Part shown: one piece after another, positions 1 through 64,000 of the stretch
How positions within the stretch are numbered: the first letter of the stretch is position 1
Layout: the number at the start of each line of letters is the position of its first letter
NCBI GenBank assembly: GCA_020696385.1
Contig: JAEHCQ010000003.1
Coordinates: 33,889 to 97,888 of the forward strand
DNA from: Methanobacteriota archaeon
GTDB taxonomy: Archaea; Thermoplasmatota; Thermoplasmata; SG8-5; JAGLSY01
Direction: 5' to 3'
Length of the DNA: 64,000 nt
Translations under genes and position numbers: made by a program
Notes under the pieces: generated by a model
Told to the model about the DNA's origin: nothing
Seen by the model: the letters and a program-made list of their open reading frames with translations, nothing else
Database searches by the model: none

Positions 1-1510
1 TCATCTTCTTCTTGGTATTGTAGTCGTGGATAACATCGACCGGCCGTCCGGTTGATGGATCAATGCCAGACCAGTACATGCACGTGCTGGGTGTCATCGG
101 GGTCGGGGTGAACAATTGAAATTGCTCCACATTTCGCAATTTCTTTATCTCATCTACGAGAGCCAGCACCTCTTTCTCATCATCCCCCGGATGCCCGATC
201 ATGAAATAGTAGCGTAATGATTGCTTTCCATCCGGGTTGAGTCTTTCAAAATGAAGAATGAAATCAGCCAGTCGCTCATTCCTTTTGTTCATCAGGGCCA
301 GTACTTTTTTAGATGTGTGCTCGGGAGCTATTTTCAGGGTTCCGGAAACGTGGTGAGCCGACAGCTCCCGCATGTATTCCTCGCTCTCCATTGCCAGATC
401 ATATCGCACGCCACTGCGAACGAAGACCTTCTTCACACCCCGGACTTGCCTGGCTTTTCTCATTAGACTGATAAGTCGCTCATGGCTCTTGTCCAGCTTG
501 AAGCAGTTGATACATTTCCCATCACACCCAACACAATCCATGCCGTACATATTGGCTGACGGTCCACCCAGATCATCCACATAGCCCTTGAATTCCGGGT
601 GCTTGGCCATCCTCTCGATCTCGAATATGATGCTTTCCTCGGATCTGGAAATTATCTTGCTACCCTGATGCAATGCCAGGGAGCAGAAGCTGCACTCGCC
701 GATACAGCCACGGTGAGTGACCACCGAGAACTGAGCCATTTTCAAATTGGATCTCGAATGCATCTTTCTTGAGAATTCCATGGAATAAAGTCGATCAAGA
801 TGATCGGAAGAATAATTGGGGGATCTGAATTGTAGAAGGAAATCGTGTTCATACTGCTGGGCCAGGTTTTTGTTTATAGAAAAGCCAGCCTGCATTTCGC
901 AGAACTTCTCCTTGCTGGCCTTTATCTCAGTAAAGGAGGGCAGCTGATGAAAATCATCGGGAACTTCCTTGCTGATGATGCATGTGCCCTTCACGCCTGT
1001 GAGCTCTTGTCCATCACTCGCCTTTTTGGCCAACTGGACAATTTGTTTTTCCCCATTGCCGTAAACCAGCACATCCGCCCGGCAATCATACAAGATACTC
1101 CTTCGCAGATCATTGTCCCAGTAGTCATAATGGGCAAAGCGGCGAAGCGAGGCTTCTATGCCACCGATTATGATCCTGCACCCCTTGAAATAACGGCGAA
1201 GGGCATTGCAATACACGATCAATGCACGATCTGGCATGTCCGGCTCATCACGCCTCATTTTTTTCAGAGGCGTGTAATTGTTCAACATGCTGTCTATCGA
1301 GCCAGATGTGACACCGAAGAACAGTTTTGGTGAGCCAAGTTTTGTGAAGTCCGCCTCCACCAGAGGTTTTTCGATGATGCCGACAGAAAAACCTTCCGCA
1401 TCCAGCACTCGGGCTATCATTCCCACAGGAGAGAGCGGATGGTCGTCCCAATATTCCGCGCTTATCAGAATTATATCGAATTCACTGCCAGTTCGAGATA
1501 TCACAGACAT
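1..1510 (-). CDS. ygiQ: YgiQ-family radical SAM protein (UPF0313); partial, C-terminus runs off window start
   Basis: Reverse-strand ORF starts with ATG at 1508-1510 (MSVISRTGSEFDIILISAEYWDDHPLSPVGMIARVLDAEGF...) and continues to the window edge without a stop. It has the canonical radical-SAM CxxxCxxC motif (HRGCIGECSFC) and overall YgiQ-like organisation. It is absent from the ORF track only because no stop lies inside the window. Confidence 0.8.
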   Translation of the reverse strand, partial: MSVISRTGSEFDIILISAEYWDDHPLSPVGMIARVLDAEGFSVGIIEKPLVEADFTKLGSPKLFFGVTSGSIDSMLNNYTPLKKMRRDEPDMPDRALIVYCNALRRYFKGCRIIIGGIEASLRRFAHYDYWDNDLRRSILYDCRADVLVYGNGEKQIVQLAKKASDGQELTGVKGTCIISKEVPDDFHQLPSFTEIKASKEKFCEMQAGFSINKNLAQQYEHDFLLQFRSPNYSSDHLDRLYSMEFSRKMHSRSNLKMAQFSVVTHRGCIGECSFCSLALHQGSKIISRSEESIIFEIERMAKHPEFKGYVDDLGGPSANMYGMDCVGCDGKCINCFKLDKSHERLISLMRKARQVRGVKKVFVRSGVRYDLAMESEEYMRELSAHHVSGTLKIAPEHTSKKVLALMNKRNERLADFILHFERLNPDGKQSLRYYFMIGHPGDDEKEVLALVDEIKKLRNVEQFQLFTPTPMTPSTCMYWSGIDPSTGRPVDVIHDYNTKKKM

Positions 1511-1584
1511 CAGATAGTATGAAACCTATTTTTAATTTGGTATATTGTATAGGGTATGATATTATATATAATACATAAATACGA

Positions 1585-2604
1585 ATGTTTCAGCATATAA
1601 TATGTCCGAATAACCAATTAACAATGCAATTATCGAAAGATTTAAGAACTATTATGTACATAATCTGTCCCATGGATGAGACAGATATCAAGATCACAAG
1701 CATATTGCATGGGAACTCGCGAATATCGACAAGAGAGTTGGGAGATATACTGGACCTATCGGTGAACAGTATTCATAAAAGATTGAATGCCCTCATTGAT
1801 AATGGTGTTATCGAAACTTTTGTCATGGGCCCATCCTGTTCCTCTATAGAACATGTGTCTGTATTGATCATGGGAAATTCATCATGCTCATCCATGAATG
1901 AATGTGTGGCCAATCTGGGAAAGGACAAGAATGTGCTAAAGATCATAGTAGGACTGGACAATAAATTGTTCATATCCTGCATCATTCCTAATATATCAGA
2001 TCTGAGAGAGCTGACCGACCATTGTATACAGGCTGGTGAGCTGGAAGATTATCAGGTGGGCATATTCGATATCCCCGTATGCCAAAAGAAGAAGAAAAGT
2101 GATGAGGATGAAGAGGAAACAAAGAAAGTCAAGCTCACAAAGCTGGACTACAGGATCATACACAGCTTCTCCAAGAACTCACGGCGACCAATATCCGATG
2201 TCGCGGATGATCTGAATGTATCACCAAAGACAGTTAAAAGACGACTGGCAAAGTTGGAGAAAGAAAGCCTTGTAGGTTCCGGCATCCACTGGCAACCCAC
2301 CATGACCAATGATATAATCACCTATCTGTCAGTTACCGTGGATCCTGGTATAGATGTTATGGAGCTATTCACGAATTTGAGGGAAAACTATTGCCCCAAC
2401 TTCATCACTCTGTACTCCTTCGGCAACCTGCCGGACTTCATCTTGATACTGTTCTGGACCAAGACCATGAGGGAGATGAATGACATTCAGCAGGCCTTGA
2501 GAAAGGAATACGAATTCAAATCAATAAGGTCCAATATGCAGTACAGAGCCCATCATTTTGATACATGGTTGGACGATCATATCAAGAAAAGAGCCGAGCT
2601 GTAA
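1585..2604 (+). CDS. Tandem-duplicated Lrp/AsnC-type transcriptional regulator (two HTH + RAM-like units fused)
   Basis: 339-aa ORF with two AsnC-type HTH segments: ITSILHGNSRISTRELGDILDLSVNSIHKRL and LDYRIIHSFSKNSRRPISDVADDLNVSPKTVKRRLAKLEKESLV. A ~90-aa beta-alpha-beta-like segment follows each HTH. An AT-rich TATA-like element (tattatatataat) sits ~25 bp upstream of ATG 1585. An alternative start is ATG 1672 (MDETDIK). Confidence 0.6.
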   Translation: MFQHIICPNNQLTMQLSKDLRTIMYIICPMDETDIKITSILHGNSRISTRELGDILDLSVNSIHKRLNALIDNGVIETFVMGPSCSSIEHVSVLIMGNSSCSSMNECVANLGKDKNVLKIIVGLDNKLFISCIIPNISDLRELTDHCIQAGELEDYQVGIFDIPVCQKKKKSDEDEEETKKVKLTKLDYRIIHSFSKNSRRPISDVADDLNVSPKTVKRRLAKLEKESLVGSGIHWQPTMTNDIITYLSVTVDPGIDVMELFTNLRENYCPNFITLYSFGNLPDFILILFWTKTMREMNDIQQALRKEYEFKSIRSNMQYRAHHFDTWLDDHIKKRAEL

Positions 2605-2755
2605 TTCTTGGCCAGGCAATTTAAATTGTCCGTTTTAAACACATAAAAGTAGAGAAATCGCCCATTATCTCCCAAAATAAGATATTTTTTTGTCTGTTTC
2701 ATCTAACATGAGATTATAACCCTAACTGACAATATTCTTATTGAGGTGATAAAAA

Positions 2756-2977
2756 ATGAAACGATACAACCCGAGTGACAATATCATGGTCATACCATCC
2801 GCCCAATATCCACATATGATATCCATGCCAGATCGCAAGAACACAGTTCATTATGATCTCCACTCTCCTCAAAAGAAAACCAACAGGCCTGACAAGATCA
2901 ATCTGGTCAACAGAACAGCCATTTCGGTCATGTCCACTATAACCGGTCTGATATTGAAATGGAGGTCTGAAAGATGA
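2756..2977 (+). CDS. hypothetical small protein (73 aa)
   Basis: ORF preceded by a strong SD (gaggtgataaaaaATG). It overlaps the next ORF by ATGA, so the two are probably co-transcribed. Confidence 0.4.
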   Translation: MKRYNPSDNIMVIPSAQYPHMISMPDRKNTVHYDLHSPQKKTNRPDKINLVNRTAISVMSTITGLILKWRSER

Positions 2978-3348
2978 TGGACCTGGCGAAATTGGAGGCA
3001 AAGACAAAGGAGTCATGCCACAAGGAATCGATAATGGCAGTTGAGAAGTACCGTGGGTACAAGATAGGCGTGGGACTCAGAATAAACAAGAAGAACACAA
3101 AGAGGTTCTTCATCGCACTATTGGTATCCCTGGGCATCAATGAGGATTGTACCATTGACGTTGATATCCTTGAAAAGAAAGTGGAAGCCCTTAGACAACT
3201 GGACAAAATGGGGTATAAGTTGAGCTATGGGGGAAATGGCTCGGTATATTGCGAGCGAATGACAAAAAAGGGGGAAATGGAGAAGAGAATATCAAAACTT
3301 CAGGAAGTTCTGCCTGAATATTTGGGGTGTGAACTAATTGACAGCTGA
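2974..3348 (+). CDS. hypothetical protein (124 aa)
   Basis: SD ggaggtctgaaagATGATG; translationally coupled to the upstream and downstream small ORFs. No family recognised. Confidence 0.45.
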   Translation: MMDLAKLEAKTKESCHKESIMAVEKYRGYKIGVGLRINKKNTKRFFIALLVSLGINEDCTIDVDILEKKVEALRQLDKMGYKLSYGGNGSVYCERMTKKGEMEKRISKLQEVLPEYLGCELIDS

Positions 3349-3535
3349 GACTGATATACATTACATGCCGAGGAATCCAAAGGGCCCACCAGAACCGCTC
3401 CCTTACGTAGAGGTAATATCTTGTGCAATAAGATTGAAAGAATATACATTCAGGAAACTTGAAGCCAGGTTAGACCGGGGGGAGATAACTTTGGATGAGT
3501 TCAAAAAGGATGTGATGGTATTGAGGGAGATCTAG
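3338..3535 (+). CDS. small protein with SHOCT-like C-terminal motif (65 aa)
   Basis: C-terminus LEARLDRGEITLDEFKKDVMVLREI matches the SHOCT (short C-terminal domain) consensus L..L..G.IT.eEF...k..L. The start is either TTG 3338 or ATG 3365. Confidence 0.4.
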   Translation: MTAETDIHYMPRNPKGPPEPLPYVEVISCAIRLKEYTFRKLEARLDRGEITLDEFKKDVMVLREI

Positions 3536-3546
3536 GGGGTGTGGAA

Positions 3547-3852
3547 ATGAGAACAGATGATCCTCACATGACATTGATTCCTCCTATATTAGACATGAAA
3601 AGCCTACGGAGATATCAGAAAATTATAAGATCTTCTGATACCAAAGAGCAGGCAGATGAACAACCGCCCACTGTTCATCTGGGCATTGGACTGGCAATTA
3701 TCGCATCCATGACGGCATCGATAATTGCTTATGTCAGTGCCATCCAGCTCAGGGCCGCAGTGATGAGGTCTCTGGAAGGAAGGCTCGCCAATGGTGAAAT
3801 ATCTGAGGCAGAGTTCAAGGAGCGCGTGAAAGAGTTGAAGACAGCTATCTGA
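3547..3852 (+). CDS. single-TM membrane protein with SHOCT-like C-terminal motif
   Basis: SD gggggtgtggaaATG. One hydrophobic helix (GIGLAIIASMTASIIAYVSAI) precedes RSLEGRLANGEISEAEFKERVKELKTAI, a SHOCT-like motif. The ORF track begins at GTG 3541; ATG 3547 is preferred. Confidence 0.45.
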   Translation: MRTDDPHMTLIPPILDMKSLRRYQKIIRSSDTKEQADEQPPTVHLGIGLAIIASMTASIIAYVSAIQLRAAVMRSLEGRLANGEISEAEFKERVKELKTAI

Positions 3853-3876
3853 TCTTCAACTCTTTATTTATTTTTT

Positions 3877-3913
3877 TATATCAATATCAATATCAATATC
3901 AATATCAATATTA
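3877..3913. repeat. hexanucleotide microsatellite (TCAATA)x5 in an AT-rich intergenic region
   Basis: The sequence tatatcaatatcaatatcaatatcaatatcaatatt is read directly. Confidence 0.9.
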
Positions 3914-3979
3914 TTATGTCTGAGGAATAAAAATATACTGGACAGAGTATGCCTAATATTATACAAATAATTCTATATT

Positions 3980-4156
3980 TTATTCTTCATTTAATTGTTT
4001 CACCCTCAACTCCGCCTTGGATAGGATATCATCCGCGACCTTGGCCAGCTCCATGCCTTTCTCATAGAGCTCGACAGCCCTTTCCAGCTCGAGATCATCA
4101 TCTTCAAGCTCCTTCACGATCTTCTTCAGGTCCTTAACTGCCTTTTCGAACTTCAA
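3980..4156 (-). CDS. xseB: exodeoxyribonuclease VII small subunit
   Basis: Manual reverse-strand translation gives LKFEKAVKDLKKIVKELEDDDLELERAVELYEKGMELAKVADDILSKAELRVKQLNEE (58 aa). This is a typical XseB helical hairpin, compare E. coli ...LEESLNLYERGMAL.... It starts at TTG, overlaps the 3' end of xseA by ~23 nt in another frame, and is not in the ORF track. Confidence 0.55.
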   Translation of the reverse strand: MKFEKAVKDLKKIVKELEDDDLELERAVELYEKGMELAKVADDILSKAELRVKQLNEE

Positions 4157-5327
4157 TTTCCTTCACCTCTCCTTTTGCTTTACCATCTCTGAACATTGCC
4201 TTGAACTCTCCTTTCTCCAGGTCTGAAACATCACGTATCATATTCCCATCCTGGCTAAATGCCACCAGACCTTTCTCCTTTATTCCCGCCACCCAGGAGG
4301 ATCTCAGCATACTATCATTCTCAACAAGTATCGATCGATCCACCATCATTTTCTTCACTACCGAATGATCGATCTTTTCCTGAATCCGGACAATAGAATC
4401 TCGCTGCCCATCGATCCGCATCTTCATAGCCCGCCCGATCACATCCATATCGCACAGGTCCAGTGTCTGCCGGTTATTCCGCAGGACATATTCCATGGCC
4501 CCAGTCAGGCGTTCTGCCGCCATGCTCTTTTCCTGAATGACCTCCGACATATTATTGACGACCAACTTGGCAGCGGCCGTAGGTGTTACGGCAAAAGCGT
4601 CCGCGACCAGATCGGTTATCACCTGATCCACATCATGCCCAACTGCAGATATCGTAGGAGTGGAGCATCCGAACACAGCGCGTGCCAGCTTCTCATCATT
4701 GAAGCACCACAAATCCTCCATGGAACCACCTCCGCGGCCAAATATGATGATGTCCACCATATCATCAAGAGCTCGCAAGCCTTGGATGATACCTTCACTT
4801 GCTCCTTCGCCCTGCACTCGCGAGTCATAAAGCAGGACATCGATGGGAGGCCCATCCTCGAAGACACTGATCATGTCCTGGAGGCCAGCTCCCTTGATAC
4901 TTGATATCAGACCTACGCTTCGTATGAATTTTGGTATCGGCTTCTTGTGCTCGGGCTCAAAAAGACCCTCAGCCTGCAACTTGGTCTTCAGCTCTATGAA
5001 CTTCTTGTATAGGTCACCAGTGCCCATTGCCTTTATTTCTTTGACATCCAGCTGATAATTCGAGCCTCCGGGGTAGGTGGATATATCACCAGTCAAGATC
5101 ACCTTCATGCCATTATCCAGCTTGAGGTCCTTAATTACATCAAGGCGGCTATTCCACATCACACATCTCAGAACCGCGGTATCATCCTTCAGTGAGAAAT
5201 ACAAATGTCTTTTCATCCCTCTGAAATCAGTTATCTCGCCTATTACGGATACATTATGAAAGGCATCCTGGCCTCTGACCAGGTCCCGTATACGAAAAGC
5301 GACCTCGGAAACAGTTAATGGATTCAC
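4134..5327 (-). CDS. xseA: exodeoxyribonuclease VII large subunit
   Basis: 397 aa. N-terminal OB fold (LTVSEVAFRIRDLVRGQDAFHNVSVIGEITDFRGMKRHLYFSLKDDTAVLRCVMW) followed by the XseA catalytic region (LLYDSRVQGEGASEGI...). xseB lies directly downstream. Confidence 0.85.
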   Translation of the reverse strand: MNPLTVSEVAFRIRDLVRGQDAFHNVSVIGEITDFRGMKRHLYFSLKDDTAVLRCVMWNSRLDVIKDLKLDNGMKVILTGDISTYPGGSNYQLDVKEIKAMGTGDLYKKFIELKTKLQAEGLFEPEHKKPIPKFIRSVGLISSIKGAGLQDMISVFEDGPPIDVLLYDSRVQGEGASEGIIQGLRALDDMVDIIIFGRGGGSMEDLWCFNDEKLARAVFGCSTPTISAVGHDVDQVITDLVADAFAVTPTAAAKLVVNNMSEVIQEKSMAAERLTGAMEYVLRNNRQTLDLCDMDVIGRAMKMRIDGQRDSIVRIQEKIDHSVVKKMMVDRSILVENDSMLRSSWVAGIKEKGLVAFSQDGNMIRDVSDLEKGEFKAMFRDGKAKGEVKEIEVRKGS

Positions 5328-5566
5328 ATGTCAACATTCTGTTGTTATCTAATAAAGGTTATTGAGAGGGGGGTGGGAGAAAGTAATAGGTAGCACGGTA
5401 GAGAAAATATCGAGAGAAGTGGAAGATTAGACATTTTCCACCGTGCATTAACTACATTATAACGATAGTTAATAAACTTTACTACTGCCTACTTATTTGA
5501 CTCATGCTCATAATATTAGAGATAGGTATTGGATATTGGATATAATATTGAGAAATAATTAAGGAC

Positions 5567-5938
5567 ATGGACGATCATCAAGGTGCGATGAAAGGAAATA
5601 TCGATAAGGACATCTTGCCATACATAATTGATTCGATACCCGCTGAGCTGACATTCATAGATGAGAATGATCTCATTGTGTTTTGGAGCCAGCCCGAGAC
5701 AAAGATATTCAGCAGGCCAGACGGTATCCTGGGAATTGATATTAGAAAATGTCACCCCAAGAAAAGCCAGGATGATCTGGAAAAACTGCTTGCGGATATG
5801 AGATCTGGCTCCATTGACAAGAAAACAATGAGAACCGTGAACAATGGCATGGATATTCAGGTAGAATACGTCGCTGTTAGAGACAGCGATGGCAAATACA
5901 GAGGATGCCTTGAGGTATGTCGGGTGCTGGATAAATGA
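5567..5938 (+). CDS. DUF438-type PAS-like domain protein (123 aa)
   Basis: Motifs ILPYIIDSIPAELTFIDENDLIVFWS...IDIRKCHPKKSQDDLEKLLADMRSGS...YRGCLEVCRV match the PAS-like C-terminal domain of the DUF438 family as recalled, including the conserved CHPxKS motif. Confidence 0.55.
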   Translation: MDDHQGAMKGNIDKDILPYIIDSIPAELTFIDENDLIVFWSQPETKIFSRPDGILGIDIRKCHPKKSQDDLEKLLADMRSGSIDKKTMRTVNNGMDIQVEYVAVRDSDGKYRGCLEVCRVLDK

Positions 5939-5956
5939 TACCTTCATTTGGAATGA

Positions 5957-7027
5957 TCAGAGATCACCATACGCCTTCTTGATCTCTTTAGATGTTATTC
6001 TGGCCCTTTGGTCTTTTTTTCTTGCAAGGATGAATAATTCCCTCTGCATTTTCTTGTAATCACCATATCGTTCCTGCTCAAGATCACCCCTCTCGATCGC
6101 TTCCTTTATGGCACATTTTGGTTCTGTACGATGTCTGCAATCATTGAACTTACATTGTGAGGCCAGTATCTCAATGTCCTCGAACATGGATCCAAGTGTT
6201 GTCTCATTACCCCACAGGCCAAGCTCGCGAATGCCGGGATTATCAATGACCAATGCTCCATTATCCAATACCATCAACTCGCGATTTGTTGTCACATGCC
6301 GGCCATGAGAATCATGCTCCCTAACGGATCCTGTTTTCTGTTTTTCATGGCCAAGCAAAGTGTTTATGATAGTGGATTTACCAACACCAGAGGAACCCAC
6401 GAGGCTTATCGTGATGGCAGGCTGGAGATATTCCTGTATCACATCCAGACCTTCTTTTCCCAGGGCGCTGGTGATATGTATTGGAATATCGGCATCGATC
6501 TTTCTGATAGCATCTATCTTACTCTCTACATCCGCACATAGATCGGATTTATTCATTATGATGACCGGACGGGCTCCACTCTCGTGAGCCGCAAACATAT
6601 ATCTCTCCAGCCTTCGAATATTGAAATCCAGGTCCAGGCCAAGAACAATGAATATTATGTCAATATTGGATGAGATAACCTGGGCCTCGGTGATAAGATC
6701 CAGATTGCTGGCAACTTTCCTTTCAAGCGCGGTCCTTCTTGGTAAAAGACCATGTATAGACATCTTGCCAGTTATCCCATTACCCTTGACCGCCACCCAA
6801 TCCCCGACAATTGGGAAATCACTTCTCTCCGTGGTATTGAACCTGAACTTGCCAGTGACCTTGCCCTCAAGTTCACCCTGTTCGGACATCGCGGTGTAAA
6901 GATTGACATGTTGGGCAGTTATGCGTGCGGGAATGAATCCCAAATCGAGATAGTTTTGGAAGGCCTCCTCAAAATAGGCAGACCATCCGAGTTCTTCCAG
7001 TTTCATAATATCGAAATTGAAAGTCAT
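5957..7027 (-). CDS. rsgA: ribosome small-subunit-dependent GTPase A (RsgA/YjeQ/EngC)
   Basis: Circularly permuted GTPase signature: N-terminal OB region, Walker A VGSSGVGKSTIINTLLG, and a C-terminal zinc knuckle CKFNDCRHRTEPKCAIKEA. Confidence 0.85.
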   Translation of the reverse strand: MTFNFDIMKLEELGWSAYFEEAFQNYLDLGFIPARITAQHVNLYTAMSEQGELEGKVTGKFRFNTTERSDFPIVGDWVAVKGNGITGKMSIHGLLPRRTALERKVASNLDLITEAQVISSNIDIIFIVLGLDLDFNIRRLERYMFAAHESGARPVIIMNKSDLCADVESKIDAIRKIDADIPIHITSALGKEGLDVIQEYLQPAITISLVGSSGVGKSTIINTLLGHEKQKTGSVREHDSHGRHVTTNRELMVLDNGALVIDNPGIRELGLWGNETTLGSMFEDIEILASQCKFNDCRHRTEPKCAIKEAIERGDLEQERYGDYKKMQRELFILARKKDQRARITSKEIKKAYGDL

Positions 7028-7406
7028 AGAATAAATATATTTCGCTCATTCAATAAAAATTAGCCAGACTTGCTTCCACTGCCTATTGGCACATGGAAAG
7101 GTGCGGGGCGTTTTCAGTCAAGTTTTCTACAATTTCGGCTCTCATAGACTTTACCTCCGACTGAATAGATATTGAACAAAGGTGTATAAATAAATATTGA
7201 GATGGTAATTTGATAAAATTCAGACAAAATCAATGCAAAAACAAGATGAATGAGCAAAAAACAATTATCGAAGATACCCAGACATATTTTCATGTCCGAT
7301 TCTTTAACAGATAAGCAGAGAAACATCCCATTATTTCATATTTTTGTTTTATTTTTTTACTTCCGCATCTAACACCAAAATATAACCTATTCTGACAATT
7401 ATCATA

Positions 7407-7727
7407 ATGGTGACAAAGATGAAGATAAAGAAAAGATCAATAAAGAAAGGTGAGCTAGAAAAGGGGAATAAAGCCAAGGTGATAGGCATGGTGCTGGTAA
7501 TGAGCCTCATCGCAATGGGTATGGGATATGGCATAGCGATGAAGCCGTTGCTAACCACAAAAGCATGTGATACGCAGAAGATAGTAGCCCCGATCCATTC
7601 GGATGAAATTCCAAATGAAGTAGATATGGTGGATCCAATTATTCCAATGACCGCATCACCAAAGGCATCATGTGTGTATGACAATGCAGGATGCTCCGGA
7701 ATAGCAAGTGACGTCAGGCATATTTAA
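7407..7727 (+). CDS. hypothetical small secreted/membrane protein (106 aa)
   Basis: Basic N-terminus followed by a hydrophobic stretch (KVIGMVLVMSLIAMGMGYGIAM). AT-rich TATA-like promoter ~30 bp upstream and no SD, so possibly leaderless. The overlapping antisense ORF 7349..7684 is judged less likely. Confidence 0.3.
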   Translation: MVTKMKIKKRSIKKGELEKGNKAKVIGMVLVMSLIAMGMGYGIAMKPLLTTKACDTQKIVAPIHSDEIPNEVDMVDPIIPMTASPKASCVYDNAGCSGIASDVRHI

Positions 7728-7841
7728 TTCAGGATTAGAAGAACTGGCATCTTGCCCAATTGATGCCAGTTCTCTCATACCTGTGATTGTGTGCCTGCAA
7801 TATTTTTATTTTAAAATATATATTATATGCGTGGTATTTAA

Positions 7842-8831
7842 ATGAGCGCTCGGGAAATATTTTTATCACTTAGCATTCTAACTATCTGCATGCGATTCAA
7901 GTTCTACGACGAGGTGGATCCGGACCAGGTGAATGACATAATGCTCATATGCCATGGTGAGCCAGCTGACCGCAAACTGGTCGATAAGGTTAGGAGGACC
8001 GATCCTTTCAATTCTCCCTGGTTCAGGATGTACGCTGTGGAAAAGGGACAGATAATGTCCCAGGTAGGCGCGACATATCCCATGATAGAGACCGCGCAGG
8101 GCAAAATGAAAATTGGATATATAGAAGCCGTCGCCACCTTTCCCAGATATGCCAAGAAAGGTGTGGCCAGGAAGCTGATGAACAAGGTGCATGAACACAT
8201 GATCGAGGATGATGTGGATCTATTCTTCCTCGGTGCATCCAGGACCAGTGTGGCTCCACTTCTCTATTCTGATCTTGGCTATCATGTAATTGGAGAATAT
8301 GACTGGGGGATGAAAAAGCGCCAGACATATCCAAAGACCGGCATCACCATGAAGGTGCGACGACACAAGATAGACAATGGCGATGAGATGTTCAGGAAAG
8401 CCATCAAAGGAAAATTGGGATTCATCCATAGGCCAGATGATTATCCTAAAAAGAAATCAACCTGGGGAGCCTTCTATCAAAAAGCAGTTACATTCTATCG
8501 AGATGAAAAACCAATTGGCTATGCCTATGTAAGGTTCATGGGTGAATATTTAGGGATAAGAGAGCTGGTATGCCCCAATGGCAAGGACTTTGCCCCATGC
8601 CTTCAAGCCCTGGAGAACCACTTCAAAAAACCAGAATATGTGACTCGCTCCTTGGTCGGCCCCTCACCTAGCCAGGCCAAGAAATATGAGGACTATGGAT
8701 TCAGGACAATGGACACATGGGGAATACACATGGCCATGGATCCAAAGGGCAAGATGAACCAGAAGCAGTTGGAAGAGCTCCTGGGAATCGATAAAGACTT
8801 ATTTCAGATCAAGTCTTTGGACACTTACTGA
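7842..8831 (+). CDS. GNAT-family N-acetyltransferase domain protein
   Basis: Acetyl-CoA binding motif IGYIEAVATFPRYAKKGVARKLM (R/Q-x-x-G-x-A/G). The second half may be a degenerate GNAT-like fold, giving an Eis-like two-lobe arrangement. The start is uncertain; internal ATGs are possible. Confidence 0.6.
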   Translation: MSAREIFLSLSILTICMRFKFYDEVDPDQVNDIMLICHGEPADRKLVDKVRRTDPFNSPWFRMYAVEKGQIMSQVGATYPMIETAQGKMKIGYIEAVATFPRYAKKGVARKLMNKVHEHMIEDDVDLFFLGASRTSVAPLLYSDLGYHVIGEYDWGMKKRQTYPKTGITMKVRRHKIDNGDEMFRKAIKGKLGFIHRPDDYPKKKSTWGAFYQKAVTFYRDEKPIGYAYVRFMGEYLGIRELVCPNGKDFAPCLQALENHFKKPEYVTRSLVGPSPSQAKKYEDYGFRTMDTWGIHMAMDPKGKMNQKQLEELLGIDKDLFQIKSLDTY

Positions 8832-8934
8832 ATAAAATGTTGATCCTTTGCCAGACTGTGCACTCCAGCCCATCATCTTTAAATGGAAATAAGATGATCA
8901 GATCGACACATGCGGGGTATCCAGCCTGCATGGA

Positions 8935-9126
8935 ATGCCTGGTATCATGGGAGGAGTGGCCGCAATCTTCGTGGTTGCTGGTCTTGACGTACAATCACAA
9001 TTGATGGCCATCGCGATAACAGTGGCCATCGCAATAGGATCTGGCTGGTTCGTGGGACAGATACTCGCTCTTCTCGGAACGAGGATACTTCCATATGATG
9101 ATTCGGAAGAATTCCTGGATGAGTAG
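8935..9126 (+). CDS. hypothetical small membrane protein (63 aa)
   Basis: Two hydrophobic segments. Followed at 9141-9180 by a GC hairpin plus T-tract. Support is weak. Confidence 0.25.
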   Translation: MPGIMGGVAAIFVVAGLDVQSQLMAIAITVAIAIGSGWFVGQILALLGTRILPYDDSEEFLDE

Positions 9127-9140
9127 AATAACAACAATAA

Positions 9141-9180
9141 CCGGGGCAGGTGATTTTTCCTGCCCCGATACCCTTTTATT
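9141..9180 (+). terminator. hairpin + T-tract terminator
   Basis: ccggggcagg-tgatttttc-ctgccccg forms a 9-bp GC stem followed by atacccttttatttt. The ORF track's GTG 9150 start lies inside this hairpin, so the downstream gene more likely starts at ATG 9186. Confidence 0.6.
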
Positions 9181-9185
9181 TTGAC

Positions 9186-9986
9186 ATGTCAAGATTCGGT
9201 TTATATATCAAAACTAGCCTAATTCATTTTATGTGTATGGTCGGCCCAAACTTGATAACTTTGCTCGGAGTCTTGATATTATCTGCGATGATATATGGAC
9301 TTCTAAAGATCCATATGGACGAGATCTTTGCAGGACTACTGGCCACAGGATTTTTATCATTGGGAATCATGGTAAATCTGTATGGAGTGCCATACGGAAT
9401 GCCCAATCTTGACCTTATCAAGGTCGGAGCCGCGATAGGAATCATCGCGACAATCGCCTATTATCTTTACGAGAGAGATAAAGTGTATCCAGATAAGAGA
9501 ATATACAAGGCATGGGGATTTGTTGTATTCATCTCGATATTGATAGTGATAGGAGGGCTTTTCACCACGACCGATAGATACCATGACCATTACTATGGCT
9601 CATTGTCGCCAGCCGGTACTTGGAATGAGATGGGAGCATCTTCCTCAACTGAAGGATATGCACAGTTTGGTACATTTTCTTTTGATGTAAAACCATTGGA
9701 TTTTAAAATATTTGCCATAGCAAATGGCTCGGACATTGGAGTATTGGAATTCACGACAAATACAGGCACAGCACCCCAGGACATGACCTGGCATAATGGA
9801 CCAGAAGGGGCTGAAGCTACCTATTTCGACTATAATCCAGCCGGAGGTGAGATCAACCAGGGCGATTACATTAATTTGACTGGCCTGAGTCCAGATACTG
9901 CCTATGAATTTGAAGTATTCCACACCAAAACAAATACCGTGGTTCCAATGACAGGAGTAGATGGTAATTTCACAACAGAACCGTGA
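9186..9986 (+). CDS. membrane protein with C-terminal fibronectin-III-like beta domain
   Basis: N-terminal multi-TM region, then an extracellular segment ending ...INLTGLSPDTAYEFEVFHTKTNTV (FN3-like motif). It carries several N-x-S/T sequons. Confidence 0.5.
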   Translation: MSRFGLYIKTSLIHFMCMVGPNLITLLGVLILSAMIYGLLKIHMDEIFAGLLATGFLSLGIMVNLYGVPYGMPNLDLIKVGAAIGIIATIAYYLYERDKVYPDKRIYKAWGFVVFISILIVIGGLFTTTDRYHDHYYGSLSPAGTWNEMGASSSTEGYAQFGTFSFDVKPLDFKIFAIANGSDIGVLEFTTNTGTAPQDMTWHNGPEGAEATYFDYNPAGGEINQGDYINLTGLSPDTAYEFEVFHTKTNTVVPMTGVDGNFTTEP

Positions 9987-10032
9987 AGGTCCCCAATCAC
10001 ATTCATATACACCAATCCCCATATTCCCTTCA

Positions 10033-10404
10033 ATGTCCAAGGGGAAGAGATCGGGTAATAAAGAGAGACAAAAAGAGGAGACCAGAAGATCCTATCTGCT
10101 GTTCGTGTATTATCTGATATTGCTATTCATCGGCATACTGGTGATGTACATCGTCAATGTGATATTCGGAGAGATATCATACGCGGTTCTGACCTTCGCT
10201 TTCTTCGCAATTTTCATGGTATGGCTCATCATCAAGACCTCGAGAAACAATACCAAAGTGCTTCGATCATACGATTACATGCACTCGGTCAATAAGATGC
10301 AGCCCAGGAAGATCAAGAACACGCGGTGGAAATCATCCCTGAAGCATCAGGAGAAGGCCCGTAAGACCAAGTACAAGGCCTATGATAAGAAGCGATACAA
10401 ATGA
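10033..10404 (+). CDS. hypothetical 2-TM membrane protein with lysine/arginine-rich C-terminal tail
   Basis: MSKGKRSGNKERQKEETRR is followed by two hydrophobic helices and a basic tail (KIKNTRWKSSLKHQEKARKTKYKAYDKKRYK). The start is moved to the internal ATG because the 9961 start overlaps the upstream gene. Confidence 0.4.
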   Translation: MSKGKRSGNKERQKEETRRSYLLFVYYLILLFIGILVMYIVNVIFGEISYAVLTFAFFAIFMVWLIIKTSRNNTKVLRSYDYMHSVNKMQPRKIKNTRWKSSLKHQEKARKTKYKAYDKKRYK

Positions 10405-10673
10405 TTATTTTTTTATTTGATATTTGTTATAATTATTGGGGCAAAATACCACGCGATCTTCAGATTTCGACCTCATCTCATTAATTCCTGAAAGTGCCCA
10501 CTTATTGGTCACTTTTGCTCATTTTAGTTATGAACTTTGACCACTCTATATAGAAATAGACTTCATGAGGGCTCCCCAAACTCGGCTTTGGGATATGAGC
10601 CCTTATTGAATCCAACCCAAGCAAATACTGCGGTATTGTAGCTTGGGGATGATTCAACAAAAGAGGTCGGGAT

Positions 10674-10997
10674 GTGAAAAAAATGACAATGAGAAGTATA
10701 AGGAAAAAGAGGGCAAGTACGATGAAAGACAGCTTCAACGGAACATTACTGGTTGCCGTATTCGTGACAGCCTCCCTATTGTTCATGGGAGTAGGATCAT
10801 TGGCAGCAAGCCAAGATCGCGAGGTAACAGACACGGCCAGAGCACCACCAACAGGATATTACACAATAACCGGGGCCGATGGAATACCTGTTCACACTAC
10901 ACAGATAGACACAACAAGCCAGGCACCACCAGTAAAGGAGATCACAACAAGCCAGGGCGGATTGTCAGGATTCGCAAGCGGTGTCAGCCACGTTTAA
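10674..10997 (+). CDS. hypothetical small secreted protein (Thr/Gln-rich)
   Basis: SD aagaggtcggg precedes GTG 10674, with ATG 10683 as an alternative. It has a signal-peptide-like h-region (TLLVAVFVTASLLFMGVGSLAASQD) and a low-complexity T-rich mature part. Confidence 0.35.
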   Translation: MKKMTMRSIRKKRASTMKDSFNGTLLVAVFVTASLLFMGVGSLAASQDREVTDTARAPPTGYYTITGADGIPVHTTQIDTTSQAPPVKEITTSQGGLSGFASGVSHV

Positions 10998-11072
10998 GGC
11001 TGATACCGTTCCATTTTATTTTATTCATACTGAACCAAAATCCTATTAAGTTGGTTCGTGGTTGTACATAAT

Positions 11073-11693
11073 ATGGCAAATAAAGTGAAGGATAAGCTTG
11101 AGCCCATTGTCTGGGCTAGTGCCGGATTGCTGGTGATAGGAATGATCCTGGCCTGGTACAATCTGATAATGTTCGATATCGGACCTTTCAATGTCTGGCT
11201 TGACAATGACATATACAGATACCTGGCATTTATCCCCGCCTTTATGAGCATACTGCCCTGGTCGAACGCGGTCTTCAATAAACAGCCGATCTGCCTGAGG
11301 AACTCGGGCATATTTCTGTGCATGACACTTATACTTCCAAGCATGATTCTGGGAATTATCGCGATAGTAATCGTCTACGGAAGGGGAATAGCTGGCTCTA
11401 CCGGTGAAGGGGATGGAAAGCCCGCCCTGGAATTCTCACTGTCCAGGACATGCGAAGGTGATGCTTTCGACACCTTTCCAAGATCCACAACACGGATAGA
11501 CATCGAGAAAACTCTGGCCATTCTAAAGGCCAGAGATTATACCGAACTCTCTAACACAGGTAATATGTGTGAAGTGGAGAAGGATGGCATGGAGATCACG
11601 ATATTCTCCAGTGGCAGATTACTTGTTGGATCTGCAGACTTTGATATTGCTAGCAAGACAGCAGCGATGATCTATGAGATGATCGTCGAATAA
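11073..11693 (+). CDS. hypothetical 4-TM membrane protein with soluble C-terminal domain
   Basis: Hydrophobic helices, then a ~90-aa C-terminal domain (…MEITIFSSGRLLVGSADFDIASKTAAMIYEMIVE). No family recognised. Confidence 0.45.
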   Translation: MANKVKDKLEPIVWASAGLLVIGMILAWYNLIMFDIGPFNVWLDNDIYRYLAFIPAFMSILPWSNAVFNKQPICLRNSGIFLCMTLILPSMILGIIAIVIVYGRGIAGSTGEGDGKPALEFSLSRTCEGDAFDTFPRSTTRIDIEKTLAILKARDYTELSNTGNMCEVEKDGMEITIFSSGRLLVGSADFDIASKTAAMIYEMIVE

Positions 11694-11829
11694 TGGGTTG
11701 ATCGAAACCACACACTATACCCCTAGATTCCCTGGTACCAACAAGATTTTTCACACCATTGGTAAAAACCTCTAAATACTCTTTTGCATTACAGTCTCAT
11801 GCCCTTGTTCAAGGGGAGGATGCGATATA

Positions 11830-12456
11830 TTGGCTCTTTCATGGCTCATTCCGCAGGAGAAGAAATTTTTCGACATGATCATTGAGCAGAGTGCTAATGT
11901 CAAAGGCGGTGTCAAGTACCTGAATACAATGATGACCGATTTCACCGATCTAGAGCAAAAAGCGCATAATCTGAAGAAGATCGAGAGAAAAGGGGACCGC
12001 ATGGTGCATGATATACATGAGGAATTGAACAAGACATTCATCACCCCCATTGACCGGGAGGACATCGTAGAGCTCACATCATCGCTGGATGACATACTGG
12101 ACCATGCCGATAATGTGGCAGATAATATCGTGCTGTTCAAGATCGAAGAACCCACGAAGGCGATGATAGATCTGGTGTGCAATTTCAACAGAGCGGTGGA
12201 AGAGGTGGACACGGCAATTAACCACCTAAAGGACATGAAGAAGCCGAAGGATACAAAACACTGCTGTCGCGAGATAAGTAATTTCGAGCGTGAGGGCGAT
12301 ACGATCTACAGGAAGGCCATAGCCGAATTATTTCAAACCGAGGATGCCATTGAAATTATCAAGCTCAAGGAGCTATACACTAATATAGAATTAGCAGTAA
12401 ACAGGTGTGAGGATGTAGCCGATGTTTTGAACGGCATCCTGATCAAATACGCCTGA
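11830..12456 (+). CDS. DUF47-family protein (PhoU-like Pit accessory protein)
   Basis: N-terminus LIPQEKKFFDMIIEQSANV resembles the DUF47 start (L.PrEdkFFdlfee.a). Strong SD aaggggagga lies 9 nt before TTG 11830. It is immediately upstream of pitA, the usual DUF47-Pit pairing. Confidence 0.75.
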   Translation: MALSWLIPQEKKFFDMIIEQSANVKGGVKYLNTMMTDFTDLEQKAHNLKKIERKGDRMVHDIHEELNKTFITPIDREDIVELTSSLDDILDHADNVADNIVLFKIEEPTKAMIDLVCNFNRAVEEVDTAINHLKDMKKPKDTKHCCREISNFEREGDTIYRKAIAELFQTEDAIEIIKLKELYTNIELAVNRCEDVADVLNGILIKYA

Positions 12457-12469
12457 CCGGAGATATATT

Positions 12470-13507
12470 ATGGCTATTGAGCAGTTTATGTTTCTGGGCT
12501 CAACGGTCATTATCCTTGCCCTGATATTTGACTTCACAAATGGTTTTCATGATTCAGCGAATGCAATCGCCACGGTGGTCTCCACCAAGGTTTTGTCTCC
12601 CGGAAAGGCTGTGGCCATGGCCGCTTTCTTCAACTTCATCGCAGCTTTTGCTGGGAGCACGGCCGTGGCATCCACGATGACCAAGATCCTTCACCTGGAG
12701 AATTTCGGTTACGAGCAGGCCAAGATCGTTCTCATCGTAATGTTTGCCGGCGTGCTGGGGGCTGTGATCTGGAATCTCTTTACATGGATATTAGGACTGC
12801 CGACATCATCTTCCCACGCCCTCATCGGAGGTGTGATAGGTGCTGGAATTGTCTCGGCCGGATTGGGTGCCGTGCAATGGACAACACTATGGACCGTTAT
12901 CATATTCATGGTCGTATCACCACTTATCGGTATGCTCTTTGGTTTCCTGTTGATGACTGCTGTTCTATGGATAGTTCGCAAGAAAACACCACGTTCAGTA
13001 GACGGCTACTTCAAGAAACTCCAGCTTTTCAGCGCAGCTCTTTTCAGCTTCAGCCACGGTCTCAATGACGCCCAGAAGACCATGGGGATAATCGCAACGG
13101 CTCTATGGTGCATGGGCTGGTACGGCGCGACCGCGGACGTCAAGCACCTGGACATCAATCTCTGGATAGTCCTTTCAGCCCACTCGGCCATCGCGCTGGG
13201 CACAATGATGGGGGGCTGGCGGATAGTCAAGACCATGGGCAGTAAGATAACGAAGCTCGACCCGATACATGGTTTTAGCGCGGAGACCGCGGGTGCTGGG
13301 GCTGTCATCGGAACTTCACTTTTAGGCATCCCTATCAGCACGACACATGTGATTTCTTCATCCATTATTGGAGTTGGCGCGACCAGACGATTGAGCGCCG
13401 TGCGTTGGGGGGTTGCAAGGCGCATTGTGTGGGCGTGGATATTCACGATCCCGAGTGGAGCAGTGGTCGGGGCGTTTATCTATTATATCGCGGCCGCGGT
13501 GCTTTGA
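12470..13507 (+). CDS. pitA: inorganic phosphate transporter, PiT family
   Basis: Classic PiT signature GFHDSANAIAT near the N-terminus and a second ...GLNDAQKTMGII repeat. Multi-TM. SD ggag. Confidence 0.9.
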   Translation: MAIEQFMFLGSTVIILALIFDFTNGFHDSANAIATVVSTKVLSPGKAVAMAAFFNFIAAFAGSTAVASTMTKILHLENFGYEQAKIVLIVMFAGVLGAVIWNLFTWILGLPTSSSHALIGGVIGAGIVSAGLGAVQWTTLWTVIIFMVVSPLIGMLFGFLLMTAVLWIVRKKTPRSVDGYFKKLQLFSAALFSFSHGLNDAQKTMGIIATALWCMGWYGATADVKHLDINLWIVLSAHSAIALGTMMGGWRIVKTMGSKITKLDPIHGFSAETAGAGAVIGTSLLGIPISTTHVISSSIIGVGATRRLSAVRWGVARRIVWAWIFTIPSGAVVGAFIYYIAAAVL

Positions 13508-13730
13508 TATTGTTTTATTTACATCCACAATATTTTTATTTATAATTGTTTATAATTATTAAATTAAAAACCATCTATTCCATAGTTTCATCTTTCACAC
13601 CCTAGAGTTATAGATGAAATAGAGGGTTCTGTGGTGTTATTATTTTGGAAGGTGATTCATGCTCCATAGCCCCGTTCCCCAACCACAACCCTTATCTGCC
13701 TTCCCTCAATTAACCAATTGGAGATAGAAA

Positions 13731-14492
13731 ATGTTCTCAAAAGCGATGGTCAAGATCCCATGCAAAAACATGGTGAATGGGATTACCACAGCTGGACTTG
13801 GCAAGCCAAATTATGATCTTGCCATAAAGCAACATTCACATTATGTCCAAGCACTGAAAGATATAGGGCTTGAGGTAACTGTTCTCAAGGCAGACGAAAA
13901 TTATCCAGACTCGACATTTATCGAAGATACCTGTTTAATGACACCAAAATGTGCGATCATCACAAATCCCGGTTCCCATTTAAGAAGAAATGAGATCTGT
14001 GCAGTTGATGAAGCCGTAAAGGACCTGGGTCTGAATATTGAGTATATCAAAGACCCTGGGACTCTTGATGCAGGGGACATCATGATGGTAGGCGATCATT
14101 ATTTTGTAGGGCTGTCAGAAAGAACGAACATTGAAGGTGCCAGGCAGTTGAATACCATATTGGAGAATTATGGTATGAGCTCATCGACAATCGAGCTTGA
14201 GAATGTACTCCACCTGAAAACTGGAATATCATATCTTGAAAATAACAATTTGCTTGCTGCAGGTGAGTTTTTGACAAAACAAGAGCTCCAGACATTCAAT
14301 ATTTTAAAAGTGGATGTAGATGAAGGTTATGCTGCCAATTCGGTCTGGATCAATGACCATGTTCTTGTACCAGCTGGATTTCCAAAAACAAAGAATATGA
14401 TCGAAGATGCAGGCTATAAGGTCATTGAATTAGATGTTTCTGAATTTAGAAAGCTGGATGGTGGCTTGAGCTGTCTGTCATTGAGATTTTGA
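13731..14492 (+). CDS. amidinotransferase-superfamily protein, dimethylarginine dimethylaminohydrolase (DDAH)-like
   Basis: 253 aa ending in the catalytic-Cys motif DGGLSCLSLRF, with overall DDAH/arginine-deiminase-like organisation. SD ttggagatagaaaATG. Confidence 0.7.
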   Translation: MFSKAMVKIPCKNMVNGITTAGLGKPNYDLAIKQHSHYVQALKDIGLEVTVLKADENYPDSTFIEDTCLMTPKCAIITNPGSHLRRNEICAVDEAVKDLGLNIEYIKDPGTLDAGDIMMVGDHYFVGLSERTNIEGARQLNTILENYGMSSSTIELENVLHLKTGISYLENNNLLAAGEFLTKQELQTFNILKVDVDEGYAANSVWINDHVLVPAGFPKTKNMIEDAGYKVIELDVSEFRKLDGGLSCLSLRF

Positions 14493-14620
14493 TTAGTGTT
14501 CACACGCCATACCCCCACATAGAGTGAGGAATTACCATATACAACCGATCTTCCACCTGAAAACTAGATTTTACTGATATTATAAGATTCTAAACACGCG
14601 AATTGAATTGCTGGGGTCAT

Positions 14621-14668
14621 GCCCCGTCTGAAGCGATGCCGAAGGCGAGCGAGAGGGCGGGGTTTCAC
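14621..14668 (+). terminator. hairpin + T-tract, putative terminator of the DDAH-like gene
   Basis: gccccgtctg...(loop)...agagggcgggg forms an 8-bp G:U-containing stem, then gtttcacc. The same GCCCCGUCUG/AGGGCGGGG design recurs downstream of glnA at 30795. Confidence 0.45.
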
Positions 14669-14704
14669 CAATTGGACAGGTGACAATACCAACGTGCTCT
14701 CTAT

Positions 14705-14731
14705 TTGAAAACCTCGCCTGTGAGGGCGGGG
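14705..14731 (-). terminator. putative terminator of the 23S rRNA transcript (minus strand)
   Basis: Minus-strand RNA CCCCGCCCU-CACA-GGCGAGG is followed by UUUUC. It sits ~150 nt beyond the 23S 3' processing stem. Confidence 0.4.
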
Positions 14732-14824
14732 ATGTTCAAACTTATGATTTTTAATCGGCAGCTACGCTGCATGATTAAAAATATAAAATGGACCCCTCGG
14801 CCGAAGCCAAGGGGTGTGGGAAAT

Positions 14825-14839
14825 GCCATATACAACCTG
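14825..14839 (-). other. 3' half of 23S pre-rRNA processing stem
   Basis: 15/15 complementary to 17879-17893. This flanking helix is typical of archaeal rRNA, where the bulge-helix-bulge substrate for splicing endonuclease is expected. Confidence 0.7.
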
Positions 14840-14859
14840 TGTAACGGACAAGCCGAAAC

Positions 14860-17875
<3,016 letters not shown>

Positions 17876-17878
17876 GTC

Positions 17879-17893
17879 CAGGTTGTATATGGC
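17879..17893 (-). other. 5' half of 23S pre-rRNA processing stem
   Basis: See the partner at 14825-14839. Confidence 0.7.
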
Positions 17894-17989
17894 GTATGAA
17901 TGGTATCATCGATCAAAGAAGGCGTACCTTCCAAGGTTATACAATGTTCCTCTCTGATCTCGTCCCTTCCCCGATAATACAGCTTGTAT

Positions 17990-18085
17990 CGCCGGGTGCA
18001 CGGTTGCCCAGGCCAGTATATATATATTACATATATTGGTCTGAGTAGAAGCCCATGAAAGTAGGTCGAGTATAAAAAGGTAACC
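17990..18085 (-). promoter_or_regulatory. putative 23S rRNA promoter region (AT-rich, TATA-like boxes)
   Basis: The minus-strand reading contains cctttttatactcgac and atatatgtaatatatata 100-200 nt upstream of the processing stem. Resemblance to an archaeal BRE/TATA is inferred only. Confidence 0.3.
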
Positions 18086-18137
18086 CATGATACATGCGGA
18101 TTATTGAAGATATTTAAGTCATGCCAGATAATGTATC

Positions 18138-20774
18138 TCATTTCTGAAACTTTTTCATATTCGTCAGGTATTGCTCTTCCGATATCTTGCCTGAATCATA
18201 GGCTTTTTTCAGGCGTGCGATCTTATCATTATTACTGAGATTCTTGCTCTTTGACTGTTCTGCTAGCTTGGGCGTAGGCTTTGGTTTGGGTGTAGGAGAT
18301 CTCAAAGGCATCACCGGGGCTGCCGCCGGCGCAGGCGCAGGTGCTGGAGCCTCCAAAGGCGCCGATTCCTCCACTTCATTAGTGGCTGGCTGGCTCTTTC
18401 CTCCACCGCGCAGTAATAACAATAATACCAATATGCCGAGTATTATCGCCGCTATCAGGGCCCCATATGCCCATGAAGGAGTTACTGTCTCGATGTTACT
18501 GGCTGTTTCATTCGTTCCAGTGCCTGAAGTGAAAGAATCCTCATCCATGAAGTCAGCGATCCCATCTCCATCTGCATCTGCTGGCTCATCTGTATCGTCC
18601 AGTGGATCTGTTCCGGCCAGTATCTCTTCCGCGTCGCTCCATCCATCATTGTCATTATCCGTGTCTGTGGTGTCTGGTGTTCCATCGCCATCAGTATCGT
18701 TCTCCACCGGATCGATCACAACTGGCGCATCAGAGTCTGGTTTGATAAGTATAGTCAGGTTCACAATGTCTGTTCCCTGGTCATTGTCATCCACCGTCAC
18801 ATTGGCCCAGAAGGTTCCGCTTGCATCTGGAACTCCCCAAAGCAGGCCAGATGTTGAATTGATAGAAAGCCAGGTTGCATTGGTCTCCAATGTCCATTCA
18901 AGCACGTCCCCGTCAATGTCTGTGGCATCCATATCCAGAACATAGGCATCACCTACCATTCCGTCTGGAACCGTCGCATCGTGGATAAAGGGCGGATCCT
19001 GCACATTGTCAACTGTCAAAGTGAAATTGGAGATGTCAAAACCCCCCAGACCATCGGAAACGTTCACCTCTACAAAATAATCTCCAACATCATCATTGCC
19101 AGGTGTTCCCGACAGAATTCCTGTGGTATTGACCATGCTGAGCCAAGTTGCATTTGTGGCCAGGGTCCAGAGCAAGACATCATTGGTTGGATCAATGTCT
19201 GTGGCATCGTAATCCACTGAGTAAGTCATATCTTCAGGAGTCGAGGTTACATCGGCAGTTTCTATCACTGGATCATCATTGACATTATCCACTGCCAGGG
19301 TAAAATTAGTGAAGGTATCGGCATGGCCGCAGTAAAGGTCCAGTGAAATATTAACCCAGTAAGTGCCCGGATCATCATTTGTCGGGGTACCGGAAAGAAG
19401 GCCTGTGACATTATTGAAATTCAGCCAAGTTGCATTGGTTTCCCCTTGCCAAGTCATTGTGTTGGCGACGGGGTAGTTCAGGTAATCTCCACCCACTGTG
19501 TTATAGTTAACGCTATACAACTGGTCCTCCTGAGCAAGCAAAATATTTGCTGGGGTTATCATGGGTTCTTGGTGCAAGCCTTGAAGGTATGGCCTTGTCT
19601 CCCCTTCTTTCATCGCCCAGACACTGGTGAAATTCCAGTTCGCGAAGGTGGATTGGGTCAACATCTGGGGTGTGTTCTTCGGTATTCCATAGGAAGATGT
19701 GGAAACACCCGACGCTCCAGTATCCCAATAGCTGTCTGTCACAGTGCCTGGGATATCCGAAACAAACCCAGATGCATTTGCACCCGATGGTGTGCCTATG
19801 CTATAGCTTGTCCTTATGGTTCCAACATTGTATGAACAAAATCCACCAGCACGGTCACTACAGGTTACATTCCCTGTAGCATAGGAGTCCTCAACAGTAC
19901 CGTGATTACGGCCAACAAATCCACCGTTCCAGGAATAGCTACTGGGTATGTCACCAGTTGCATAGCATTGTTTGATCGTACCGCCATTATAGCCGATAAA
20001 GCCCCCAAGTTGCTCATCAGTTGCCTGCAGGTCGCCAACCGCGAATGAGTTCATAACCAGACCACTGGAAAGGTAACCTATGGCCCCACCGGCAGCATAC
20101 TGGTTGCACTGTACATTACCAAAGGCAGAGCAGCCATTCATGTCAAGGCCTATGCCATGGCCGACAAGACCACCAGAATTGGTATGGGTTGAGGAAGTTG
20201 ACACATTGGTGCTACAATTATCGATCGAGCCACCAGCCTGCCCAACCAAACCCCCTGTGTTCATTCCACCACTGACGTCTCCCTCAACATGACAATTGCT
20301 CAAGGAAGCATAACTCCTTCCAGCCAAACCCCCTGTGTTACCGCCACCGATAATGCTCACTTCTGAAAGAGTGATGTTCTTGATCGTGGCAGAAGCACTG
20401 GCCACCCCAAAGAAACCCTGAAAAGAATATACAGAGCGGTCTATTGTCAATCCGGTCACAGTGAATCCAGCGCCGTCGAACGTACCATTGAAAGTGCTTA
20501 ACCAATCGCCTATAGGATCCCAACCACCACTACCCCATGTTGAGGTGTCACTGGCATCAATATCATTTGCTAGTGTATAATTTGCAGAAACATTGTTCTT
20601 CATATTCTGGAGCTCGACCAAATTGGTTATGATATACGGATCAGCAACTGTCCCTGTTCCGGCAAAGGTCGATTCTTGGTTGTCCAGTATGCTCGATCCT
20701 GCGGGCATGATGATACTCAGGGAAACTGTGCTCAATAACAATGCTATTACTATGGATAATATCTTTTTATTCAT
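18138..20774 (-). CDS. large cell-surface protein: signal peptide, GLUG repeats, three He_PIG-type Ig-like domains, acidic Ca-binding-like repeats, C-terminal TM anchor, cytoplasmic Pro-rich linker + SHOCT-like motif
   Basis: 878 aa. Signal peptide MNKKILSIVIALLLSTVSLSII. Repeated GGLAG/GGLVG GLUG-type units. Three ~95-aa repeats containing TGLLSGTPTNDDPGTYWVNISL-type He_PIG motifs. An acidic stretch DTDGDGTPDTTDTDNDNDGWSDAEE. TM segment AYGALIAAIILGILVLLLLL. Tail ...PAPAPAPAAAP...KIARLKKAYDSGKISEEQYLTNMKKFQK. Dense N-x-S/T sequons. Confidence 0.8.
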   Translation of the reverse strand: MNKKILSIVIALLLSTVSLSIIMPAGSSILDNQESTFAGTGTVADPYIITNLVELQNMKNNVSANYTLANDIDASDTSTWGSGGWDPIGDWLSTFNGTFDGAGFTVTGLTIDRSVYSFQGFFGVASASATIKNITLSEVSIIGGGNTGGLAGRSYASLSNCHVEGDVSGGMNTGGLVGQAGGSIDNCSTNVSTSSTHTNSGGLVGHGIGLDMNGCSAFGNVQCNQYAAGGAIGYLSSGLVMNSFAVGDLQATDEQLGGFIGYNGGTIKQCYATGDIPSSYSWNGGFVGRNHGTVEDSYATGNVTCSDRAGGFCSYNVGTIRTSYSIGTPSGANASGFVSDIPGTVTDSYWDTGASGVSTSSYGIPKNTPQMLTQSTFANWNFTSVWAMKEGETRPYLQGLHQEPMITPANILLAQEDQLYSVNYNTVGGDYLNYPVANTMTWQGETNATWLNFNNVTGLLSGTPTNDDPGTYWVNISLDLYCGHADTFTNFTLAVDNVNDDPVIETADVTSTPEDMTYSVDYDATDIDPTNDVLLWTLATNATWLSMVNTTGILSGTPGNDDVGDYFVEVNVSDGLGGFDISNFTLTVDNVQDPPFIHDATVPDGMVGDAYVLDMDATDIDGDVLEWTLETNATWLSINSTSGLLWGVPDASGTFWANVTVDDNDQGTDIVNLTILIKPDSDAPVVIDPVENDTDGDGTPDTTDTDNDNDGWSDAEEILAGTDPLDDTDEPADADGDGIADFMDEDSFTSGTGTNETASNIETVTPSWAYGALIAAIILGILVLLLLLRGGGKSQPATNEVEESAPLEAPAPAPAPAAAPVMPLRSPTPKPKPTPKLAEQSKSKNLSNNDKIARLKKAYDSGKISEEQYLTNMKKFQK

Positions 20775-20929
20775 GAACTCACCGGTATTATTATGTATTG
20801 GTTATACCAGACATTTGATAAATATTTTTCATAACAATTGTTTTGTTCGTATCTTATGATATATCTAATATATATTGAGAATAAATATATGATATGATGT
20901 CTTATCTATTATAATAAAAGGTGAGGGAT

Positions 20930-23900
20930 ATGAAGAAATTTAGTGTAACCTTGTTAGTGCTAGTAATGATAATGTCCAGCATGGTTCCTATTGTGGGAGC
21001 CAGCGGACAAGATATCGAGACAGTTCCAAATGCAGATCCAAGTCTTGTGGCAGAATGGAACTTCGATGAGGATGCTGGCCAGTGGGTGAATGATACTAGT
21101 GGTAATGACAATAACGGAACTCTTGGAGCAGACGCTGGCTCTGCCGGAGATGATCCCTCTTGGACCACAGGCATATCTGGAACTGCACTTAACTTCGATG
21201 GTATTGATGATTTTGTTAGTGTGGACCATGACCCAACTCTTGATCTTACAACATCCATGACCATATCTGCTTGGATATATGCGGATGATTATGGACAAGG
21301 ACATGCGAGAATTGTGGAAAAATCAGGAACTACCGATTCTATTTGGGTTTTTGGAATTAACTCAAATTGTGTATATTATGGAATATTCAAAGGAGGGGGG
21401 CAGACATATTTTAACAATGCAGGGACGCTGACAAATGGTAATTGGCATCATTTAGTCGGAACCTGGGATGGTTCAACCATGAGGGCTTATGTCGATGGAA
21501 TTGATACCGGGGTCACAGCATCACTGACTTCACCATGTGATAGCTCTGTTCAGCCAATTACATTTGGCAAAAGGGTAGCTCCCACTAATCTTGCATATTT
21601 CAATGGCATCATCGATGAGGCAAAAATATGGGATAGAGCTTTGGATCCAACAGAAGTAATGGACAGTTACGCATCTATCGCAGTATCATATAATATAACA
21701 AATATTTTCCAACTTCAGAATATGAGCATTGACTTAGCTGGCAATTATACTTTAATGAATGACATCGATGCCAGTGTTACCTCCACTTGGAATGGTGGAT
21801 CTGGCTTTGAGCCTGTAGGGACAACTGGGGCCGGGTTCACTGGAAATTTTGATGGAGCTGGTTTTGAAATATCAGATATATTCATCAACCGTCCCCTGAC
21901 AGACTATGCTGGGCTGTTCGGATATATGGATACTGGCAGCGCAATTACTAATGTTGGGATCGTAAACGCCAATATAACAGGCGGCGTCTTTGTTGGTGCG
22001 CTGGCGGGGGAGAAATGGAGCGGAACCACCATAAGCAATTGCTACAGTACGGGCAGCATGGTGAGTGTCAGCATCTCTCCGAACTCTATCGTTGGCGGAC
22101 TGGTGGGACGAAACCAGGGCTTCATCAACAGTTCGTACAGCACGGCAAGTGCGACCGGCAATTTTGACAATGCTGGCGGACTGGTTGGTATAAATGACGT
22201 TGGAACCATCAACAATTGCTACAGCTGGGGCGCAGCTTCCGGCAATTGGAATGTCGGTGGACTGGCAGGTACGAACTACGGGACCATCATCAATTCATAC
22301 AGCAAAGGAACCGCGACAATCACGGGCTCCAATGTCGGCGGGCTGGTTGGCAATAGCATCGGCGGCACAGTAACCAGTTCCTACTGGGATACTATGACAT
22401 CGACACGACCAACAAGCGATGGCGGAACCGGAAAAATCACTGCCGAAATGATGAGCCAGGCAACGTTTGACCCGCCATGGGACTTCAATACCATCTGGGG
22501 AATTGCAGAGGGCAGTACCTACCCTTATCTGAAAGTTACAGCACCTGGGCCAGTTCTTAATGTCAATACAATGGAAAATTTCACAACCATTCAAGAGGCT
22601 ATCGATGCCGTGAACACAACCGACGGTCATACGATAACTGTTGATACTGGCACATATCTTGAAAATGTGGTCATCAACAAGTCCATCAGCCTTAGGGGCG
22701 CGGGATATGCAACAACAATAATCGACGGCCAGCTGCTCGGTGATGTGGTCCTCATCACATCAGACTGGGTAAACTTATCCGGCTTTTCAATGATTAATGC
22801 TGGAGCCGGTGCATGGGATTGGGCTGGTATAGAGCTCGACAATGTTCAGTACTGTAATATATCGGAGAACCGGCCACACCATATGGATTGGGAAGGAATT
22901 TATCTTGAGAATTCTGATTACAATACCCTTTACAATAATTATGTGGATAATAATGGAAGGGGTATGTTCATAAGAGACTCGAATTGGAACGACATCCTGG
23001 ATAATACTGTTGTCGATAATGATTATTCGGTCATGGTGCTGACATGGATTATCGGCTCCAATGACAATACTCTGATTGGAAACATAATAAATGACAATGA
23101 CTACGGTCTATCCATCTCCACCTCCAGAAACACAGTAACTGGCAATAAGTTCTCTGCCAATTACTGGTACAATATTAAAATATCAGGTGGAGGAAATTCC
23201 AATGTGATCTCTCATAATTACATCAATAATACCATTAACGGCGGAACAGACGGGGCCATATATCTTACCAATGCCGGGGCAAACACCATCCATGACAATT
23301 ATATTTTCAATAATCGGTTTGCTCTGATCTTATACCAAACATCAGGTTGCCAGGTATATGACAATCAAATGCTTTCAAATACCGAAGGGATCTTTATCCA
23401 GTATGCACACAACAATGATATCACTGGAAATGTAATATCAAACTCGGTTGTCGGCTTCAGGGCATGGAGTGATTGCAGTGGCAACTACATTGTGAATAAT
23501 AATATCACTGGAAGTACCAACAAGGGATTAGAGTTTGATTCCTCAACACTGAACAATTATATTTACCACAATAATATAATCGGAAATGTACTCCAAGCAG
23601 AAGATAATGGCGCGAGCTTCTGGAATGATAGCTTCCCATCCGGCGGAAACTACTGGTCGGACTGGATAGCTCCAGACGCGATGGGAGGGTTGTATCAGGA
23701 TATTCCGGGAGCCGACGGGATCGTTGATAACCCCTACTCCGTGCCAGGCGGCGGGAACCAGGACGATCATCCTGTCACAAGCCCAGACGGATGGACATCA
23801 ATAATCGCGATGGGGCCGGTACAGAATGTTAATACTGGCGAGAACTTCACAACCATCCAGGAAGCCATTGATGACGCAAATACGCTGGATGGACACACGA

Positions 23901-26900
23901 TAACCGTGGACAGCGGTACTTATGTTGAGAATGTGCTGGTCAATAAGGAATTGACCATTATTGGAAATGGCACTGCAAACACGATCGTCGATGGTGCAGG
24001 CAATAACAATGAGGATGTATTCTTTGTCACTGCAGATAATGTGATGATAACAAATATGAACATAACAAATGGCGGGACCATCGCGGGAGATGCTGGGGTC
24101 GAGGTCAGTGCATCCCATTGTATCATCCAGAATATCAGCTTTGACAATTTCCCATGGGGAGCTGTCAGGCCTCTTGGCGCTGACAATATCACCATAAGGA
24201 ACAATGTGATCACTGGAACAAGCTATTGTGTTTACATTCAATGGAGTGATTACTGTGAGGTCTATGATAATAACATATCGGGAAACAGCCAGGATGCAAT
24301 TTCATTTCAGAATTCCAATTGGAACACTGTGAGAGATAATGAGGTATGGCTGAACGCGGGTTCTGGATTATGGGTGCAGAGTTCTAAGAACAATACATTT
24401 GCCAACAATACACTGGCTCTGAATATTTATGGCATGGACTTCAGTTCAGATTCAGATAATTCAATGATAATTGATAATGATGTAATATCCAATACCTTCA
24501 GCGGGATAAATATATGGTCATCAGACTGGTGCCATATTCAGAACAATACGATATCTGGAAATGATTATGGAGTGAGTATTGGAAATTCCAATAATTGCAC
24601 TATCCTTGAAAATACCATATCTGGCGGCTCCTTTGCCATAAATCTGAACGGATGCTCTGAAACCGATGTCATGGAAAATAATGTAGCAGATTCAAACTAT
24701 GGTATTCAGGCAGATAATTCAAACACAATATTGATAGATGACAATGATATTTATATGACCATTACAAGGGCCATATATTTCTTATCTGGCTCGCATAATA
24801 GCACGGTCACAAACAATCGCATTGATGATTCTGCTGGCCACGGCATCTTCATGTCCGATTCGGCCTACATAACACTGACCAACAATACCATCAGGAACTG
24901 TACAAGCATGAATTGGGCTGGAATTGTGTACTGGAATACGATCTTCACCAATGTATCGAACAACAAGCTACACCACAATTATTGGGGTATCGTGGTCCAG
25001 GGCCAGTCAACTGATAATGATTTCTGGAACAATGAGATAAGGTGGAGTGATCAGCATGGGATCTGGTCAAAGGATGTCGGTGGAAGCCAGGAAAGGAACA
25101 GGTACATTGGAAACAATATCACAGAGAATGGTGTTGGGAACTTATGCGACGGTATCTATCTGGAAGGAATAGATGGTGATAACAATACTGTCGCAGGGAA
25201 CTGGGTCGCGAACAATGGCCGGAATGGTATTAAAATTCAAAACTCCGCAGGCCATCATATATCAGACAATACGATCCTTGACAATACCGGGAATGGTATC
25301 ATGCTAGAGGACTCAGAATGGAACACATTGAATGGCAACAATATATCCCATCACATGAACACAGACCCCAGGGGTATTCTCCTGGACAATAGCCAATGGA
25401 ACATGATAACTAACAACACACTATGGGACAATGGTGATGTGATATGCCTCTTCTGGACATCACAGAACAACACAGTAAAATTCAATGAGATACACGAGGC
25501 TCCTGGCCAGGGGATATATGTGGGAACTGGTTCCACTAACAATATCTTTGAACAGAACACGATCTCCAATATCAACAGTGCTGGAATATATATCCAGTCA
25601 GATGATAATGATATTATTGAAAATAGTTTCTCTTTGGGAACATCCTTTAATGTGTATCTGGACGATTGCAGCGGTGTAACTGTCAGTGGAAATGATATGA
25701 TCGATGGTAGCTTTGGAGTATATGCCACAGACGCACCAAATAACATTGTCGAAGGAAACAATATATCCAATTTAGGGAAAGCTATCTATGCTGAAAACTC
25801 AGATTACATGATGATCGACAATAATGATATGTTCAATAACAATATGGCGATCCATATCTTATCCAGCTCTTTCGATTGCACTGCAAAGAACAACCGAATT
25901 GATGGTTCAACTTCCTACAGCATTGGGATCGAAAACTCTGGCCGCATTGATCTGATGAACAATACCATCCAAAATGGTGTTGCAGGAACAAGCTGGGCGA
26001 TCTTCTTGTGGAACACCAACTGGATCAATATATCGGAAAATACAATGTTCAATAATGAAGGCGGAATAAGGATGCAGTCGAATTGTCACAATAACACAAT
26101 CTGGGACAATATCATATCCAGTAATGTAAATGGCATTTACCTGGAATTGACAAGAGACTGTAGTATCTACCACAATGACTTCATTGCCAATACCATCCAG
26201 GCCTATGATGATAGCTGGGGCAATAACTCCTGGGACAATGGCTACCCATCTGGCGGTAATTACTGGAGTGATTATGGAGGTGCAGATGTCATGTGTGGAC
26301 CATTGCAGGATACCTGGGGTAGTGACAGCCTGGGCGACACCCCATACACAAGTATCATCAGTGGAACAAATCAGGATAATTACCCGCTCTTGCACCCATC
26401 AAACTACATAGATGCTGTCGATCCAGTATCGCAGATCGACACAATATCACCCTATTGGTGGAATATCTCACCATTCGCAATAACCGCGAATGTCAGCGAC
26501 CCAGGAAGCGGAATTGACCACATCGAACTCTGGTACAGTTACGAGGGTGGCGCATGGACCTTCTTCGGCAACACGACCAGCTTTTCATGGACATGGGATT
26601 TCACATGGCCTGATGGAGAAGGGGATTATGATTTCTACTCCATTGCCATTGATAATTCTGCCAATGTCGAGAATGCTCCTGGTATCGCGGATGCAGGAGC
26701 TTATTATGATAGCACTGCTCCGATCATCAGTGCAGGGGATGATACAACTATCAACTCGGCCTATCAGCAGGATTCCTCCTACTTCGAGATAGGATCTGGC
26801 ATAGGCAATAATTCATGGACTGTTTTATCTGGCCCAGGCAATATCACTTTCACAAGCCAGTGGTCGGAAGATCCGTGGATCAGCGCGGACATGGATGGCC

Positions 26901-28741
26901 TATACATACTGCAACTGAACGCAACAGACAATGCAGGCAACTGGGCTGTGAGCAATTTCACGCTATTATGGGATACGGTCGCACCAGTCGCGACTGTCGG
27001 AATAGACATTGACACCAGTGTACAGATCTTCAAGGACGCCTTCGCCAGTGATATGCTATCTGGAATGGACAATTACACATGGAGCGTGGCTTCAGGATCT
27101 GGCAATATCACTTTCTCAGATGAGTGGTCGCAGGATACGTGGATCAGCGCGGATATGGACGGCGTGTACGTGATACAGCTTAATGTGACAGATATCGCAG
27201 GCAACTGGTTCGTGGATGAGTTCATACTTAGATGGGACACAACGGCTCCAAATGTAGATGCAGGAATTGACATCCAGACCAATGCCCAGGAATTCAGAAA
27301 TGCCTTTGCTGACGATGCCACGTCGGGGATCGCCAGTTATGAGTGGTCCATGGTATCTGGCCCTGGAAATCTAACCTTCGGAACGCCAGATGCAGAGGAC
27401 ACCACCATCCAGGCAGATACGGATGGTGTTTATATCGTGCGGCTCACGGTCACGGACAATGCAGACAATATTGGATGGAGCGAATTCAATATGACATGGG
27501 ATCAAACATCTCCAGAAGTATCGGTCAGTATCAATGGGTCAGCCTTCCAATCAGACCAGTATTATATGACTGGATCGACGAATATCAGCCTGGATGCCTT
27601 TGATAATACAACTGGCATTGATGAGGTATGGTACAGGGTGTTCGACGATAGTGGTGGATGGACAAACTGGATTCAATTCACAATCAATTTCACCCTGGGA
27701 CAATATGTGTCTAATGGATTCTGTTACCTGGAATACAATGTAACAGATAATGTGGGAAATATACGATCTGGCAATACATCATTCTTCATTGATGATGCTG
27801 CACCTACCACGACCATTGATTTTGGTGATTCTATGTTCATCAATTCCCAGCAAAACATCAACCTAACAGCTGTGGATGATGGAGCTGGACTAAGCGCGAT
27901 ATGGTATCGGGTTTGGATAGATAATGGTAATAACTGGCAACCCTGGGATGAATATTCAGATGAGTTCAACCTCCCGGATAATGAAGCTGATGATCGAGTA
28001 TGTTATATCGAATTCTACTCAATTGACAAACTTGGAAATAATGAGGGAGTTCACAACCAAACTATATTCCTGGATATCACCGGACCAGAGATATATGAAA
28101 TAAGCCCAATTGCAGGAGAGGCTGGAGTGTCGGTAAATACCACGATCCAGATAACATTTGATGAAGAAATGGATCCATTATCCGTGATCTCTGCGATCCA
28201 GATCTCACCTTCCATAGATTATGATATAGAATGGATAGGACCTAATGTTTCAATCATTCTGACCCCATTGGAGCTACTTGATAATGGAACACTGTACACG
28301 ATCACAATAGGGAATACGATCATGGATATTGCAGGCAATACAATGGAAAATGACTTCATATTCCATTTCTCGACCCAGGTGGACACGGACGGAGATGAAA
28401 TACCTGATGACACAGACCCGGATGATGATGATGTAATTCCAGATGATCCAGACGATGATGATCCGTTGGATCCGGATGATAGCGATGATGATGAGCCAAT
28501 TACAGACGATCCAGACTTCAACTTCATGTGGATCATAATCATATTGATCGCCGCCCTGGTAATTGGCGCACAACTCTTCCTAATGAAGGGAAAGAAGCAA
28601 GATGATGAGGATGAAGTATCTGATGAAGAACCAGATAACGAAGAGGATGAGATAGAGGAAGATGAAGGAGAAGAAAAAGAGGAAACAGATGAAAGTCAGG
28701 CAGTGGAAGAAGATGTGGAAGGGGAGATCCCTGAAAGCTGA
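20930..28741 (+). CDS. giant cell-surface protein (2604 aa): signal peptide, LamG/ConA-like domain, GLUG repeats, multiple right-handed beta-helix (NosD/pectate-lyase-like) modules, PKD/Ig-like repeats, acidic repeats, C-terminal TM anchor + acidic tail
   Basis: SD aggtgaggg precedes ATG 20930; the ORF track's GTG 20921 is less likely. The N-terminal Laminin_G_3-like block runs LVAEWNFDEDAG...GTALNFDGIDDFVSVDH...ISAWIY...GNWHHLVGTWDG...YVDG. Then come GLUG units (AGGLVGINDVG, NVGGLAGTNYG). Several beta-helix modules each open with FTTIQEAID..TDGHTITVD.GTY.ENV and contain many NNxIxxN rungs, with GGNYWSDW motifs. Three ~95-aa PKD-like repeats (W.V.SGPGNITF...DMDG.Y..QLN.TD.AGNW) follow. The tail is acidic (DTDGDEIPDDTDPDDDDVIPDDPDDDDPLDPDDSDDDEP). 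The TM segment is FMWIIIILIAALVIGAQLFLM, followed by a Glu/Asp-rich cytoplasmic tail. Confidence 0.85.
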   Translation: MKKFSVTLLVLVMIMSSMVPIVGASGQDIETVPNADPSLVAEWNFDEDAGQWVNDTSGNDNNGTLGADAGSAGDDPSWTTGISGTALNFDGIDDFVSVDHDPTLDLTTSMTISAWIYADDYGQGHARIVEKSGTTDSIWVFGINSNCVYYGIFKGGGQTYFNNAGTLTNGNWHHLVGTWDGSTMRAYVDGIDTGVTASLTSPCDSSVQPITFGKRVAPTNLAYFNGIIDEAKIWDRALDPTEVMDSYASIAVSYNITNIFQLQNMSIDLAGNYTLMNDIDASVTSTWNGGSGFEPVGTTGAGFTGNFDGAGFEISDIFINRPLTDYAGLFGYMDTGSAITNVGIVNANITGGVFVGALAGEKWSGTTISNCYSTGSMVSVSISPNSIVGGLVGRNQGFINSSYSTASATGNFDNAGGLVGINDVGTINNCYSWGAASGNWNVGGLAGTNYGTIINSYSKGTATITGSNVGGLVGNSIGGTVTSSYWDTMTSTRPTSDGGTGKITAEMMSQATFDPPWDFNTIWGIAEGSTYPYLKVTAPGPVLNVNTMENFTTIQEAIDAVNTTDGHTITVDTGTYLENVVINKSISLRGAGYATTIIDGQLLGDVVLITSDWVNLSGFSMINAGAGAWDWAGIELDNVQYCNISENRPHHMDWEGIYLENSDYNTLYNNYVDNNGRGMFIRDSNWNDILDNTVVDNDYSVMVLTWIIGSNDNTLIGNIINDNDYGLSISTSRNTVTGNKFSANYWYNIKISGGGNSNVISHNYINNTINGGTDGAIYLTNAGANTIHDNYIFNNRFALILYQTSGCQVYDNQMLSNTEGIFIQYAHNNDITGNVISNSVVGFRAWSDCSGNYIVNNNITGSTNKGLEFDSSTLNNYIYHNNIIGNVLQAEDNGASFWNDSFPSGGNYWSDWIAPDAMGGLYQDIPGADGIVDNPYSVPGGGNQDDHPVTSPDGWTSIIAMGPVQNVNTGENFTTIQEAIDDANTLDGHTITVDSGTYVENVLVNKELTIIGNGTANTIVDGAGNNNEDVFFVTADNVMITNMNITNGGTIAGDAGVEVSASHCIIQNISFDNFPWGAVRPLGADNITIRNNVITGTSYCVYIQWSDYCEVYDNNISGNSQDAISFQNSNWNTVRDNEVWLNAGSGLWVQSSKNNTFANNTLALNIYGMDFSSDSDNSMIIDNDVISNTFSGINIWSSDWCHIQNNTISGNDYGVSIGNSNNCTILENTISGGSFAINLNGCSETDVMENNVADSNYGIQADNSNTILIDDNDIYMTITRAIYFLSGSHNSTVTNNRIDDSAGHGIFMSDSAYITLTNNTIRNCTSMNWAGIVYWNTIFTNVSNNKLHHNYWGIVVQGQSTDNDFWNNEIRWSDQHGIWSKDVGGSQERNRYIGNNITENGVGNLCDGIYLEGIDGDNNTVAGNWVANNGRNGIKIQNSAGHHISDNTILDNTGNGIMLEDSEWNTLNGNNISHHMNTDPRGILLDNSQWNMITNNTLWDNGDVICLFWTSQNNTVKFNEIHEAPGQGIYVGTGSTNNIFEQNTISNINSAGIYIQSDDNDIIENSFSLGTSFNVYLDDCSGVTVSGNDMIDGSFGVYATDAPNNIVEGNNISNLGKAIYAENSDYMMIDNNDMFNNNMAIHILSSSFDCTAKNNRIDGSTSYSIGIENSGRIDLMNNTIQNGVAGTSWAIFLWNTNWINISENTMFNNEGGIRMQSNCHNNTIWDNIISSNVNGIYLELTRDCSIYHNDFIANTIQAYDDSWGNNSWDNGYPSGGNYWSDYGGADVMCGPLQDTWGSDSLGDTPYTSIISGTNQDNYPLLHPSNYIDAVDPVSQIDTISPYWWNISPFAITANVSDPGSGIDHIELWYSYEGGAWTFFGNTTSFSWTWDFTWPDGEGDYDFYSIAIDNSANVENAPGIADAGAYYDSTAPIISAGDDTTINSAYQQDSSYFEIGSGIGNNSWTVLSGPGNITFTSQWSEDPWISADMDGLYILQLNATDNAGNWAVSNFTLLWDTVAPVATVGIDIDTSVQIFKDAFASDMLSGMDNYTWSVASGSGNITFSDEWSQDTWISADMDGVYVIQLNVTDIAGNWFVDEFILRWDTTAPNVDAGIDIQTNAQEFRNAFADDATSGIASYEWSMVSGPGNLTFGTPDAEDTTIQADTDGVYIVRLTVTDNADNIGWSEFNMTWDQTSPEVSVSINGSAFQSDQYYMTGSTNISLDAFDNTTGIDEVWYRVFDDSGGWTNWIQFTINFTLGQYVSNGFCYLEYNVTDNVGNIRSGNTSFFIDDAAPTTTIDFGDSMFINSQQNINLTAVDDGAGLSAIWYRVWIDNGNNWQPWDEYSDEFNLPDNEADDRVCYIEFYSIDKLGNNEGVHNQTIFLDITGPEIYEISPIAGEAGVSVNTTIQITFDEEMDPLSVISAIQISPSIDYDIEWIGPNVSIILTPLELLDNGTLYTITIGNTIMDIAGNTMENDFIFHFSTQVDTDGDEIPDDTDPDDDDVIPDDPDDDDPLDPDDSDDDEPITDDPDFNFMWIIIILIAALVIGAQLFLMKGKKQDDEDEVSDEEPDNEEDEIEEDEGEEKEETDESQAVEEDVEGEIPES

Positions 28742-28801
28742 TTATTAGCTTTCAGTATCCCATCTTCTGAGCATCGATCAAGATCCAATACCCTGGCATC
28801 T

Positions 28802-29251
28802 CTATTTATCAAGAACAGGAAGTCTCACTTCCTCTTTCACTATGTTCAGAACTATCTGGGTGTATGTTCTCTCCACGAATTCCATACTGGATATCCACTT
28901 GATGAACTTGTTCAATTCGCGGCGGTTATGGAACCTGGCCACGATCATCGAGTCCCAATCCCCAGTGATATCATAGACATTGACAACATTGGAATTCTTT
29001 GAGATATTATCTTGGACGGAAATCATTTTTCCCCTGGATATCCGCATTCCAATGACAGCCAGCAGATCGAATCCGAACTTCTGCGGATCGAGAACTGGCG
29101 CATAGCCCTTGATGACTCCATCATCTTCCATCCTGCGCACGCGGTTGGCCACAGTGCTCATGGAAACACCCAGCTCCTTCGCCATCTGCCTGAAGCTCTT
29201 TCGGGCATTCTCATTCATAGACGCGATTATTTTGAGATCGAGATCATCCAT
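28802..29251 (-). CDS. lrp: Lrp/AsnC-family transcriptional regulator
   Basis: 149 aa with HTH (LDLKIIASMNENARKSFRQMAKELGVSMSTVANRVRRME) plus a RAM domain. Divergent from glnA, an arrangement seen in other archaea. Confidence 0.85.
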   Translation of the reverse strand: MDDLDLKIIASMNENARKSFRQMAKELGVSMSTVANRVRRMEDDGVIKGYAPVLDPQKFGFDLLAVIGMRISRGKMISVQDNISKNSNVVNVYDITGDWDSMIVARFHNRRELNKFIKWISSMEFVERTYTQIVLNIVKEEVRLPVLDK

Positions 29252-29405
29252 GCAGGATAATGGGCTTTAACATTTATTAAATTAACTGTATATTTTATAT
29301 ATAATTGATTCATTTGACCATTAAATTATGAATATATCATTCAAATGAATCAATTATTTTCAATATATTATAAGTATCATTATTTCATGTTAGGAGAATC
29401 GGTCC

Positions 29406-30755
29406 ATGAGGCCAATAGGGGTGTTGAATATGCACAAGAACATTTCAGAGATATTGGAAGAAGCAAAGAGGGTGAAGCTCGAGAACGTCAGGGTCCAGTT
29501 CACGGACATACTTGGAAACCCAAAGAATATCGTGATACCCGAATGGAGGCTGGAGGAAGCATTGGATGAAGGAATCGCCTTCGATGCATCTTCCATCGAA
29601 GGGTATGCCACCATTGAAGAATCTGACTTGATAGCGAAGCCGGATCTCGGCTCGTGGCAGATATTACCAGAATCATTGGAAAAACGAGTGACAGCCAGGC
29701 TCAACTGCGACATATACCGCACAAATGGCGATAGATACGCCGGAGATCCAAAATACGTGCTTGAAAAAGCGATGAAGAAGGCAAGCGACATGGGCTACTC
29801 TGCGAATTTCGGGCCAGAATGTGAATTTTTCCTGCTAAAGATGGTGGATGGAAAGCCAACTACCATTCCTAATGATACTGGCGGTTACTTCGATCTGTCA
29901 CCTAGAGATCTGGCCGAGAATGTCAGAGGCGATATCTCTGCACTTCTCCAGGAAATGGGATTTCAAGTTTACACCACGCACCATGAAGTTGCTGCTGGCC
30001 AGCATGAAATTAACTTCCAATATTCCGACCCGCTGACAACAGCAGACAGAGTGGTCACGCTGAAGTACGTGTCTAAGATCATTTCACTCAGGAATGATCT
30101 TCACGCCACCTTCATGCCAAAACCGATCCACGGAGAAAATGGAACTGGCATGCACACACATATGTCCTTGGTCGGCAAGGATGGAAACGCCTTCAATGAT
30201 CCTGATGATGAAAATGGGTTGAACAAACTGGCCTACAATTATATCGCGGGTCTTCTGCAATATTCCAAGGAGATGAATCCAATCCTCAACTCATGGGTCA
30301 ATTCCTTCAAAAGACTGGTGCCGGGTTATGAAGCTCCTTGTTACATTGCCTGGGCGACACAGAACCGTTCTGCCTTGATCAGAATTCCAGCCAAGCGTGG
30401 CGGAGGGACCAGGATCGAGCTCAGGAATCCAGATCCTGCGGGAAGTCCGTACCTGCAGTTCGCGGTCATGTTAGCTGCTGGCCTCAAAGGTATTGAGGAC
30501 AATATGCAGCCACCGGAAAGGGTGGAGAAGGACATCTACAAACTGTCGCAGGCGGAGAGAGCGAAATACAATATCGAATCATTGCCGGATAACCTCGGAC
30601 ACTCGCTCACATTCATGGAAAAATCCGAGTTAATGCTGGAGACACTGGGGCCGCATATCTTCAATAATTTCCTGTATTTGAAGAGGAAGGAGTGGGATGA
30701 GTACAGGACTCAGGTGACGGACTGGGAGATAGATCGGTATCTCAGTATATTGTAG
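29406..30755 (+). CDS. glnA: glutamine synthetase, type I
   Basis: GS-I signatures: VQFTDILG, the NFGPECEFFLL beta-grasp region, MPKPIHGENGTGMHTHMSL (ATP-binding), and NSWVNSFKRLVPGYEAP. SD taggaga precedes ATG 29406; ATG 29430 is an alternative start. Confidence 0.9.
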   Translation: MRPIGVLNMHKNISEILEEAKRVKLENVRVQFTDILGNPKNIVIPEWRLEEALDEGIAFDASSIEGYATIEESDLIAKPDLGSWQILPESLEKRVTARLNCDIYRTNGDRYAGDPKYVLEKAMKKASDMGYSANFGPECEFFLLKMVDGKPTTIPNDTGGYFDLSPRDLAENVRGDISALLQEMGFQVYTTHHEVAAGQHEINFQYSDPLTTADRVVTLKYVSKIISLRNDLHATFMPKPIHGENGTGMHTHMSLVGKDGNAFNDPDDENGLNKLAYNYIAGLLQYSKEMNPILNSWVNSFKRLVPGYEAPCYIAWATQNRSALIRIPAKRGGGTRIELRNPDPAGSPYLQFAVMLAAGLKGIEDNMQPPERVEKDIYKLSQAERAKYNIESLPDNLGHSLTFMEKSELMLETLGPHIFNNFLYLKRKEWDEYRTQVTDWEIDRYLSIL

Positions 30756-30794
30756 GCAGACTGGCTACATACTATATTCCATCAAAGGCAACAT

Positions 30795-30842
30795 GCCCCG
30801 TCTGGATGATTCATAAACCATTCATTAGGGCGGGGTTTTATA
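30795..30842 (+). terminator. glnA terminator hairpin + T-tract
   Basis: gccccgtctg-(27 nt)-agggcgggg followed by ttttatatt. Confidence 0.55.
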
Positions 30843-30877
30843 TTCGATGTGCTAGCGGTTGACAAATACCTACTGGC

Positions 30878-30916
30878 ATATATCAAACCCCGCCCCGATC
30901 AAAGCAGGGGCGGGGT
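30878..30916 (-). terminator. cysK terminator hairpin + T-tract (minus strand)
   Basis: ccccgcccc-gatcaaagca-ggggcgggg is a perfect 9-bp stem. The minus-strand RNA is followed by UUUGAUAU. Confidence 0.55.
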
Positions 30917-30955
30917 AGTTTTCATCCTTTCTAAAACCCTAAACACCTCAACCCA

Positions 30956-31855
30956 TCACCCCTCATACAGCCCCGTCGACAGATACTTCTCCCCCCCATC
31001 TGGGAAAAGGGTAAGGATAATTCCCTTACCCTTCGCATTCTCCAACTGGCTGGCTTCCTTCAGGGCAGCGTGTAAAGCACCGCCCGAGCTTATCCCGGCC
31101 AGTATTCCCTCTTTCTTCGCAAGCCGTCTTGCCGTACTGAAGGCCTCCCCCTCACCCACATAAACCGTGCGATCGATAAACTGCCCGTTGTATATCTCCG
31201 GGATGGCCTGGACATCCAGGTTCTTGAGGCCCTGGAGGGTGTCATCTGGTTTGGGCTGAACTCCCACTACCCTGATATCGGGATAAGCCTCTTTCAGACG
31301 CTTTGATAGACCAGTTATCGTACCACCAGTCCCCACACCAGCAACCAAAATATCGATATGTGGAAAGTCCGCGATTATCTCATCCGCGGTGTAGAGATAA
31401 TGCGCCAGTGTATTGCATTCGTTCTTGTATTGATCCAGCATGACCATGCCTTCTTCCCGAACGGCCTTTTCCGCCCTCTGGATACTACCATCCACCCCCT
31501 CTTCTTTCGGAGTCAGGCGCAGCTCCGCACCCAAAGCCTTGAGCATCTTTATTCTCTCGAGACTCATGTTCTCAGGCATATAGAGGATCAGGCGATAGCC
31601 ACGCACTGCCGCTATCATAGCCAGTGCGATCCCCGTATTTCCGCTGGTCGCCTCCACAATTGAGGAATCGGGTTTCAAAAGTCCATCGCGTTCAGCGCAT
31701 CTGACCATCTCCAGGCTAGCTCGGTCTTTCACCGAGCCAGAAGGGTTAAAATCCTCCAGCTTGGCATATACCTCGACATTGCCAAAATGCATATTATTCA
31801 ATCTAACAACGGGCGTCGCACCCACAAGATCCAGCATACTCTCTACTACAACCAT
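30956..31855 (-). CDS. cysK: cysteine synthase (O-acetylserine sulfhydrylase)
   Basis: PLP-fold signatures: LVGATPVVRL, EATSGNTGIALAMIAAVRGYRLILYMPE, and the GVGTGGTITG glycine loop. SD gggagagtg. Confidence 0.85.
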   Translation of the reverse strand: MVVVESMLDLVGATPVVRLNNMHFGNVEVYAKLEDFNPSGSVKDRASLEMVRCAERDGLLKPDSSIVEATSGNTGIALAMIAAVRGYRLILYMPENMSLERIKMLKALGAELRLTPKEEGVDGSIQRAEKAVREEGMVMLDQYKNECNTLAHYLYTADEIIADFPHIDILVAGVGTGGTITGLSKRLKEAYPDIRVVGVQPKPDDTLQGLKNLDVQAIPEIYNGQFIDRTVYVGEGEAFSTARRLAKKEGILAGISSGGALHAALKEASQLENAKGKGIILTLFPDGGEKYLSTGLYEG

Positions 31856-32061
31856 ATATCACACTCTCCCAAAATCAATGAAGGAGGTTTACTCAAGACA
31901 ACAGCCAGCGGATTCGCTCTTCATAACGAAAATTTTGTTGAAGAGCGTACTGTTGGTCATTGAACTGCCAAAAAGAAAAATGTTATTTATAGTTAACCCC
32001 CACTTTTTCTTTGGCTTAAGCTAAATATAGAGAATACTTAACTAGAAAGCTTCTGATATGC

Positions 32062-32376
32062 TCAAACGATATCTGGCTCACAAGAGCCATCATCGAACAA
32101 TTCTGTTTCCAACCTAAATGTGACATTCATGCCCTTGAGCAATTCATGCACCTTGTCGGCAAAGAAAACAGCTTCATTAACAGTGGCATTGTTATTCCAC
32201 TCATAAACGAAATCATAGTTTCCAGTGGTTGGCTTGAATCCGATATTGCTAAGGCGGTCGACTACTTCCGAAGGCTTTGCACCCTCTGTGCTGAACATCA
32301 TTGTCATATAGGTTTTCATTGGTATCAATATGGATATGGCTTCGGGGTGTATTAAACCTTTTGATTTAACTATCAA
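32062..32376 (-). CDS. hypothetical small protein
   Basis: ORF of 104 aa from a TTG start. An internal ATG at 32319 would give 85 aa (MKTYMTMMFSTEGAKPSEVVDRLSNIGF...). No family recognised. Confidence 0.3.
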   Translation of the reverse strand: MIVKSKGLIHPEAISILIPMKTYMTMMFSTEGAKPSEVVDRLSNIGFKPTTGNYDFVYEWNNNATVNEAVFFADKVHELLKGMNVTFRLETELFDDGSCEPDIV

Positions 32377-32425
32377 AATAAATCAGGAGAAAAATACATA
32401 TTGGCTCCCATGTTTATCCGACGGT

Positions 32426-32926
32426 ATGAAACCCAAGATCCATGAATCATGTTATATCAATCCAGCAGCCGTCATCATTGGTGATGTGGAGATCGCCGAG
32501 GGGTGCTCCGTATATGCCGGAGCAGTCATCAGAGCAGATCTAGCCCCAGTCAGAATAGGAGCTGGCTCCAATGTTCAGGAGAACTGCGTGATACATGTTT
32601 CCAGGAATTATCCAGTTACCATCGGCAAGGATGTTTCACTAGGGCATTGTTGTGTTGTCCATGGAGCAACCATACATGATGAAACAATAATCGGAATGAA
32701 CTCGGTGGTTATGAATGGCTCCGAGATCGGTGCTGGCTCCATTGTAGGAGGCAATGCTTTTGTAAGGGATGGGACGAAAGTTCCAGCTGGCAGCATGGTC
32801 CTGGGAGTTCCGGCGAAGATCATCAAGTCGGGAGATGCCAGCTTACTTGAACAGACACGCTTCAATGCAGAGACCTACCACATGCTCAGAGATGAACATC
32901 GAGCTGGGAAGCATGAACGGTATTGA
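32426..32926 (+). CDS. gamma-carbonic-anhydrase-family / hexapeptide-repeat protein (YrdA/PaaY/CaiE-like)
   Basis: Left-handed beta-helix hexapeptide repeats (IGDVEIAEGCSVYAGAVIRAD, IGAGSNVQENCVIHV, IGKDVSLGHCCVVHGATIHDETIIGMNSVV) with His residues in the positions that bind metal in gamma-CA. The start is moved to ATG 32426 (MKPKIHESCYI). Confidence 0.8.
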   Translation: MKPKIHESCYINPAAVIIGDVEIAEGCSVYAGAVIRADLAPVRIGAGSNVQENCVIHVSRNYPVTIGKDVSLGHCCVVHGATIHDETIIGMNSVVMNGSEIGAGSIVGGNAFVRDGTKVPAGSMVLGVPAKIIKSGDASLLEQTRFNAETYHMLRDEHRAGKHERY

Positions 32927-33063
32927 ATAGTTGAGGAGCTATTTGAGTTCATGGAGTTTGTAGAGTTAACTCCAAAAACTCCCAACTCACTAAACTCTAT
33001 GAACTCATTTATTATATCTTATCAATAGTAAACTATATGTGGGTGTGTGTGTTTTTCGTGCCG

Positions 33064-34530
33064 ATGAGAAGCCTCAGGATAATGATGTCGGTTTTTATAG
33101 TCGTGGCTTTATTTATATCGCTGGCCCCCCTTTCAGAGGCAGCGGATACTGTGCCGCCAGTCACCACATTGACAATTATCGGAGCTCAATGGGATATTGA
33201 CATTACCAATGTGTCATATACCTACATCAATTCCACTACCCAATTCAATCTCACAGCCCAGGACGATAATGGAACTATTTCCCAGATATCATACAGGATA
33301 TGGTATCCGGCAAGCAATTGGACTGCCTGGACCAATTATTCTAGTAATTTCACCATAGATGCTGATCTTGACGGCTTCCATTACATCGAATATTACGCAA
33401 TGGACAATGCCAGCAATAATGAGACCGTGAACAATCAGACGGTCTTTTTCGATGATAACGATCCAAGAATAGAGAGCAATAATCCAATGGACGGTAGCGT
33501 GGATATCTCCTGGGGAACTGATATCTCGATCATATTCAATGAACCCATGAACATATCGTCTGTCGAGAATGTCACTTCAATAGAGCCAGCAGTCGAGATC
33601 GATGCTTATGAATGGACATCCAATAACACAAACTTGACAATAATTCTAAAGGATAATATGAATCACAGCATGGTCTATACTCTCACAATGGGCATGAATG
33701 CATCCGATATCATGGGTAGTTTCATTGGATCCAATTATTCCTTTAGCTTTACAATATGGCAGGACTTCGATGATGATGGCCAGCCAGATATCCAGGATGA
33801 TGATGATGATAATGATGGATTCACGGATATCTGGGAAGACTTCATGGAAACATCACCGACAAATGCAACAGATATGCCTGTTGACACAGACAATGATGGA
33901 GCACCAGATGGTGATTGGAACAATTCCCAAGCATGGATGGATCTGGATGATGATAATGATAAAGTTCCTGATCTTAATGATACTTTTCCACTCGACCCCA
34001 GAGAGCAGATAGACACAGATGGCGATGGTGTCGGAGATTATGCGGACGACGACGATGACGACGATGGTGTGGACGATAACGAGGATGTCTTCCCATTGAA
34101 TGAGGATGAATGGGTAGACACCGATGAGGACGGTATCGGCAATAATGAGGACACGGATGATGACAATGATGGCTATGTTGACATCCATGATGCCTTCCCA
34201 CTGGATGCCACCGAGTTCCTGGACACTGATAGGGATGGAATTGGCAATAATATCGACACCGACGATGATGGGGACAATGTAACAGATGCAGAGGATCCAT
34301 TCCCACTTGACAAATCAGAATGGGCGGACTTCGATGGTGATGGCATCGGAGATAATGGGGATACGGATGATGACAATGATGGCTATGTTGACAGCATTGA
34401 TCCAGACCCATACGATGCAGAAGTAGGAAGATTCAGCGACGGTATTATCTTATTATGGCTCATAATCGGAATTATAGTGGTATTGGTAGGTCTCATGGCC
34501 TTCCTTATCGTTAAAGGGCCTCCACAATAG
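33064..34530 (+). CDS. cell-surface protein with Ig-like N-terminal domains, thrombospondin-type-3-like Ca-binding repeats and C-terminal TM anchor
   Basis: Signal peptide [26 protein letters not shown]. Very dense N-x-S/T sequons in the first 250 aa. Eight or more D-x-D-x-D-G-x-x-D-type repeats ([76 protein letters not shown]). C-terminal TM segment [22 protein letters not shown]. Confidence 0.7.
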
Positions 34531-34687
34531 ATCTGTAAACTACACTACAGATCACAAATGACCCACATACCAATACCAACCTTGAGAATCTTGAAAGATC
34601 ACATTTGTGAAATAACAGCATATTTGTACGATTTGATATTTCAAAACCTTTATTATCCCATTTAAGATACCCACCTTCGGTGATATC

Positions 34688-35764
34688 TTGTCACATAACA
34701 GACTATTCATACCTGGACCAACAGAAGCGTTGCCCGAAGTGTTAGCAAAGCAGACCGATTACCTCATTGGCCATCGAAGCAAGGACTTTACAGCCTTGTA
34801 CACCGGGATCATCGGCAAGCTCCAAGAGTATTTTGAGACCGAACAGCACGCGACCGTGTTAACGTCATCTGGAACTATCTGGATGGACATAACTGCCCGC
34901 AATATTGTGCAGAAAAAGGCACTGGCCGGAGTTTGCGGAGCTTTTTCACAGAGGATGGCCAAGACCATTAGCGACTCTGGGAAGGAAGTTGACACCCTGG
35001 ATGTCGAATGGGGTCAGGCAATTAAACCAGAGGCTGTTCTTGAGGCACTGGCAAAGGATGATTATGACACAGTTGCCATAGTTCACAATGAAACCTCAAC
35101 GGGTGTTCGCAACCCGGTAGGAGATATTGGCGCGGCCATCAAGAAAGAGTATCCGGATATCATGTTCGTCGTGGATGCTGTTTCCTCAATGGGTGGAAAT
35201 TACATGGTGCCGGAGAAGATGAACACTGACATTTTATTCGCATCCACCCAGAAGTGTTTCGCATTACCCCCTGGTCTTTCCATAGCCCTGTATTCGGAAG
35301 AGGCAGTGGAGAGAGCGAGGACCGTACCTGGCCGTGGCTTTTACACCGACCTCGTAGGAATTCATGATTATTATCTCAAGAAACAGCAGAACCCAACCAC
35401 ACCCAATATGTCCCTGATGTACGCGCTCACATACCAGCTGGACAGGATGCTGGCAGAAGGAGCGAAGGCAAGGCATGACCGCCATGAGCAGATGGCACAG
35501 TATACCAGAGCCTGGGCCAACAGGTACATGGAGATGTTCCCAGAGCCTGGCTATGAATCAATTACAGTATCCACCATTGCCAATACACAGGAGAAGAACA
35601 TTGGAGATCTGAACAAGGAACTGGCAAAGAAAGGATATCAGATCGCGAACGGTTACGGAGCCAAACTGAAAGAGAAAACATTCAGGATCGGACACATGGG
35701 AGAATGGAACCTGGATGATGTCAAGTCATTACTTTGGCATATCGACGAAATATGGGAGCAATAG
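34688..35764 (+). CDS. class-V aminotransferase, probable phosphoserine aminotransferase (archaeal-type SerC)
   Basis: 358 aa AGXT/class-V fold (IPGPTEALPEVL..., STQKCFALPPGLS with the PLP-Lys region). It lies directly upstream of serA. TTG start 34688. Confidence 0.7.
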   Translation: MSHNRLFIPGPTEALPEVLAKQTDYLIGHRSKDFTALYTGIIGKLQEYFETEQHATVLTSSGTIWMDITARNIVQKKALAGVCGAFSQRMAKTISDSGKEVDTLDVEWGQAIKPEAVLEALAKDDYDTVAIVHNETSTGVRNPVGDIGAAIKKEYPDIMFVVDAVSSMGGNYMVPEKMNTDILFASTQKCFALPPGLSIALYSEEAVERARTVPGRGFYTDLVGIHDYYLKKQQNPTTPNMSLMYALTYQLDRMLAEGAKARHDRHEQMAQYTRAWANRYMEMFPEPGYESITVSTIANTQEKNIGDLNKELAKKGYQIANGYGAKLKEKTFRIGHMGEWNLDDVKSLLWHIDEIWEQ

Positions 35765-35784
35765 AAATATCAGGAGGGTGTGAA

Positions 35785-36684
35785 ATGAAAATAATAGTAT
35801 CGGACAAGCTGGCAATGGAAGGCGTGCAGAAACTGAAGGATGGCGGATTTGAAGTTCTCGAGGCCTGGGATGAGCCAAAGGACAAGCTGCCAGAGCTGAT
35901 AGCCGATTGCGACGCTATCGTCATCAGAAGCGCGACCAAGGCCACGAAGGAACTCATAGACGCTGGCACCCAGCTCAAAGTAATTGGCAGGGCGGGTATC
36001 GGCCTGGACAATGTGGACCTGGAGCATGCCAAGGCAAAAGGAATTGTAGTTGTCAATACACCAGCAGCCACCACCGCATCAGTTGCGGAGCTCACATTCA
36101 CATTGATGCTGGCCACAGTTCGCGATGTGGTTCGCGGAACTACCGGTATCAAAGAAGGCAAGTGGGAAAAGAAACAGCTCAAGGGCAATGAGGTCTTCGG
36201 AAGGACACTGGGTGTCATCGGTATCGGCCGCATAGGAACTGCTGTGGCCGAGAGAGCCGAAGCCTTTGGAATGAAGATCCTGGCCTATGATCCTTACACA
36301 AAGAGCGATAAATTCGAAAATGTCGATCTGGACACAATAATAGCACAGAGCGATTTCATCACCCAGCATCTACCGCTTACTCCCGAAACAAAACACATGA
36401 TCGGTAAGGACCAGTTCGCCAGAATGAAAGATGGCGTGACCATTCTCAATGTCGCCCGTGGCGGAACCATCGATGAAGAAGCACTATATGATGCGATGGT
36501 CAGCGGAAAGGTGGCCAAGGCCGCACTGGATGTCTTCGAAGTGGAGCCTCCAGTTGACAATAAACTGCTAACACTGCCCAATCTCATATGCACACCCCAC
36601 ATAGGTGCGCAGACGCATGAAGGCCAGCTGAGAGCAGGTATCCAGGTTGCCGAGCGCGTGATGGAAGAACTGAACAAATTATAA
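35785..36684 (+). CDS. serA: D-3-phosphoglycerate dehydrogenase (short form, no ACT domain) / D-2-hydroxyacid dehydrogenase
   Basis: NAD-binding GxGxxG (LGVIGIGRIGTAV) and a catalytic region with the His/Glu/Arg pattern (…CTPHIGAQTHE…). SD aggaggg precedes ATG 35785. Confidence 0.8.
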   Translation: MKIIVSDKLAMEGVQKLKDGGFEVLEAWDEPKDKLPELIADCDAIVIRSATKATKELIDAGTQLKVIGRAGIGLDNVDLEHAKAKGIVVVNTPAATTASVAELTFTLMLATVRDVVRGTTGIKEGKWEKKQLKGNEVFGRTLGVIGIGRIGTAVAERAEAFGMKILAYDPYTKSDKFENVDLDTIIAQSDFITQHLPLTPETKHMIGKDQFARMKDGVTILNVARGGTIDEEALYDAMVSGKVAKAALDVFEVEPPVDNKLLTLPNLICTPHIGAQTHEGQLRAGIQVAERVMEELNKL

Positions 36685-36702
36685 TTGATAAGAGGTGAAA
36701 AA

Positions 36703-37941
36703 ATGGTAGTAGTAAGGGCATTCAAAGGTCTCAGACCGAGAAAGGACGTCGCGGACAAAGTGGCATCACCACCATATGATGTGCTGGATTCTGATGAGGC
36801 TAGGGAGCTGGTGAAGACCAATCCAATGAGCTTTCTCCGAGTTGTGAAGCCAGAGGTCGATCTTGATAAGGACATCGACCTGTACAGTGACGAGGTATAT
36901 CAGCAGGGAGCCAGCAATCTACAGGCTCTCATAGATGATGGAATAATGGTACAGGATAAGAAAGCCATATACTACTTCTACAAACAGGTGATGGGCGACC
37001 ATTCACAGGTCGGCCTTGTGGCTACTGTCGCAGCCACAAATTATGAGAATGACCTCATCAAAAAGCATGAATTCACCAAGCCAGATAAGGAAGCGGACCG
37101 AGTAAAACACATCATGACGCAGAATGCACAATGTGGACCTGTTTTCCTGACATATCCAGATGATGCGGGGTTCAATAAACTTCAGGAGGAATTCTGCGCG
37201 GCCAATGAACCATTCGCGGACTTTGTTTCGCCGGATGGTATCGGCCACGTCTTCTGGACGGTCGAGGATAAAAAACTGATAACCGCGATCAAGAAGACCT
37301 TTGACAAGATTCCAGCTCTGTATGTGGCAGACGGCCATCACAGAAGTGCGGCTGGCACTATAGTCGCACAGACCCGAAGATCAGAAAACAAAAAGCACAA
37401 GGGTGATGAAGAATACAACTTCTTCCTGGCTGTCATATTCCCAAAGAGCAATATGAAGATACTGGCCTACAATCGAGCGGTGGCAGATCTCAATGGACTT
37501 TCAAAGGAAGAGTTCTTTGAAAAGGTGGGCAAGGATTTTCTCATCGCGCCCGATGCTGACCCAGTACCGACCTGCAATCATTTTTACTCCGCTTATATTG
37601 ATGGCGAGTGGTTTGGATTGGAGCCACGTTACGGCACATATCCAGCTGACGACCCGGTGAAGAGCCTGGATGCCAGCATACTACAGGAGAACCTGCTCGG
37701 ACCCATACTGGGCATTGAAGACCCGAGGACCAGCCAGCGCATAAAGTTCATAGGCGGTATCAGGGGAACACAGGAGTTGGAGAAGCTTGTCAACTCTGGC
37801 AAATTCCAGATAGCCTTCTCCATGCACGCAACTTCTATCAGCGAACTGATGGAAGTTGCGGACAGCGGCAATGTCATGCCTCCCAAATCCACCTGGTTCG
37901 AGCCAAAGCTGAGAAGCGGGCTTGTTGTTCATCAGATATGA
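36703..37941 (+). CDS. DUF1015-family protein
   Basis: N-terminus MVVVRAFKGLRPRKDVADKVASPPYDVLDSDEARE matches the DUF1015 signature (M..I.PF.ALRP......V..PPYDV....EAR). It begins 18 nt after the serA stop and has SD gaggtga. Confidence 0.7.
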   Translation: MVVVRAFKGLRPRKDVADKVASPPYDVLDSDEARELVKTNPMSFLRVVKPEVDLDKDIDLYSDEVYQQGASNLQALIDDGIMVQDKKAIYYFYKQVMGDHSQVGLVATVAATNYENDLIKKHEFTKPDKEADRVKHIMTQNAQCGPVFLTYPDDAGFNKLQEEFCAANEPFADFVSPDGIGHVFWTVEDKKLITAIKKTFDKIPALYVADGHHRSAAGTIVAQTRRSENKKHKGDEEYNFFLAVIFPKSNMKILAYNRAVADLNGLSKEEFFEKVGKDFLIAPDADPVPTCNHFYSAYIDGEWFGLEPRYGTYPADDPVKSLDASILQENLLGPILGIEDPRTSQRIKFIGGIRGTQELEKLVNSGKFQIAFSMHATSISELMEVADSGNVMPPKSTWFEPKLRSGLVVHQI

Positions 37942-38048
37942 TCTTGTGCATATTGGGCAAATAGTAAGAGGTAAATTACGCCAGAGTTTAGGATGACTCA
38001 GGCGTACTCTATTAAATAAGATGCTGTCTTTAGGAAAATCGAAGTTTT

Positions 38049-38831
38049 ATGGTTCAGAAGATCAGTGGCATTATTGCAGACCGCGCTTACTCCGAATATG
38101 AGAAAAAGCTTGTCAAAGAGGTTCAGGACGGCAAGACTCCCAATCATCTGGCTATCATCATGGATGGTAATCGACGCTTCGCAATGGAGCTGGGGCTTGG
38201 CAAGGCAGAGGGGCATGTCCAGGGCAAGAACAAGCTGGAGGAAGTTCTAGAATGGTGTTTGGAGGCCGATATTAAAATTCTAACTGTTTACGCATTCTCA
38301 ACCGAGAACATGACCCGCGATTCAGATGAACTGGCCACTCTGATGAAGCTGTTCGAAGAGAGCTTCAGAAAAGTGGCTGTGGACGAGCGTGTGATAAAGA
38401 ACAAGATCAAGGTTCGTGTACTCGGGGACACCCAGTTACTTCCAGATAATGTTCAGGAAGCCATTAAGTTTGCCGAAGAAAAGACCAAGGATCATAATAA
38501 TCATACTTTCAACCTGGCCATTGCTTATGGAGGTCGTCAAGAGATCATCATGGCCATCAAGAAGATCGCTGAAAGCGTGAAGAAAGGTGATCTGGAGCCA
38601 GCAGATATCAATGAAAAGATCTTTGCGGATTTTCTATACACTGCCGACCTTCCGGATCCTGACCTCGTCCTTAGAACATCGGGCGAGGAGCGTATATCCA
38701 ACTTCCTATTATGGCAACTGGCCTATTCAGAATTATACTTCACAGATGTGTACTGGCCAGGCTTTAGAAAGATCGATTTTTTAAGGGCTATAAGAGAGTA
38801 TCAGAAGAGAGCAAGAAGATACGGGAAATAG
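38049..38831 (+). CDS. uppS: cis-prenyltransferase, undecaprenyl-diphosphate synthase family
   Basis: HLAIIMDGNRRFA catalytic motif and a C-terminal ...LRTSGEERISNFLLWQLAYSELYF. Confidence 0.85.
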   Translation: MVQKISGIIADRAYSEYEKKLVKEVQDGKTPNHLAIIMDGNRRFAMELGLGKAEGHVQGKNKLEEVLEWCLEADIKILTVYAFSTENMTRDSDELATLMKLFEESFRKVAVDERVIKNKIKVRVLGDTQLLPDNVQEAIKFAEEKTKDHNNHTFNLAIAYGGRQEIIMAIKKIAESVKKGDLEPADINEKIFADFLYTADLPDPDLVLRTSGEERISNFLLWQLAYSELYFTDVYWPGFRKIDFLRAIREYQKRARRYGK

Positions 38832-38985
38832 ACGAGCGAGCAGGCTTGGGCGAATTTTCTTTTTTAAGATGTGCATTTTAGAAATGCATGCATCTTTTTT
38901 ATCAAGCCAGATGGCTTGATTCAGCACTGTAATACTTTTCTTTTAGAGCCCAAGCCAGCACAGCGAGGTAAAAAGAAAAGGCTTA
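38796..38985. repeat. tandem duplication unit 1 (uppS 3' end + terminator hairpins)
   Basis: gagtatcagaagagagcaagaagatacgggaaata...ggcgaattttcttttttaagatgtgcattttagaaatgcatgcatcttttttatcaagccagatggcttgattcagcactgtaatactt recurs at 38987-39182. Confidence 0.8.
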
Positions 38986-38986
38986 C

Positions 38987-39182
38987 GTGAGTATCAGAAG
39001 AGAGCAAGAAGATACGGGAAATAAACGAGCGAGCAGGCTGAATCTCAGCAAAGCTGAGCTTTCAGAATCTCGGCATAGCCGAGCTCCGGCGAATTTTCTT
39101 TTTTAAGATGTGCATTTTAGAAATGCATGCATCTTTTTTATCAAGCCAGATGGCTTGATTCAGCACTGTAATACTTGTTCTT
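38987..39182. repeat. tandem duplication unit 2, carrying a 48-nt insertion with two small hairpins
   Basis: A second copy of the uppS last ~12 codons (EYQKRARRYGK*) plus the terminator region. The insert gaatctcagcaaagctgagctttcagaatctcggcatagccgagctcc is absent from unit 1. Confidence 0.8.
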
Positions 39183-39246
39183 TTTAAATATGGCAAGTAA
39201 GCCATGATCTTTATAAATTAAAATTAGCAATTGTGGGCTAATTAAT

Positions 39247-39897
39247 TCAGAATATTGGCCCATAGTCTGCGACGAAATTTATAATTCCAGTCATGACGAA
39301 CTGCACCGCGATGGCAGCCAGTATCAGACCCATTATCCTGGAGAAGGCCAGTGTTCCCATTCTACCGATCCTCTCGAATATCGCTTCTCCATAATACAGA
39401 ATGAAGTAAGAAGCAACCATGGTTATCAAGATTGCCAGTATCACCATGAGAGTGGCTGTTAAACTGAACCCATCAGCAGAACCATCAGACATGTAGATCA
39501 TCACCGTGGTTATAGCTCCCGGGCCACCAAACATCGGTACTCCAAGAGGAACGATACCGATGGCCTGGCGGTTCATCGCCTCTTCCTTGTCCTGCTCAGT
39601 CAGTTTTGCCTTGGATCGCGTACCATGCAGCATGGAAAATGCAATGCTGAAGAGTAAAAGACCACCTGCGATCCTGAAAGCTGGAATGGTTATGCTGAAT
39701 ATCTCAAATATATAATGGCCAGCAAGGGAAAATGTTACCAGGACCACAAAGGCCACTGTCACGATCTTCCATATGACCGAGTTTCGCTCTTCTCGAGTAT
39801 AGCCCTCGGTCAATGCCACGAAAAATGTCACGTTACCCACTGGATTGACTATGGCGAAGACTGCGATTATTACGGAGATAGCGAAATCAGTATCCAT
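39247..39897 (-). CDS. MarC-family (UPF0056) integral membrane protein
   Basis: ~216 aa, six predicted TM segments, with conserved motifs (NPVGNV..F, GIVPLGVPMFGGPGAITTV). Start moved to the internal ATG (MDTDFAISVIIAVFAIVNP). Confidence 0.7.
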   Translation of the reverse strand: MDTDFAISVIIAVFAIVNPVGNVTFFVALTEGYTREERNSVIWKIVTVAFVVLVTFSLAGHYIFEIFSITIPAFRIAGGLLLFSIAFSMLHGTRSKAKLTEQDKEEAMNRQAIGIVPLGVPMFGGPGAITTVMIYMSDGSADGFSLTATLMVILAILITMVASYFILYYGEAIFERIGRMGTLAFSRIMGLILAAIAVQFVMTGIINFVADYGPIF

Positions 39898-40027
39898 TGA
39901 AGCGTGGCAGACAGATACTGTATTTAAATATAGTGGCTGAATGAAAAATAAAAAAGAATAATTAAGAGGTATGAGAAACACCCGCCAAACGAAAAGGCGG
40001 GTGTTATCTCCTCATCGAGCACTTCGT

Positions 40028-40318
40028 TTATTTCTTGCCAGTCACCTTTATGATATGATAGCCGAACTGAGATCTAACAGGTCCAGACATCTCCCCTTTT
40101 TCAAGAGAGAAAGCAGCTTCCTCAAAGGGTTTGGCCATCTTGCCCTTTCCAAAGTACCCAAGATCTCCGCCCTTCGCTCTTGAAGGACAGCTTGACCACT
40201 TCTTCGCCTGGGTCTCGAAGCTCGCGCCTTCATTCAATTTCTTGATTATCTTCTCAGCCTCTGATTTCTTGCCAACAAGAATATGACTGGCTCTCACTTT
40301 CTTTACATCTTTAACCAT
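40028..40318 (-). CDS. parvulin-type peptidyl-prolyl cis-trans isomerase (single-domain, Par10/PinA-like), paralog 1
   Basis: VRASHILV...CPSRAKGGDLGYFGKGKMAKPFEEAAFSL...GPVRSQFGYHIIKV are parvulin catalytic motifs. Confidence 0.75.
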   Translation of the reverse strand: MVKDVKKVRASHILVGKKSEAEKIIKKLNEGASFETQAKKWSSCPSRAKGGDLGYFGKGKMAKPFEEAAFSLEKGEMSGPVRSQFGYHIIKVTGKK

Positions 40319-40346
40319 ATGATCACTCTTTATCAAACAATGAACC

Positions 40347-40637
40347 TCAGCGTTTTTTCATCACCCTGATGATATGATAACCGAACTGCGTCCTCACCGG
40401 CCCGGATGTTTCATCTTTCTCCAGAGAGAACGCAGCCTCCTCGAAGGGCTTTGCCATCTTCCCCCTTTCGAAATAGCCGAGGTCCCCTCCCCGCTTTTTG
40501 GAGGGACATTTTGAATAAGTCTTTGCCAGTGCAGTGAAGTTCGCTCCCTCTTCAAGCTTCTTCAATATCATATTTGCATCTCTTATAGTGCTAACGAGAA
40601 TATGTCTGGCTCTGACCTTCTTGATCTCTTTGGCCAT
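40347..40637 (-). CDS. parvulin-type PPIase, paralog 2
   Basis: MAKEIKKVRARHILV...CPSKKRGGDLGYFERGKMAKPFEEAAFSL...FGYHIIRV. Confidence 0.8.
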   Translation of the reverse strand: MAKEIKKVRARHILVSTIRDANMILKKLEEGANFTALAKTYSKCPSKKRGGDLGYFERGKMAKPFEEAAFSLEKDETSGPVRTQFGYHIIRVMKKR

Positions 40638-40665
40638 TATATCAGTACCTGACGACGATACAGGA

Positions 40666-40947
40666 TCAGCGCTTGTCCGTCACCATGATGATGTGGTAGC
40701 CGAACTGAGATTCCACTGGCTTGGATATCTCTCCGATCTCCATTGAAAAGGCCGCGTCCTCGAAGGCTTTTACCATTCTTCCCTTTCCAAAGAATCCAAG
40801 ATCTCCGCCACCCTTGCCGGATGGGCATGTTGAGAACTTCTTTGCCATATTGGCAAAATCCGATCCAGAGGCAAGTTTTCCACTGACCTTCTGCGCTTCC
40901 ATTTGAGTTTTCACAAGTATGTGACTGGCTTTGACTTCTGTTACCAT
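40666..40947 (-). CDS. parvulin-type PPIase, paralog 3
   Basis: MVTEVKASHILV...CPSGKGGGDLGFFGKGRMVKAFEDAAFSM...FGYHIIMV. Confidence 0.8.
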   Translation of the reverse strand: MVTEVKASHILVKTQMEAQKVSGKLASGSDFANMAKKFSTCPSGKGGGDLGFFGKGRMVKAFEDAAFSMEIGEISKPVESQFGYHIIMVTDKR

Positions 40948-40949
40948 AG

Positions 40950-41094
40950 TAATCGAACCACAAATGACACATTGAATATATATTGGTTATGAATCACAGA
41001 ATTATTATTGAATATATATTGATTTTGCAGAACCGCAGAATATTCATTGAATATAATTGGTTAGTAACCACAAATTGATCTTTGAGTATTACCA
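40950..41094. promoter_or_regulatory. parvulin operon upstream region with three ~40-bp direct repeats containing TTGAATATA(T/A)ATTG
   Basis: cattgaatatatattggtt...attgaatatatattgatt...cattgaatataattggtt read directly. Candidate operator/promoter repeats. Confidence 0.35.
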
Positions 41095-42795
41095 TCAATT
41101 TTTCTGCTTTGCATTCTTTTTGTTCTGTATTTTAGCCCAAGAATCCCTGAGGCCAACAGTTCTGTTGAATATGATATTCTCATCGGATGAATCCGGATCA
41201 ACACAGAAGTATCCAGTCCTCTCGAACTGCACAGTATCCCCATGCTTGAGATCCTTTACGGCAGGCTCCACCTTGCAGCCTGCCAGTGTCTTGAGTGAGT
41301 CGGGATTGATGAACTCCTTGTAATCATGCTCTTTTTCACCAAGGGGATGTTCCACCGTGAAAAGCCTGTCGTATAGGCGTATCTCCGTGTCAATGGATTC
41401 GGTCGCTGATACCCAATGAATGGTGGCCTTGACCTTGCGGCCATCAGGAGCATTGCCGCCACGACTGTCCAGATCCACGGAGCAATGCAATTCAACAACC
41501 TCGCCAGCATCATTTTTCACGACATCATTGTATGTCAGCAAGTACGCATATCTTAGGCGAACTTCCCGACCAGGTGCGAGCCTGAAGAATTTCTTGACTG
41601 GCTCCTCCATGAAATCCGCGCGCTCGATGAATATTTCTCGAGTAAAAGGAACCTGGCGACTTCCCGCATCCGGATCCTCTGGATTGTTTATGGCATCCAG
41701 CATGTCGATCTCGCCCTCCGGGAAATTGTCGATAACTATCTTGAGCGGGTCAAGAACTCCCATGACTCGCGATGCTTTTTTATTCAGATCATCGCGAACG
41801 CAAGCCTCCAGTAATTCGAAGGCGATGACATTCGCCTTCTTCGCAATACCTGCTCGAGAGCAGAATTCCTTGACGGCCTCGGGGGTGTAGCCGCGCCTCC
41901 GCATGCCACATATTGTCGGCATGCGCGGATCATCCCAGCCATTGACAAGCTCCTTGGTCACAAGCTCCTTGAGGAAACGCTTGCTCATTATCGTGTAAGA
42001 AACATTCATCCTGGCAAACTCGATCTGCTGTGGATGATAGATACCCAGCTCATCCAGGAACCAGTCGTAAAGTGGTCGATGATTTTCGAATTCTATCGAG
42101 CAAAGCGAGTGAGTGATACCCTCAATGGAATCCTCCAGGCCATGTGCCCAATCATAAATTGGATAGATACACCATTCGTCACCAGTATGCGGGTGGGTGG
42201 CATGCAGGATCCTGTACATTGGCGGGTCGCGCATATTCATGTTCGGATGCGCCATATCGATCTTCGCCCTCAGCGTCTTGGAGCCATCCGGGAATTCACC
42301 CTTCTTCATCCTCTCGAAGAGATCCAGGCTTTCCTCAACTGATCTTTCACGGTTGGGGCTGTTCCTACCGAGGTTATTGTAATCACCTCGGTATTCCTTC
42401 ATTTCCTCCGCATTGAGGTCGCAAACATACGCCTTGCCTTTTTTGATAAGGTCAATAGCATAGTCATACATCTGCTGGAAATAATCAGATGAGAATAATA
42501 GGCGATCCTCGAAATCCGCACCCAGCCATTTCACATCTTCCACGATGGAATCAATGAATTCCTTTTCTTCCGCAATGGGATTCGTGTCATCGAATCTAAG
42601 ATTGAATTTACCGCCATATTCGTCCGCGATCCCGTAATTGACCCAGATGGCCTTCGCACTGCCCAAGTGCAGGTATCCATTTGGCTCTGGTGGAAATCGA
42701 GTATGCACTCGTCCATCGTATTTCTTGGTCTTGAGGTCCTCGTCTATGACCTGTCTTATAAAATCGCGTGATTGGCTTTCTTCCATTGGATTCAC
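41095..42795 (-). CDS. glnS: glutaminyl-tRNA synthetase, bacterial type
   Basis: 566 aa that aligns along its whole length with E. coli GlnRS as recalled. Matches include NFIRQIIDEDL / DFIRQVIDEDL, VHTRFPPEPNGYLHIGHAK / VHTRFPPEPNGYLHLGSAK (HIGH motif), NLRFDDTNP, CIYPMYDF / CIYPIYDW, VMSKR (KMSKS-type), GWDDPRMPTI, RKVKG.IHWVSA, and NRTVGLRD.WAK at the C-terminus. Confidence 0.85.
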   Translation of the reverse strand: MNPMEESQSRDFIRQVIDEDLKTKKYDGRVHTRFPPEPNGYLHLGSAKAIWVNYGIADEYGGKFNLRFDDTNPIAEEKEFIDSIVEDVKWLGADFEDRLLFSSDYFQQMYDYAIDLIKKGKAYVCDLNAEEMKEYRGDYNNLGRNSPNRERSVEESLDLFERMKKGEFPDGSKTLRAKIDMAHPNMNMRDPPMYRILHATHPHTGDEWCIYPIYDWAHGLEDSIEGITHSLCSIEFENHRPLYDWFLDELGIYHPQQIEFARMNVSYTIMSKRFLKELVTKELVNGWDDPRMPTICGMRRRGYTPEAVKEFCSRAGIAKKANVIAFELLEACVRDDLNKKASRVMGVLDPLKIVIDNFPEGEIDMLDAINNPEDPDAGSRQVPFTREIFIERADFMEEPVKKFFRLAPGREVRLRYAYLLTYNDVVKNDAGEVVELHCSVDLDSRGGNAPDGRKVKATIHWVSATESIDTEIRLYDRLFTVEHPLGEKEHDYKEFINPDSLKTLAGCKVEPAVKDLKHGDTVQFERTGYFCVDPDSSDENIIFNRTVGLRDSWAKIQNKKNAKQKN

Positions 42796-42928
42796 CTTTT
42801 ATGGCCTAGGCTAATTGGAATTACCTAATTAATGTTTCTTTGGCAAACCATTCAAAAAGTAGGGTATCCAAAAAACGGGGTGCCAGGCATTATAAAAAAT
42901 CATAGATTTTAACGGTAAAAAAAGAAAG

Positions 42929-43002
42929 AGCCATTGGAGAGATTTGAACTCCCGACCTGCTGATTACAAATCAGCCGCTCAACCGGGCTAAGCTACAATG
43001 GC
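42929..43002 (-). tRNA. tRNA-Thr (anticodon UGU), no encoded CCA
   Basis: The reverse complement folds as acceptor GCCATTG/CAATGGC, D-arm GCTT-AGCCCGGTT-GAGC, anticodon arm GCTGA-TTTGTAA-TCAGC, T-arm GGGAG-TTCAAAT-CTCTC, and discriminator U. Confidence 0.8.
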
Positions 43003-43246
43003 GTATGCATTCTGTACCAATGGCCATTGTAGGTCGAGCTTCAATGGCGCATGGTATTATTACCCCTGGAAGTTAAATTTATATAAATATCTATTGAATG
43101 ACAAATCATTGCAAATGAGTTAAATATCAATTCGTTTTTACACGGTTGCTGAAATATGCAAAATGTGCTCAATTGCCTCGAGGTGTGAACACGGAACTTA
43201 AGTTCCTTAGTTGACACCACTCGGCTGTTGGGTATAAAAAACCCAA

Positions 43247-43318
43247 CAGCCTCGTAGTGTAGCGGTTATCATGGGAGACTCTGGATCTCTCGACTCCAGT
43301 TCAAATCTGGACGAGGCT
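43247..43318 (+). tRNA. tRNA-Gln (anticodon CUG), A1:U72 and discriminator A73, no encoded CCA
   Basis: Acceptor AGCCTCG/CGAGGCT, anticodon arm GGAGA-CTCTGGA-TCTCT (U33, anticodon CTG, G37), T-arm TCCAG-TTCAAAT-CTGGA. The D-arm TAGTGTAGCGGTTATCAT resembles archaeal tRNA-Gln. Confidence 0.7.
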
Positions 43319-43990
43319 ATATATTTTTATTAATGAGTCCAGATTTGAACTTAGCCCGAAAATGAATATCAACATTTTACAGCTTAATGCTAGGGCGTGA
43401 GCGTGGATTCGCAAGGCTAATCCACGTCATATTCAAAGAGGCTACCATATTTTATCACTTCATAAGTTTGATTTATCTTAACACAGTGAAGATCCATATA
43501 AAGAAAATGTAAACAATAATAACCGCCGAAATTCCTAAAAATAACAAAAAAAGTTGTGCGAAATAATCCTTTATATACTTTTCTATGGTCTATATTTAAA
43601 GGTTATTGCCAAAAAAATAATACCCACCAAAAGGTCTTTATATCTCCCTTCACAATAACCAAAATGGGATTGTGGCAAGGTGTTCGTTCCCTTGATATAG
43701 AATACCTTGCTTCGCCTCCTTATTTTTCAAATAATAGATCAATTATGAAATATAATTTTAAATTTTAATCCAGAAACATATGACATACTCTCAGGAAAAA
43801 AGGTGAAGCGAAAGGAAAAAGTAAACTTTATGGGGGAAGAGAGTCTAACAAAATGCCCCTCCGCTTCGTCACCAGCATATTGTAATTAGAATATAAGGTT
43901 TACGATTTGTATGACGGCATTCTACAGGCAGAGCAATATGATATTGTTATAGTGACTAGGTCATGTCTGCCATTATAATAGTCATGTCAA

Positions 43991-44818
43991 TTATTCCAAT
44001 TTTTTATGGATATAGGAATCTCCTTCTTCCCAATATCTCAACCCATCCACAAGCAGTCCATTCTCATCTCTCAGGAATATCACATCACCGTTATTATTCC
44101 ATATGGATGAGTCACTTCCCCAATATACCGTGATATTGGAATCCGTACCAGTTCCGCTTGCGAGAGATATTGAAGTGCCTGGCTCAAAAGTAATATCATC
44201 AAATCCATACATATGAGTTGCCTCATCCTTCACATTCCAATAGGTCATGTTGATCGGATCATCCCCATTGTTCGTAAATGTTATTGTCTCATAGTTCAGG
44301 CCAGCATCCCCCGAGAGCTGGATCGGCTGGAAATCGGATATCACCACATCATAAGGAGATGGTTCCCATAGGCCTCTCTTGGCCGCGATGGCCTCAGCCT
44401 CAGCCTCCTTTAGTTCGTCCCAGTATTTCGAATTGGGCTCGATGACATAGACATGGGCATAGCCCGACCTCACCATTTCCAGATTGACATGGACATCCCC
44501 CGCCCATACATAGCGCAGGAGTCGGCCGTAACCGTCCTTATCGGCCACATCGCCCTCCAGCCTTATCTCGCCTCCACCAAGGAGCTCTTCAAGCCTTTCT
44601 GTGGCCTTATCGGCGTATGGCACGCCCCTCTCGGGAGTGTTGATCCCCAGAAAACGTATCGAATCTCCATTCGTGGTCCTGATAGTATCTCCATCGACCA
44701 CGTAATCCACATGAGTGAATTCATCATTAGCACTTGGAAGTATATCCGAAGAAATAAGGATGCCAGCAGCTGCCAGGACCAGAATAATTACAGCTACCGC
44801 GATCTTGCCAGAGGACAT
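43991..44818 (-). CDS. secreted/membrane-anchored thermonuclease (SNase-like) with C-terminal lamin-tail domain (LTD)
   Basis: N-terminal signal anchor (IAVAVIILVLAAAGILI). SNase core (VVDGDTIRTTNGDSIRFLGINTPE...YGRLLRYVWAGDVHVNLEMVRSGYAHVY...AEAEAIAAKRGLW). A ~120-aa LTD follows (ISDFQPIQLSGDAGLNYETITFTNNGDDPINMTYWNVKD...IWNNNGDVIFLRDENGLLVD). Confidence 0.8.
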   Translation of the reverse strand: MSSGKIAVAVIILVLAAAGILISSDILPSANDEFTHVDYVVDGDTIRTTNGDSIRFLGINTPERGVPYADKATERLEELLGGGEIRLEGDVADKDGYGRLLRYVWAGDVHVNLEMVRSGYAHVYVIEPNSKYWDELKEAEAEAIAAKRGLWEPSPYDVVISDFQPIQLSGDAGLNYETITFTNNGDDPINMTYWNVKDEATHMYGFDDITFEPGTSISLASGTGTDSNITVYWGSDSSIWNNNGDVIFLRDENGLLVDGLRYWEEGDSYIHKKLE

Positions 44819-44924
44819 GAACCTGCATAGCCAGAAGGATAATTAAACCTATCTTTGGTGTTGGGAGTCCTCGGTTTTATAGATAGGTTGTCTGAAAAGG
44901 TAAGATTATCTGAAAGTAGAAAAT

Positions 44925-44968
44925 TACCTGAAAAAGGTAAGATTGCCTGCGGCAGTTAATACCGCAGG
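44925..44968 (-). terminator. putative terminator of the 4015-aa gene (hairpin cctgcgg-cagttaata-ccgcagg, then U-tract on the minus strand)
   Basis: 7-bp GC stem at 44946-44968. The minus-strand RNA continues CAAUCUUACCUUUUUCAGG. Confidence 0.45.
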
Positions 44969-45009
44969 CATTGGCTTTGACTTCAGTGTCCTGTCTAGAA
45001 TATTCCAGA

Positions 45010-48000
45010 TCATTCTTCCTCGCTGGTCTTCATGCTATCAGCACAATCATTGCAGACGAAATCACCTTCTCCATCAGAGGATCCAGTCTTTCCAGACACT
45101 CCACAGTACGCACATTTGTCCTCTTTTGCTGGTTCAGGCTTCTCCTTATCGCTGCCACCCTTTCTCATGCTGATGACGGTGTTGACAAGAAGCAGGATTA
45201 TGACTATTATCAGAAGCAGCATGATGATGTTCTGATTTCCCTGCTGCTCACTTGACTCCGCACCCACCTTGTCCATCACGCTGGCCTCTGCCTCATCCAG
45301 ACTTTGTGCCAATGTGAAGAGATCGGCTCGGATCTCATCCAGTTTTGCAAGCTCTGCAAGAGTGTCATCGATATCTGCCAGGGTTGCATTGATATTATCC
45401 TGGAAGTCCATGATGTCCTGGTTCAGAGCCTGAAGATAAAGTAGAGCTCCAATGTCATGGGATGATAGATTGGCGGATATCCAATTCAGCCTCTGAGTTA
45501 ATTCGGCCAGTGTCAATGAATTGAGGTCACGGATAGTGTCATCGAGTAGAACCAGATCAGCAGTCATATTCTCATCATGAGATACCAGAAGCTCTCTCAG
45601 TCCGGCCAGTGAATTATTGAGGTCACTGTAGAAGCCATCCACCATGTTCTCAAGATCAACTATCCTGCTGTCCAGGTAGGCAGTGTCTGCATCCAGAGCG
45701 GCGATCATATCGATCAGCGCAGATGCAAGACCGTCCTGCATCGTGATGTTCAGACCATCCAGATCCATACTGAGACCATCCAATAGAAGGGTCAGGTCAG
45801 CTGTCTGATTCATTATCTGACTGTACAAAGCGAAGTCCACCCTGGCCAGTTCGTCCATGAAGGTCAGATTAAGGCCATCTATGAGACTGGTCAGGTTTCC
45901 CTCGACCTGCCATAGGTCCGAATACAGGCTGGCAACTGTCATGTTCAGGTAATCGATGTCCGCCTGAAGATCTGACACACTCATATTCAGCCAGGCAAGA
46001 TCTATCTGCACCTGAAGTAGAGTGGCATTGACATAATCAACATCGGCCTGCATAAGATCCAAAGTGGTATTGAAGTCTGCCCAGTAAGCAGATATCTGAC
46101 CATATGTCATCATATTCTCCATTGAGAGATTCGTCATACCGGAATCCATTGCGAATCTCATACTCGCTATGCTCGCATCCATCGCAGATATGTTAAGGTC
46201 CTGCGATGACAGCATTCCGCTTATGTATGATTCTGTGGCCGCCATGTCAGTCCAGGTTGTATTGAACCAGGCATTGGTTTGACTTGTCTGGGCCATAATG
46301 TCACCCCAGGTCATATTGAACCAATCATTGACCTGACTTGTCTGGGATGACGCATCAGCCCAGGTTGTGTTGAACCAATCATTGATCTGGGATGTCTGGG
46401 CTGCCATCGTGGTATTGTAATGTGCCCAGAACACTGTGAATTCCGCCCTCAGATCATTCAGGGATGACTGCATCGCCAGCTGTGTCATATTAGCAAAGTT
46501 CAGATCGTTCTGGATCTGTGTCATCGTGGTATTCCAGGATGTCCAGTATAGGCTCTGCAATGTATGTGTGTCATTATGCTGGCCCCACATTATCTGGAAA
46601 TAGTTCTGCATCGCGGCATCCATACTGGTCAGATTGGCATCCAGCTGTCCAAGATTTCCGGACAGATCGCTCAGAAGCAGGGTGATATTCGCCTCGAAGC
46701 CACTCATCTGGCTCCTGATGCTGGCGCCCTCGGCCTGGATGGTCAAGTTCAGACCATCCATCGTGGTGTTCAGATAGTTCTGATATGCCTGGAAATACAG
46801 ATGCCAGTTATCCCATGTTAGATTGAAATCATCCCTGTGTGCGAGCAATTGTGCCAGTATGATATTGGCCGTCGCATCCAAAGATGCAAGATCAAGCTGT
46901 ACTTGCAGAAGTGTGGCATTGAGGAAATCAATGTCCGCGCCCAGTGCGGCAGATGTCATATTCCAGTCTGCCCAGTAGAGGCCATGTAGTGCTTGTGTAT
47001 CATTGTGCTCGTCCCACATAGACTGGAAATAGGCCTGCATGACCGCATCCATGTTGGTCACATTAATATCCAACTGCCCAAGGTCAGCATCCAGATCATT
47101 CAAGAGAGCGGTCATATTGCCCTCGAAATCATTCATCTGGGTGTATACAATAGCTATCTGGTCCTGAAGTGTTATGTTCAATCCGTCAGTCGTTGTATTG
47201 AAATATGACCAGTATGAATCGAACTGCGCGTCCCATGTTGCCCAGGTTGCATTGAAATCAGTCCAATATGCCTGTATCAGCGCATTGTTCGCAGTCACTG
47301 TCGCATTGATATCAGTAATTGTCTGGATCCAGCCAACGACCTCGAAGCTGGTTATTCCAATGTAATTGAAGCCAGCTATCTGGGCGTTCACTGCAACGAA
47401 GTAGGTTCCTGCCGCGGGTATGCTGTCACTGTATGTGTAGAGCCCGAATGATGCATCCAGTATGTTCATGGATGCATTGTCCACGATCTTTGTCATGGTG
47501 TCGTCAAATATGGTCACGCTCACATTGGTGAAAGCGTCTGGCACCAATGCCTGACCGTTCTGGGTTACGGATGCCATGATATCATATTCAACACCATTGG
47601 CATCGTACTGAAGACCAGTTGTGACATCCACATTTGTTGGTGGTGTTGTGGAAGATAGGGTCACGGTGACTTCCTTTGACATATCGATTGAAGCAACAGT
47701 GGAGCCCATCAAAAGACCATTATTGGCAATAGCCAAATGCGGTGTATTAGCTGTCTGGCTAGCCTGATCCTCGACATACTCTGTCACAATATTCCATCTG
47801 GCATATCCATTAGCATCGGCATTCACATTGTAAAGCGGTGTATTGAAGATATCAGCGATCTCCACCTGTGCTCCTGGTACTGGCTGCATCATGTCATCAC
47901 GCACGTACACATCCATGAACCACTGTATCTCAAGTGTGGAGAGCGCATCCATATAATTTATGGATGCCTTGTTAAAGGTCGAGTTCAGTGTCGTGATGTG

Positions 48001-51000
48001 GCTGTCCTGGTCCAATGCCAACTCAAAGCCATTGCCAGAGAACGTGAAGTTCTCAATGGTGAAGGTACTGTCAACACCAAAAACACCGGTCGGAGAGTTG
48101 GTTATGGTATTCAGAGACATTGGAGTGGTATAATCAGAACCCCTTACACCCAGTCCAAAAGCCGTAAGTGCGTTCATTGTGTTGCCAGTTATGAGATTGT
48201 CACCAGAGTCCCAAGAATAGATACCTATGGGGCTGCTGGTTATAATGTTCGATATTACAGTGTTGCCGAATGTCCCATCAGACAATCTGATACCTTCAGA
48301 GATCGCGCCGGTAATAGTATTGCCAGATACAAGATTTCCAGTGGATGTAAGAGTGACTAAGACCCCTATCATTGAAGAGCTCATCAAATTGTTTGTAACA
48401 TAGTTCGAATCTGAATCACTTAAACTGATATCATTCTGGGCATTGCTATTGAATGTTGAACCGTTGATCACATTGTAATTTGACGATTGTAATCTTATGC
48501 CTCGCCATAGGCTTGAGGTGATCGTGGAGCCCTCGATGGTATTGTAATCACAATTAAAGGCAAACACCCCCCCACTGTCACTGTTCGTGATCACAGTATT
48601 GATAATGGTGTTGTAATCGGCATCACGCAGGTACAATCCATATCCCTCATCGCTATTGGATATCGTCGAGTTGATTATGTAGTTGTTATCTGACCTAAGG
48701 TACAATCCATGAGCATTGCCAGTGAATGTCGCATTGTAGAGAAATACGCCGTTTGCGTATACTTCCACACCTTCATTTGACCAATCCCAGCCGGCATCCC
48801 TAATGGTACTGTTCTCCACCCTGAAGCCAGCACCACTCATCACATTGATAAGATATCCAAAGGTCGTGTTGGACATCACAGTGCTTCCTTCGATTAGATT
48901 GAAGGTACCTGTGGAGTTCACCTGGATAAGATACTGGCCATGGAAGGCATTGTTCATTCTCAGCTCGGTCTCGTCAAGTATCAAAGAACCACCGCTCTCG
49001 ACCCAAATATCACCAGTCTGGTTCCAGAAGGATGGATCCACAGTTAGTGTTCCGCCATTCCTTATGACCAGCTGGCCAGTGAGATTGAATGATGAGTCCC
49101 TTATCAGGACATCGACACCATCGACGGTGACATCCTCGAAGTACGTCATGTCATCAAGATGTAATTCATCGCCATCACTTGCATTGGCGATGGCTCCCTG
49201 TAGTGTATCATACCACAATCCCTGGTCCCAATTGAGAACATGCTGGTCAGGATGTAACATATTCCATCCGAATGGGTTGGTATGGGGGAAATAATCAGTT
49301 GAGTCACCGTCGATCACGTATGGAACATCGACAAAGCCATCCCAGTTTATGTCCGGAGATGTCCAGGTGTCGAAATAATTACCACCCTGGGCATACCCTA
49401 GATTGTAGGTGTTGGCTGCGAAAGAATCCAATATATGCACAGTGTTATTGATGAAATTATTGTGGAATATGTAATTCCCATTGAAGCTGCCAGGTGATGT
49501 CACATAAATACCATTGGTTCCATCCCTGAAGGTATTATTGCTGATCTCATTGCCATTGGCAGTATTTGCTGAGCCACCATTCCATATCCCATTACCATTG
49601 CCAGATACCATGTTCCATCTTATCAGATTGTTATCTGAGTAATCCCAGATCCTGAATCCAATGCCTGAATTCAAAATGGTATTGTTGTTTATATCACAAA
49701 GATCCGTATTGACTATATTTATTCCATTGGCCGCATTGTCATAAAAGTCATTATATCGGACAATAACGCCATCGGCACCATTGAGCATCAATCCGTCCAA
49801 ACCATTCCCGTATATCATGTTCTGGAAGACCGTGGCTCCATCGGAGAACAGGTAAAGGCCAGTTCCGGTATTGTTGTAGATCGTGTTATTGGCTATATAA
49901 TGCGGTGATGTGGAATCCATCTGGATACCCTGACCACCATTGAATCCAACGGTATTACTCTCGATGATAGCATCATCAGGATAAGATCCCTCAAAGTAAA
50001 TTCCTGCGCCAGTGTTGTTGTGGACGTAATTATCGATCACCTCTGCCCAATCAGCATACCAGTAGAAGTTGATACCCTCTTCAGAATTGTAAGATATCTC
50101 ATTTCTATATATCTTATTGGAGTCGCCGTGGTAAACGTAGATACCGATCCTATTGTATTGAATAGTATTGTCAAGTATCTTGTTATTATCACAGTCATCA
50201 TCTTCCAGTGCTATGCCATCTACAGTGCTGTTCGTCACGGTGTTATTGTGTATCGTGTTTAATGTAGAGGTTCCGTACATTGATAATCCATTGGCCGCAC
50301 TGTTATTGATAGTGTTCCAGGCAATTATATTGGATGATCCTCTGAAGCGCATTCCATAGCTGTTCGAATCCAATATATCATTATCTCTGAAGATATTCGA
50401 GTTACCTGTGGAGATGATACCATATAGATTGGTATTGATGATCGTGTTATTATGAACCTTTGTTGAGTCACTGGCACTGTACATATCGATACCATAGGAG
50501 TTCGTATCGCTGATCGTATTATGGGAAATGATATTGTTGGACGCTCCGGTGAAGTATATTCCAGTTGCCCCGCCTGTTATGGTATTGTTGTCGACAATAC
50601 AATTTGTTGGACCATCGATCTGTAATATGTTCTGAGCAGTCGAGGAGGCCGAGAGGTCATTCCAGGTCACATTGTTCCACTGGCTAACACTGGTTATCCT
50701 GAGCTGACCAATATTGTCAATGATATCGTTTTGTGTAATGGTGTTAGAATCAGAACCATCAGCAACATAAATTCCCAGGTTGCCATTGTCATATACCATA
50801 TTGTTCTCGATCAGGTTGAAATTTGAATTCCAGACAACTCTGATTCCAGTCAATATATTTGAGCCCATTGAACTATTGGCTACATAACTGTAGTTTGAAT
50901 TATAGTATCCAAGGCCAAAGTAATTCCCGGTAACATTGACACTTTCCACTTTGACGTGTTCCGCATACCATATGGCAAGACCAGCATCATTGCCAGAACT

Positions 51001-54000
51001 ACCACTGTTGGTGATCTTAAACCCAGAGATATTGGCCCAGTCCGATGTGATCTGAGCAGAAGTTCCGGTTCCCAGAGCATCGATGGTGGTATTATCCATG
51101 CTGGCTCCGATCAATGTCAGAGCTTTGCTGACCACGACATTCTCATAATACTCACCCTCGCCCACAGTTATCGTGTGGCCGTCAAGGGTATCTGCATCGT
51201 CTATGGCCATCTGGATGGTCAAGAACTGTTCGCCAGAATCTGTATTGATGACCGAGCCTATGGCATTGGCAAGTGGGAAAGCATCCATATTCAGGCCAAT
51301 GACATATGGTACATCCACTATGCCATTGAGATCCGCATCTGGTGTCTGCCAGTCATTCCAATAATTACCCTGAGAGAGTATGCTGGATCCCCATGCATTC
51401 TCATCCAGCTCATAGACCTGGACACCATTGTCAATGAAATTGTTATGATAAAGGATATTGTCATTTCCTTCTTCAATATAAATCCCATATCCGAGATTAT
51501 CTTGGATCGTGTTATTTGTAAACATGTTGGTACGGTTCACTTGTAATGTAGCAGCTATCTCAGGTATGGCTCTAAGGAAAGGATAGGATGTGCCTTCATT
51601 GATATCCCAAACAGTAGTGAAGTCCCAGCCTGTGAATGTTGCTTCTTGCTGCATCTCGACTGTTGTCTTTCCAGTTCCGTCTGCACTAACCAGGTTCCCT
51701 GATGCATCTGTATCCCAGAAGCAATTGGTGACCGTGCCTATGATATCATATCCGACAAAGCCTCCCACAAAGGAGGTGCCTGTAGCATTGCCCGTGCTGT
51801 AGGAGTTCATGACCAAGCCTTCATTTCTTCCAACGAAGCCGCCAACTGAGCCACCGACCCCACTGGCACTGCCTGTGCTGTAGCAATTCGTTATTGAATC
51901 ATCACTCCATCCGACAAAGCCTCCAATATAATCCTCTCCATTGGCACTACCTGTACTGAAGCTGTTCATGATCGAACCCCAGTTCTCTCCAGCAAAGCCA
52001 CCGATGGAATCTCCTGTTCCGGTGGCATCGCCTGTACTGGAGCAGTTCTCGATAGTACCGGCATCGTTCACTCCAATGAAACCGCCAATTGAGAGGTCTC
52101 CAAGGACGATAGTAGTGCTGGAGCATTCTGTTATCAAACCAGCATCATTCCATCCTACAAAGCCACCTACTCCCTGAGAACCGCTCGCATTACCTGCGCT
52201 GAAGCAATTTGTTATCGTACCACCTGTATTTCTTCCAATGAAGCCGCCAACTCTGTGTGTAGTTCCTGTAATATCCCCAGTTGAATTGGAGTTCGTTATT
52301 GTTCCTTGGCCTAGACCCACAAGGGCTCCAACAAACTGATCACCAGTTATGTTGCAGTTGTCCAATATCAGATTGGTAACGGATGAAGGGATACCCAGAT
52401 AACCGAAAAGTCCAACATAATCTGTTGCTGGCCTATTGATGAATAGTCCATCGATCTCATATCCTTGGCCATCAAGTGAGCCTGAGAATTGGGTTGCAAG
52501 AGTTCCAATTGGTTCAAAGCCAGCTCCTGCATTCCATGTTGATGTGGCACTTGCATCGATATCATTCATCAAGTAGTAATCCACAGTCAGATCCAAACTC
52601 ATATTTTGGAGTTCAAAGACATTGAATATCATATTGGATGGTGCATTTGTTATTTGGAATGGATAACCGCTTCCATCCATTACTGCCCATACAGTAGTGA
52701 AATCCCAGCCAGTGTATGTCGATTGCTGTTGCATCTCGGCCGTGGTCTTTCCGTAAAGATCGACAATTCCTGTGTTGGATCCAAAGCCAGTCATCGATCC
52801 AGATGTATCCGTGTCCCAGAAACATGGGTCGATCGTGCCTTCATTCTCACCTGCGAATGCTCCAATATCTGAATTGCCGGTTGGAATACCCGTGCAATAG
52901 CTATTGATGATAGTTCCGAATATAGAGCCAACAGTGTTGATGCCAACAAAGCCACCGACCTTATTGTATCCGTTCACATCACTAAGACTGTATGAATTAT
53001 TGATGTAGTATTTGTTGGTTCCAGCAAAGCCGCCGTAACCATTGCCGGTGGTAGTATTGCCAACAGTGCCTGTGCTGAAACTTTGGACTATCGGGCCTTC
53101 ATTGAATCCAACGAAGCCGCCGACATCTAAAGCACCGTCAACATCCCCAGTGGCCGAGCAATCCTTGATCTCCATGATACCGAAAGATTTGGAGTGAATT
53201 CCCACAAAACCACCTATGGATGAGGAGAATGTAGAGCTAACGACCTTTGTGCTACTTGAGCTTCCGGTTATCTCGCCATAATTCTCTCCAACAAAGCCAC
53301 CGATCTGACTATTTCCATATAATAAGCCACCAGCACTGCAATCTGTGATAGTTCCAGTGTTAAGTGCCGTTAAGCCTCCTGCCATACCTCCAGAGGTTTG
53401 ATTTAAGAAACCAAATGTAGAGCTATCAGATATTGTCGAGCTCCAGGCCTGGCCAACTAAACCACCGAGGTATGATTTTCCTTCGATGTAGATATTGGTC
53501 ATGTGAACATTTTGGATCGTCGCGCCCCAAGTGTATCCAAACAATCCAAGATCACTCTCACCTGGACGAACCATTATCAAGCCGTTAATAGTGTATCCTT
53601 GACCATCCAGAGTACCCTGGAATGGACCACTTGAAGATCCAACAGTGACGAAACCCAGACCACCATTCCATGTTGATGTAGCACTTGCATCGATATTATT
53701 CATTATCTTATAGCTGGCTGTCAGATCATCATTCATTTCCTGAAGCTCATTGACATTGGTTATCTGATATGGATCACCAGGAGTTCCCGTGCCAGTACCT
53801 GTGAAGAAAGGTGCAGGAGTTGGAATTGGCTGTGAAGCAGTTCCTACATTTGTCTGACCTATCGTGCTAAATGGCGCATTGTAAGTTCCATTTATGAATA
53901 TTCCATCACCAGTATTTCCGACGATCGTGTTCCTGCTGATATCATTCACAACACCACTGTGGGTTGCGAGATCGTAAAGGTAGAGACCATCGCCATTGTT

Positions 54001-57000
54001 ATTCAATATCATGTTGTTTGTAATATCAATGTTAACGGAATAGTTGACAGCTATCCCATCATATCCGCTGTTACCGACAGTGTTGTTCCTCACTGGCGTG
54101 TCTTGAGCTTCCAATAGCCAGATACCGAAGTGACTGCTATTCCAGACCTCATTGTTCTCCACGGTATTGTTGTGGTGTGGGTTGTCATAAGTTCCGCCAT
54201 AATCATTCAGAATAGCAATGCCAGTCCAATTGCTGTTCGTGACATTATTTCCAATGATTTTTGTATTGTCTACCTCATATACTCCCCATAACAAACCAAT
54301 TCCATAGTTCCTGCTATCCGAGATAGTATTGTAAAGTATCTGATGATCGCTACCCTGGCCGAAATAAATACCGTGGCTGTTATTCGTGATATTATTGTAT
54401 CTAACTATATGCCCCCAGGTATTTCCACCGCCGATTCCGATCCCACCATTATCATAAACATCATTGTACTGATAAATACCATTGTTAGCATAACTCATAT
54501 AAGCACCATATATGTCATTGTTATGAATGGAATTGTTCTCTATGGTATTATAGTTACAACCATAATCATTTCCGATGCCGAAATAATAGTTATCAAATAC
54601 GTCATTATCCGCTATAACATTGTAATCTGAATATCTTTCAATATGGATACCACCATCAAAACTGCCCATACCCAGTCCATTGTTGTAGACTGTGTTTTCC
54701 CTTACAATATTGTAATCTGTTATACCAGTGAAAGAATACAGGTTTATGCCGTCCTCGTCATTATCGAAGACGGTGTTATTTGAAACTGTGTTATATCCTG
54801 CCTGATAGAGTAATATTCCGTTCTCCCTTTGCGAGTCAGAGACAGTGTTATTATCAATGATGTTCCATGATCCAGTAGATACCTGAATTCCATTGTATTC
54901 ACAGAAAGATATCGTATTGTTCAATATCATATTGGAGCTCGTGGACTGAACTCGGATTCCATCATAATCGCTGGCTGTTATTATATTACCCTCAATGGTA
55001 TTTGAGCTTCCAGCAGATATCCTGATACCATGCTGAGATCCGTACATGATATTGTCATACACATGAACATTGGTCACAGTGTCCAGGTTAACACCAGCAT
55101 CTGCACTTAAGCTGGTTCCGCCATTGGTGACATTGAATCCAGTTATGTTCACCCAGTTGGACTGGATATCCATAACTTTACCGACTCCACTGCCGTCAAT
55201 TGTTGTATTGTCCCTGCCAGCTCCCTGTATTGTCAGGGTCTTGTTGACTATGACATTCTCTGTGTATGTGCCTTCTGCAACAATGATCGTGTGCCCATCC
55301 ACTGTGTTTGAATCATCAATAGCTTCCTGGATATCTGAGAATGTATCACCAGTATCGATGTTTTCAACGGGGTCTGCTAAAAATGGCCAGCCACTTGGAG
55401 ATACCCAGGGGAAGTCGTCCTGGCCATTGGTGGAAAAGATGGTGTTCCAGGAACCTGCAGATGTCCATTCAATACCCATGTAAGGCGTGTCGCCTATGCC
55501 ATCGCCGTTACCATCAGCACCTGCATAGTCATCCCAGTAGTTACCACCAGATGGAAGTCCATTATCCCAGAATGGATTGCCGCTGTCAAAGGCATGGAAT
55601 CCAAGGTTGTTAATGAAATTATTATTGAAAATGACGGCTCCGATGTTCGGGCCATCCACAGTAATACCATTACCAGCGTTGCCGGAAATGGTATTGTTCT
55701 CTATGAAAGCATTATCCATATTAGCTCCGATATGAATACCATGTTGCAATGTACCAGTTACATTAAATCCAGATATCTCGACATTTGGTGCACCGATATA
55801 GAAACCAATATTGTTGACACCCTCGCCATCAAGAATGGTATTGTCCTTGTTCTCTCCGGTTATGATCAGTTCCTTGTCGATATTGACAGATTCATTGTAT
55901 GTTCCGGATTCGACAAATATCTCGTGGCCATCCAATGTCTCAGAAGCATCAATGGCTTCCTGAATGGTCCTGTATGTGAAACCAGTGTCCAAATTACTCA
56001 CTGGAGTCACCCAATAATTTGCCACCATCCAAGGATAAGCATCCGACCCAGTGCCTGGAATCGCTCGTGCTGTGTCTCCAATGCCATCTGAATTCGCATC
56101 TACGCCAATATAATCATCCCAATAATTACCACCAGTTGGGAGAGATTGAGACCATATTTGGGTGCCAGAGCCTTCGGAGTAAGCATGCATGGCATTACCA
56201 ATGAAATTATTGTTGTATATCTGGGTCTGAGGACCTTGTGAATTTGAAATAAAGTATAAATGGATACCGTATTGGCTGGCGCCAGAGATTGTGTTTCCAA
56301 TTATCCGATTATTGTGGGTGGCACTGAGATAAATGCCTAATGTGCCGCCAGTGATCGTGTTCGATTCGATGATGTTTCCAATACTTGGAAATCTTTGAAT
56401 GTACATACCATATGTATTGGATGTGAATGTGTTATCCTTAATTGAGGTGTAGGATGATTCCCAATCCCATATGCCTCTTGCATTGCTAGTCATTGTATTA
56501 TTGTTTATGTCATTGTGATCGGCTCCCACATATAAGGCAACAGCAGATGAATAACTAGATGTGAATGTATTTCCTGTGATCACATTGTAGGTGGCTCCTT
56601 GCAGCAATATACCCTGGCCATTGTCATGAATGATATTGTTCTCTATCAAGCAGTGATCGAAATTGTTAATGTAAATTCCACCATTGAGATTATATTGGTA
56701 TGAATTCTGTATTTTGAGATCCTTCACGGTCACATAGTCTGCCTGTATGTTCACAGTGTGCGTGACTAGGCCACCATCTATGATAGTGGTCAACGGATCC
56801 TCTCCCTGAAGTGTGATGGCTTTATCGATCACCACATTCTCAAAGTATGTTCCCGCACTGACCAGGATCGTATGCCCGTCTAGTGTCTCAGAGGCATCAA
56901 TAGCCTCCTGGATCGTGTTATAGCCAAAACCTGTGTCAATATTCTCCACAAGATATAGGGCATTGTCTTCATCTCCAAGATTCATCCCTATAACACTCAC

Positions 57001-57057
57001 TGGCATTATCATCATTACTGCTAATACAATTCCTAATATCTGTTGAACTGATCTCAT
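45010..57057 (-). CDS. giant cell-surface protein (~4015 aa): signal peptide, >=6 right-handed beta-helix modules, two blocks of GLUG repeats, ~780-aa Trp-rich N-glycosylation-sequon-dense alpha-helical repeat stalk, TM anchor, cytoplasmic zinc-ribbon tail
   Basis: SD ggagagg lies 6 nt before ATG 57057 (MRSVQQILGIVLAVMMIMPVSVIG); the ORF track's longer start at 57084 is less likely. Beta-helix modules begin with ...FTTIQEAIDASETLDGHTILVSAGTYFENVVIDKAITLQG. GLUG blocks include GGLVGQAWSS..., IGGFVGENYG..., VGGFIGRNTGG.... The C-terminal third is repetitive (...AYWTDFNATWATWDAQFDSYWSYFNTT...LNITLQ...) with ~430-bp DNA periodicity around 46.1-47.4 kb. The TM segment is IIMLLLIIVIILLLVNTVI. The tail is KCAYCGVSGKTGSSDGEGDFVCNDCADSMKTSEEE, a CxxC...CxxC arrangement. 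Confidence 0.85.
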   Translation of the reverse strand: MRSVQQILGIVLAVMMIMPVSVIGMNLGDEDNALYLVENIDTGFGYNTIQEAIDASETLDGHTILVSAGTYFENVVIDKAITLQGEDPLTTIIDGGLVTHTVNIQADYVTVKDLKIQNSYQYNLNGGIYINNFDHCLIENNIIHDNGQGILLQGATYNVITGNTFTSSYSSAVALYVGADHNDINNNTMTSNARGIWDWESSYTSIKDNTFTSNTYGMYIQRFPSIGNIIESNTITGGTLGIYLSATHNNRIIGNTISGASQYGIHLYFISNSQGPQTQIYNNNFIGNAMHAYSEGSGTQIWSQSLPTGGNYWDDYIGVDANSDGIGDTARAIPGTGSDAYPWMVANYWVTPVSNLDTGFTYRTIQEAIDASETLDGHEIFVESGTYNESVNIDKELIITGENKDNTILDGEGVNNIGFYIGAPNVEISGFNVTGTLQHGIHIGANMDNAFIENNTISGNAGNGITVDGPNIGAVIFNNNFINNLGFHAFDSGNPFWDNGLPSGGNYWDDYAGADGNGDGIGDTPYMGIEWTSAGSWNTIFSTNGQDDFPWVSPSGWPFLADPVENIDTGDTFSDIQEAIDDSNTVDGHTIIVAEGTYTENVIVNKTLTIQGAGRDNTTIDGSGVGKVMDIQSNWVNITGFNVTNGGTSLSADAGVNLDTVTNVHVYDNIMYGSQHGIRISAGSSNTIEGNIITASDYDGIRVQSTSSNMILNNTISFCEYNGIQVSTGSWNIIDNNTVSDSQRENGILLYQAGYNTVSNNTVFDNDEDGINLYSFTGITDYNIVRENTVYNNGLGMGSFDGGIHIERYSDYNVIADNDVFDNYYFGIGNDYGCNYNTIENNSIHNNDIYGAYMSYANNGIYQYNDVYDNGGIGIGGGNTWGHIVRYNNITNNSHGIYFGQGSDHQILYNTISDSRNYGIGLLWGVYEVDNTKIIGNNVTNSNWTGIAILNDYGGTYDNPHHNNTVENNEVWNSSHFGIWLLEAQDTPVRNNTVGNSGYDGIAVNYSVNIDITNNMILNNNGDGLYLYDLATHSGVVNDISRNTIVGNTGDGIFINGTYNAPFSTIGQTNVGTASQPIPTPAPFFTGTGTGTPGDPYQITNVNELQEMNDDLTASYKIMNNIDASATSTWNGGLGFVTVGSSSGPFQGTLDGQGYTINGLIMVRPGESDLGLFGYTWGATIQNVHMTNIYIEGKSYLGGLVGQAWSSTISDSSTFGFLNQTSGGMAGGLTALNTGTITDCSAGGLLYGNSQIGGFVGENYGEITGSSSSTKVVSSTFSSSIGGFVGIHSKSFGIMEIKDCSATGDVDGALDVGGFVGFNEGPIVQSFSTGTVGNTTTGNGYGGFAGTNKYYINNSYSLSDVNGYNKVGGFVGINTVGSIFGTIINSYCTGIPTGNSDIGAFAGENEGTIDPCFWDTDTSGSMTGFGSNTGIVDLYGKTTAEMQQQSTYTGWDFTTVWAVMDGSGYPFQITNAPSNMIFNVFELQNMSLDLTVDYYLMNDIDASATSTWNAGAGFEPIGTLATQFSGSLDGQGYEIDGLFINRPATDYVGLFGYLGIPSSVTNLILDNCNITGDQFVGALVGLGQGTITNSNSTGDITGTTHRVGGFIGRNTGGTITNCFSAGNASGSQGVGGFVGWNDAGLITECSSTTIVLGDLSIGGFIGVNDAGTIENCSSTGDATGTGDSIGGFAGENWGSIMNSFSTGSANGEDYIGGFVGWSDDSITNCYSTGSASGVGGSVGGFVGRNEGLVMNSYSTGNATGTSFVGGFVGYDIIGTVTNCFWDTDASGNLVSADGTGKTTVEMQQEATFTGWDFTTVWDINEGTSYPFLRAIPEIAATLQVNRTNMFTNNTIQDNLGYGIYIEEGNDNILYHNNFIDNGVQVYELDENAWGSSILSQGNYWNDWQTPDADLNGIVDVPYVIGLNMDAFPLANAIGSVINTDSGEQFLTIQMAIDDADTLDGHTITVGEGEYYENVVVSKALTLIGASMDNTTIDALGTGTSAQITSDWANISGFKITNSGSSGNDAGLAIWYAEHVKVESVNVTGNYFGLGYYNSNYSYVANSSMGSNILTGIRVVWNSNFNLIENNMVYDNGNLGIYVADGSDSNTITQNDIIDNIGQLRITSVSQWNNVTWNDLSASSTAQNILQIDGPTNCIVDNNTITGGATGIYFTGASNNIISHNTISDTNSYGIDMYSASDSTKVHNNTIINTNLYGIISTGNSNIFRDNDILDSNSYGMRFRGSSNIIAWNTINNSAANGLSMYGTSTLNTIHNNTVTNSTVDGIALEDDDCDNNKILDNTIQYNRIGIYVYHGDSNKIYRNEISYNSEEGINFYWYADWAEVIDNYVHNNTGAGIYFEGSYPDDAIIESNTVGFNGGQGIQMDSTSPHYIANNTIYNNTGTGLYLFSDGATVFQNMIYGNGLDGLMLNGADGVIVRYNDFYDNAANGINIVNTDLCDINNNTILNSGIGFRIWDYSDNNLIRWNMVSGNGNGIWNGGSANTANGNEISNNTFRDGTNGIYVTSPGSFNGNYIFHNNFINNTVHILDSFAANTYNLGYAQGGNYFDTWTSPDINWDGFVDVPYVIDGDSTDYFPHTNPFGWNMLHPDQHVLNWDQGLWYDTLQGAIANASDGDELHLDDMTYFEDVTVDGVDVLIRDSSFNLTGQLVIRNGGTLTVDPSFWNQTGDIWVESGGSLILDETELRMNNAFHGQYLIQVNSTGTFNLIEGSTVMSNTTFGYLINVMSGAGFRVENSTIRDAGWDWSNEGVEVYANGVFLYNATFTGNAHGLYLRSDNNYIINSTISNSDEGYGLYLRDADYNTIINTVITNSDSGGVFAFNCDYNTIEGSTITSSLWRGIRLQSSNYNVINGSTFNSNAQNDISLSDSDSNYVTNNLMSSSMIGVLVTLTSTGNLVSGNTITGAISEGIRLSDGTFGNTVISNIITSSPIGIYSWDSGDNLITGNTMNALTAFGLGVRGSDYTTPMSLNTITNSPTGVFGVDSTFTIENFTFSGNGFELALDQDSHITTLNSTFNKASINYMDALSTLEIQWFMDVYVRDDMMQPVPGAQVEIADIFNTPLYNVNADANGYARWNIVTEYVEDQASQTANTPHLAIANNGLLMGSTVASIDMSKEVTVTLSSTTPPTNVDVTTGLQYDANGVEYDIMASVTQNGQALVPDAFTNVSVTIFDDTMTKIVDNASMNILDASFGLYTYSDSIPAAGTYFVAVNAQIAGFNYIGITSFEVVGWIQTITDINATVTANNALIQAYWTDFNATWATWDAQFDSYWSYFNTTTDGLNITLQDQIAIVYTQMNDFEGNMTALLNDLDADLGQLDINVTNMDAVMQAYFQSMWDEHNDTQALHGLYWADWNMTSAALGADIDFLNATLLQVQLDLASLDATANIILAQLLAHRDDFNLTWDNWHLYFQAYQNYLNTTMDGLNLTIQAEGASIRSQMSGFEANITLLLSDLSGNLGQLDANLTSMDAAMQNYFQIMWGQHNDTHTLQSLYWTSWNTTMTQIQNDLNFANMTQLAMQSSLNDLRAEFTVFWAHYNTTMAAQTSQINDWFNTTWADASSQTSQVNDWFNMTWGDIMAQTSQTNAWFNTTWTDMAATESYISGMLSSQDLNISAMDASIASMRFAMDSGMTNLSMENMMTYGQISAYWADFNTTLDLMQADVDYVNATLLQVQIDLAWLNMSVSDLQADIDYLNMTVASLYSDLWQVEGNLTSLIDGLNLTFMDELARVDFALYSQIMNQTADLTLLLDGLSMDLDGLNITMQDGLASALIDMIAALDADTAYLDSRIVDLENMVDGFYSDLNNSLAGLRELLVSHDENMTADLVLLDDTIRDLNSLTLAELTQRLNWISANLSSHDIGALLYLQALNQDIMDFQDNINATLADIDDTLAELAKLDEIRADLFTLAQSLDEAEASVMDKVGAESSEQQGNQNIIMLLLIIVIILLLVNTVISMRKGGSDKEKPEPAKEDKCAYCGVSGKTGSSDGEGDFVCNDCADSMKTSEEE

Positions 57058-57310
57058 ATTTGTCCTCTCCGATTCATTGTGCACGCAAATCGCGTACCTT
57101 AACTCTGTTACAACACGGGATTAACAGATTATTAATATAGTTATGCACTAATAAAAATAAATATGAATATATGTATATAATGCACCATATAATAATTAAC
57201 GATGGTTAATGAAACTATTGTAATAATAAAATGTTAATTATTATATGCAAAACGCACCATTATTACACCCAATGATGCGGAAAGATAACTAAAAAATAAG
57301 ATATAAAGCA

Positions 57311-57331
57311 AAAGCGCCGAGGGGGAGACGA
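57311..57331. repeat. 21-bp direct repeat of the tRNA-Ser 3' end + flank (att-like)
   Basis: gcaaaagcgccgagggggaga is identical to 57441-57461. The second copy is the 3' end of the tRNA-Ser gene on the minus strand. Confidence 0.7.
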
Positions 57332-57447
57332 GCAAAGATGTTTCTTTGCGAGCAAGACCAAAAATGTTACATATTCCAGCGATGACTTTTGGTTGTAGTT
57401 TTCGAATCGACCCCTCAGCGCTGGCTATCAATATTAAAATGCAAAAG

Positions 57448-57567
57448 CGCCGAGGGGGAGATTCGAACTCCCGAGGTGAAACACCACCGGCTTTCTGACC
57501 CAGAAATGAAATGAAATGACATTTCTGAATTCGAGGCCGGCGCCCTACCGGACTAGACTACCTCGGC
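57448..57567 (-). tRNA. tRNA-Ser (anticodon CGA) with 37-nt intron at position 37/38, long variable arm, discriminator G73, no encoded CCA
   Basis: The reverse complement reads GCCGAGG-TA-GTCT-AGTCCGGTA-GGGC-G-CCGGC-CTCGAA[TTCAGAAATGTCATTTCATTTCATTTCTGGGTCAGAA]A-GCCGG-TGGTGTTTCACCTC-GGGAG-TTCGAAT-CTCCC-CCTCGGC-G. The intron contains an 8-bp internal helix (CAGAAATG/CATTTCTG) and an (ATTTC)x3 repeat. Confidence 0.8.
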
Positions 57568-57636
57568 TTTTGGTTTATATATTCAGAGAGGTAGGAAAGT
57601 ACGGGTTAGGCCCGTGAGTGAAACGTCAGGGCCGGT

Positions 57637-57658
57637 TACCGGACTAGACTACCTCGGC
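57637..57658 (-). pseudogene. partial duplicate of the tRNA-Ser 5' 22 nt (no T-arm or 3' acceptor)
   Basis: The minus strand reads GCCGAGGTAGTCTAGTCCGGTA, identical to tRNA-Ser positions 1-22, then diverges (ACCGGCCCTGACGTTTCACTCACGGGCC...). It lies ~70 bp upstream of the intact tRNA-Ser. Confidence 0.6.
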
Positions 57659-57754
57659 ATATGCTAAGTTCCCTGTAATATCACCAATTATAAAATCTCA
57701 CCTATCAAACGAAAAGGTTATTTCTATTCCGGCAATACGGGTGTCGGTGAGCCC

Positions 57755-59092
57755 ATGGCCCAGAATAATGAAGAAAAGCAGATGCTGGATTATCTCGGCA
57801 TAGATTCGGTAGAGAGACTGTTCGATGACATACCAGAGCAGGTCAAGGTAGATGGACTTGACCTTCCATGTGGTGTTTCCGAGCTGGAAGTAAAAAGGCA
57901 GCTCGGGAAGATACTGAACAGGAATGTTTCGGTGGACGATATCCCTTCATTCCTCGGCTCTGGAACCTATGATATTTACATCCCTTCAGCAGTGGGCGCG
58001 ATACTGGGCCGCTCCGAATTTTATTCATCCTATACACCTTATCAGCCAGAAACCAGCCAGGGCATGCTGCAATCGATGTTCGAGTACCAATCAATGATGA
58101 GCGAATTGACTGGAATGGAAGCAGTCAACAATTCGATGTATGACTGGGCGACCGCGCTTGGAGAGGCGATTCTTATGTCCGCACGCCTGAAAAAAGGCGG
58201 ACAGTTCCTTGTTCCTCGTATGATAAGCGCATCAAAGCGCTCGGTCCTTGACAATTATGTTGATGGGGCCGGGATACAGATCGTGGAAATTGGCCATGAT
58301 GAGAAGACTGGCCAGTTGGATCTTGATGATCTGAAATCGAAGATCACACCTGAAACAATTGGGGCCTATGTGGAATCACCCAATATGTTCGGCGTATTCG
58401 AGGAGAAGATGGAGCAATTCAGGGAGATACTGGCCGACAGAATAATGGTAGTCGGAGCAAACCCGCTTTCCCTGGCGATCGCAAAACCACCCGGGGAGCA
58501 CGGGGCGGACATAGTGATAGGCGATGGCCAGATCTTTGGAAATCCCATGAACTATGGAGGGCCGCATTTGGGCTTTTTCTCTTGTAAGAAAAAGCTGGTC
58601 AGAAAGATGCCGGGCAGAATTGTAGGATTGACACATGACACTGATGGCCAGCAGGCTTATTGTATGACCCTGCAGACCCGTGAACAGCATATTCGCCGTG
58701 AAAAGGCAACATCCAATATCTGCTCCAATGAAGCATTGACCACACTGGCTGCCGCGGTCTATATGTCATTGAAAGGCGGAAAAGGACTTCAAGAACTGGC
58801 CATGGAATTAATGGAGAAGGCCAGTGCTCTGGGCCAGCGTCTATCGACCATCGAAGGCGTGAGGACACCCTGCTTTGATGGATATTCATTTAATGAGATA
58901 ACAGTAGAATTACCTGCCTCCGCCAGTATAATATTTGACGAACTGGCAGAGAGGAATATCATCGGCGGAAAGCCTCTCGCCGATGTGCCCGGAATGGAGA
59001 ATATGATGGTCTTTGCGGTGACTGACAAGACCACGGATGGCGATATAGAGAAGCTGGCTACTGCTCTTAATGAGATACTGGGGGCGATTTGA
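57755..59092 (+). CDS. gcvPA: glycine dehydrogenase (decarboxylating) subunit 1
   Basis: 445 aa with the typical GcvPA N-terminus (MLDYLGIDSVERLFDDIPE...) and ...SYTPYQPETSQGMLQSMFEYQSMMSELTGMEAVNNSMYDWATA.... Confidence 0.9.
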   Translation: MAQNNEEKQMLDYLGIDSVERLFDDIPEQVKVDGLDLPCGVSELEVKRQLGKILNRNVSVDDIPSFLGSGTYDIYIPSAVGAILGRSEFYSSYTPYQPETSQGMLQSMFEYQSMMSELTGMEAVNNSMYDWATALGEAILMSARLKKGGQFLVPRMISASKRSVLDNYVDGAGIQIVEIGHDEKTGQLDLDDLKSKITPETIGAYVESPNMFGVFEEKMEQFREILADRIMVVGANPLSLAIAKPPGEHGADIVIGDGQIFGNPMNYGGPHLGFFSCKKKLVRKMPGRIVGLTHDTDGQQAYCMTLQTREQHIRREKATSNICSNEALTTLAAAVYMSLKGGKGLQELAMELMEKASALGQRLSTIEGVRTPCFDGYSFNEITVELPASASIIFDELAERNIIGGKPLADVPGMENMMVFAVTDKTTDGDIEKLATALNEILGAI

Positions 59093-60577
59093 ATGCGAGA
59101 GCAAAGCGATTGCATTCAAGAGCTCGAGCGAAGTGAGAGGTCCAGATATAGACAGGCAAGGCACGATGAACCACTCATAATGGAGCTGGCGGATATCTGT
59201 GTGAATGAACCGATCACTATCAAGCTCCCGGAACATCTGGCTCGTAAAGATAGATTGAATATACCCTCACTTTCTGAAAGCGAGGTGGTCCGCCATTACA
59301 CGGTTCTCAGCCAGATGAACTTCGGTGTGGACAGTGGATTCTATCCACTCGGTTCCTGCACCATGAAATATAATCTCAAGGTATCCGAGGAGATAGCGAA
59401 TATGGCAAAGGCCAGCATGCTGCACCCGGACCAACCTGAAGGGATGATACAAGGCACTCTACAGGTCATGCACGAGCTCCAGGAAATGCTCTGTGAGATA
59501 GGCGGCATGGACGCTGTCACCCTGCAACCAGCGGCTGGAGCTCATGGGGAATTCACTGGCATGCTGATAACCAAAGCATATCACAAGAAAAGAAATGATG
59601 ACCAGAGAACGGAGGTCATCATGCCCGACTCAGCTCATGGAACCAACCCGGCCAGTGCGGCAATGGCAGGTTATGATGTCATCACCATTCCGTCGAACAA
59701 TGGAATGGTGGACCTGGAAGCGCTTGAGTCCGCGCTTTCAGAAAAGACAGCGGCTTTCATGCTGACCAACCCGAATACATTGGGGATCTTCGAGACCGAT
59801 GCGGTTAAGATAGCCAGCATGGTTCATGATGCCGGGGCTTTGATGTATTATGACGGGGCAAATTTCAATGCCATCATGGGGAAGACATCCCCTGGAAAAA
59901 TGGGATTCGATATCGTTCATTTCAATCTTCACAAGACCTTTGGAACCCCTCATGGCGGTGGCGGACCGGGAGCTGGACCTGTAGGTGTGGTGCAGAAATT
60001 GACTGACTTCTTACCAGTGCCAGTCATCAAGAAAGATGGCAATTCTTTCAAACTTGATCATGATATACCAGATACCATCGGCAAGGTGCAGGGATATTAT
60101 GGTAATTGGGCTGTGATCCTCAGAGCTTACACCTTCATCATACTGCATGGGGGCAATGGCCTGAAGCAGATATCCGAAAGAGCTGTTTTGAATGCGAACT
60201 ATCTAATGAAAAAAGTGGAAGCCACGATGGACATCCCATACCCCGGTTTGAAAAAGCATGAGTTCGTCGCATCTGCCAGTTGCATGAAGGACAGAGGTGT
60301 GAGAGCACTTCATATCGGAAAAAGATTACTTGATTTCGGTTTCCATTCACCAACGGTATATTTCCCGATGCTTGTGGAAGAAGCACTTATGATCGAGCCC
60401 ACGGAGAACGCGTCCAAGGCAACACTGGACGCGTATGCTGACGCACTCACCAGTGCATGCGTGGAAGACCCAGAATTGCTTGCTGGAGCGCCTTATAATA
60501 CATCTGTTCGGCAGATCAGCGAGAAAGAAGCTGCGAAGAATCTCATATTATCTTACAAGATGATGAATGTCAAGTAA
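59093..60577 (+). CDS. gcvPB: glycine dehydrogenase (decarboxylating) subunit 2
   Basis: The TGAATG junction with gcvPA indicates translational coupling. PLP-Lys region DIVHFNLHKTFGTPHGGGGPGAGPVGV. Confidence 0.9.
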   Translation: MREQSDCIQELERSERSRYRQARHDEPLIMELADICVNEPITIKLPEHLARKDRLNIPSLSESEVVRHYTVLSQMNFGVDSGFYPLGSCTMKYNLKVSEEIANMAKASMLHPDQPEGMIQGTLQVMHELQEMLCEIGGMDAVTLQPAAGAHGEFTGMLITKAYHKKRNDDQRTEVIMPDSAHGTNPASAAMAGYDVITIPSNNGMVDLEALESALSEKTAAFMLTNPNTLGIFETDAVKIASMVHDAGALMYYDGANFNAIMGKTSPGKMGFDIVHFNLHKTFGTPHGGGGPGAGPVGVVQKLTDFLPVPVIKKDGNSFKLDHDIPDTIGKVQGYYGNWAVILRAYTFIILHGGNGLKQISERAVLNANYLMKKVEATMDIPYPGLKKHEFVASASCMKDRGVRALHIGKRLLDFGFHSPTVYFPMLVEEALMIEPTENASKATLDAYADALTSACVEDPELLAGAPYNTSVRQISEKEAAKNLILSYKMMNVK

Positions 60578-60599
60578 TGATGGACGATAAATGGAGATC

Positions 60600-60715
60600 G
60601 ATCTCCCATAATGGGTGGAAACGAGTTTCCCATAATGGAGAAGCATATTTCATATATTGAATAGAAGCGGTCTCTCGTAATGGATAGAAGTGAATTTCCA
60701 GTAATGATCATGTTG
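60600..60715. promoter_or_regulatory. four direct repeats of YCnnTAATGG(a) at ~22-bp spacing upstream of the 60768 gene
   Basis: tctcccataatggg, tttcccataatggag, ctctcgtaatggat and tttccagtaatgatc read directly. Candidate regulator-binding array. Confidence 0.3.
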
Positions 60716-60767
60716 GCTAAGTACAGAAACATAGTTATATTGACATTACATCCTAACCAGGTCGAGT

Positions 60768-62564
60768 ATGTCAGCAAAGTCAGCCAAGAAATACAGAGAG
60801 AGATTGGAAGGCTCCTACAGATTGATACGCATAAAGAAGGTCAAGAGGATGTTCTTTCTCATCCAGATCATCATTGCTATTGCTATCGCATGCGCAATAT
60901 CATATCTCGACGGAATGAGGTTCGAGCCCTTCTTTTTCCCTACTGACACTTTCCTTTTCATATCCCTTATTTTCATGGTCGCGATGGCTGGAGAGGGTGT
61001 TTATTTCAAAGGAGTGGAGGTGAAGTTCACAAAATCAAAGAGCCGCCGATTCCTTATAGCCAGGAACTCCATTCGAGCTTCTGGTGTCACGATCATCCTA
61101 TCTGCATTGTTGATCGCCATGCTATTACTTCCATTGACCGATGAATATCTATCAGATACATTCGAGAATGATCTGGAAAATCGGGGTGAGAACATCCCCC
61201 TGGACCTTGGACCATATGGAAGTGATGATGACACAGCCATGTTCGAATTGGTATCCCATCACCCACTTGGCCTGGTGAGACTTAATAATCTGGTTGTCTC
61301 GGTAAATTCTATAGAGACACTGGATCTTGATATCACCATAAGGAATGAAAAGAGCAGAGACCTCATATCAAGGCCTTTGTACAGTAATCAAGAGAATACC
61401 TATGATCTGATCGAATATTCCAGTTCCAATCTTGAGCTGAATGCCATCATTGAGAACACGGATGATACGACCCCAGCAATTGGAGCCTTCGATTACAGCA
61501 TAGATTATGGAATGTCCACAACCTTCACCTTGTTGATACCCATCATCCTTGTAATCATGGTGATCATCCAGATGGTGTCAATATCCATCATGCTACCACT
61601 AAGGGAATTGTACGCTTCCTCTTCCATATACAGCAAGAATTATGTACAGGAGAAGGAAGAAGGCGTGGAGAAGATGTCCGAGCGCATGAAGGCTGAAAAA
61701 CTGGCAAAGCAGAAGGAGGAGGAAGAACAAGCCGCTCTGGCAGAGACCATAGATATGGCCGAATTAGAGGCCACACTGGCTCCTCCACCGCCTGTGAAGG
61801 TTAAAGAAGCAGATAAAGGCCCGGTCACAAAGATGGGCGATCTGGATGCAGATCTCCAAGAAGAGGCGGATATCGCCTGCCCCAAATGTGGGGAATTGAA
61901 CAGCCCACATGCGGCCATGTGTTTCGTCTGTGGAAATCCAATGGTGGTCGCCGATACCATAGTGGACATTAATGAGATAATAGCCAGGGGAGAAAATTCC
62001 ATCATTGCGAAGAAATATGCCGAGGCTACCAGATTCTTCGATGAGGCCATCAGGCATGATAATACAAATGAGAAGGCCTTGCTAGGAAAGGGTAAGGCCC
62101 TGAACCTGGACGGTAAATGGGGAATCGCCATCCAGTATGTTAATACGGTCGTCAATATGAATCCAAATAATGTGGATGCACTTCTTTTGAAAGGCCAGAT
62201 ACTTGAAGCAAGAGGCAAAACAGAAATGGCGCTCGAGATCTATGACAAGATAATGATCATAGACCCGACGATCAAGATAGCGGCTTCCAAGAAAGAGGAG
62301 CTGGCTGTGGAAATAGAGGATATGATCATCGCCGCGGCAGCAACACAATCTGAGGGTGTGGCAATGACAGGAGATGCCGTGGAAGAGGATGAGCAGGCGG
62401 TTGTCGAGTCATTCATGGAACTTCCAGGTATCGGGCTGGCCAAAGCATCAGCACTTTATCAGGCAGGGTTCACCAATATGAACCAATTAAGATCTGCCAG
62501 CGAGGAAGAACTGACAAAGGTAAAGGGCATCAGCGCAAGACTGGCAAAGAAGATCAAAGGATAG
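60768..62564 (+). CDS. multi-TM membrane protein with cytoplasmic zinc ribbon, TPR repeats and C-terminal helix-hairpin-helix motif
   Basis: 598 aa. Three N-terminal TM helices plus an ~200-aa extracytoplasmic loop, then a fourth TM segment. This is followed by a Glu/Lys-rich coiled region, a CPKCGELNSPHAAMCFVCGNP zinc ribbon, ~3 TPR-like repeats (AKKYAEATRFFDEAIRHDNTNEKALLGKGKAL..., ...ALLLKGQILEARGKTEMALEIYDKIMIIDP) and ELPGIGLAKASALYQAGFTNMNQLRSASEEELTKVKGISARLAKKIKG (HhH). Confidence 0.6.
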   Translation: MSAKSAKKYRERLEGSYRLIRIKKVKRMFFLIQIIIAIAIACAISYLDGMRFEPFFFPTDTFLFISLIFMVAMAGEGVYFKGVEVKFTKSKSRRFLIARNSIRASGVTIILSALLIAMLLLPLTDEYLSDTFENDLENRGENIPLDLGPYGSDDDTAMFELVSHHPLGLVRLNNLVVSVNSIETLDLDITIRNEKSRDLISRPLYSNQENTYDLIEYSSSNLELNAIIENTDDTTPAIGAFDYSIDYGMSTTFTLLIPIILVIMVIIQMVSISIMLPLRELYASSSIYSKNYVQEKEEGVEKMSERMKAEKLAKQKEEEEQAALAETIDMAELEATLAPPPPVKVKEADKGPVTKMGDLDADLQEEADIACPKCGELNSPHAAMCFVCGNPMVVADTIVDINEIIARGENSIIAKKYAEATRFFDEAIRHDNTNEKALLGKGKALNLDGKWGIAIQYVNTVVNMNPNNVDALLLKGQILEARGKTEMALEIYDKIMIIDPTIKIAASKKEELAVEIEDMIIAAAATQSEGVAMTGDAVEEDEQAVVESFMELPGIGLAKASALYQAGFTNMNQLRSASEEELTKVKGISARLAKKIKG

Positions 62565-62619
62565 TTTTTATAAAGATAAGAATAAGAATATTGGCTATTA
62601 TATCATATACAAGTATTGC

Positions 62620-63459
62620 TCAATCAAGGGATGTAAGTGCACAACATCCATCCCTTTCATTATACTTGATAGTCTCATCATCCAGCTTTTTTCTGAACCT
62701 GCCCGAGGGCATTGCCAGTGCCTGCAATCTGCCAGATCTTGCCAGCTCGACAGGTATCTCCAGGTTCCGGGGTCTCATGCATCCGATCCCCAGCTTGATA
62801 TTATCCGGTAATCTCTCAGTCGCATATCCCAGGACCTCGTAGAAATATTCCACATCCACCGAAGTGGAATGATCGAGCCCCGGAGTTTGCATGAGCGCGT
62901 TCAGAACCACCATCTTGGGATTGAAATCCGCTATCATGTCAATGGCCGCGCCCTCTCCGGAATCCAATCCACGATCAAGGCCAATGGTCACATGCGGAAC
63001 ATAATTCAGTTCCGCATCTTCCAATCTTGACATCAGTGCTTCAAAATCCCAGGGGCCAGCATCCAGGCCGTAGACATTCTTCACGGCCTGTTGGGAGCCG
63101 CAGATATCGATGGAAACGATATCTGGTTTTATCTTATTCAGGGCCAGTATATCATCCGGACCTATCAGGCCAGTATGCATATTCAAGATCAGATCAGTGT
63201 CCTGTTTTATCCGAGCCAGTGTTTCATAATGGTTATCCAGGGGAACTTTTCCCTTTGTGTCGCATCCTCCGCTTATCAGCATGCCGATGCCGGAATTGGC
63301 GGCCAGTTCAATTGCTTTGTTGTACAGAATATTGGGATCACTGGCCGGTGTCATGTGCTTAAGAAATGCGCCTTGGCAATGCCGGCATTCCAATTCGCAT
63401 TCTGTGTCAGTCACCGATACAGAAAGAAAATTCCTGCCAGGATGGTAAAGAGTGAGCAT
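62620..63459 (-). CDS. radical SAM domain protein (single CxxxCxxC cluster, no SPASM), family unassigned
   Basis: 279 aa with CELECRHC near the N-terminus and a GGCD glycine-rich motif. Its start codon directly abuts the stop of the upstream S8 protease gene, so the two are likely co-transcribed. Confidence 0.65.
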   Translation of the reverse strand: MLTLYHPGRNFLSVSVTDTECELECRHCQGAFLKHMTPASDPNILYNKAIELAANSGIGMLISGGCDTKGKVPLDNHYETLARIKQDTDLILNMHTGLIGPDDILALNKIKPDIVSIDICGSQQAVKNVYGLDAGPWDFEALMSRLEDAELNYVPHVTIGLDRGLDSGEGAAIDMIADFNPKMVVLNALMQTPGLDHSTSVDVEYFYEVLGYATERLPDNIKLGIGCMRPRNLEIPVELARSGRLQALAMPSGRFRKKLDDETIKYNERDGCCALTSLD

Positions 63460-64000
63460 TCACATCGCCTCGCTGGCATATCTGACCTTTATGAGGCCGT
63501 AGCCGTAATAGTCATCGTGCGGAGTATCCTGGTCGTCCAGTTTTTCAGAGGTTTCCATCAGGATCGTCTTGAGCTCGACCACCTTTTCCGGGCCTGTCTT
63601 AATCATGTAGCTCGGGTGAGCCTCGAGAAGAAGTGCCAGTGATCCAGATACGAAGGCAGCTGCCGGGGAAGTGCCATCAATATCGACATAGCTCTCATCG
63701 AGGTACGTGGTGGCTATCCTCACACCTGGAGCGACGATCTCCGGCTTCATATTCGGATCCTCCCTGTCATCACTCGACATCCGGGGTCGACCATCATTGT
63801 CACCAATTGAGCTGAAGTCCGCGATTGTCAGCGAGCTATCAATCGCGCCGACAGCGATGACCAGTTCCTCGGTTGCTGGACTTCCCACATCACCATCATC
63901 ATCCAGGCCATCATTGCCTGCGGAAGCGACCACGAATATACCGCTATTGGCCGCCTTACGAGCGGCCAATTTGACCTCGTCACTGTCCCAGAACCGTTTT
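63460..64000 (-). CDS. subtilisin-like serine protease (peptidase S8), 3' portion; 5' end outside window
   Basis: Catalytic Asn/Ser region SAGNDG...GTSPAAAFVSGSLALLLEAHP (Ser motif GTSxA) with the C-terminal ...YYGYGLIKVRYASEAM*. The reading frame stays open upstream to the window edge. Confidence 0.75.
   Translation of the reverse strand, partial: KRFWDSDEVKLAARKAANSGIFVVASAGNDGLDDDGDVGSPATEELVIAVGAIDSSLTIADFSSIGDNDGRPRMSSDDREDPNMKPEIVAPGVRIATTYLDESYVDIDGTSPAAAFVSGSLALLLEAHPSYMIKTGPEKVVELKTILMETSEKLDDQDTPHDDYYGYGLIKVRYASEAM

Follow-up and report, generated by a model that had tools for sequence, protein, structure and literature searches.

The adhesin-like proteins (ALPs) of Methanobrevibacter and Methanosphaera are very long, Asn/Thr-rich proteins that combine beta-helices with Ig-like (Big) domains and a transmembrane (TM) anchor, and that occur as many paralogues per genome (PMC11532034). 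ALPs are grouped by description rather than by homology, most of them are anchored by an N-terminal TM helix, and no cytoplasmic modules have been described for them (PMC11532034). Archaeal S-layer proteins of the stalked, C-terminally anchored kind are built from a signal peptide, a giant glycosylated ectodomain, a membrane-proximal stalk and a C-terminal TM helix, followed by a tail of a few basic residues (bioRxiv 10.64898/2026.08.21.746120). On the cytoplasmic side, SHOCT-like domains are predicted to attach other domains to the inner leaflet of the membrane (PMC11237479); a test of SHOCT oligomerisation gave no support for it (PMC3581485).

Three giant proteins, A, B and C, encoded in a 64-kb window (the whole stretch of DNA analysed) of an uncultured Thermoplasmata-class archaeon, were compared with these systems. 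The 23S rRNA shows the DNA to be archaeal. With its beta-helix, Big domain and TM helix, B corresponds to the ALP description, C has a beta-helix and a TM helix with no Pfam Ig domain, and A has GLUG and He_PIG domains; unlike in ALPs, the anchor lies at the C-terminus, GLUG is the common module, and each tail has its own feature (ribbon, hairpin or acidic run). The 711-aa proline-free stalk ahead of the TM helix of C may resemble the coiled-coil stalks of S-layer proteins (Staphylothermus tetrabrachion, Pyrobaculum PySLP and SlaB-type stalks), whereas the tails here are 52–90 aa long with predicted folded modules, and the GLUG module and the stalk have no PDB sequence relative. The two-helix module of A resembles SHOCT (PF09851), a short bihelical module often found beside TM segments, in its position at the extreme C-terminus but scores below the gathering cut-off. 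For zinc ribbons (Zn_ribbon_3, Zn_Ribbon_1 and DUF7573, PF24458), the place of the C ribbon, where a 4,000-aa surface protein ends in the cytoplasm, is an undescribed context. Eukaryotic type-I adhesion receptors, including integrins, cadherins and the BspA-like proteins of Trichomonas, also join a large adhesive ectodomain through one TM helix to a short, variable docking tail; A, B and C may work in the same way, but they have no homology to these receptors and the likeness is an analogy only. The C-terminal TM anchor of these adhesin-like archaeal surface proteins is of a known kind, and the swappable tail modules are undescribed. A literature search found no description of such cytoplasmic tails on archaeal surface proteins.

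Domain make-up of A, B and C

The three open reading frames, first listed as encoding 878, 2604 and 4015 aa, are real, with the length of B corrected to 2603 aa from its ATG. Their features are as follows.

18138..20774, minus strand: protein A gene, 878 aa
20700..20774, minus strand: A, signal peptide
19527..20651, minus strand: A, GLUG module
18735..19517, minus strand: A, three He_PIG/Big_9 domains
18540..18707, minus strand: A, TSP3-like DxDxDG acidic repeats
20930..28741, plus strand: protein B gene, 2603 aa from ATG (2606 aa from GTG at 20921)
21200..21658, plus strand: B, Laminin_G_3 domain
21674..22597, plus strand: B, GLUG module
about 22598..26590, plus strand: B, NosD/beta-helix blocks
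about 26618..28390, plus strand: B, PKD/Big_5 Ig-like region
28391..28525, plus strand: B, poly-Asp stalk
45010..57057, minus strand: protein C gene, 4015 aa from ATG (4024 aa from GTG at 57084)
53893..56949, minus strand: C, NosD block 1
51565..53775, minus strand: C, two tandem GLUG modules
about 48058..51528, minus strand: C, NosD block 2
45238..47370, minus strand: C, proline-free, sequon-rich stalk, 711 aa

From the N-terminus, A consists of a signal peptide, GLUG module, three He_PIG/Big_9 domains, DxDxDG repeats, TM helix and cytoplasmic tail; B of a signal peptide, Laminin_G_3, GLUG, NosD/beta-helix, PKD/Big_5, poly-Asp stalk, TM helix and acidic tail; and C of a signal peptide, NosD block 1, two GLUG modules, NosD block 2, proline-free stalk, TM helix and zinc-ribbon tail. 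A GLUG module of about 360 aa was common to all three at 32–35% identity, mapped by local BLAST to residues 42–416 of A, 249–556 of B, and 1095–1467 and 1476–1831 of C, and every protein exceeded the Pfam GLUG (PF07581) gathering cut-off of 20.5 bits (A 62, B 23.8 and C 95.3 bits). A PDB sequence search with this module gave no match. NosD and Beta_helix (PF05048 and PF13229) scored 351 and 307 bits in B and 461 and 436 bits in C, with no match in A at E ≤ 0.01. Ig-type domains identified by Pfam were He_PIG and Big_9 in A and PKD and Big_5 in B, with none detectable by Pfam in C. Three DxDxD[GN] repeats were present in A; in B a single DTDGD accompanies a generic poly-Asp stretch instead, and C has none within a repeat context. 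The common architecture is looser than originally proposed: the GLUG module is in all three, A lacks NosD, and C lacks both a Pfam Ig domain and DxDxDG repeats. Of the three proteins to which the acidic repeats were attributed, A has them.

The stalk of C (residues 3230–3940) contains 0% proline and 3.8% glycine, and the segment ahead of the TM helix was modelled as helical by AF2. A 3.6-residue periodicity was significant in the last 240 aa only (z 2.7), the heptad signal over the whole stalk was not significant, and self-BLAST of the stalk found no internal repeats at E ≤ 1e-3, though segments look alike by eye. The stalk had no match in a PDB sequence search, and a homology search with the last 996 aa of C returned two more distant relatives, neither with a ribbon. 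No partner gene was recognisable beside A, B or C in the 64-kb window, where they are flanked by housekeeping genes, and no site-2 protease, kinase or regulator adjoins them; a dedicated operon or a nearby partner was rejected.

Membrane anchor and topology

Topology was assigned from hydropathy and charge rules, and the TM helices, together with a further surface protein of the window, were located as follows.

18411..18476, minus strand: A, TM helix SWAYGALIAAIILGILVLLLLL; KD19 2.94, helical in AF2
28526..28582, plus strand: B, TM helix MWIIIILIAALVIGAQLFL; from hydropathy, near-identical in the sister-MAG orthologue
45172..45228, minus strand: C, TM helix IIMLLLIIVIILLLVNTVI; KD19 3.4, helical in AF2, dN/dS 0.08
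33037..34530, plus strand: protein D, 497 aa; signal peptide, Big_5, 13 DxDxD[GN] repeats, C-terminal TM helix, tail KGPPQ

Each of A, B and C contains two hydrophobic segments, one N-terminal and signal-like and one a C-terminal TM segment of 19–22 residues (KD 2.7–3.4), confirming the signal peptide and single anchor first assigned to each. Lysine and arginine are present only past the TM helix in all three, and in 65 C-terminally anchored relatives the mean K+R count was 2.88 in the eight residues after the TM helix compared to 0.45 in the eight before. N-glycosylation sequons occur at 2.5–3.1 per 100 aa in the ectodomains, while the tails of B and C contain none and that of A contains one. 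The tails, as was originally suggested, are predicted to be cytoplasmic, because in a protein whose signal peptide directs export of a glycosylated ectodomain and which has only one TM helix, the C-terminus must lie inside; basic residues confined to the region after the TM helix, and sequons that are frequent ahead of it but nearly missing beyond it, argue for the same placement.

A terminal TM helix followed by a tail was present in about 65 of 125 relatives. A homology search with the whole of B returned mostly bacterial GLUG giants and few archaeal relatives, and among 118 such mostly bacterial giants the TM-plus-tail end was found only in the two archaeal ones. Surface proteins of this lineage generally use a single C-terminal TM helix as their anchor. 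D, a fourth surface protein anchored like A, B and C, serves as an internal control. The archaeosortase-type CTERM models of NCBIfam/TIGRFAM recognise a PGF, PEF or VPXXXP motif together with a TM helix and a few terminal basic residues; neither PGF-CTERM nor any other of them matched the C-terminal 140 aa of any of the four proteins (A, B, C and D) at E ≤ 1, which agrees with the initial annotation, and no archaeosortase gene was found within the 64-kb window.

Cytoplasmic tails and their recurrence

The distinct short tail noted earlier for each protein was recovered as a 90-aa Pro-rich tail with a SHOCT-like end (A), a 52-aa acidic tail (B) and a 53-aa tail with four cysteines (C).

18141..18410, minus strand: A, cytoplasmic tail, 90 aa; RGGGK, Pro/Ala/Lys-rich disordered linker, SHOCT-like end
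18144..18233, minus strand: A, SHOCT-like helix-turn-helix
28583..28738, plus strand: B, cytoplasmic tail, 52 aa, 29 of them D/E; begins MKGKKQ, ends EGEIPES
45013..45171, minus strand: C, cytoplasmic tail, 53 aa; SMRKGG, charged spacer, C4 ribbon, acidic end
45043..45114, minus strand: C, ribbon CAYC-x16-CNDC

The SHOCT assignment of A stayed below the Pfam gathering cut-off of 27 bits for PF09851, at 17.3 bits for the whole protein and 21.5 bits for the tail alone (E 2e-4), but AF2 run on the single sequence predicted a confident two-helix hairpin (residues 848–860 and 866–877 of 878, pLDDT 87–94) behind a linker of pLDDT 50–63, and the end bears a G-x-I-S/T-x-E-E-Y pattern. The linker and hairpin appear to be an add-on because the nearest relatives of the same architecture (about 820 aa) stop 12 aa past the TM helix, without the SHOCT-like part. 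The A-like genes of the sister MAG encode plain Glu/Pro tails and give no orthologue support for this end, and the predicted hairpin qualifies only as SHOCT-like.

In C, 17 of about 3,900 ectodomain residues are cysteine (0.44%) compared to four of 53 in the tail, all in two CxxC pairs, a clustering beyond chance. The spacing is CxxC-x16-CxxC and not the x18 first given. Pfam profiles remained sub-threshold (best DZR_2 13.8 bits and DUF7573 13.3 bits, E 0.05–0.09), but all four cysteines and their spacing are kept in the orthologue P0146 of the syntenic sister MAG, with 20 of 24 residues of the ribbon core identical. The tail has a dN/dS of 0.34 (p = 0.016 against neutrality) compared to 0.135 for the ectodomain, and AF2 placed small beta-hairpins (pLDDT 68–83) after a disordered spacer. 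An exhaustive phmmer search with the TM helix and tail of C found only C itself and the repeat protein P0250; P0146 is absent from that list, presumably merged into the 50% cluster of C, and surfaced in the search with B. P0250, the only non-orthologous match to the ribbon, has five tandem DUF7573-type ribbons with the same x16 spacing and the same CxxCG...DG.G.[FY][IV]CxxC signature. The segment thus resembles a generic C4 zinc ribbon in its two CxxC knuckles, conservation and predicted beta-hairpins, and metal binding is putative. The initial annotation had named failure of the SHOCT and ribbon assignments in profile searches as grounds against its reading, and A and C do fall below the curated cut-offs; only the weaker labels SHOCT-like and C4 ribbon were retained, on the strength of structure prediction and orthologue conservation.

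The sister MAG is syntenic with this region, and its B orthologue has a likewise acidic tail with the same start and the EIPES end, although constraint on the B tail was not significant (dN/dS 0.49 compared to 0.27 for the ectodomain, p = 0.09). The KGPPQ tail of D is identical in its orthologue. With the ribbon of C, the acidic tail of B and KGPPQ of D each retained, the tails are probably not noise, and they evolve faster than the ectodomains or TM helices (2–2.5 times the dN/dS of the ectodomains in B and C).

Tails of fewer than 35 aa are seen in half of the 65 anchored relatives, and the longest reach 200 aa. Their tail types are acidic, acidic with a bona fide Zn_ribbon_3, and Pro/Gln-rich with or without a ribbon, and the same classes recur on different ectodomains. 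The ribbons of these tails, of the form CPxCG-x9-10-CxxCG, pass Zn_ribbon_3/Zn_Ribbon_1 (PF13248, PF13240), with P0013 (28.1 bits), P0017 (32.7 bits) and P0020 (33.9 bits) above the Zn_ribbon_3 cut-off of 27 bits. P0083 combines a Pro/Gln linker and a SHOCT-like start, and its ectodomain near-twin P0109, the one such case among the relatives, has a tail of two wHTH domains (HTH_HVO_0163_N 54.6 bits, HTH_24 46.7 bits) behind a He_PIG ectodomain and TM helix. These patterns point to cytoplasmic tail modules that form a swappable set across the lineage.

Two other membrane proteins of the window were noted.

3547..3852, plus strand: 101-aa protein, one TM helix then a SHOCT-like C-terminus (SHOCT 24.6 bits against a gathering cut-off of 27, E 2e-5; DUF1707 17.7 bits)
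60768..62564, plus strand: 598-aa protein, multi-TM, charged linker, CPKCG-x9-CFVCG ribbon, TPR, HhH

The 101-aa protein is a second TM-plus-SHOCT module within the window. The 598-aa protein, whose conserved counterpart in the sister MAG has 597 aa, places an intracellular acidic-linker-plus-ribbon segment on another membrane protein of this genome.

Interpretation of the tails

We consider it probable that the paralogues A, B and C are adhesin-like or S-layer-like surface proteins, N-glycosylated and anchored in the membrane in type-I orientation, whose tails are docking or clustering handles drawn from a swappable repertoire. Export would proceed through the N-terminal signal peptide, the GLUG/beta-helix modules and the Ig-like or helical-stalk modules would be displayed outside the cell, and the single C-terminal TM helix would hold the protein in the membrane with the K/R cluster as stop-transfer. 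The repertoire would range from minimal and poly-acidic tails to an acidic or Pro-rich linker with a C4 ribbon and a linker with a SHOCT-like hairpin. As we infer for the function and binding partners of the tails, a disordered spacer would present, just under the membrane, a small knob able to bind protein, nucleic acid or membrane, and the knob would tie the ectodomain to a cytoplasmic or inner-leaflet partner for anchoring, positioning or turnover. A role as catalytic signalling domains is unlikely for the tails.

It is unlikely, given the evidence on each side, that the tails are inert, low-complexity disordered leftovers behind a stop-transfer anchor with incidental SHOCT-like and CxxC features. 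The short tails of half of the anchored relatives and the 5-aa tail of D indicate that a long tail is needless for anchoring, the tails evolve 2–2.5 times faster than the ectodomains, their content is not kept among more distant relatives, and the profile scores of A and C are sub-threshold. Against this, four cysteines in two CxxC pairs are packed into 53 residues below an ectodomain with 0.44% cysteine, the cysteines, spacing and ribbon core of C are conserved in its orthologue at a dN/dS significantly below 1, ribbons that pass the cut-off recur independently on other ectodomains, the hairpin of A was predicted at a pLDDT of about 90 from a single sequence, and the EIPES end of B persists in its orthologue. 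Modules of the zinc-ribbon and helix-hairpin kinds commonly bind nucleic acids or proteins. Nucleic-acid binding was also raised for SHOCT (PMC3581485), and the tails could be read as outputs of outside-in signalling, one of the roles suggested in the initial annotation, in which ligand binding or mechanical load on the ectodomain alters the tail by clustering or regulated proteolysis and the ribbon, hairpin or wHTH acts on transcription or another cytoplasmic process in a ToxR/CadC- or RIP-like manner. The only hint of signalling is P0109, which joins a He_PIG ectodomain and TM helix to two wHTH domains, and the sole non-orthologous match to the C ribbon is the five-ribbon DUF7573-type protein; we regard this reading as distinctly improbable, as A, B and C differ from ToxR/CadC-like regulators in having no HTH (found among the relatives only in P0109), nor any other DNA-binding or enzymatic domain by Pfam, no site-2 protease, kinase or regulator is adjacent, the tail of B is purely acidic, and there is no sign of dimerisation switches.

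Archaeal surface glycoproteins are often processed by the ArtA/PGF-CTERM route, and a 'PDF' lies just ahead of the TM helix of B. That the TM helix and tail form a cleaved sorting signal of this style, replaced by a lipid or wall anchor and absent from the mature protein, is nevertheless very improbable, since no PGF-, PEF- or other CTERM model matched at E ≤ 1, the window holds no archaeosortase gene, and such signals end a few basic residues past the TM helix while the tails here extend for 52–90 aa, reach 200 aa in relatives, and contain predicted folded modules under selection. For strongly acidic segments, translocation with the membrane potential is possible, which would favour a different topology; such a topology, with the hydrophobic segment not spanning the membrane or the tails facing outward, is nonetheless scarcely credible beside an exported N-terminal ectodomain with one segment of KD 2.7–3.4, which places the C-terminus inside, the positive-inside bias of the 65 relatives, the near absence of sequons from the tails (none in B or C, one in A), and the occurrence of wHTH domains and zinc ribbons, both intracellular domain types, on the tails of relatives.

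The docking-handle reading can be extended to a modular system, common to the lineage, that couples across the membrane in Thermoplasmata with little S-layer or no wall, with interchangeable knobs (C4 ribbon, SHOCT-like hairpin, acidic tail or wHTH) linking adhesins to the cytoskeleton, chromatin/DNA or a regulator and surface engagement relayed inward. We hold this extension to be quite unlikely; if true, it would give archaea an equivalent of integrin-like or membrane-tethered-transcription-factor signalling, of which P0109 would be the explicit transcription-factor version. Even if the tails are inert, the result still defines the anchoring mode and a fast-evolving cassette structure of adhesin-like giants. 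The tails also provide small, synthesizable baits of 24–50 residues for intracellular partners in uncultured Thermoplasmata. The archaeal surface anchors described so far stop after a few basic residues. The conserved, swappable tails found here suggest that coupling of the surface to the cell interior may be more elaborate in archaea than assumed, and they hint at an undescribed link between cell surface and interior.

Giant surface proteins and their genomic setting

The three giant open reading frames of the initial annotation (A, B, and C) were re-derived in coordinates and length and exist as described, each of them a singleton when 15 billion proteins are clustered at 90% identity. They are listed here with a fourth surface protein, D, used as an internal control, and two further proteins of the window that join transmembrane (TM) segments to small modules.

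18138..20774, minus strand: protein A, 878 aa
20930..28741, plus strand: protein B, 2603 aa from ATG
45010..57057, minus strand: protein C, 4015 aa from ATG
33037..34530, plus strand: protein D, 497 aa, with Big_5, 13 DxDxD[GN] repeats, a C-terminal TM, and a tail of just KGPPQ
3547..3852, plus strand: 101-aa protein, one TM helix and then a SHOCT-like C-terminus (24.6 bits, E 2e-5)
60768-62564, plus strand: 598-aa multi-TM protein with a long charged linker, a CPKCG-x9-CFVCG ribbon, TPR, and C-terminal HhH

Pfam searches assigned GLUG x3, He_PIG x3/Big_9, and a sub-threshold TSP3 repeat to A; Laminin_G_3, GLUG, eight NosD/Beta_helix stretches, PKD x2, and Big_5 to B; and fifteen NosD/Beta_helix stretches and GLUG x3 to C, with no Pfam match in the last ~1,000 residues of C. 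In local BLAST comparisons, a GLUG module of ~360 aa was common to all three at 32-35% identity (A 42-416; B 249-556; two tandem copies in C, 1095-1467 and 1476-1831), while NosD blocks were common to B and C only. The common architecture proposed earlier is therefore present in the GLUG module but looser than claimed. NosD modules, Ig-type domains, and acidic DxDxDG repeats had been ascribed to all three proteins, but A has no NosD, C has no Pfam Ig-type domain, and the DxDxD[GN] repeats, three in A, are essentially missing from B (one DTDGD and a poly-Asp stretch) and do not occur as repeats in C. Where A and B have Ig domains, the membrane-proximal part of C is a 711-residue segment (0% Pro, 3.8% Gly, about 6 sequons per 100 aa), the end of which was modelled as helix by AF2; it looks like a glycosylated helical stalk. 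The repeats of D are calcium-type, and in NCBIfam D was also matched weakly by models for the MYXO-CTERM cell-cell cohesion protein MtsC and for OmpL47-type domains.

The window is archaeal, as seen from its tRNAs and from a 23S rRNA gene that stands alone (14874-17861, minus strand), and its glutamine synthetase groups with proteins labelled 'Thermoplasmata archaeon'. The 23S rRNA gene is complete and archaeal, with 16S and 5S absent nearby, as in an unlinked rRNA operon; on the same strand as A, it begins 276 bp past the stop of A, and an ORF at 17163..17870 within it was rejected as spurious. A 120-nt tRNA match (57448-57567, minus strand) lies between the start of C and the gcvP genes; Rfam alone detected it (44.7 bits; ARAGORN did not), and it probably represents an archaeal tRNA with an intron. 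A, B, and C sit among housekeeping genes (GlnA, serine-pathway enzymes, UppS, GluRS, glycine cleavage P-protein, Pit/PhoU, XseA, RsgA), and a search of the neighbourhood for a dedicated operon, a partner, an archaeosortase, or a protease found none. GLUG giants also occur in two Thermoplasmata MAG 'chromosome' records, CP070629.1 (3.58 Mb) and CP070751.1 (5.16 Mb), both unusually large for the class.

Membrane anchoring and the C-terminal tails

Exactly two segments of each giant are hydrophobic, an N-terminal signal and one C-terminal TM (hydropathy score KD19 2.7-3.4). The 15 residues preceding the TM contain no K/R in A and B and one in C, and the 15 following contain two to four (RGGGK, MKGKK, SMRKGG); across 65 C-terminally anchored relatives, K+R per 8 residues averaged 2.88 after the TM vs 0.45 before. 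The ectodomains carry 2.5-3.1 sequons per 100 aa, and the tails have 0-1 sequons. As an exported ectodomain followed by a single span leaves the C-terminus in the cytoplasm, the predicted topology is that the tails of A, B, and C must be cytoplasmic, which bears out the single TM and cytoplasmic tail originally proposed. The proposed lack of an archaeosortase signal was likewise upheld, as no PGF-CTERM or other archaeosortase-type model matched any C-terminus at E<=1. D is anchored in the same mode. Among 118 mostly bacterial GLUG giants, a C-terminal TM and tail was present in the two archaeal ones only, and the bacterial proteins end in T9SS-type or other C-termini.

The tails had been described as SHOCT (A), acidic (B), and zinc ribbon (C). 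The 90-aa tail of A alone scored 21.5 bits against SHOCT (cut-off 27, E 2e-4), and in its single-sequence AF2 model the TM helix is joined by a 58-residue low-confidence linker to a helix-turn-helix with pLDDT 87-94. The SHOCT assignment thus fails in profile scoring, the check named in the initial annotation, but can be kept as a 'SHOCT-like hairpin' on structural and comparative grounds. The 101-aa protein is a stand-alone form of this TM-plus-SHOCT module. The acidic tail of B is as described (52 aa, 29/52 D or E) and had no match in profile searches. In the 53-aa tail of C, the motif reads directly as CAYC-x16-CNDC, correcting the x18 spacing given before; cysteine makes up 0.44% of the ectodomain vs 4/53 tail residues, and in the AF2 model a disordered spacer leads into small beta-hairpins and a helix (pLDDT 68-83). 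Pfam support was negligible (DZR_2 E 0.054, DUF7573 E 0.085), so the zinc ribbon also fails by profile but stands as a 'C4 ribbon' on structural and comparative grounds.

Tail repertoire and comparison with a sister MAG

A search for TM-plus-tail modules in other proteins used the relatives found with A and with the C-terminal region of C together with the window's own surface proteins, a set in which 65 proteins end in a C-terminal TM and tail. The tail classes recur across this set: fewer than 35 aa (32/65), long poly-acidic (8/65), CxxC...CxxC (8/65; six after an acidic linker, one after a Pro/Gln linker, and one being C itself), Pro/Gln-rich (4/65), and other long tails (13/65). Several relatives' ribbons exceed the Pfam gathering cut-off (Zn_ribbon_3 28.1, 32.7, and 33.9 bits vs GA 27), and the tail of one relative, P0017, carries two. 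An exhaustive HMMER search of 1.84 billion representatives with the TM and tail of C returned only C and P0250, its sole non-orthologous match, a 287-aa protein of five tandem repeats with the x16 spacing and signature of C (DUF7573 38.2 bits vs 30.2). The P0250 repeats are DUF7573-type C4 ribbons (KCYICGKEH..TDGKGNYICxxC). The relatives P0083 and P0109 have near-twin ectodomains and different tails, a Pro/Gln linker with a SHOCT-like start broken off at the contig end in P0083 and two wHTH domains in P0109 (HTH_HVO_0163_N 54.6 bits, HTH_24 46.7 bits), a pairing that shows modules being swapped behind a constant anchor.

In the sister MAG GCA_020697715.1 ('Methanobacteriota archaeon SF.bin51'), contig JAEHCO010000007.1 is syntenic with the window throughout the region. 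The C orthologue, P0146 (4143 aa), matches C at 78% identity across the N-terminal 1,070 aa and at 83% across the C-terminal 1,500 aa, and its tail, SMRKGGKDKDKSEPAKENECTYCGVSGKAGSTDEEGDFVCNDCAEELKISDDEE, retains four of four Cys and the x16 spacing, with identities of 20/24 in the ribbon core, 14/19 in the spacer, and 5/10 at the end. The two proteins differ in the central adhesive part, where sequence is replaced or rearranged (4-48% identity in global alignment), a difference that is cassette-like diversification of the adhesive region. The rearranged GLUG/NosD part spans window ~49500-53900 (residues ~1050-2500; compared with sister locus L078), and a Laminin_G_3 domain is present in the orthologue. 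The D orthologue retains KGPPQ, and the 598-aa multi-TM protein has a 597-aa counterpart at the same position. Directly downstream of C, a 275-aa staphylococcal-nuclease and lamin-tail-domain protein (43991-44818, minus strand) seems to be an indel, the sister MAG having just a 1.1-kb gap without genes at this position.

No positional orthologue of A exists, as the sister contig starts at the B orthologue. Three A-like tandem genes in the sister MAG encode a TM nearly the same as that of A (TPTWAYGALIAAI...) and Glu/Pro/Ala tails of 35-45 aa without SHOCT. They form a local paralogue array (L013, 2741-12261 of contig JAEHCO010000001.1; 1064, 1236, and 833 aa) with TSP3-like repeats and N-x-T-rich stalk repeats. 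The nearest same-architecture relatives of A (~820 aa, 40% identity) end 12 residues past the TM, which makes the linker and hairpin of A a lineage-specific addition.

Possible roles of the tails

The best-supported reading is that A, B, and C are archaeal adhesin-like or S-layer-like surface proteins with a known C-terminal TM anchor, behind which lies a lineage-wide, previously undescribed repertoire of cytoplasmic tail modules, each with a disordered spacer. We infer, most economically, that the tails would serve as docking or clustering handles at the inner face of the membrane, which fits both a proposed role of SHOCT-like hairpins in tethering domains at the inner leaflet (PMC11237479) and small ribbons as protein or nucleic-acid binders. 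To name the 598-aa multi-TM protein as a candidate interactor of other ribbon or acidic tails would be pure speculation.

A serious rival is that the tails are inert, that of B in particular, for which dN/dS was 0.49, not significantly below 1 (p=0.09); the tail of the B orthologue (3177 aa) is still acidic and, like that of B, starts with MKGKKQ and ends in EIPES. The tail of C is under measurable purifying selection, with dN/dS against its orthologue of 0.34 (p=0.016 vs neutrality), compared with 0.08 for the TM, 0.135 for the stalk, and 0.03 for the control gene GlnA. Outside-in signalling through the tails, as suggested in the initial annotation, is possible; the two wHTH domains of P0109 are suggestive, but A, B, and C offer no direct support. 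P0109 is a 1397-aa JGI metagenome protein in which a signal peptide precedes repeats of DIFYR-type modules and five He_PIG domains outside, one TM, and the cytoplasmic wHTH pair; it looks like a giant-ectodomain, membrane-tethered transcription factor.

The proteins are built from familiar parts: GLUG, NosD, He_PIG, the C-terminal TM anchor, zinc ribbons, and SHOCT are all already known, and literature searches found no description of tail modules on giant archaeal surface proteins. What is new is the combination of these parts, with conserved, interchangeable tail modules on giant surface proteins of archaea.

Follow-up and report, generated by a model that had tools for sequence, protein, structure and literature searches.

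Reviews up to 2022 describe every archaeon as lacking glutaminyl-tRNA synthetase (GlnRS) and treat the indirect route to Gln-tRNA as universal in archaea (PMC9499178, PMC8762117). In the passages concerned, which cite Tumbula et al. (2000), the absence is explained by incompatibility of archaeal tRNA-Gln with GlnRS. A survey of >2500 genomes likewise found no GlnRS in archaea (PMC5388404). Passing statements on archaeal GlnRS occur in a passage of PMC8879553 that cites Furukawa et al. (2017) and in a 2024 Heimdallarchaeia preprint (bioRxiv 10.1101/2024.07.04.601786), in which the origin, tRNA and pathway of the enzyme were not analysed. We found no dedicated study of archaeal GlnRS in the open-access full-text literature; such genes are already annotated in GenBank. 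Here we describe a glnS gene within a 64-kb stretch of DNA (the window). We estimate a probability of about 0.85 that this ORF encodes a functional, discriminating GlnRS of bacterial ancestry, its activity being predicted, and that it belongs to the resident gene set of a Thermoplasmatota archaeon.

Family assignment and conserved residues of the glnS product

The glnS ORF (41095..42795, (-) strand) encodes 566 aa from a GTG at position 42795. A start at position 42786, an ATG, is more likely (41095..42786, 563 aa), as it is supported both by the public gene call P0001 (563 aa) and by the alignment of the N terminus. The protein scored 698.2 bits with the NCBIfam glnS model TIGR00440 (cutoff 425.8) and covered profile positions 1-524 of 524, whereas its score with the archaeal GluRS model TIGR00463 (gltX_arch) was 377.9 bits, under the cutoff of 401.75. 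The best-scoring NCBIfam model was NF011291 (GlnRS-YqeY; 811 bits), matched at profile positions 9-567 of 769 only; because the match stops at position 567, the window protein has no YqeY domain. Pfam analysis revealed a catalytic domain and two anticodon-binding barrels, PF03950 and PF20974, so that the C-terminal beta-barrels which the sequence-only reading had likened to those of E. coli GlnRS were indeed found. Among PDB structures, bacterial GlnRS ranked above eukaryotic GlnRS, and GluRS came last: E. coli GlnRS aligned collinearly over residues 6-556 (E=3e-200, 669 bits; 54.6% identity), followed by human GlnRS (2e-132, 445 bits) and archaeal GluRS 3aii (3e-55). The two models and the PDB ranking agree with the earlier claim that this is a bacterial-type GlnRS and not an archaeal GluRS.

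Both class I motifs named in the sequence-only reading are present, but the "HIGH" motif reads HLGS and "VMSKR" reads IMSKR. In E. coli numbering, H40 and G42 of the HIGH-type motif are kept and H43 is replaced by Ser, a residue that is rare at the second His both within the clade of the window protein described below (5/119) and outside it (2/164). M268, S269 and K270 of the IMSKR motif are kept, M268 also in 118 of the 119 clade members. Residues R30, E34, D66, Y211, H215, C229, F233, Q255, R260, S269, K270, R341, R402, R410, R412, Q517 and R520 are invariant in the window protein and all 119 clade members. The Gln-specific pocket of E. coli GlnRS consists of R30, Y211, S227, C229, F233 and Q255, and S227, C229, F233 and Q255 are the signature residues for Gln versus Glu. 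These four stand in the same GITHSLC..F..Q context in the window protein and in E. coli; S227 was read directly from the GITHSLC motif common to the two. In work on engineering GlnRS into GluRS, the counterparts of C229 and Q255 in GluRS-type pockets are reportedly Arg and Ile. The anticodon-barrel residues for reading C/U34, U35 and G36 (R341, R402, R410, R412, Q517 and R520) are kept as well. Three positions that contact tRNA in E. coli differ in the window protein (D235 to N, L136 to Y and E323 to A). These replacements were considered as an archaea-specific adaptation and rejected as such: 36 of the 164 sequences outside the clade have N235, and some have Y, F or W at position 136.

Archaeal host and probable bacterial ancestry of glnS

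Host markers flank glnS on the same contig. On one side, at a distance of 23 kb, is an archaeal 23S rRNA gene (14874..17861, (-) strand; RF02540, 2784 bits, model positions 1-2987 of 2987); on the other, 14 kb away, is a tRNA-Ser(CGA) gene (57447..57567, (-) strand) interrupted after position 37 by an intron of 37 nt (position 37/38). The archaeal host proposed from the sequence alone is thereby confirmed. The closest labelled homologues of the window GlnRS are from Thermoplasmata or Thermoplasmatota.

In NJ trees, the only trees made, whose internal nodes are weak and whose deep nodes have almost no support, all Thermoplasmat*-labelled matches and the window sequence formed one clade nested among bacterial GlnRS. 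The clade contains 119 leaves, almost entirely Thermoplasmatota sequences, and had 69% NJ bootstrap in a tree of 53 representatives. Four unlabelled members were sampled, and all four had archaeal contexts (L18Ae/prefoldin; ELP3; MCM/TBP; class I LysRS). The clade also contains a bacterial subgroup (P0014/L083, L084 and P0028; 91% support); the P0014/L083 locus has bacterial tRNA-Arg(ACG) and tRNA-Phe genes nearby. The position of this subgroup leaves room for more than one transfer and for transfer in either direction. Among the 600 stretches listed in a metagenome scan for further close relatives, most were bacterial loci, and only L084 fell in the clade. The nearest non-archaeal relatives are bacterial GlnRS of Planctomycetota/Chloroflexota type (58-68% identity). 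The phylogeny that the sequence-only reading had proposed, here by NJ, thus places the window sequence among bacterial GlnRS, and the horizontal acquisition suggested there is supported by the nesting of a Thermoplasmatota-dominated clade and by relatives located next to archaeal genes.

The GC content of glnS is 0.488 and its GC3 is 0.563 (neighbours' GC3, 0.46-0.61); its codon use agrees with that of neighbour genes, and dN/dS was 0.050 and 0.057 in sister comparisons. The transfer is therefore dated as old, with vertical inheritance since then; the gene, ameliorated in composition and subject to purifying selection, is no recent arrival. The ancestor of the archaeal group would have taken glnS from a bacterium, the nearest bacterial sequences being of Planctomycetota and Chloroflexota type, and passed it on vertically thereafter.

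Other explanations of the gene were weighed against this history. The window contig is of metagenome origin and a few sequences in the clade are labelled as bacterial (TA06, Petrotogales, Planctomycetota), as would be expected if misassembly or misbinning had joined a bacterial gene to archaeal sequence. Such an artefact is effectively refuted by the archaeal markers on both sides of glnS in one contig, by an independent assembly (GCA_020714265.1) with 100% identical DNA over 4.7 kb, by a sister genome (L174) that keeps the synteny of the window with glnS DNA 90% identical, and by the homogeneous composition; moreover, one clade member resides in a closed 1.92-Mb Thermoplasmatales genome (CP070798.1), and in the related locus L175 the distance between glnS and an archaeal tRNA-Gln with an intron is 245 nt. 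It is very improbable that the protein is an archaeal GluRS of either the discriminating or the non-discriminating kind, or that it resembles GluRS and charges Glu onto tRNA-Gln: GlnRS is homologous to archaeal and eukaryotic GluRS, and gltX_arch gives 378 bits, but this score is below cutoff while that of the glnS model is far above its own, GluRS ranks last among the PDB matches, and C229 and Q255 are invariant. The polarity could also be reversed, the clade having its origin within Thermoplasmatota, in a gene that was older or came from eukaryotes, and having been exported to bacteria. The nested bacterial subgroup and the almost unsupported deep NJ nodes are compatible with this; however, the clade is a single tip cluster in a bacterial radiation of many phyla, the score of E. 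coli GlnRS is far above that of human GlnRS, and GlnRS is absent from other archaea studied (PMC5388404, PMC9499178), all of which makes export to bacteria improbable. Acquisition of glnS from a bacterium is accordingly the reading we prefer.

Native tRNA-Gln genes beside glnS

A tRNA-Gln(CUG) gene (43248..43319, (+) strand), the presumed glnS substrate, is divergent from glnS and lies 453 bp from the GTG. The archaeal-type tRNA-Gln(CUG) with A1:U72 and A73 that had been placed about 450 bp from glnS is thus borne out, and the identity elements singled out for inspection (U35, G36, A1:U72, A73) could all be read. The tRNA also has G2:C71, C3:G70, G10, G37 and A38, with the anticodon loop CUCUGGA. 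Between glnS and this gene stands a tRNA-Thr(UGU) gene that the sequence-only reading did not report (42928..43002, (-) strand; Rfam, 65.8 bits), on the glnS strand and 132 nt upstream of glnS. Sister genome L174 shares this tRNA-Thr/tRNA-Gln arrangement, and in L175 the pair of tRNA genes is inverted. Because glnS and tRNA-Gln are divergent, with tRNA-Thr between them, co-transcription of the two does not come into question in the window lineage. An inverted repeat, I1 (43214..43260, (+) strand; 20-nt arms, 85% complementary), makes the 5' leader of tRNA-Gln complementary to tRNA nucleotides 1-13, with the central loop TATAAAAAA. Within 43300..44000, no Rfam family corresponded to the conserved element that lies downstream of tRNA-Gln.

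Linkage extends beyond the window. A tRNA-Gln gene lies ≤3.2 kb from glnS in 10 of the 11 archaeal loci with enough flank (the window, L174, L175, L002, L168, L173, L166, L172, L082 and L171; the unlinked locus is L170). In four loci (L166, L082, L171 and L173) glnS stands between two tRNA-Gln genes, CUG on its upstream side and UUG a short way downstream; the CUG gene of L173 is 1.1 kb from glnS, and a GTPase gene intervenes. The glnS ATG of L166 lies 5 nt past the tRNA discriminator base, and because of this spacing the gene and its substrate would have to share a transcript. The tRNA-Gln genes linked to glnS are native to the archaea: all of them have A1:U72, BRE/TATA-like boxes are located upstream, and the L175 gene is interrupted by an intron (position 37/38). 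Transfer of a bacterial tRNA-Gln together with glnS was rejected for the present-day loci, whose linked tRNAs are archaeal by sequence, promoter and, in one case, intron. Possibly, glnS integrated at or beside a tRNA-Gln gene. We also considered, and rejected, A73, A1:U72, C3:G70 and G37/A38 as a barrier to GlnRS. Each was found in tRNA-Gln adjoining bacterial glnS, and because all these "archaeal" features recur there, the proposed orthogonality barrier is evidently weak.

Predicted route to Gln-tRNA and comparison with known systems

The conserved Gln pocket and anticodon-binding residues, the linked tRNA-Gln and a nearby glutamine synthetase gene (glnA, 29406..30755, (+) strand; Gln-synt_C, E=8e-122) strongly suggest a working direct glutaminylation pathway, as predicted from the sequence; glnA, about 11 kb from glnS, provides context only. 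Free glutamine from this glutamine synthetase would feed the direct route, in which GlnRS would activate glutamine and ligate it straight onto the archaeon's own tRNA-Gln. The enzyme would read C/U34-U35-G36 through the conserved arginines and glutamine of the anticodon barrel and, at the acceptor end, would separate the weakly paired A1 and U72. Such direct charging would bypass, and may replace, the two-step route of non-discriminating GluRS and GatDE. No gatD, gatE or non-discriminating GluRS gene was found within the 64-kb window, and no gatD, gatE or gltX gene in ~150 kb of related archaeal flanks (flanks up to 10 kb).

GlnRS might instead have been added to the indirect pathway and work alongside a retained non-discriminating GluRS and GatDE, perhaps serving one isoacceptor or one growth condition. 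Many bacteria keep both GlnRS and GatCAB. Every linked tRNA-Gln keeps A1:U72, the pair recognised by GatDE, and the window lineage has only the CUG isoacceptor near glnS, both of which favour coexistence of the two routes. On the other hand, GatDE has no known second substrate, whereas bacterial GatCAB is also needed for Asn, and keeping both routes would therefore be redundant; furthermore, both isoacceptors flank glnS in four loci, a dN/dS of 0.05 argues for an essential glnS, and the indirect-pathway genes are missing from the window and the related flanks. We regard coexistence as a serious possibility, with odds of roughly one in three. A more far-reaching proposal is that in this Thermoplasmatota branch the bacteria-derived glnS, flanked by the host's own tRNA-Gln genes, constitutes a self-contained decoding cassette that let the lineage discard GatDE. 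We put this forward tentatively, as slightly less probable than coexistence. If it is true, GatDE, which is treated as an archaeal signature enzyme, has been lost in a large Thermoplasmatota branch, and the locus is a natural counter-example to the orthogonality of archaeal tRNA-Gln to GlnRS. A glnS mRNA with almost no leader would then be freed by tRNA 3' processing in some members, so that the amount of synthetase made would be coupled to transcription of the tRNA substrate.

The window locus and its many relatives point to an archaeal lineage that acquired a bacterial GlnRS and has retained it under strong selection, with a tRNA-Gln that still looks archaeal; this raises the question whether GatDE can be lost. 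The barrier hypothesis can now be put to a direct test with an enzyme and a tRNA that occur together in nature, and a GlnRS/tRNA-Gln pair with unusual identity elements may serve orthogonal translation systems.

The GlnRS of Heimdallarchaeia MAGs (bioRxiv 10.1101/2024.07.04.601786) resembles the present case as a passing record of glutamine-tRNA ligase annotation in archaeal MAGs; however, it comes from a different phylum and its gene adjoins cox genes. NCBI names the Thermoplasmata homologues after the GlnRS-YqeY fusion of Deinococcus type (NF011291; PDB 2HZ7), which gave the top NCBIfam score; because the window protein (563-566 aa) lacks the YqeY domain of that fusion, the public product name is a misnomer. 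The route of non-discriminating GluRS (PDB 3AII) and GatDE has the same end product, Gln-tRNA-Gln on an archaeal A1:U72 tRNA-Gln, and archaeal GluRS is a distant homologue of the window GlnRS (E=3e-55); the predicted window route, in contrast, proceeds in one step from free Gln, with neither a Glu-tRNA-Gln intermediate nor an amidotransferase.

Outside the archaea, the closest relatives are the Planctomycetota/Chloroflexota-type enzymes (for example Thermoguttaceae L003, Scalindua L004, Brocadiaceae L063 and Planctomycetota P0014). In Anaerolineae, Omnitrophota and Bacteroidota, several relatives likewise have a tRNA-Gln(CUG) gene immediately next to glnS. Among these bacterial glnS-linked tRNA-Gln genes, some share the CUCUGGA anticodon loop of the window tRNA, and others A73 or C3:G70; unlike the archaeal ones, they mostly have U1:A72, and all of them lack introns and BRE/TATA-like promoters. 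An arrangement with tRNA-Gln on both sides of glnS was not seen at any bacterial locus examined.

E. coli GlnS (PDB 1GTR, 1QTQ, 1O0B) is collinear with the window protein over the full length, with a Rossmann catalytic domain followed by two beta-barrel anticodon-binding domains, and the Gln pocket, MSK loop and anticodon-reading Arg and Gln residues are identical. The window protein differs in its archaeal host, in having HLGS for HIGH, and in the acceptor/G10 contact residues D235N, L136Y and E323A. Whereas the E. coli tRNA-Gln identity set is U1:A72, G3:C70, G73, A37 and U38, the presumed substrate of the window enzyme has A1:U72, C3:G70, A73, G37 and A38.

Family and archaeal residence of glnS

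The glnS gene is the longest ORF of its region (41095..42795, minus strand) and encodes 566 aa when counted from GTG. The public gene call for the identical protein, P0001 (563 aa), uses the ATG at 42786, a start that is also favoured when the N-terminus is aligned with those of relatives and of E. coli GlnRS. The product scored 698 bits over the whole length of the NCBIfam glnS equivalog TIGR00440 (cutoff 426); with the archaeal GluRS model TIGR00463 it stayed below the cutoff (378 against 402 bits). Pfam analysis revealed a class Ic catalytic domain and both anticodon-binding barrels. A search of solved structures ranked bacterial GlnRS first (E. coli GlnRS, E=3e-200, residues 6-556 aligned), followed by eukaryotic GlnRS (human, 2e-132) and GluRS (archaeal 3AII, 3e-55). 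Identity to E. coli GlnRS was 54.6%. These findings agree with the sequence-only reading, which had proposed a bacterial-type GlnRS; the signature motifs that it named are present, but their letters had been misread, 'HIGH' being HLGS and 'VMSKR' being IMSKR. All defining features that can be tested were found, and the window enzyme is a member of the GlnRS family.

NF011291 ('glutamine--tRNA ligase/YqeY domain fusion') gave 811 bits, above the TIGR00440 score. Because only profile positions 9-567 of 769 were matched, the window GlnRS lacks the YqeY domain. The archaeal proteins P0004, P0019, P0081, P0093 and P0094 (557-565 aa) bear the NCBI product name 'glutamine--tRNA ligase/YqeY domain fusion protein'; being of the same length as the window homologue, they have no room for this domain.

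An archaeal host, as had been claimed, is supported by markers on both sides of glnS: a complete archaeal 23S rRNA gene (14874..17861, minus strand; 2784 bits over the full Rfam model) and tRNA-Ser(CGA) (57447..57567, minus strand), whose 37-nt intron at 37/38 requires the intron mode of ARAGORN. The GC content of glnS is 0.488 and its GC3 0.563 (0.46-0.61 in the other 20 genes), and codon use is unremarkable. A 15.8-kb contig of an independent assembly, GCA_020714265.1, is 100% identical across 4.7 kb. In the sister genome GCA_020697715.1 (locus L174), glnS DNA is 90% identical and the gene order is shared: giant protein, tRNA-Gln, tRNA-Thr, glnS, rotamases, MarC, UppS, DUF1015. Nei-Gojobori dN/dS of glnS was 0.050 against this sister and 0.057 against a relative of 78% protein identity. 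Flanking markers, composition, identical assembly, synteny and dN/dS thus exclude misassembly, recent transfer and pseudogenisation.

The 23S rRNA gene stands alone, Rfam having detected neither 16S nor 5S rRNA in the 64-kb window. The rRNA genes are accordingly unlinked, a feature of Thermoplasmata. Directly downstream of glnS (40028..40947, minus strand) is a tandem array of three paralogous rotamase genes of the PpiC/parvulin type (102, 96 and 93 aa), versus two copies in L174 and in a further homologous locus, L175. About a third of the window is occupied by genes for three very large, probably surface, proteins: 18138..20774 (minus strand, 878 aa, with GLUG, He_PIG and Ig-like domains), 20921..28741 (plus strand, 2606 aa) and 45010..57084 (minus strand, 4024 aa; its L174 orthologue has NosD and beta-helix repeats).

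Origin of the archaeal GlnRS clade

The best 120 database matches were 65-100% identical to the window GlnRS, and the archaeal names among them were all Thermoplasmata, Thermoplasmatales or Thermoplasmatota. Among species-representative genomes, Thermoplasmatota MAGs supplied the two best loci, and the remainder came from bacteria of many phyla (53-65% identity). A neighbour-joining (NJ) tree placed all archaeal-labelled sequences with the window in a single clade (119 of 284 leaves). In a reduced NJ tree of 76 taxa, this clade had 69% bootstrap support and was surrounded by bacterial phyla, with a Brocadiaceae sequence as sister (56%). The proposed horizontal acquisition is borne out by this placement.

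Unlabelled members sampled across the clade were all in archaeal contexts: ribosomal protein L18Ae, prefoldin and SRP54 for P0029; ELP3 and RTC/CinA for P0054; MCM and TBP for P0023; class I LysRS for P0017 and P0094. One member sits in a closed Thermoplasmatales chromosome (CP070798.1, 1.92 Mb). A class I LysRS gene also lies just upstream of glnS or its tRNA cluster in L166 (8258..9865), L173 (5143..6714) and L168 (1..58); this is a recurrent aaRS neighbourhood in several clade members.

A small bacterial subgroup (P0014/L083, L084, P0028) lies inside the clade with 91% support, and the L083 locus carries tRNA-Arg(ACG) and an E. coli-like tRNA-Phe. The simplest reading is a single old transfer from a bacterium to Thermoplasmatota, after which the gene descended vertically and was exported once, secondarily, to bacteria. 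Two imports rather than one are conceivable, since internal nodes of the NJ trees are poorly supported. The window also encodes XseA (exonuclease VII large subunit; 4134..5327, minus strand) and an RsgA-type GTPase (5957..7027, minus strand), both of typically bacterial families; their presence is a hint that this genome has taken in many bacterial genes besides glnS.

Linkage of glnS to native tRNA-Gln genes

ARAGORN and Rfam located tRNA-Gln(CUG) at 43248..43319 (plus strand) and, between it and glnS, tRNA-Thr(UGU) at 42928..43002 (minus strand), which the sequence-only reading had missed. That reading did not extend to the linkage found here across the clade: of the 11 archaeal loci whose flanks sufficed, 10 have a tRNA-Gln within 3.2 kb of glnS, L170 being the sole locus without one nearby. 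In the window and L174, tRNA-Gln(CUG) is divergent from glnS, with tRNA-Thr between. The tRNA pair is inverted in L175, whose tRNA-Gln(CUG) shares the strand of glnS, lies 245 nt upstream of it and has a ~36-nt intron at 37/38. tRNA-Gln(CUG) lies 3 kb upstream in L168, 2.1 kb upstream in L172 and about 1 kb upstream in L002 (two copies, one intact, one decayed). L173 has CUG 1.1 kb upstream and UUG 83 nt downstream. L166/L167 show the order tRNA-Gln(CUG), glnS, tRNA-Gln(UUG), with 5 nt from discriminator base to ATG. In L082 (closed genome) and L171, CUG is about 40 nt upstream, and UUG, an extra or decayed UUG copy and tRNA-Glu are downstream.

The chance of such proximity is about 0.6% per locus (two tRNA-Gln genes, 2-Mb genome); as the loci are related by descent, this figure chiefly reflects linkage outlasting many rearrangements. 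Bacterial tRNA-Gln also adjoins glnS at about 17 loci among the matches listed, mainly in Anaerolineae, Bacteroidota and Omnitrophota, so the linkage may predate the transfer, or glnS may have been inserted beside or into a tRNA-Gln gene.

The 5-nt spacing in L166 suggests that glnS would be co-transcribed with the upstream tRNA, whose 3' processing would leave a near-leaderless mRNA; co-transcription is possible likewise in L082 and L171. In the window lineage, glnS is more likely driven by a separate promoter within the 132 nt that follow tRNA-Thr, a spacer containing TTTATAAT and ATTAATTA boxes.

Small repeats accompany these tRNAs. Beside tRNA-Thr(UGU), a hairpin (43015..43056) formed by a copy of the tRNA's first 7-10 nt and its complement (GCCATTGTAG...CAATGGC) resembles an acceptor-stem minihelix; a similar element adjoins tRNA-Thr in L175 (2483..2510). 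An inverted repeat at 43214..43260 (20-nt arms, 85% complementary) pairs the tRNA-Gln 5' leader with nucleotides 1-13, its core being a perfect 10-bp stem GGCTGTTGGG/CCCAACAGCC enclosing TATAAAAAA. The only TATA-like box here is 7-15 nt from the mature tRNA-Gln 5' end and thus too close for a normal promoter. Downstream of tRNA-Gln, a ~130-nt element without Rfam match is common to the window (43330..43455) and L175 (2790..2950). It begins with 15 nt (GTCCAGATTTGAACT, 43337..43351) that repeat the tRNA T-arm perfectly in inverted orientation, and it includes a hairpin, GCGTGGATT/AATCCACGT; its terminal motif ACTAGTCCAGATTTGAACTTAGCCCGAAAG occurs twice in L175. Because it is absent from L174, though L174 is much closer to the window, it could represent a small mobile (MITE-like) element.

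tRNA identity, predicted activity and relation to known systems

The window tRNA-Gln(CUG) has A1:U72 and A73, as had been read from its sequence, together with G2:C71, C3:G70, G10 and anticodon loop CUCUGGA. All 13 glnS-linked archaeal tRNA-Gln have A1:U72, G2:C71, C3:G70, C4:G69 and loop C-U-N-U-G-G-A. Linked genes are preceded, at a distance of 30-55 nt, by BRE/TATA-like boxes (aaaaG-TTTAATAT or TTATATAA). These invariant features, the boxes and one intron show that the linked genes are archaeal. The intron-bearing tRNA-Gln(CUG) (L175 2673..2780; ~36 nt after G37) was missed by default ARAGORN and Rfam; 48 nt upstream of it is a direct repeat, AAAACAGCCCTGTAGTGT (2620..2650), an acceptor-stem mini-hairpin. 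Extra or decayed copies around glnS (L082 11740..11812, decayed; L171 9742..9815, second UUG; L002 8984..9056, 3' half decayed) suggest repeated local tRNA-Gln duplication.

N73 is G, the E. coli-type discriminator, in four of five tRNA-Gln genes of the P0081/P0054 subclade (L082 9889..9960 and 11921..11992; L171 7887..7959 and 9908..9979) and A in the fifth (L171 9742..9815), as in the remaining archaeal copies. The tRNA-Gln genes beside bacterial glnS include examples of A1:U72 (L078), A73 (L024, L072), C3:G70 (L072, L145) and G37/A38 (L012, L024). Since every 'archaeal' identity feature also occurs in this bacterial set, the E. coli identity set is not general for the GlnRS family, and the 'orthogonality barrier' is weak for GlnRS of this branch.

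Conserved residues were surveyed in an alignment mapped to E. coli numbering (window and 119 clade members; 164 sequences outside). Catalytic and pocket residues R30, E34, D66, Y211, H215, C229, F233, Q255, R260, S269 and K270 and anticodon readers R341, R402, R410, R412, Q517 and R520 were kept in the window and 119/119 members, and M268 in 118/119. C229 and Q255 are positions reported in GlnRS-to-GluRS engineering work to separate Gln from Glu pockets. The HLGS variant is rare, being present in 5 clade members and 2 sequences outside. The positions that vary are contacts to the acceptor end and to G10; the window has D235->N, L136->Y and E323->A. N235 occurs in 110/119 clade members, yet also in 36/164 sequences outside; archaeal adaptation at these positions was therefore rejected in favour of family variation.

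A full-length, conserved and selected GlnRS gene thus resides in archaeal chromosomes beside its presumptive substrates. The enzyme is predicted to charge tRNA-Gln(CUG/UUG) directly with glutamine, its conserved barrel residues reading the anticodon and the weak A1:U72 pair being opened. The free glutamine needed by this route is supplied by glutamine synthetase (29406..30755). GatDE and non-discriminating GluRS genes were found neither in the 64-kb window nor in the fetched flanks of relatives.

A full-text literature search found no study on archaeal GlnRS, its tRNA or the linkage. Chaliotis et al. detected no GlnRS among archaeal genomes (PMC5388404), and reviews that regard all archaea as lacking the enzyme ascribe this to idiosyncrasies of archaeal tRNA-Gln (PMC9499178, PMC8762117). 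A passing contrary statement in PMC8879553 cites Furukawa et al. 2017, and a 2024 preprint mentions in passing a GlnRS adjoining cox genes in Heimdallarchaeia (bioRxiv 10.1101/2024.07.04.601786). GenBank already gives Thermoplasmata homologues the fusion-protein name. Archaeal glnS sequences are thus on record while their biology is undescribed, and the unusual feature is the host, not the enzyme family. An archaeal GlnRS runs counter to a generalisation that is widely repeated, and it opens the barrier hypothesis to testing.

Follow-up and report, generated by a model that had tools for sequence, protein, structure and literature searches.

The 64,000-nt window analyzed here carries a gene for a giant surface protein of 4015 amino acids (45010-57057, minus strand, on which all features of this gene lie), counted from an ATG start codon. 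The full open reading frame covers 45010-57084, with an in-frame GTG at 57084 giving 4024 amino acids and the ATG at 57057 giving 4015; residue numbers used below count from the GTG, such that residue n starts at 57084-3(n-1). A public protein, P0002 (4015 aa), is identical in sequence to the window protein. The head contains about 16 matches to the Pfam NosD/Beta_helix models and 9 Glug matches, and the translation opens with a hydrophobic, signal-like segment (MRSVQQILGIVLAVMMIMPVSVIG, 56986-57057) that we infer to be a Sec signal. The last beta-helix is followed by apparently beta-rich domains (residues 3041-3255, 47320-47964), which are 40% identical to P0001 and for which a Pfam search listed a weak bMG3 match. 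This region closes with a junction motif, FEVVGWI, whose general form FEVVxWI is present in 10 of 84 relatives.

At the other end of the protein, a hydropathy scan identified a single C-terminal transmembrane (TM) helix (NIIMLLLIIVIILLLVNTVIS, 45169-45231), aligned in all family members and followed by MRK and a 52-residue cytoplasmic tail (45013-45168) that is kept in the orthologue. This tail is basic and then acidic, and contains a zinc-ribbon-like C-x2-C ... C-x2-C motif (45037-45117) found in just 3 of 81 family tails. The combination of an extracellular head, a single C-terminal TM helix and a basic/acidic tail corresponds to a type I topology, so the N-x-S/T sequons of the intervening stalk face outward. 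An earlier note on this DNA, made from the sequence alone, had placed the region directly before a C-terminal TM anchor, and the stalk does lie between the extracellular head and the single TM helix.

The stalk comprises residues ~3256-3940 (45265-47319), about 685 residues without a single proline. The earlier note had described 45235-47650 as helical throughout; the predicted helices begin at residue ~3256 (47319), and some 110 residues upstream of them (3145-3255) look beta-rich. Dot-plots and unit alignments divide the stalk into unit A, which is rich in Trp and dense in sequons (143 aa, residues 3262-3404, 46873-47301), its duplicate A' (residues 3405-3547, 143 aa, 46444-46872), a divergent unit B of ~160 aa (residues 3548-3707, 45964-46443) and a Trp-poor, Leu/Asp-rich distal stalk (residues 3708-3940, 45265-45963), the last of which is common to the wider family by alignment. 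The distal stalk ends in a conserved membrane-proximal motif, F-x7-L-x2-I-(N/D)-x-T-L-x2-L-x-K-L-D-x-I-x2-D-L-x2-L (about 45265-45417). Repeats of ~140-150 aa, as initially proposed for the whole region, are thus found in residues 3262-3707 (143, 143 and ~160 aa), and residues 3708-3940 form a different kind of stalk. The proposed richness in Trp has the same limits, with 4.7% Trp in residues 3262-3707 versus 1.8% in the head and few Trp in the distal part.

The periodicity is evident in both protein and DNA. When residues 3241-3950 are compared with themselves in a BLOSUM62 dot-plot, the strongest diagonals lie at offsets of 143 aa (score 100, with 110 windows of at least 45), 18 aa (score 110) and 297 aa (score 85), all above what 20 shuffles produced (mean maximum 37, highest 44). 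A direct DNA repeat with a spacing of 429 nt (46530-46711 versus 46959-47140, 73% identity) matches the ~430-bp periodicity that had been noticed. The copies are nevertheless far from near-identical, as they had first been called: A and A' share 48-51% amino acid identity and 58.5% nucleotide identity (47.5% at third codon positions), and from this divergence the two 143-aa units are read as old duplicates. In the alignment, A' forms an insertion of 143 aa that P0001, P0003 and P0005 lack, while unit B is only about 27-31% identical to A and A' yet 61% identical to unit B of P0003.

Within unit B lies a shorter array, comprising three tandem repeats of 18 aa (54 nt) with the consensus (A/S)QTSQxN(D/A)WFN(T/M)TWxDxx (46240-46401). 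Tandem Repeats Finder (TRF) reports this array with a period of 54 nt, 2.9 copies and 78% matches at 46244-46400, and the 54-nt repeats are 72-78% identical to one another. The orthologous locus of a close relative (L011), which was reached through the neighboring glutaminyl-tRNA synthetase (GlnRS) homologue P0094, has one copy of the 18-aa motif versus three in the window, visible as a 36-aa indel in the alignment; GlnRS is 95% identical between the two genomes. We take this difference in copy number as evolutionary variation; it does not demonstrate switching. The suggestion that the large repeats might constitute a contingency locus is unsupported for the 143-aa units, because these are too diverged (58.5% nucleotide identity) and are present in the same number in this close relative.

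The stalk is predicted to be alpha-helical with heptad/hendecad periodicity. Its hydrophobic autocorrelation peaks at lags of 7, 11, 14, 18, 25 and 36, and the 7-, 11- and 18-residue periodicity is compatible with a coiled coil. A monomer AlphaFold2 (AF2) model of residues 3241-3720, built from a five-sequence alignment, is about 95% helix by DSSP (pLDDT 55, pTM 0.31), and a second monomer model is helical from its first residue (3661) through the TM segment to about residue 3975 (pLDDT 70, pTM 0.40), with pLDDT reaching 85-91 in part of the distal stalk. Together with the lack of proline and autocorrelation lags of 7, 11, 14 and 18, these models agree with the alpha-helical, heptad-like character originally ascribed to the region, at low to moderate model confidence. 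A peak at 2.25 in the hydrophobicity spectrum was considered as a possible sign of beta-strand and rejected, given the absence of proline, the composition and the AF2 helices; in our interpretation it combines the 8th harmonic of the 18-residue repeat with an alias of the second harmonic of 3.6.

Comparison with described families recovered no model, from Pfam or NCBIfam, that reaches threshold on the stalk or its relatives, in agreement with the initial impression that the repeat belongs to no described family. Apolipoprotein (PF01442) and Spectrin both lack a match at E<=1 on the 784-aa C-terminus of the window protein, and the 143-160 aa units are considerably longer than the ~106-aa three-helix-bundle repeat of spectrin. 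Among relatives, the apolipoprotein model scores 27.2 bits on P0014 and 28.8 bits on P0023 against a gathering cut-off of 90 bits, and such sub-threshold matches concern only the Trp-poor distal stalk, with none in the Trp-rich units of the window protein. Baculo_PEP_C (PF04513) gives 21.8 and 20.3 bits in the window protein and about 29 in relatives, with a cut-off of 38. Across 20 family stalks, sub-threshold matches to Apolipoprotein (E<=0.01) and Baculo_PEP_C occur in 13 and 18 respectively, and a family profile matches ApoA-IV in the PDB with E=7e-12. Exchangeable apolipoproteins (ApoA-I, ApoA-IV, ApoE) and Baculo_PEP_C share an 11/22-residue amphipathic helical periodicity with the family stalks, and we read these matches as a reflection of the shared 11-residue periodicity and not as membership. 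Apolipoprotein repeats are Pro-punctuated 22-mers, which are absent from the stalk, and the context here is a membrane-anchored archaeal ectodomain rich in sequons. The NCBIfam equivalog model for SlaB (NF040788) yields 15.4 bits (E=0.0067) against a cut-off of 700 bits, the family profile weakly matches NadA (E=0.004), and fold searches returned generic helical bundles only.

The most distinctive property of the stalk is its density of sequons. Over 681 aa there are 35 N-x-S/T motifs (30 of them N-x-T), compared to 9.45±2.66 expected from 2000 shuffles, while outside the stalk the protein has 63 where 68 are expected, so the enrichment is confined to the stalk. The density originally noticed is therefore real, although the spacing has a median of 18 residues and not 10-15. 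The signal is directional, with N-x-[ST] occurring 35 times versus 6 for [ST]-x-N, 9 for N-[ST] and 8 for N-x-x-[ST], and it is specific to Asn: 60% of stalk Asn fall within sequons, whereas 9% of Asp are followed by x-[ST]. The corresponding counts in the family stalks are 711 versus 169. Sequons are also conserved, being retained at 32 of 33 positions in the close orthologue and at 21 of 24, 18 of 26 and 24 of 29 positions in homologues of 54%, 38% and 47% identity respectively, and in the unit alignment the columns without any variation are the N and T of sequons together with F and W. These patterns support the view that the stalk sequons are under selection. Enrichment of extracellular sequons beyond composition is a mark of archaeal N-glycoproteins that the stalk displays, and its sequons are most likely N-glycosylated by an archaeal oligosaccharyltransferase. 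No aglB gene lies within the 64-kb window; a gene for a cis-prenyltransferase of the dolichol-precursor type, a housekeeping gene, is located at 38049-38831.

The sequons are also phased with the helical repeat. Over 711 sequons in 73 family stalks, hydrophobicity peaks at -8, -4, -1, +3, +7 and +10 relative to the Asn, an 11-residue pattern in which the sequon sits between two core positions; the window protein itself, with peaks at -8, -4/-5, -1, +3, +6 and +10, is closer to heptad spacing. Successive sequons differ by a mean angle of 69-85 degrees, a range set by the choice of helical period, and those spaced by 20 residues fall in some cases on different faces of the helix, so glycans would not form a single stripe.

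An exhaustive phmmer search defines a stalk-and-anchor family of at least 84 protein clusters (84 representatives, E<=1e-3) with the distal stalk and TM helix, most of which match only query positions ~430-750. The shared parts are the distal stalk, the membrane-proximal motif and the single TM helix, while the heads vary among NosD/beta-helix, FG-GAP, Laminin_G_3 (LamG) and Big_7 domains. All named members are "hypothetical" proteins from Thermoplasmata or Euryarchaeota metagenome-assembled genomes, and we found no description of this family in the literature. At the orthologous locus, the stalk is 84-91% identical to that of the window protein versus 64% for the aligned region of the beta-helix head, which contains large indels; a conserved stalk and a variable head fit a structural pillar carrying a changeable head. 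An HMM search of all ORFs in the window revealed no second protein with this stalk. The second giant protein of the window (20921-28741) has an Asp/Pro-rich linker in its place.

Taken together, we consider it probable, though well short of certain, that this region represents the stalk-and-anchor module of a type I-anchored giant Thermoplasmata surface protein, with the stalk acting as an N-glycosylated coiled-coil or helical-bundle spacer. Following export, the single C-terminal TM helix would keep the giant protein in the membrane, and the ~685 Pro-free residues would form long alpha-helices of mixed 7- and 11-residue hydrophobic periodicity that most likely join as a coiled-coil or helical-bundle rod. 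Such a rod could reach up to ~100 nm if fully extended, or about one third of this if folded back, and would hold the ~3000-residue beta-helix/GLUG head off the cell. Sequons recurring at intervals of roughly 18 residues, each directly after a core position in a fixed register, would most likely bear N-glycans, and the resulting sheath may solubilize and stiffen the rod and shield it against proteases. In the membrane-distal two thirds, the Trp/Phe/Tyr-rich units A, A' and B would place aromatics at core positions beside the sequons (W-x2-F-N-x-T-W).

A possible though unlikely alternative is that the stalk consists of intramolecular antiparallel bundles joined in a chain, similar to spectrin or exchangeable apolipoproteins, in which each ~143-aa unit folds back on itself to produce a flexible, monomeric rod of ~30 nm. 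Against this, AF2 predicts unbroken helices of 114 and 142 residues that cross the unit boundaries of the Trp-rich region, proline is absent and glycine sparse at these boundaries, and neither a match to spectrin nor any Pfam threshold was obtained. The tendency of monomer predictions to fold long helices back also counts against this alternative.

The sequons could instead be structural, providing polar layers or helix-capping contacts in a bundle that is sparsely glycosylated or not glycosylated at all, which we regard as improbable. The Asn does adjoin a core position in fixed register, the +1 residue is often hydrophobic, and Asn layers occur in the coiled coils of bacterial adhesins. The N@d layers known from trimeric autotransporters, however, have the motif N-T and not N-x-T. 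In addition, Ser and Thr exchange freely at position +2 (323 S and 388 T in the family), the motif occurs strictly in one direction and is specific to Asn with no substitution by Asp or Gln, and the enrichment is found only in the stalk of an archaeal protein. Very improbable is a membrane-active role in cell-cell contact or fusion, analogous to the HR1/HR2 and Trp-rich membrane-proximal regions of class I viral fusion proteins: W-F-N-T-T-W does resemble WNWFNITNW of the gp41 MPER, the Trp-rich units of one relative (L004) extend to ~25 residues before the TM helix, and weak matches of the family profile in the PDB include coronavirus S2 HR1, HA2 and gp41-mimic chains (E 2e-4 to 0.08), but these matches go no further than generic coiled coils, neither a fusion peptide nor a cleavage site was identified, Trp residues occupy core positions in the helical repeat, and the Trp-rich units of the window protein are membrane-distal, more than 230 residues from the TM helix.

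A bolder form of the glycosylated spacer reading, which we put forward tentatively and think rather unlikely as a whole, is that the module is a generic envelope pillar of uncultured Thermoplasmata. Here the stalk would be a homo-oligomeric, mixed 7/11 coiled coil with a phased glycan sheath, and aromatic residues on either side of each sequon (W at one core position, F/Y at the following one) would form a core that drives a bundle of at least 4 helices or glycan-aromatic stacking, making it a previously undescribed glycoprotein rod. If so, these giant beta-helix proteins could take the place of an S-layer canopy in this lineage, or act as adhesive fibrils of ~100 nm.

The principle of a coiled-coil stalk with a C-terminal anchor is not new. 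In tetrabrachion, 11-residue repeats make up a right-handed coiled-coil stalk, and the pattern here is hendecad-like at the family level while the window protein itself mixes lags of 7, 11, 14 and 18. Precedents for membrane-anchored coiled-coil stalks on archaeal surface proteins are tetrabrachion and SlaB (PMC6911244; bioRxiv 10.64898/2026.08.21.746120), and the window protein shares their type of layout: a signal sequence, extracellular beta-rich domains, a long predicted alpha-helical stalk and a single C-terminal TM helix. Tetrabrachion, an S-layer glycoprotein of Staphylothermus marinus, has a tetrameric coiled-coil stalk of ~70 nm that is anchored in the membrane (bioRxiv 10.64898/2026.08.21.746120); like the window protein, it is a large archaeal surface protein with a beta-rich outer part, a very long alpha-helical stalk and a C-terminal membrane anchor. 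We detected no sequence relationship between the two, and tetrabrachion belongs to Thermoproteota and not Thermoplasmata. The phased sequons and Trp-rich units seen here, along with mixed 7- and 11-residue spacings, distinguish this stalk, the first two being features not described for tetrabrachion. SlaB, the heavily glycosylated S-layer anchor of Sulfolobales, is a stalk that holds the outer structure off the membrane (PMC6911244), and its parts occur in the same order (signal sequence, beta-sandwich domains, alpha-helical coiled-coil domain, one C-terminal TM helix). Its coiled coil is about 100 residues long, in contrast to the ~685-residue stalk here, and it carries a separate lattice protein, SlaA, whereas the window stalk bears its own giant beta-helix/GLUG head.

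Beyond archaea, the coronavirus spike stalk (HR2 region) is an N-glycosylated trimeric coiled coil with hinges that give the head orientational freedom (bioRxiv 10.1101/2020.06.26.173476). It resembles the window protein, by analogy only, in its type I topology, large head on a stalk and Phi-N-x-S-Phi motifs within a hydrophobic repeat, but it is a much shorter, viral structure that belongs to a fusion machine. In trimeric autotransporter adhesins (YadA, NadA), a long coiled-coil stalk likewise holds an adhesive, beta-rich head out from the cell; these proteins are bacterial, use an outer-membrane beta-barrel anchor, are not known to be N-glycosylated at phased sequons and show no detected homology.

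The value of the finding lies in an undescribed family of unusual regularity, in a lineage whose cell envelopes have hardly been described. Because many different adhesin-like or enzyme-like heads bear the module in this lineage, it is probably the standard mount for large proteins on the membrane. The phasing of sequons with the helical repeat offers a sequence-defined, testable model for long, protease-resistant archaeal glycoprotein rods, and the stalk profile could help to detect surface proteins in metagenomic data. As for the host, the window contains an archaeal LSU rRNA, and the closest named relative of its GlnRS belongs to a Thermoplasmata archaeon (81%). An affinity to halophiles (Nanohaloarchaeota, Haloquadratum), considered on the basis of a very acidic, Lys/Arg-poor protein, was rejected given this GlnRS, the glycine-cleavage and GS genes of the window and the composition of its cytoplasmic proteins, which have pI values of 4.7-6.2 and normal K+R; extreme acidity is limited to secreted proteins.

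The giant gene occupies 45010-57084 on the minus strand and encodes 4024 aa from a GTG start, or 4015 aa from an ATG at 57057. The top match of an exhaustive search was a 4015-aa protein identical to that of the window (P0002), encoded on a 261,582-bp NCBI contig. In the head (residues 1-3040), Pfam recognizes NosD/right-handed beta-helix sequence in ~16 stretches, along with 9 GLUG motifs, and gives no significant match after residue 3040. Counting from the GTG, residue n begins at 57084-3(n-1), so that the interval originally flagged as a helical stalk, 45235-47650, corresponds to residues ~3145-3950. This description holds for most of the interval but not for residues 3145-3255, which contain no helical repeat, align with homologues, terminate at a junction, FEVVxWI, and look like a beta-rich domain. 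The stalk itself comprises Trp-rich units A (residues 3262-3404) and A' (3405-3547), a divergent unit B (3548-3707) that includes three 18-aa repeats, (A/S)QTSQxN(D/A)WFN(T/M)TWxDxx, and a Trp-poor, Leu/Asp-rich distal part (3708-3940), followed by a single TM helix (3952-3972) and a cytoplasmic tail of 52 aa. Its ~685 residues contain no proline, and 21 of its 23 tryptophans lie within units A-A'-B, where they make up 4.7% of residues.

The repeat structure noticed in this interval is real and well above chance. A self dot-plot of residues 3241-3950 using BLOSUM62 window scores gave diagonals at offsets of 143 aa (score 100, with 110 windows scoring at least 45), 18 aa (score 110) and 297 aa (score 85), while the maximum score in 20 shuffled stalks averaged 37 and reached 44 at most. 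The DNA contains a direct repeat with a spacing of exactly 429 nt (46530-46711 versus 46959-47140, 73% identity) and, at 46244-46400, 2.9 tandem copies of a 54-nt unit. The 143-aa offset and the 429-nt repeat bear out the ~430-bp periodicity claimed in the earlier note. Its description of the copies as near-identical is wrong, since A and A' share only 48-51% protein identity and 58.5% DNA identity (47.5% at third codon positions).

By autocorrelation, hydrophobic residues of the Trp-rich part recur at lags of 7, 14, 18, 21, 25, 29 and 36 and those of the distal part at 7, 11, 18 and 36, indicating ~3.5-3.67 residues per turn. A strong peak at period 2.25 in the Fourier hydrophobicity spectrum of the stalk was considered as a sign of beta strands and rejected; we read it as stemming from the 18-residue repeat (8th harmonic) or from aliasing of the 3.6 period (second harmonic). 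AlphaFold2 models residues 3241-3720 (five-sequence alignment) as ~95% helix by DSSP, with single helices of 114 and 142 residues, though at low confidence (pLDDT 55, pTM 0.31). Residues 3661-4024 (20 sequences) are modeled as helical throughout (pLDDT 70 overall, 85-91 at model residues ~140-250), with one 98-residue helix spanning the membrane-proximal motif and the TM segment. The fold-back in this distal model, together with the modularity of the units, favors the main rival explanation for the stalk, a chain of intramolecular bundles, but the very long helices predicted to run over unit boundaries speak against it. Overall, the stalk is most likely a glycan-sheathed helical rod. Anchored by the TM helix and short tail, a continuous rod of this kind would keep the beta-helix/GLUG head up to ~100 nm off the membrane (685 residues x 0.15 nm), and one with folded-back units about a third as far. 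The initial interpretation of the region as a glycosylated coiled-coil spacer is reasonable, though demonstrated only in part.

The glycan component of this reading derives from the sequons. The stalk has 35 (30 NxT, 5 NxS) versus 9.45±2.66 in shuffles, and the head has 63 versus 68 expected. Their median spacing is 18 residues, wider than the 10-15 first reported. The window stalk contains 35 N-x-[ST] motifs compared to 6 [ST]-x-N, 9 N-[ST] and 8 N-x-x-[ST] controls, and 60% of its Asn lie inside sequons, while x-[ST] follows only 9% of its Asp. The same holds across 73 family stalks, with counts of 711 versus 169 and 47% of Asn in sequons, compared to x-[ST] following 12% of Asp and 14% of Gln. 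At +2, the family uses Ser and Thr interchangeably (S 323, T 388). Sequon positions are kept far over background (21 of 24 at 54% identity, 24 of 29 at 47% and 18 of 26 at 38%), and the columns that never vary in the unit alignment hold the N and T of sequons, F and W. Directionality, Asn specificity and Ser/Thr equivalence together point to selection on the glycosylation signal itself, in a part of an archaeal membrane protein that lies outside the cell, and we infer that the sequons are occupied by glycans. There is little support for the alternative that the N-x-S/T motifs serve a purely structural role. Hydrophobic peaks around the 711 family sequons fall at -8, -4, -1, +3, +7 and +10, an 11-residue pattern in which N-x-S/T fills the three-residue gap separating one core position from the next. 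In the Trp-rich part of the window stalk the context is W(-4) x x F(-1) N x T W(+3). Aromatic residues adjoining sequons affect glycosylation efficiency and stack on the glycan (the "enhanced aromatic sequon"), and the same may apply in helices. On this subject, the references of PMC10830103 include Huang et al. 2017.

The sequence family to which the stalk belongs is undescribed, and its architecture is of a known kind. In line with the earlier note, which did not recognize a described repeat family here, all Pfam and NCBIfam models score below their cut-offs, and apolipoprotein-like matches are sub-threshold only. Baculo_PEP_C scores 20-22 bits for the window and ~29 bits for relatives (cut-off 38), Apolipoprotein 27-29 bits for relatives with no match for the window (cut-off 90), and the SlaB equivalog 15 bits (cut-off 700). 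Against PDB, the family profile matches ApoA-IV (E=7e-12) and, weakly, coronavirus S2 HR1, HA2, NadA, sigma-1 and keratins; as all of these are periodic helical proteins, we take the matches to reflect common periodicity. There is little support for the Trp-rich heptad segments being membrane-active or fusogenic. Nearest by architecture are the membrane-anchored coiled-coil stalks of two archaeal surface proteins: tetrabrachion, whose tetrameric stalk separates lattice and membrane by ~70 nm (bioRxiv 10.64898/2026.08.21.746120), and the heavily glycosylated SlaB, in which beta-sandwich domains are joined to a ~100-residue coiled coil and a TM helix (PMC6911244). In function, the stalk is analogous to that of the coronavirus spike, a glycosylated coiled coil with hinges (bioRxiv 10.1101/2020.06.26.173476).

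An exhaustive phmmer search of 1.84 billion representatives with the 784-aa C-terminus returned 84 proteins at E<=1e-3, the majority aligning only at query positions ~430-750, the distal stalk and TM. In 81 of the 84, a C-terminal TM segment follows a proline-poor, sequon-rich stretch (typically 2-5 sequons per 100 residues), and the family alignment keeps a pre-TM motif, F-x7-L-x2-I-(N/D)-x-T-L-x2-L-x-K-L-D-x-I-x2-D-L-x2-L. Heads vary among NosD/beta-helix, FG-GAP, Laminin_G_3 and Big_7 types (Pfam), with TSP3-like DxDxDG linkers also present, and named members, from MAGs of Thermoplasmata, Euryarchaeota and Methanobacteriota, are all "hypothetical protein" or "parallel beta-helix repeat protein". 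Far fewer proteins have the Trp-rich units than have the distal stalk; these units occur in P0001, P0003, P0005, P0006 and P0045, in the GTDB genomes Ca. Proteinoplasmatales archaeon SG8-5 and Methanobacteriota archaeon S2_100, and on 4 metagenome contigs. Types A and B (~30% identity) alternate, in copy numbers of 1 (P0006), 2 (P0001, P0003), 3 (window), 4 (locus L004) and ~4.5 (locus L005, in S2_100). When P0001, P0003 and P0005 are aligned with the window protein, the latter shows two insertions: a clean one of 143 aa, which is unit A', and one of 36 aa, which adds two 18-aa repeats. The L005 protein has three extra Trp-rich repeats of ~33 aa between two A-B pairs (residues ~2268-2340), roughly (F/H)W(S/D/A)D(F/V)N(I/T)TWD(D/N)W(Y/Q)(S/L)Y(Y/F)(Q/K)xYQ(A/T)Y(I/L)N, indicating that sub-unit pieces of A can amplify independently. 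The cytoplasmic tail carries a zinc-ribbon-like C-x2-C ... C-x2-C motif, KCAYCG...VCNDC (45037-45117, minus strand), which suggests a cytoplasmic binding partner for some members. Among 81 family tails just 3 have this motif, and it is kept in the orthologue.

That orthologue, 4143 aa and 128 aa longer overall, lies in a syntenic locus (L011, GCA_020697715.1) located through a GlnRS 95% identical to the window's. The two stalks share 84-91% identity and 32 of 33 aligned sequons. The sole stalk indel is a 36-aa segment (three 18-aa repeats versus one); over this evolutionary distance the 54-nt repeat varies in number and the 143-aa units are constant. On the other hand, the beta-helix heads are 64% identical where aligned, and ~690 aa of the window head (residues ~1838-2540, ~49500-51600) are missing from the matching part of the orthologue. 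By this comparison, the pillar is conserved and the head plastic, acquiring or dropping whole repeat blocks. The gene directly downstream of the giant one (43991-44818, minus strand) encodes 275 aa that begin with a hydrophobic segment and include staphylococcal-nuclease and lamin-tail domains, probably a surface or secreted nuclease; tblastn found no homologue in the 21.7-kb L011 stretch, so this gene differs between the two genomes.

An HMM search found the stalk module only in the 4015-aa protein of the window. A second giant surface protein (2606 aa; 20921-28741, plus strand) shows by eye a lectin-like region, GLUG-like and beta-helix repeats and Ig-like repeats, then an Asp/Pro-rich linker, TM helix and acidic tail, with no helical stalk; beside it lies an 878-aa GLUG/He_PIG/TSP3 protein (18138-20774, minus strand). 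The window DNA is archaeal, with a complete, solitary archaeal 23S rRNA gene (14874-17861, minus strand) and no 16S or 5S rRNA gene in the whole window (Rfam). Thermoplasmata typically have unlinked rRNA genes. Nearby housekeeping genes encode glycine-cleavage P subunits, glutamine synthetase, cis-prenyltransferase and GlnRS, the closest named relatives of the last coming from Thermoplasmata archaeon MAGs (81% identity). A salt-in halophile host was rejected, since extreme acidity is confined to secreted proteins (pI ~4, K+R 2-3%) and the charge of cytoplasmic proteins is ordinary (pI 4.7-6.2).

At locus L006 of another public assembly (GCA_020714265.1, JAEHCP010000024.1), which encodes an identical GcvP protein, the contig ends within a few bases of the giant gene start (window ~57089). 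Short-read assemblies are probably interrupted by the repeats of this giant gene, and such proteins are therefore likely under-represented or truncated in databases. Just upstream of the gene start (57448-57567, minus strand), Rfam detects a tRNA (71 model positions over 120 nt, 44.7 bits) that ARAGORN does not call and that is probably an intron-containing archaeal tRNA. The class I synthetase adjoining the giant gene (41095-42795, minus strand) is a glutaminyl-tRNA synthetase whose named matches are "glutamine--tRNA ligase/YqeY domain fusion protein", from Thermoplasmata MAGs and, at 67-68% identity, bacteria. As GlnRS is, to our knowledge, absent from most archaea, it looks like a bacterial-type acquisition. 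It is adjoined by tRNA-Gln(CTG) (43248-43319, plus strand), and tRNA-Thr(TGT) lies at 42928-43002 (minus strand).

Follow-up and report, generated by a model that had tools for sequence, protein, structure and literature searches.

Why should a single tRNA gene be surrounded by fragments of itself, and do such fragments record the passage of mobile elements? The question is raised by the tRNA-Ser(CGA) gene of a Thermoplasmatota archaeon, within a contiguous stretch of 64,000 nucleotides that was analysed as a whole and is here called the window. An earlier note had described three partial copies of this gene and attributed them to successive integrations by tyrosine-recombinase elements. All three copies are real, lie within 3 nt of the positions first assigned to them and exceed what chance would produce, and the arrangement that they form recurs at tRNA gene ends across the lineage and is not the debris of one locus reused by large elements. 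We read it in this way because no recombinase or element body is found, the inserts are small, parts of the arrangement are conserved in the related genomes L001 and L042, and the same architecture is present at the tRNA-Thr and tRNA-Gln genes of the window. The comparison extends over about eight loci, all of them in metagenome-assembled genomes (MAGs). As an explanation we favour small, recurrent insertion modules at tRNA termini that would regenerate the end they enter, together with one apparent birth of an intron, and we give this proposal a probability of roughly 0.5.

Among the pieces, the intact tRNA-Ser(CGA) gene is the sole working copy. It occupies 57448-57567 on the minus strand, where the Rfam tRNA model scored 44.7 bits (gathering score 29) and ARAGORN called no tRNA-Ser(CGA), and it has a long variable arm, one canonical intron and a predicted fold with a cloverleaf and an intron helix. 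The anticodon loop, CUCGAA, gives the anticodon CGA (Ser), and across this gene and those of L001, L041, L042 and L044 the exons vary at a single T-stem base. The Rfam alignment places 40 nt between CUCG and GCCGG, which upon comparison with the intron-less gene of L048 yields a canonical intron of 37 nt at position 37/38 (about 57493-57529, minus strand), with boundaries ambiguous by one or two A residues. This intron is strongly diverged between the window and L001 and was used as a neutral yardstick. A split or permuted tRNA gene is ruled out by the presence of a contiguous, well-folding gene. A TATA-like box, TTTTATAA (57688-57695, minus strand), lies 29 nt upstream of the distal copy of the tRNA 5' end and is the putative promoter. 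This copy stands where the tRNA itself would begin relative to the box, and relatives without such copies have a conserved AT-rich box equally far from the first tRNA nucleotide.

In what follows copies of the 5' and 3' ends of a tRNA are designated A and B, respectively, and their inverted counterparts A' and B'. At the 3' end of tRNA-Ser an exact 21-mer, TCTCCCCCTCGGCGCTTTTGC in the tRNA sense, is found at both 57441-57461 and 57308-57328. It comprises tRNA positions 60-73 and 7 nt of trailer; the copies lie 133 nt apart from start to start with 111 bp of DNA between them, and the match around them extends to 25 of 27 nt. Proximal B (57441-57461, minus strand), with the trailer CTTTTGC, serves as the functional 3' end of the gene. 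The trailer with its two T4 runs (CTTTTGCATTTTAATATTGATAGCC, 57423-57447, minus strand) forms the loop between B and B'; oligo-T termination is established in archaea, and this stretch may be the terminator of tRNA-Ser. B' (57401-57422, minus strand; AGCGCTGAGGGGTCGATTCGAA in the tRNA sense) consists of the inverted T-loop, the 3' strands of the T-stem and acceptor stem and 2 nt of trailer. It is complementary to 57446-57467 at 19 of 22 positions, the arms being 23 nt apart, and pairs with either proximal or distal B in predicted folds. The body of the module (57329-57400, minus strand) is made up of hairpin 1 (57357-57393), hairpin 2 (57332-57349) and a final TCG. Outside B and B' there is no similarity to the tRNA, and a decayed inverted tRNA pseudogene was rejected on this ground. 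Distal B (57308-57328, minus strand) is the second copy of tRNA positions 60-73 and trailer; the module lies behind the putative T-run terminator, and distal B has kept its junction with the ancestral downstream flank, as is shown by its alignment with the flank of the third tRNA-Ser exon in L001. When the 150-nt flanks were dinucleotide-shuffled 300 times, the score of the inverted copy was attained once and those of the direct copies never. The earlier note had placed the direct copy at 57311-57331, 3 nt away from its actual position, and was correct as to its exactness and as to the diverged inverted copy on the opposite strand.

The 3' module of tRNA-Ser is homologous to that of L042 (local alignment, 0/1000 shuffles), and both hairpins show compensatory changes: ACCAAAA/TTTTGGT in the window versus GACCAAT/ATTGGTC in L042 for hairpin 1, and GCAAAGA/TCTTTGC versus GCAAGAAG/CTTCTTGC for hairpin 2. 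In the predicted fold of the long form of the window, the 5' junction falls within a continuous B/B' helix and the 3' junction, TCG/TCTCC, has no 3-nt bulge. The 133-nt segment up to distal B was accordingly rejected as a bulge-helix-bulge intron, since the geometry is absent at either junction and the T-runs precede B'.

At the 5' end an exact 22-mer, GCCGAGGTAGTCTAGTCCGGTA, occurs at 57546-57567 and 57637-57658 (two matches observed, 0.00 expected), with 69 nt between the copies, as had been claimed for a copy about 70 bp upstream. Distal A (57637-57658, minus strand) is an exact copy of tRNA positions 1-22 and is conserved in L001. The body of this 5' unit (unit B; 57568-57636, minus strand) contains A', the heptamer CTACCTC (57588-57594) complementary to tRNA-Ser positions 4-10, and a 20-nt AT-rich spacer that precedes tRNA position 1. 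The heptamer by itself was not significant in the window when compared with shuffles; a longer form, GGACTACCTC, recurs in L001, L041 and L046. Distal A and the first 51 nt of the body are the same in L001 at 70 of 73 positions, and the tRNA-adjacent spacer is diverged. If the TATA-like box is the promoter, the 5' unit, being situated between promoter and gene, would be transcribed as a long leader that RNase P would remove.

The nesting of direct and inverted copies had been thought unusual, but all three tRNAs in the window (Ser, Thr and Gln) have a tRNA-end copy, an inverted complement, a short body and the real end. The tRNA-Gln(CTG) locus (43175-43444, plus strand) begins with a distal A-like copy (43175-43187), A' (43214-43226) and a leader hairpin (43227-43247), followed by the tRNA (43248-43319), B' (43337-43351), a module hairpin (43401-43427) and a second GAGGCTA (43438-43444). 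B' matches at 15 of 15 positions, a score reached by 0/300 shuffles. The Gln module is present in L050 and absent from L049, whose trailer aligns with the sequence past the second GAGGCTA of the window, leaving a clean, repeat-bounded insertion/deletion difference of 125 bp. In two clades the module is exactly 124 nt long, with 81% identity versus 53% in the adjacent spacer. The leader hairpin co-varies (GTTGGGT/ACCCAAC in the window versus GTTGGGC/GCCCAAC in L049). The tRNA-Thr(TGT) gene (42928-43002) has an upstream unit, the whole occupying 42928-43048 on the minus strand, with A' CTACAATGGC at 43023-43032 and distal A GCCATTGAAGCT, in which T8 is changed to A, at 43037-43048; their scores were reached by 10/300 and 3/300 shuffles. 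L050 has the Thr unit with matching changes, and in L049 it is absent, 29 nt separating the TATA box from the tRNA. The bodies of the Ser (72 nt) and Gln (about 86 nt) 3' modules have no similarity to the tRNA, the tRNA complement or the empty-site flank, and the weak similarity between them (p about 0.003-0.01 among 72 comparisons) did not give a convincing multiple alignment.

The same architecture was found in relatives from three gcvPA clades, and was not found at two tRNAs of distant Thermoplasmatota (L005 and L037). The modules of tRNA-Ser, one per gene end, are of a type that recurs at tRNA termini in a family-level group of Thermoplasmatota. Unit copy number varies from 0 to 4 among close relatives, with tandem arrays of four units in L046 (before tRNA-Ser), two in L041, two in L001 and about 1.5 Gln modules in L050; L044 lacks the tRNA-Ser module and all such elements, yet has other inserts. 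Across modules the repeats measure 7 to 49 nt and the inserts 34-125 bp, and the spacing is regular, A' lying 17-23 nt ahead of position 1 and B 23-24 nt from B'. The inverted copy overlaps the repeat in Ser and lies 5' of it in Gln. Copies track their own tRNA: GCCATTG.AGCT with CTACAATGGC in the window versus GCCACTGTAGCT with CTACTGTGGC in L050 for Thr, a distal GAGGCTA versus GGGGCTA in L050 for Gln, and TCTCCCCC versus TCTCTCC in L042 for Ser. The repeats of 21-22 nt at tRNA-Ser are close to a common k-mer size; an assembly artefact was rejected, as structures of different lengths recur in independent assemblies, including an NCBI MAG (L042) and a Logan assembly (L043) that are identical across the locus.

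Read in the direction of transcription, the layout common to the modules is a tRNA-end copy, a short loop, the inverted end, a short body and the end again, and one copy in every module completes the intact tRNA. Such modules may arise by insertion into a tRNA end, which would be regenerated in the process by way of a fold-back (hairpin) DNA intermediate, and the likeliest agent would be a site-specific recombinase whose substrates are miniature or decayed elements. Their later fate could be inheritance, homogenisation against the neighbouring tRNA, tandem amplification or deletion between the repeats. The wide range of repeat lengths excludes a fixed staggered cut, and a model with a single hairpin site is weakened because the inverted copy is placed differently with respect to the repeat in Ser and Gln.

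The sister genome L001 offers another state of the same gene end. Its tRNA-Ser is without proximal B and without the inverted copy, and a 49-nt intron at position 59/60 precedes an exon 3 that, with its flank, is orthologous to distal B of the window; when joined, the exons equal the contiguous tRNA sequence of the window. The pre-tRNA folds as a cloverleaf (z = -5.9), where a TTCG(A):(U)CGAA helix separates the two bulges that contain the splice sites. Minimum-energy and centroid folds both have the T-stem, a 3-nt bulge (AU/U), the UUCG(A):(U)CGAA helix, a second bulge (A/C) and a 4+9-bp inner helix. At minimum energy the helix between the bulges has 5 bp; opening of A58:U would shorten it to 4 bp and leave a 3-nt bulge. 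From these folds the gene appears to carry a predicted bulge-helix-bulge intron outside the canonical position 37/38. In the long-form fold of the window, proximal B and B' make a self-contained hairpin between two TTCGAA hexamers, and deletion of the palindrome between these hexamers would put an intron exactly at the L001 position. The motif TTGCTCG is found immediately ahead of exon 3 in the window, L001 and L042, and in L042, the outgroup to the other two, exon 3 starts after B', hairpin 1, hairpin 2 and TCG. Because this outgroup also has the module, the module state is the parsimonious ancestor. Homology between the L001 intron and the module body was not significant by local alignment and rests on position and the TTGCTCG motif; four bases (AAAT) at the 3' splice site of L001 are absent in the window and L042. 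An intron would have been born when L001 lost the palindromic part (proximal B, loop and B'), so that the remainder of the module became the 49-nt intron and the former distal copy became exon 3. The window would then keep the precursor state of a T-loop intron.

The rival that survives best, though we hold it to be unlikely, returns to integration: large tyrosine-recombinase elements would repeatedly have entered both ends of tRNA-Ser and then been almost wholly deleted, leaving attL/attR and about 70-110 bp. The 3' direct repeat does begin in the T-loop and extend beyond the tRNA end, the shape of a classical attachment-site identity block; repeat-bounded insertions and deletions concentrate at tRNA flanks in the lineage, those of tRNA-Ser varying among relatives as at a hot spot, and there are precedents in other archaea (PMC3293823, PMC9897764). 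However, no integrase, recombinase, transposase or element genes were found between or beside the repeats, in the window or at about eight related loci, and the 111-bp and 69-bp stretches between the tRNA-Ser copies contain no ORF. The integration claim of the earlier note thus stands as to the attachment-site-shaped repeat and the hot spots and fails as to the element itself. Remnants equally small across clades, as for the Gln module, both ends of one gene and 3/3 tRNAs of the window being affected, and inverted copies left unexplained also speak against nearly complete deletion. The neighbours of tRNA-Ser are gcvPA/gcvPB, a giant ORF of 4024 aa (NosD/beta-helix) and an SNase/LTD gene, the last of which adjoins tRNA-Ser in L041; the 12-kb giant gene that intervenes in the window could suggest an island, but it is outside the repeat-bounded segment, as the distal copy is on its tRNA side and the window contains no additional one. 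A matching attP was not found in viral, phage or plasmid collections, whose coverage of this uncultured lineage is uncertain: IMG/VR returned no match carrying the sequence, and blastn of the whole locus gave no match in the phage collection and, among plasmids, nothing beyond 36 nt of tRNA-like sequence on a Natrinema replicon. Exact patterns (a 26-mer of the tRNA 5' half and a 25-mer of Gln B') had no match in JGI metagenome contigs. It had also been argued that the same repeats in relatives with no island would indicate conserved leader and trailer structure, and this is borne out in part by the 5' unit kept in L001 and by the homologous 3' module kept in L042, which belongs to another clade.

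Next in rank, and improbable in our view, are local replication errors with no mobile DNA involved, by which fold-back priming and template switching at stems, slippage and drift would yield direct-inverted-direct structures similar to DUP-TRP/INV-DUP. This topology is seen at both gene ends, the copies agree with the tRNA beside them, tRNA-Thr has similar proximal and distal leaders, and loss of the palindrome between the TTCGAA repeats would account for the L001 state. Against such errors are 3' bodies that resemble neither the tRNA, its complement nor the empty-site flank, a Gln module conserved across clades in length and sequence, and the regular spacing of A' and B'.

More doubtful again is a bolder form of the insertion reading, namely that the modules are an undescribed class of miniature, gene-less elements, each specific to one tRNA end and each bearing an inverted version of its target, by which it could fold into a hairpin that mimics the tRNA gene end. 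They would insert via that hairpin, in analogy to CTX phage and the attC sites of integrons, and regenerate the target, which would account for the tandem arrays, and they might be converted to a non-canonical intron by loss of the palindrome. If this were so, the passage of mobile DNA into bulge-helix-bulge introns, and potentially into split tRNAs, could be observed directly.

The least probable of these alternatives is that the copies are selected RNA or DNA elements, either leader and trailer hairpins for pre-tRNA folding, processing or termination, or decoys for integrases. Conservation above that of neighbouring neutral sequence, compensatory changes in the Gln leader hairpin and in Ser hairpins 1 and 2, regular spacing, the change of T8 to A in distal copies at three different tRNAs and strong predicted folds (z = -4.9) would be in line with selection. 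The elements are nevertheless dispensable, L049 lacking the Thr unit and Gln module and L044 everything; their number ranges from 0 to 4 in close relatives, B' behind the T-runs may not be co-transcribed with the tRNA, and no known RNA family in Rfam matches the modules, which have no C/D boxes. A C/D box sRNA guiding T-loop methylation was likewise dismissed, with no C/D family near threshold in Rfam and no RUGAUGA/CUGA pair bracketing B'. The target duplication of casposons is 14-15 bp, and a casposon or other transposon with terminal inverted repeats was rejected, given a duplication of 7-49 nt that is not fixed, module ends that are not mutual inverted repeats and the absence of a transposase or Cas1. 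As a separate observation, and one that runs counter to the insertion reading, some parts of the modules look selected, namely the 5' unit (70/73), the Gln module in its length and identity, and the compensatory hairpins.

The origin of non-canonical introns and split tRNAs in archaea is an open question for which few intermediates are known. Both states of one step appear to be represented by the two sister genomes, with a palindrome and a duplicated 3' end in the window and, in L001, a T-loop intron for which the duplicate serves as exon. Partial tRNA copies beside tRNA genes need not be the footprints of large elements, which bears on tRNA annotation and on the prediction of genomic islands in MAGs. 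If the modules are mobile in their own right, they would represent a new kind of tRNA-targeted element.

The closest known case is the tRNA-Thr(GGU) of Caldiarchaeum subterraneum (Sugahara et al. 2012, PMC3293823), where a 5' tRNA fragment is directly repeated ahead of the complete gene and an extra non-canonical intron, present in one variant and missing in another, was read as intron gain coupled to the insertion of a mobile element. The repeated 5' fragment and the variable extra intron are common to both systems. In Caldiarchaeum subterraneum, however, the insert is 1.8 kb long and encodes a recombinase and the intron was proposed to enter with attP, whereas the present inserts are gene-less, always have an inverted copy and affect both gene ends and several tRNAs, and the 59/60 intron appears to arise by palindrome deletion within an existing 3' module. 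Partial tRNA genes derived from integrated elements are also known in Thermococcaceae (PMC9897764). As in the attL/attR of SSV1-type and pNOB8-type integrases, a direct repeat of a 3' (or 5') tRNA segment flanks the insert and an intact, reconstituted tRNA is found at one border; those repeats are kilobases apart and the present ones 133 and 91 nt, with no integrase or element body, and that type of integration is not characterised by inverted copies or tandem mini-arrays. Attachment sites that act as folded hairpins include attP(+) of CTX phage with XerCD and attC of integrons. As an analogy of topology only, integration of such a folded single strand predicts the order observed here, that is reconstituted site, loop, inverted site, body and reconstituted site, as well as tandem arrays. 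The present case differs from CTX and attC in its gene-less bodies, in that no recombinase was identified and in the position of the tRNA-Gln repeat outside the stem in which the inverted copy pairs. To our knowledge, non-canonical tRNA introns are uncommon in Euryarchaeota-type lineages. Bulge-helix-bulge introns of this kind have been described in the ultrasmall ARMAN archaea (PMC3239211, PMC4090602), and non-canonical introns with intron transposition in Crenarchaeota (Thermoproteales) in work cited within PMC3218864. L001 resembles Thermoproteales and ARMAN in having a second intron outside 37/38 with predicted splice sites in bulges around a short helix, and differs from them in its Thermoplasmatota host, in the T-loop position 59/60 and in that a plausible precursor state survives in a sister genome.

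Three partial copies of the tRNA-Ser(CGA) gene surround the gene itself, and each is real when judged against shuffle controls, as an earlier note made from the sequence alone had claimed. The gene (57448-57567, minus strand; Rfam tRNA, 44.7 bits) carries a 37-nt intron at 37/38, as seen by comparison with the intron-less gene of a relative (L048), and because of this intron it was not called by ARAGORN. An exact 21-mer, comprising tRNA positions 60-73 and the trailer CTTTTGC, is found at the working 3' end (57441-57461) and again distally at 57308-57328, 3 nt from where the earlier note had placed it. An inverted copy of the 3' end (57401-57422) matches at 19 of 22 positions and lies 23 nt from its partner, while an exact 22-mer copy of tRNA positions 1-22 is located at 57637-57658. 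The level of either direct copy was attained in none of 300 shuffles and that of the inverted copy in a single one of 300. Two T4 runs keep the tRNA end and the inverted copy apart, and 29 nt separate the distal 5' copy from a TATA-like box upstream of it, from which we infer that transcription begins at that copy and for the most part stops ahead of the inverted one.

The locus is flanked by gcvPA/gcvPB (57755 onward, plus strand) and by a giant ORF of 4024 aa with an N-terminal signal-like sequence (45010-57084, minus strand), whose orthologue in the sister genome (L001) has 4143 aa and NosD/beta-helix repeats. Past the giant ORF follow an SNase/LTD gene, tRNA-Gln, tRNA-Thr and a glutaminyl-tRNA synthetase (GlnRS) gene. 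In the relative L041 the SNase/LTD gene directly adjoins tRNA-Ser without a giant gene between them, and the 12-kb gene would therefore be a lineage-specific insertion beside the tRNA, or have been lost elsewhere. The GlnRS gene, adjoining tRNA-Thr and tRNA-Gln, encodes a 564-aa GlnRS/YqeY fusion (41095-42795, minus strand); its homologues are named 'glutamine--tRNA ligase/YqeY domain fusion protein' in databases, and close ones include Planctomycetota proteins with 67-68% identity. GlnRS is to our knowledge unusual in archaea, and the gene may thus be a bacterial acquisition. The rRNA genes appear unlinked: a 23S rRNA gene was found at 14874-17861 (minus strand, 2784 bits), and the full 64 kb of the window yielded no 16S or 5S rRNA.

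Orthologous loci anchored on gcvPA fall into three clades sharing about 70% protein identity: the window with L001, L041 with L048, and L042/L043 with L046, L044 and L045. The tRNA-Ser(CGA) gene is situated just upstream of gcvPA in all loci that reach far enough (the L045 contig stops short), and its flanks vary. In the window, one 5'-side insert (unit) holds the 22-nt copy, and the 3' side reads tRNA end, loop, inverted copy, hairpin 1, hairpin 2 and distal 21-nt copy, the insert here called the module. L001 has the same unit (70/73 positions identical, the canonical intron and spacers having diverged) followed by a second hairpin unit; it lacks a separate module and carries a 49-nt insert at 59/60. 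L041 has two units (GCCGAGGTAGTC, loop, GGACTACCTC, 20-nt spacer) and only a degenerate stretch resembling the inverted copy. L042, identical in this respect to L043, is free of units and harbours a homologous module (GAGATTCGAA, hairpin 1, hairpin 2, TCG, TCTCTCC), whose similarity to that of the window was attained in 0 of 1000 shuffles and whose two hairpins are both preserved through compensatory changes. L046 has four tandem units and its contig stops at the tRNA 3' end; the ENA scaffold ends exactly there (position 1), where a repeated 3' module could have broken the assembly. L048 lacks units, and an inverted-copy-like GAGATAATTTGAA precedes its contig end.

L044 has neither unit nor module. 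Downstream of its otherwise clean tRNA-Ser, two unrelated 27-nt direct repeats, ATGCGAC.TTACCCACGGAACCTACGC, occur about 100 nt apart (~2640-2760, minus strand), the first copy forming a hairpin followed by a T-run; this is a different small repeat in the same hot spot. A conserved non-coding motif, GTAAACTTTATGGGGGAAGAGAGTCTAACAAAATG, is shared by the window (43821-43855) and the tRNA-Gln/tRNA-Thr locus of the L001 genome (L049), where it occupies the interval from tRNA-Gln to the SNase/LTD gene, and by L042 (~2395-2440) and L044 (~2515-2560), where it is found downstream of tRNA-Ser in opposite orientation; it may represent a small RNA or regulatory element. Canonical introns also differ between close relatives: that of tRNA-Ser(CGA) is absent in L048 (58-140) and present at all other loci. 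For tRNA-Gln(CTG), an intron (36 nt, at 37/38) is seen only in the locus from the L042 genome (L050, ~2648-2756), where the gene escapes both ARAGORN and Rfam at gathering threshold.

The tRNA-Ser of L001 reads GGGAGTTCGAA, 49 nt, TCTCCCCCTCGGCG, and without the 49 nt is exactly the tRNA of the window. Its two-intron precursor has a predicted cloverleaf fold (z = -5.9) with the new splice sites in AU|U and A|C bulges flanking a UUCG(A):(U)CGAA helix, followed next after the bulges by a 4+9-bp inner helix. The flank of L001 exon 3 aligns to that of the distal, not the proximal, copy in the window. Were the transcript of the window to read through to the distal copy, the proximal and inverted copies are predicted to form a closed hairpin between two TTCGAA hexamers and the distal copy to complete the T and acceptor stems; deletion between the hexamers would yield an intron exactly at 59/60. 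L042, an outgroup to the window and L001, carries the inverted copy and module, so that parsimony favours the module as ancestral and the L001 intron as derived. The intron and module bodies have no significant similarity; all they have in common is a hairpin at the corresponding position and the TTGCTCG that immediately precedes exon 3. At its 3' splice site L001 contains four additional bases, AAAT.

The architecture is not specific to tRNA-Ser. Window tRNA-Gln (43248-43319) is followed by a perfect 15-nt inverted T-arm copy with 24 nt between the arms (0/300 shuffles), then by a foreign stretch of about 86 nt that contains a hairpin, closing with a second GAGGCTA. L049 is entirely without this module and its trailer aligns to window sequence past the second GAGGCTA, which gives a clean 125-bp insertion/deletion difference. 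The L050 module is equally long (124 nt) and 81% identical, compared with only 53% for the adjacent spacer; its distal copy, GGGGCTA, agrees with its own tRNA, and a second partial module follows in tandem. Units upstream of tRNA-Gln are present in all three genomes, and in the leader hairpin the window and L049 differ by a compensatory change. Upstream of tRNA-Thr, the window has GCCATTGAAGCT-CGAC-CTACAATGGC, L049 no unit, and L050 GCCACTGTAGCT-GAAC-CTACTGTGGC, tracking the acceptor stem of its own genome. Nothing comparable was found at two control tRNAs from distant Thermoplasmatota. Spacing in the sequences is regular: 17-23 nt separate the end of the inverted 5' copy from tRNA position 1, and 23-24 nt the 3' end from its inverted copy; the distance from distal 5' copy to promoter box, checkable in tRNA-Thr (window) and tRNA-Ser (L041), equals that from the tRNA start in unit-free relatives.

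U8 is a universally conserved tRNA position. In distal 5' copies of tRNA-Thr, tRNA-Gln and tRNA-Ser it is changed from T to A (window 43037-43048 and 43175-43187; L001 ~5845-5856; L046 unit 2), so that the unit hairpin contains an A-A mismatch. Over positions 1-12 this is the sole change in the Thr and Ser copies, while the Gln copy has a few others. The recurrence looks non-random.

These comparisons establish presence/absence differences bounded by repeats, tandem arrays, copies that follow the sequence of the neighbouring tRNA and recur at other tRNAs and in other genomes, module bodies not derived from tRNA, and a distal 3' copy orthologous to L001 exon 3. We suggest that modules arise through insertion into a tRNA end via a fold-back intermediate, a recombinase being the probable catalyst, and are subsequently homogenised, amplified or lost. 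Confidence in this mechanism is moderate because the evidence is a handful of MAG loci. Three other explanations each account for part of the data and are not mutually exclusive. Ordinary scars of tyrosine-recombinase integration, as read by the earlier note, are supported in part by the differences bounded by repeats; against them, no integrase is found near the window tRNA-Ser locus, and because relatives have these structures in common the reading of conserved leader or trailer structure, which that note had set against its own, is partly borne out. Replication template switching is a second. Selection on leader or trailer structures is a third: several parts are conserved and three tRNAs share T8 to A in distal copies, arguing against a purely neutral view, while close relatives without modules argue against an essential function. 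The structures do not qualify as an integrated element, there being no element body, and the defining features of a casposon, a split tRNA or a C/D guide RNA were lacking.

The arrangement is a new twist on the established connection of insertions targeting tRNA genes with tRNA fragments and the gain of introns, and is of particular value for its pair of sister genomes bracketing the intron-gain step. Its nearest known parallel is the tRNA-Thr locus of Caldiarchaeum, where members of one population differ in a 5' fragment, an insert of 1.8 kb bearing a recombinase, and an additional intron (PMC3293823). In contrast to that locus, the inserts described here are miniature and gene-less and never lack an inverted copy, several tRNAs and either end of the gene are affected, and the intron would have been gained through loss of a palindrome.
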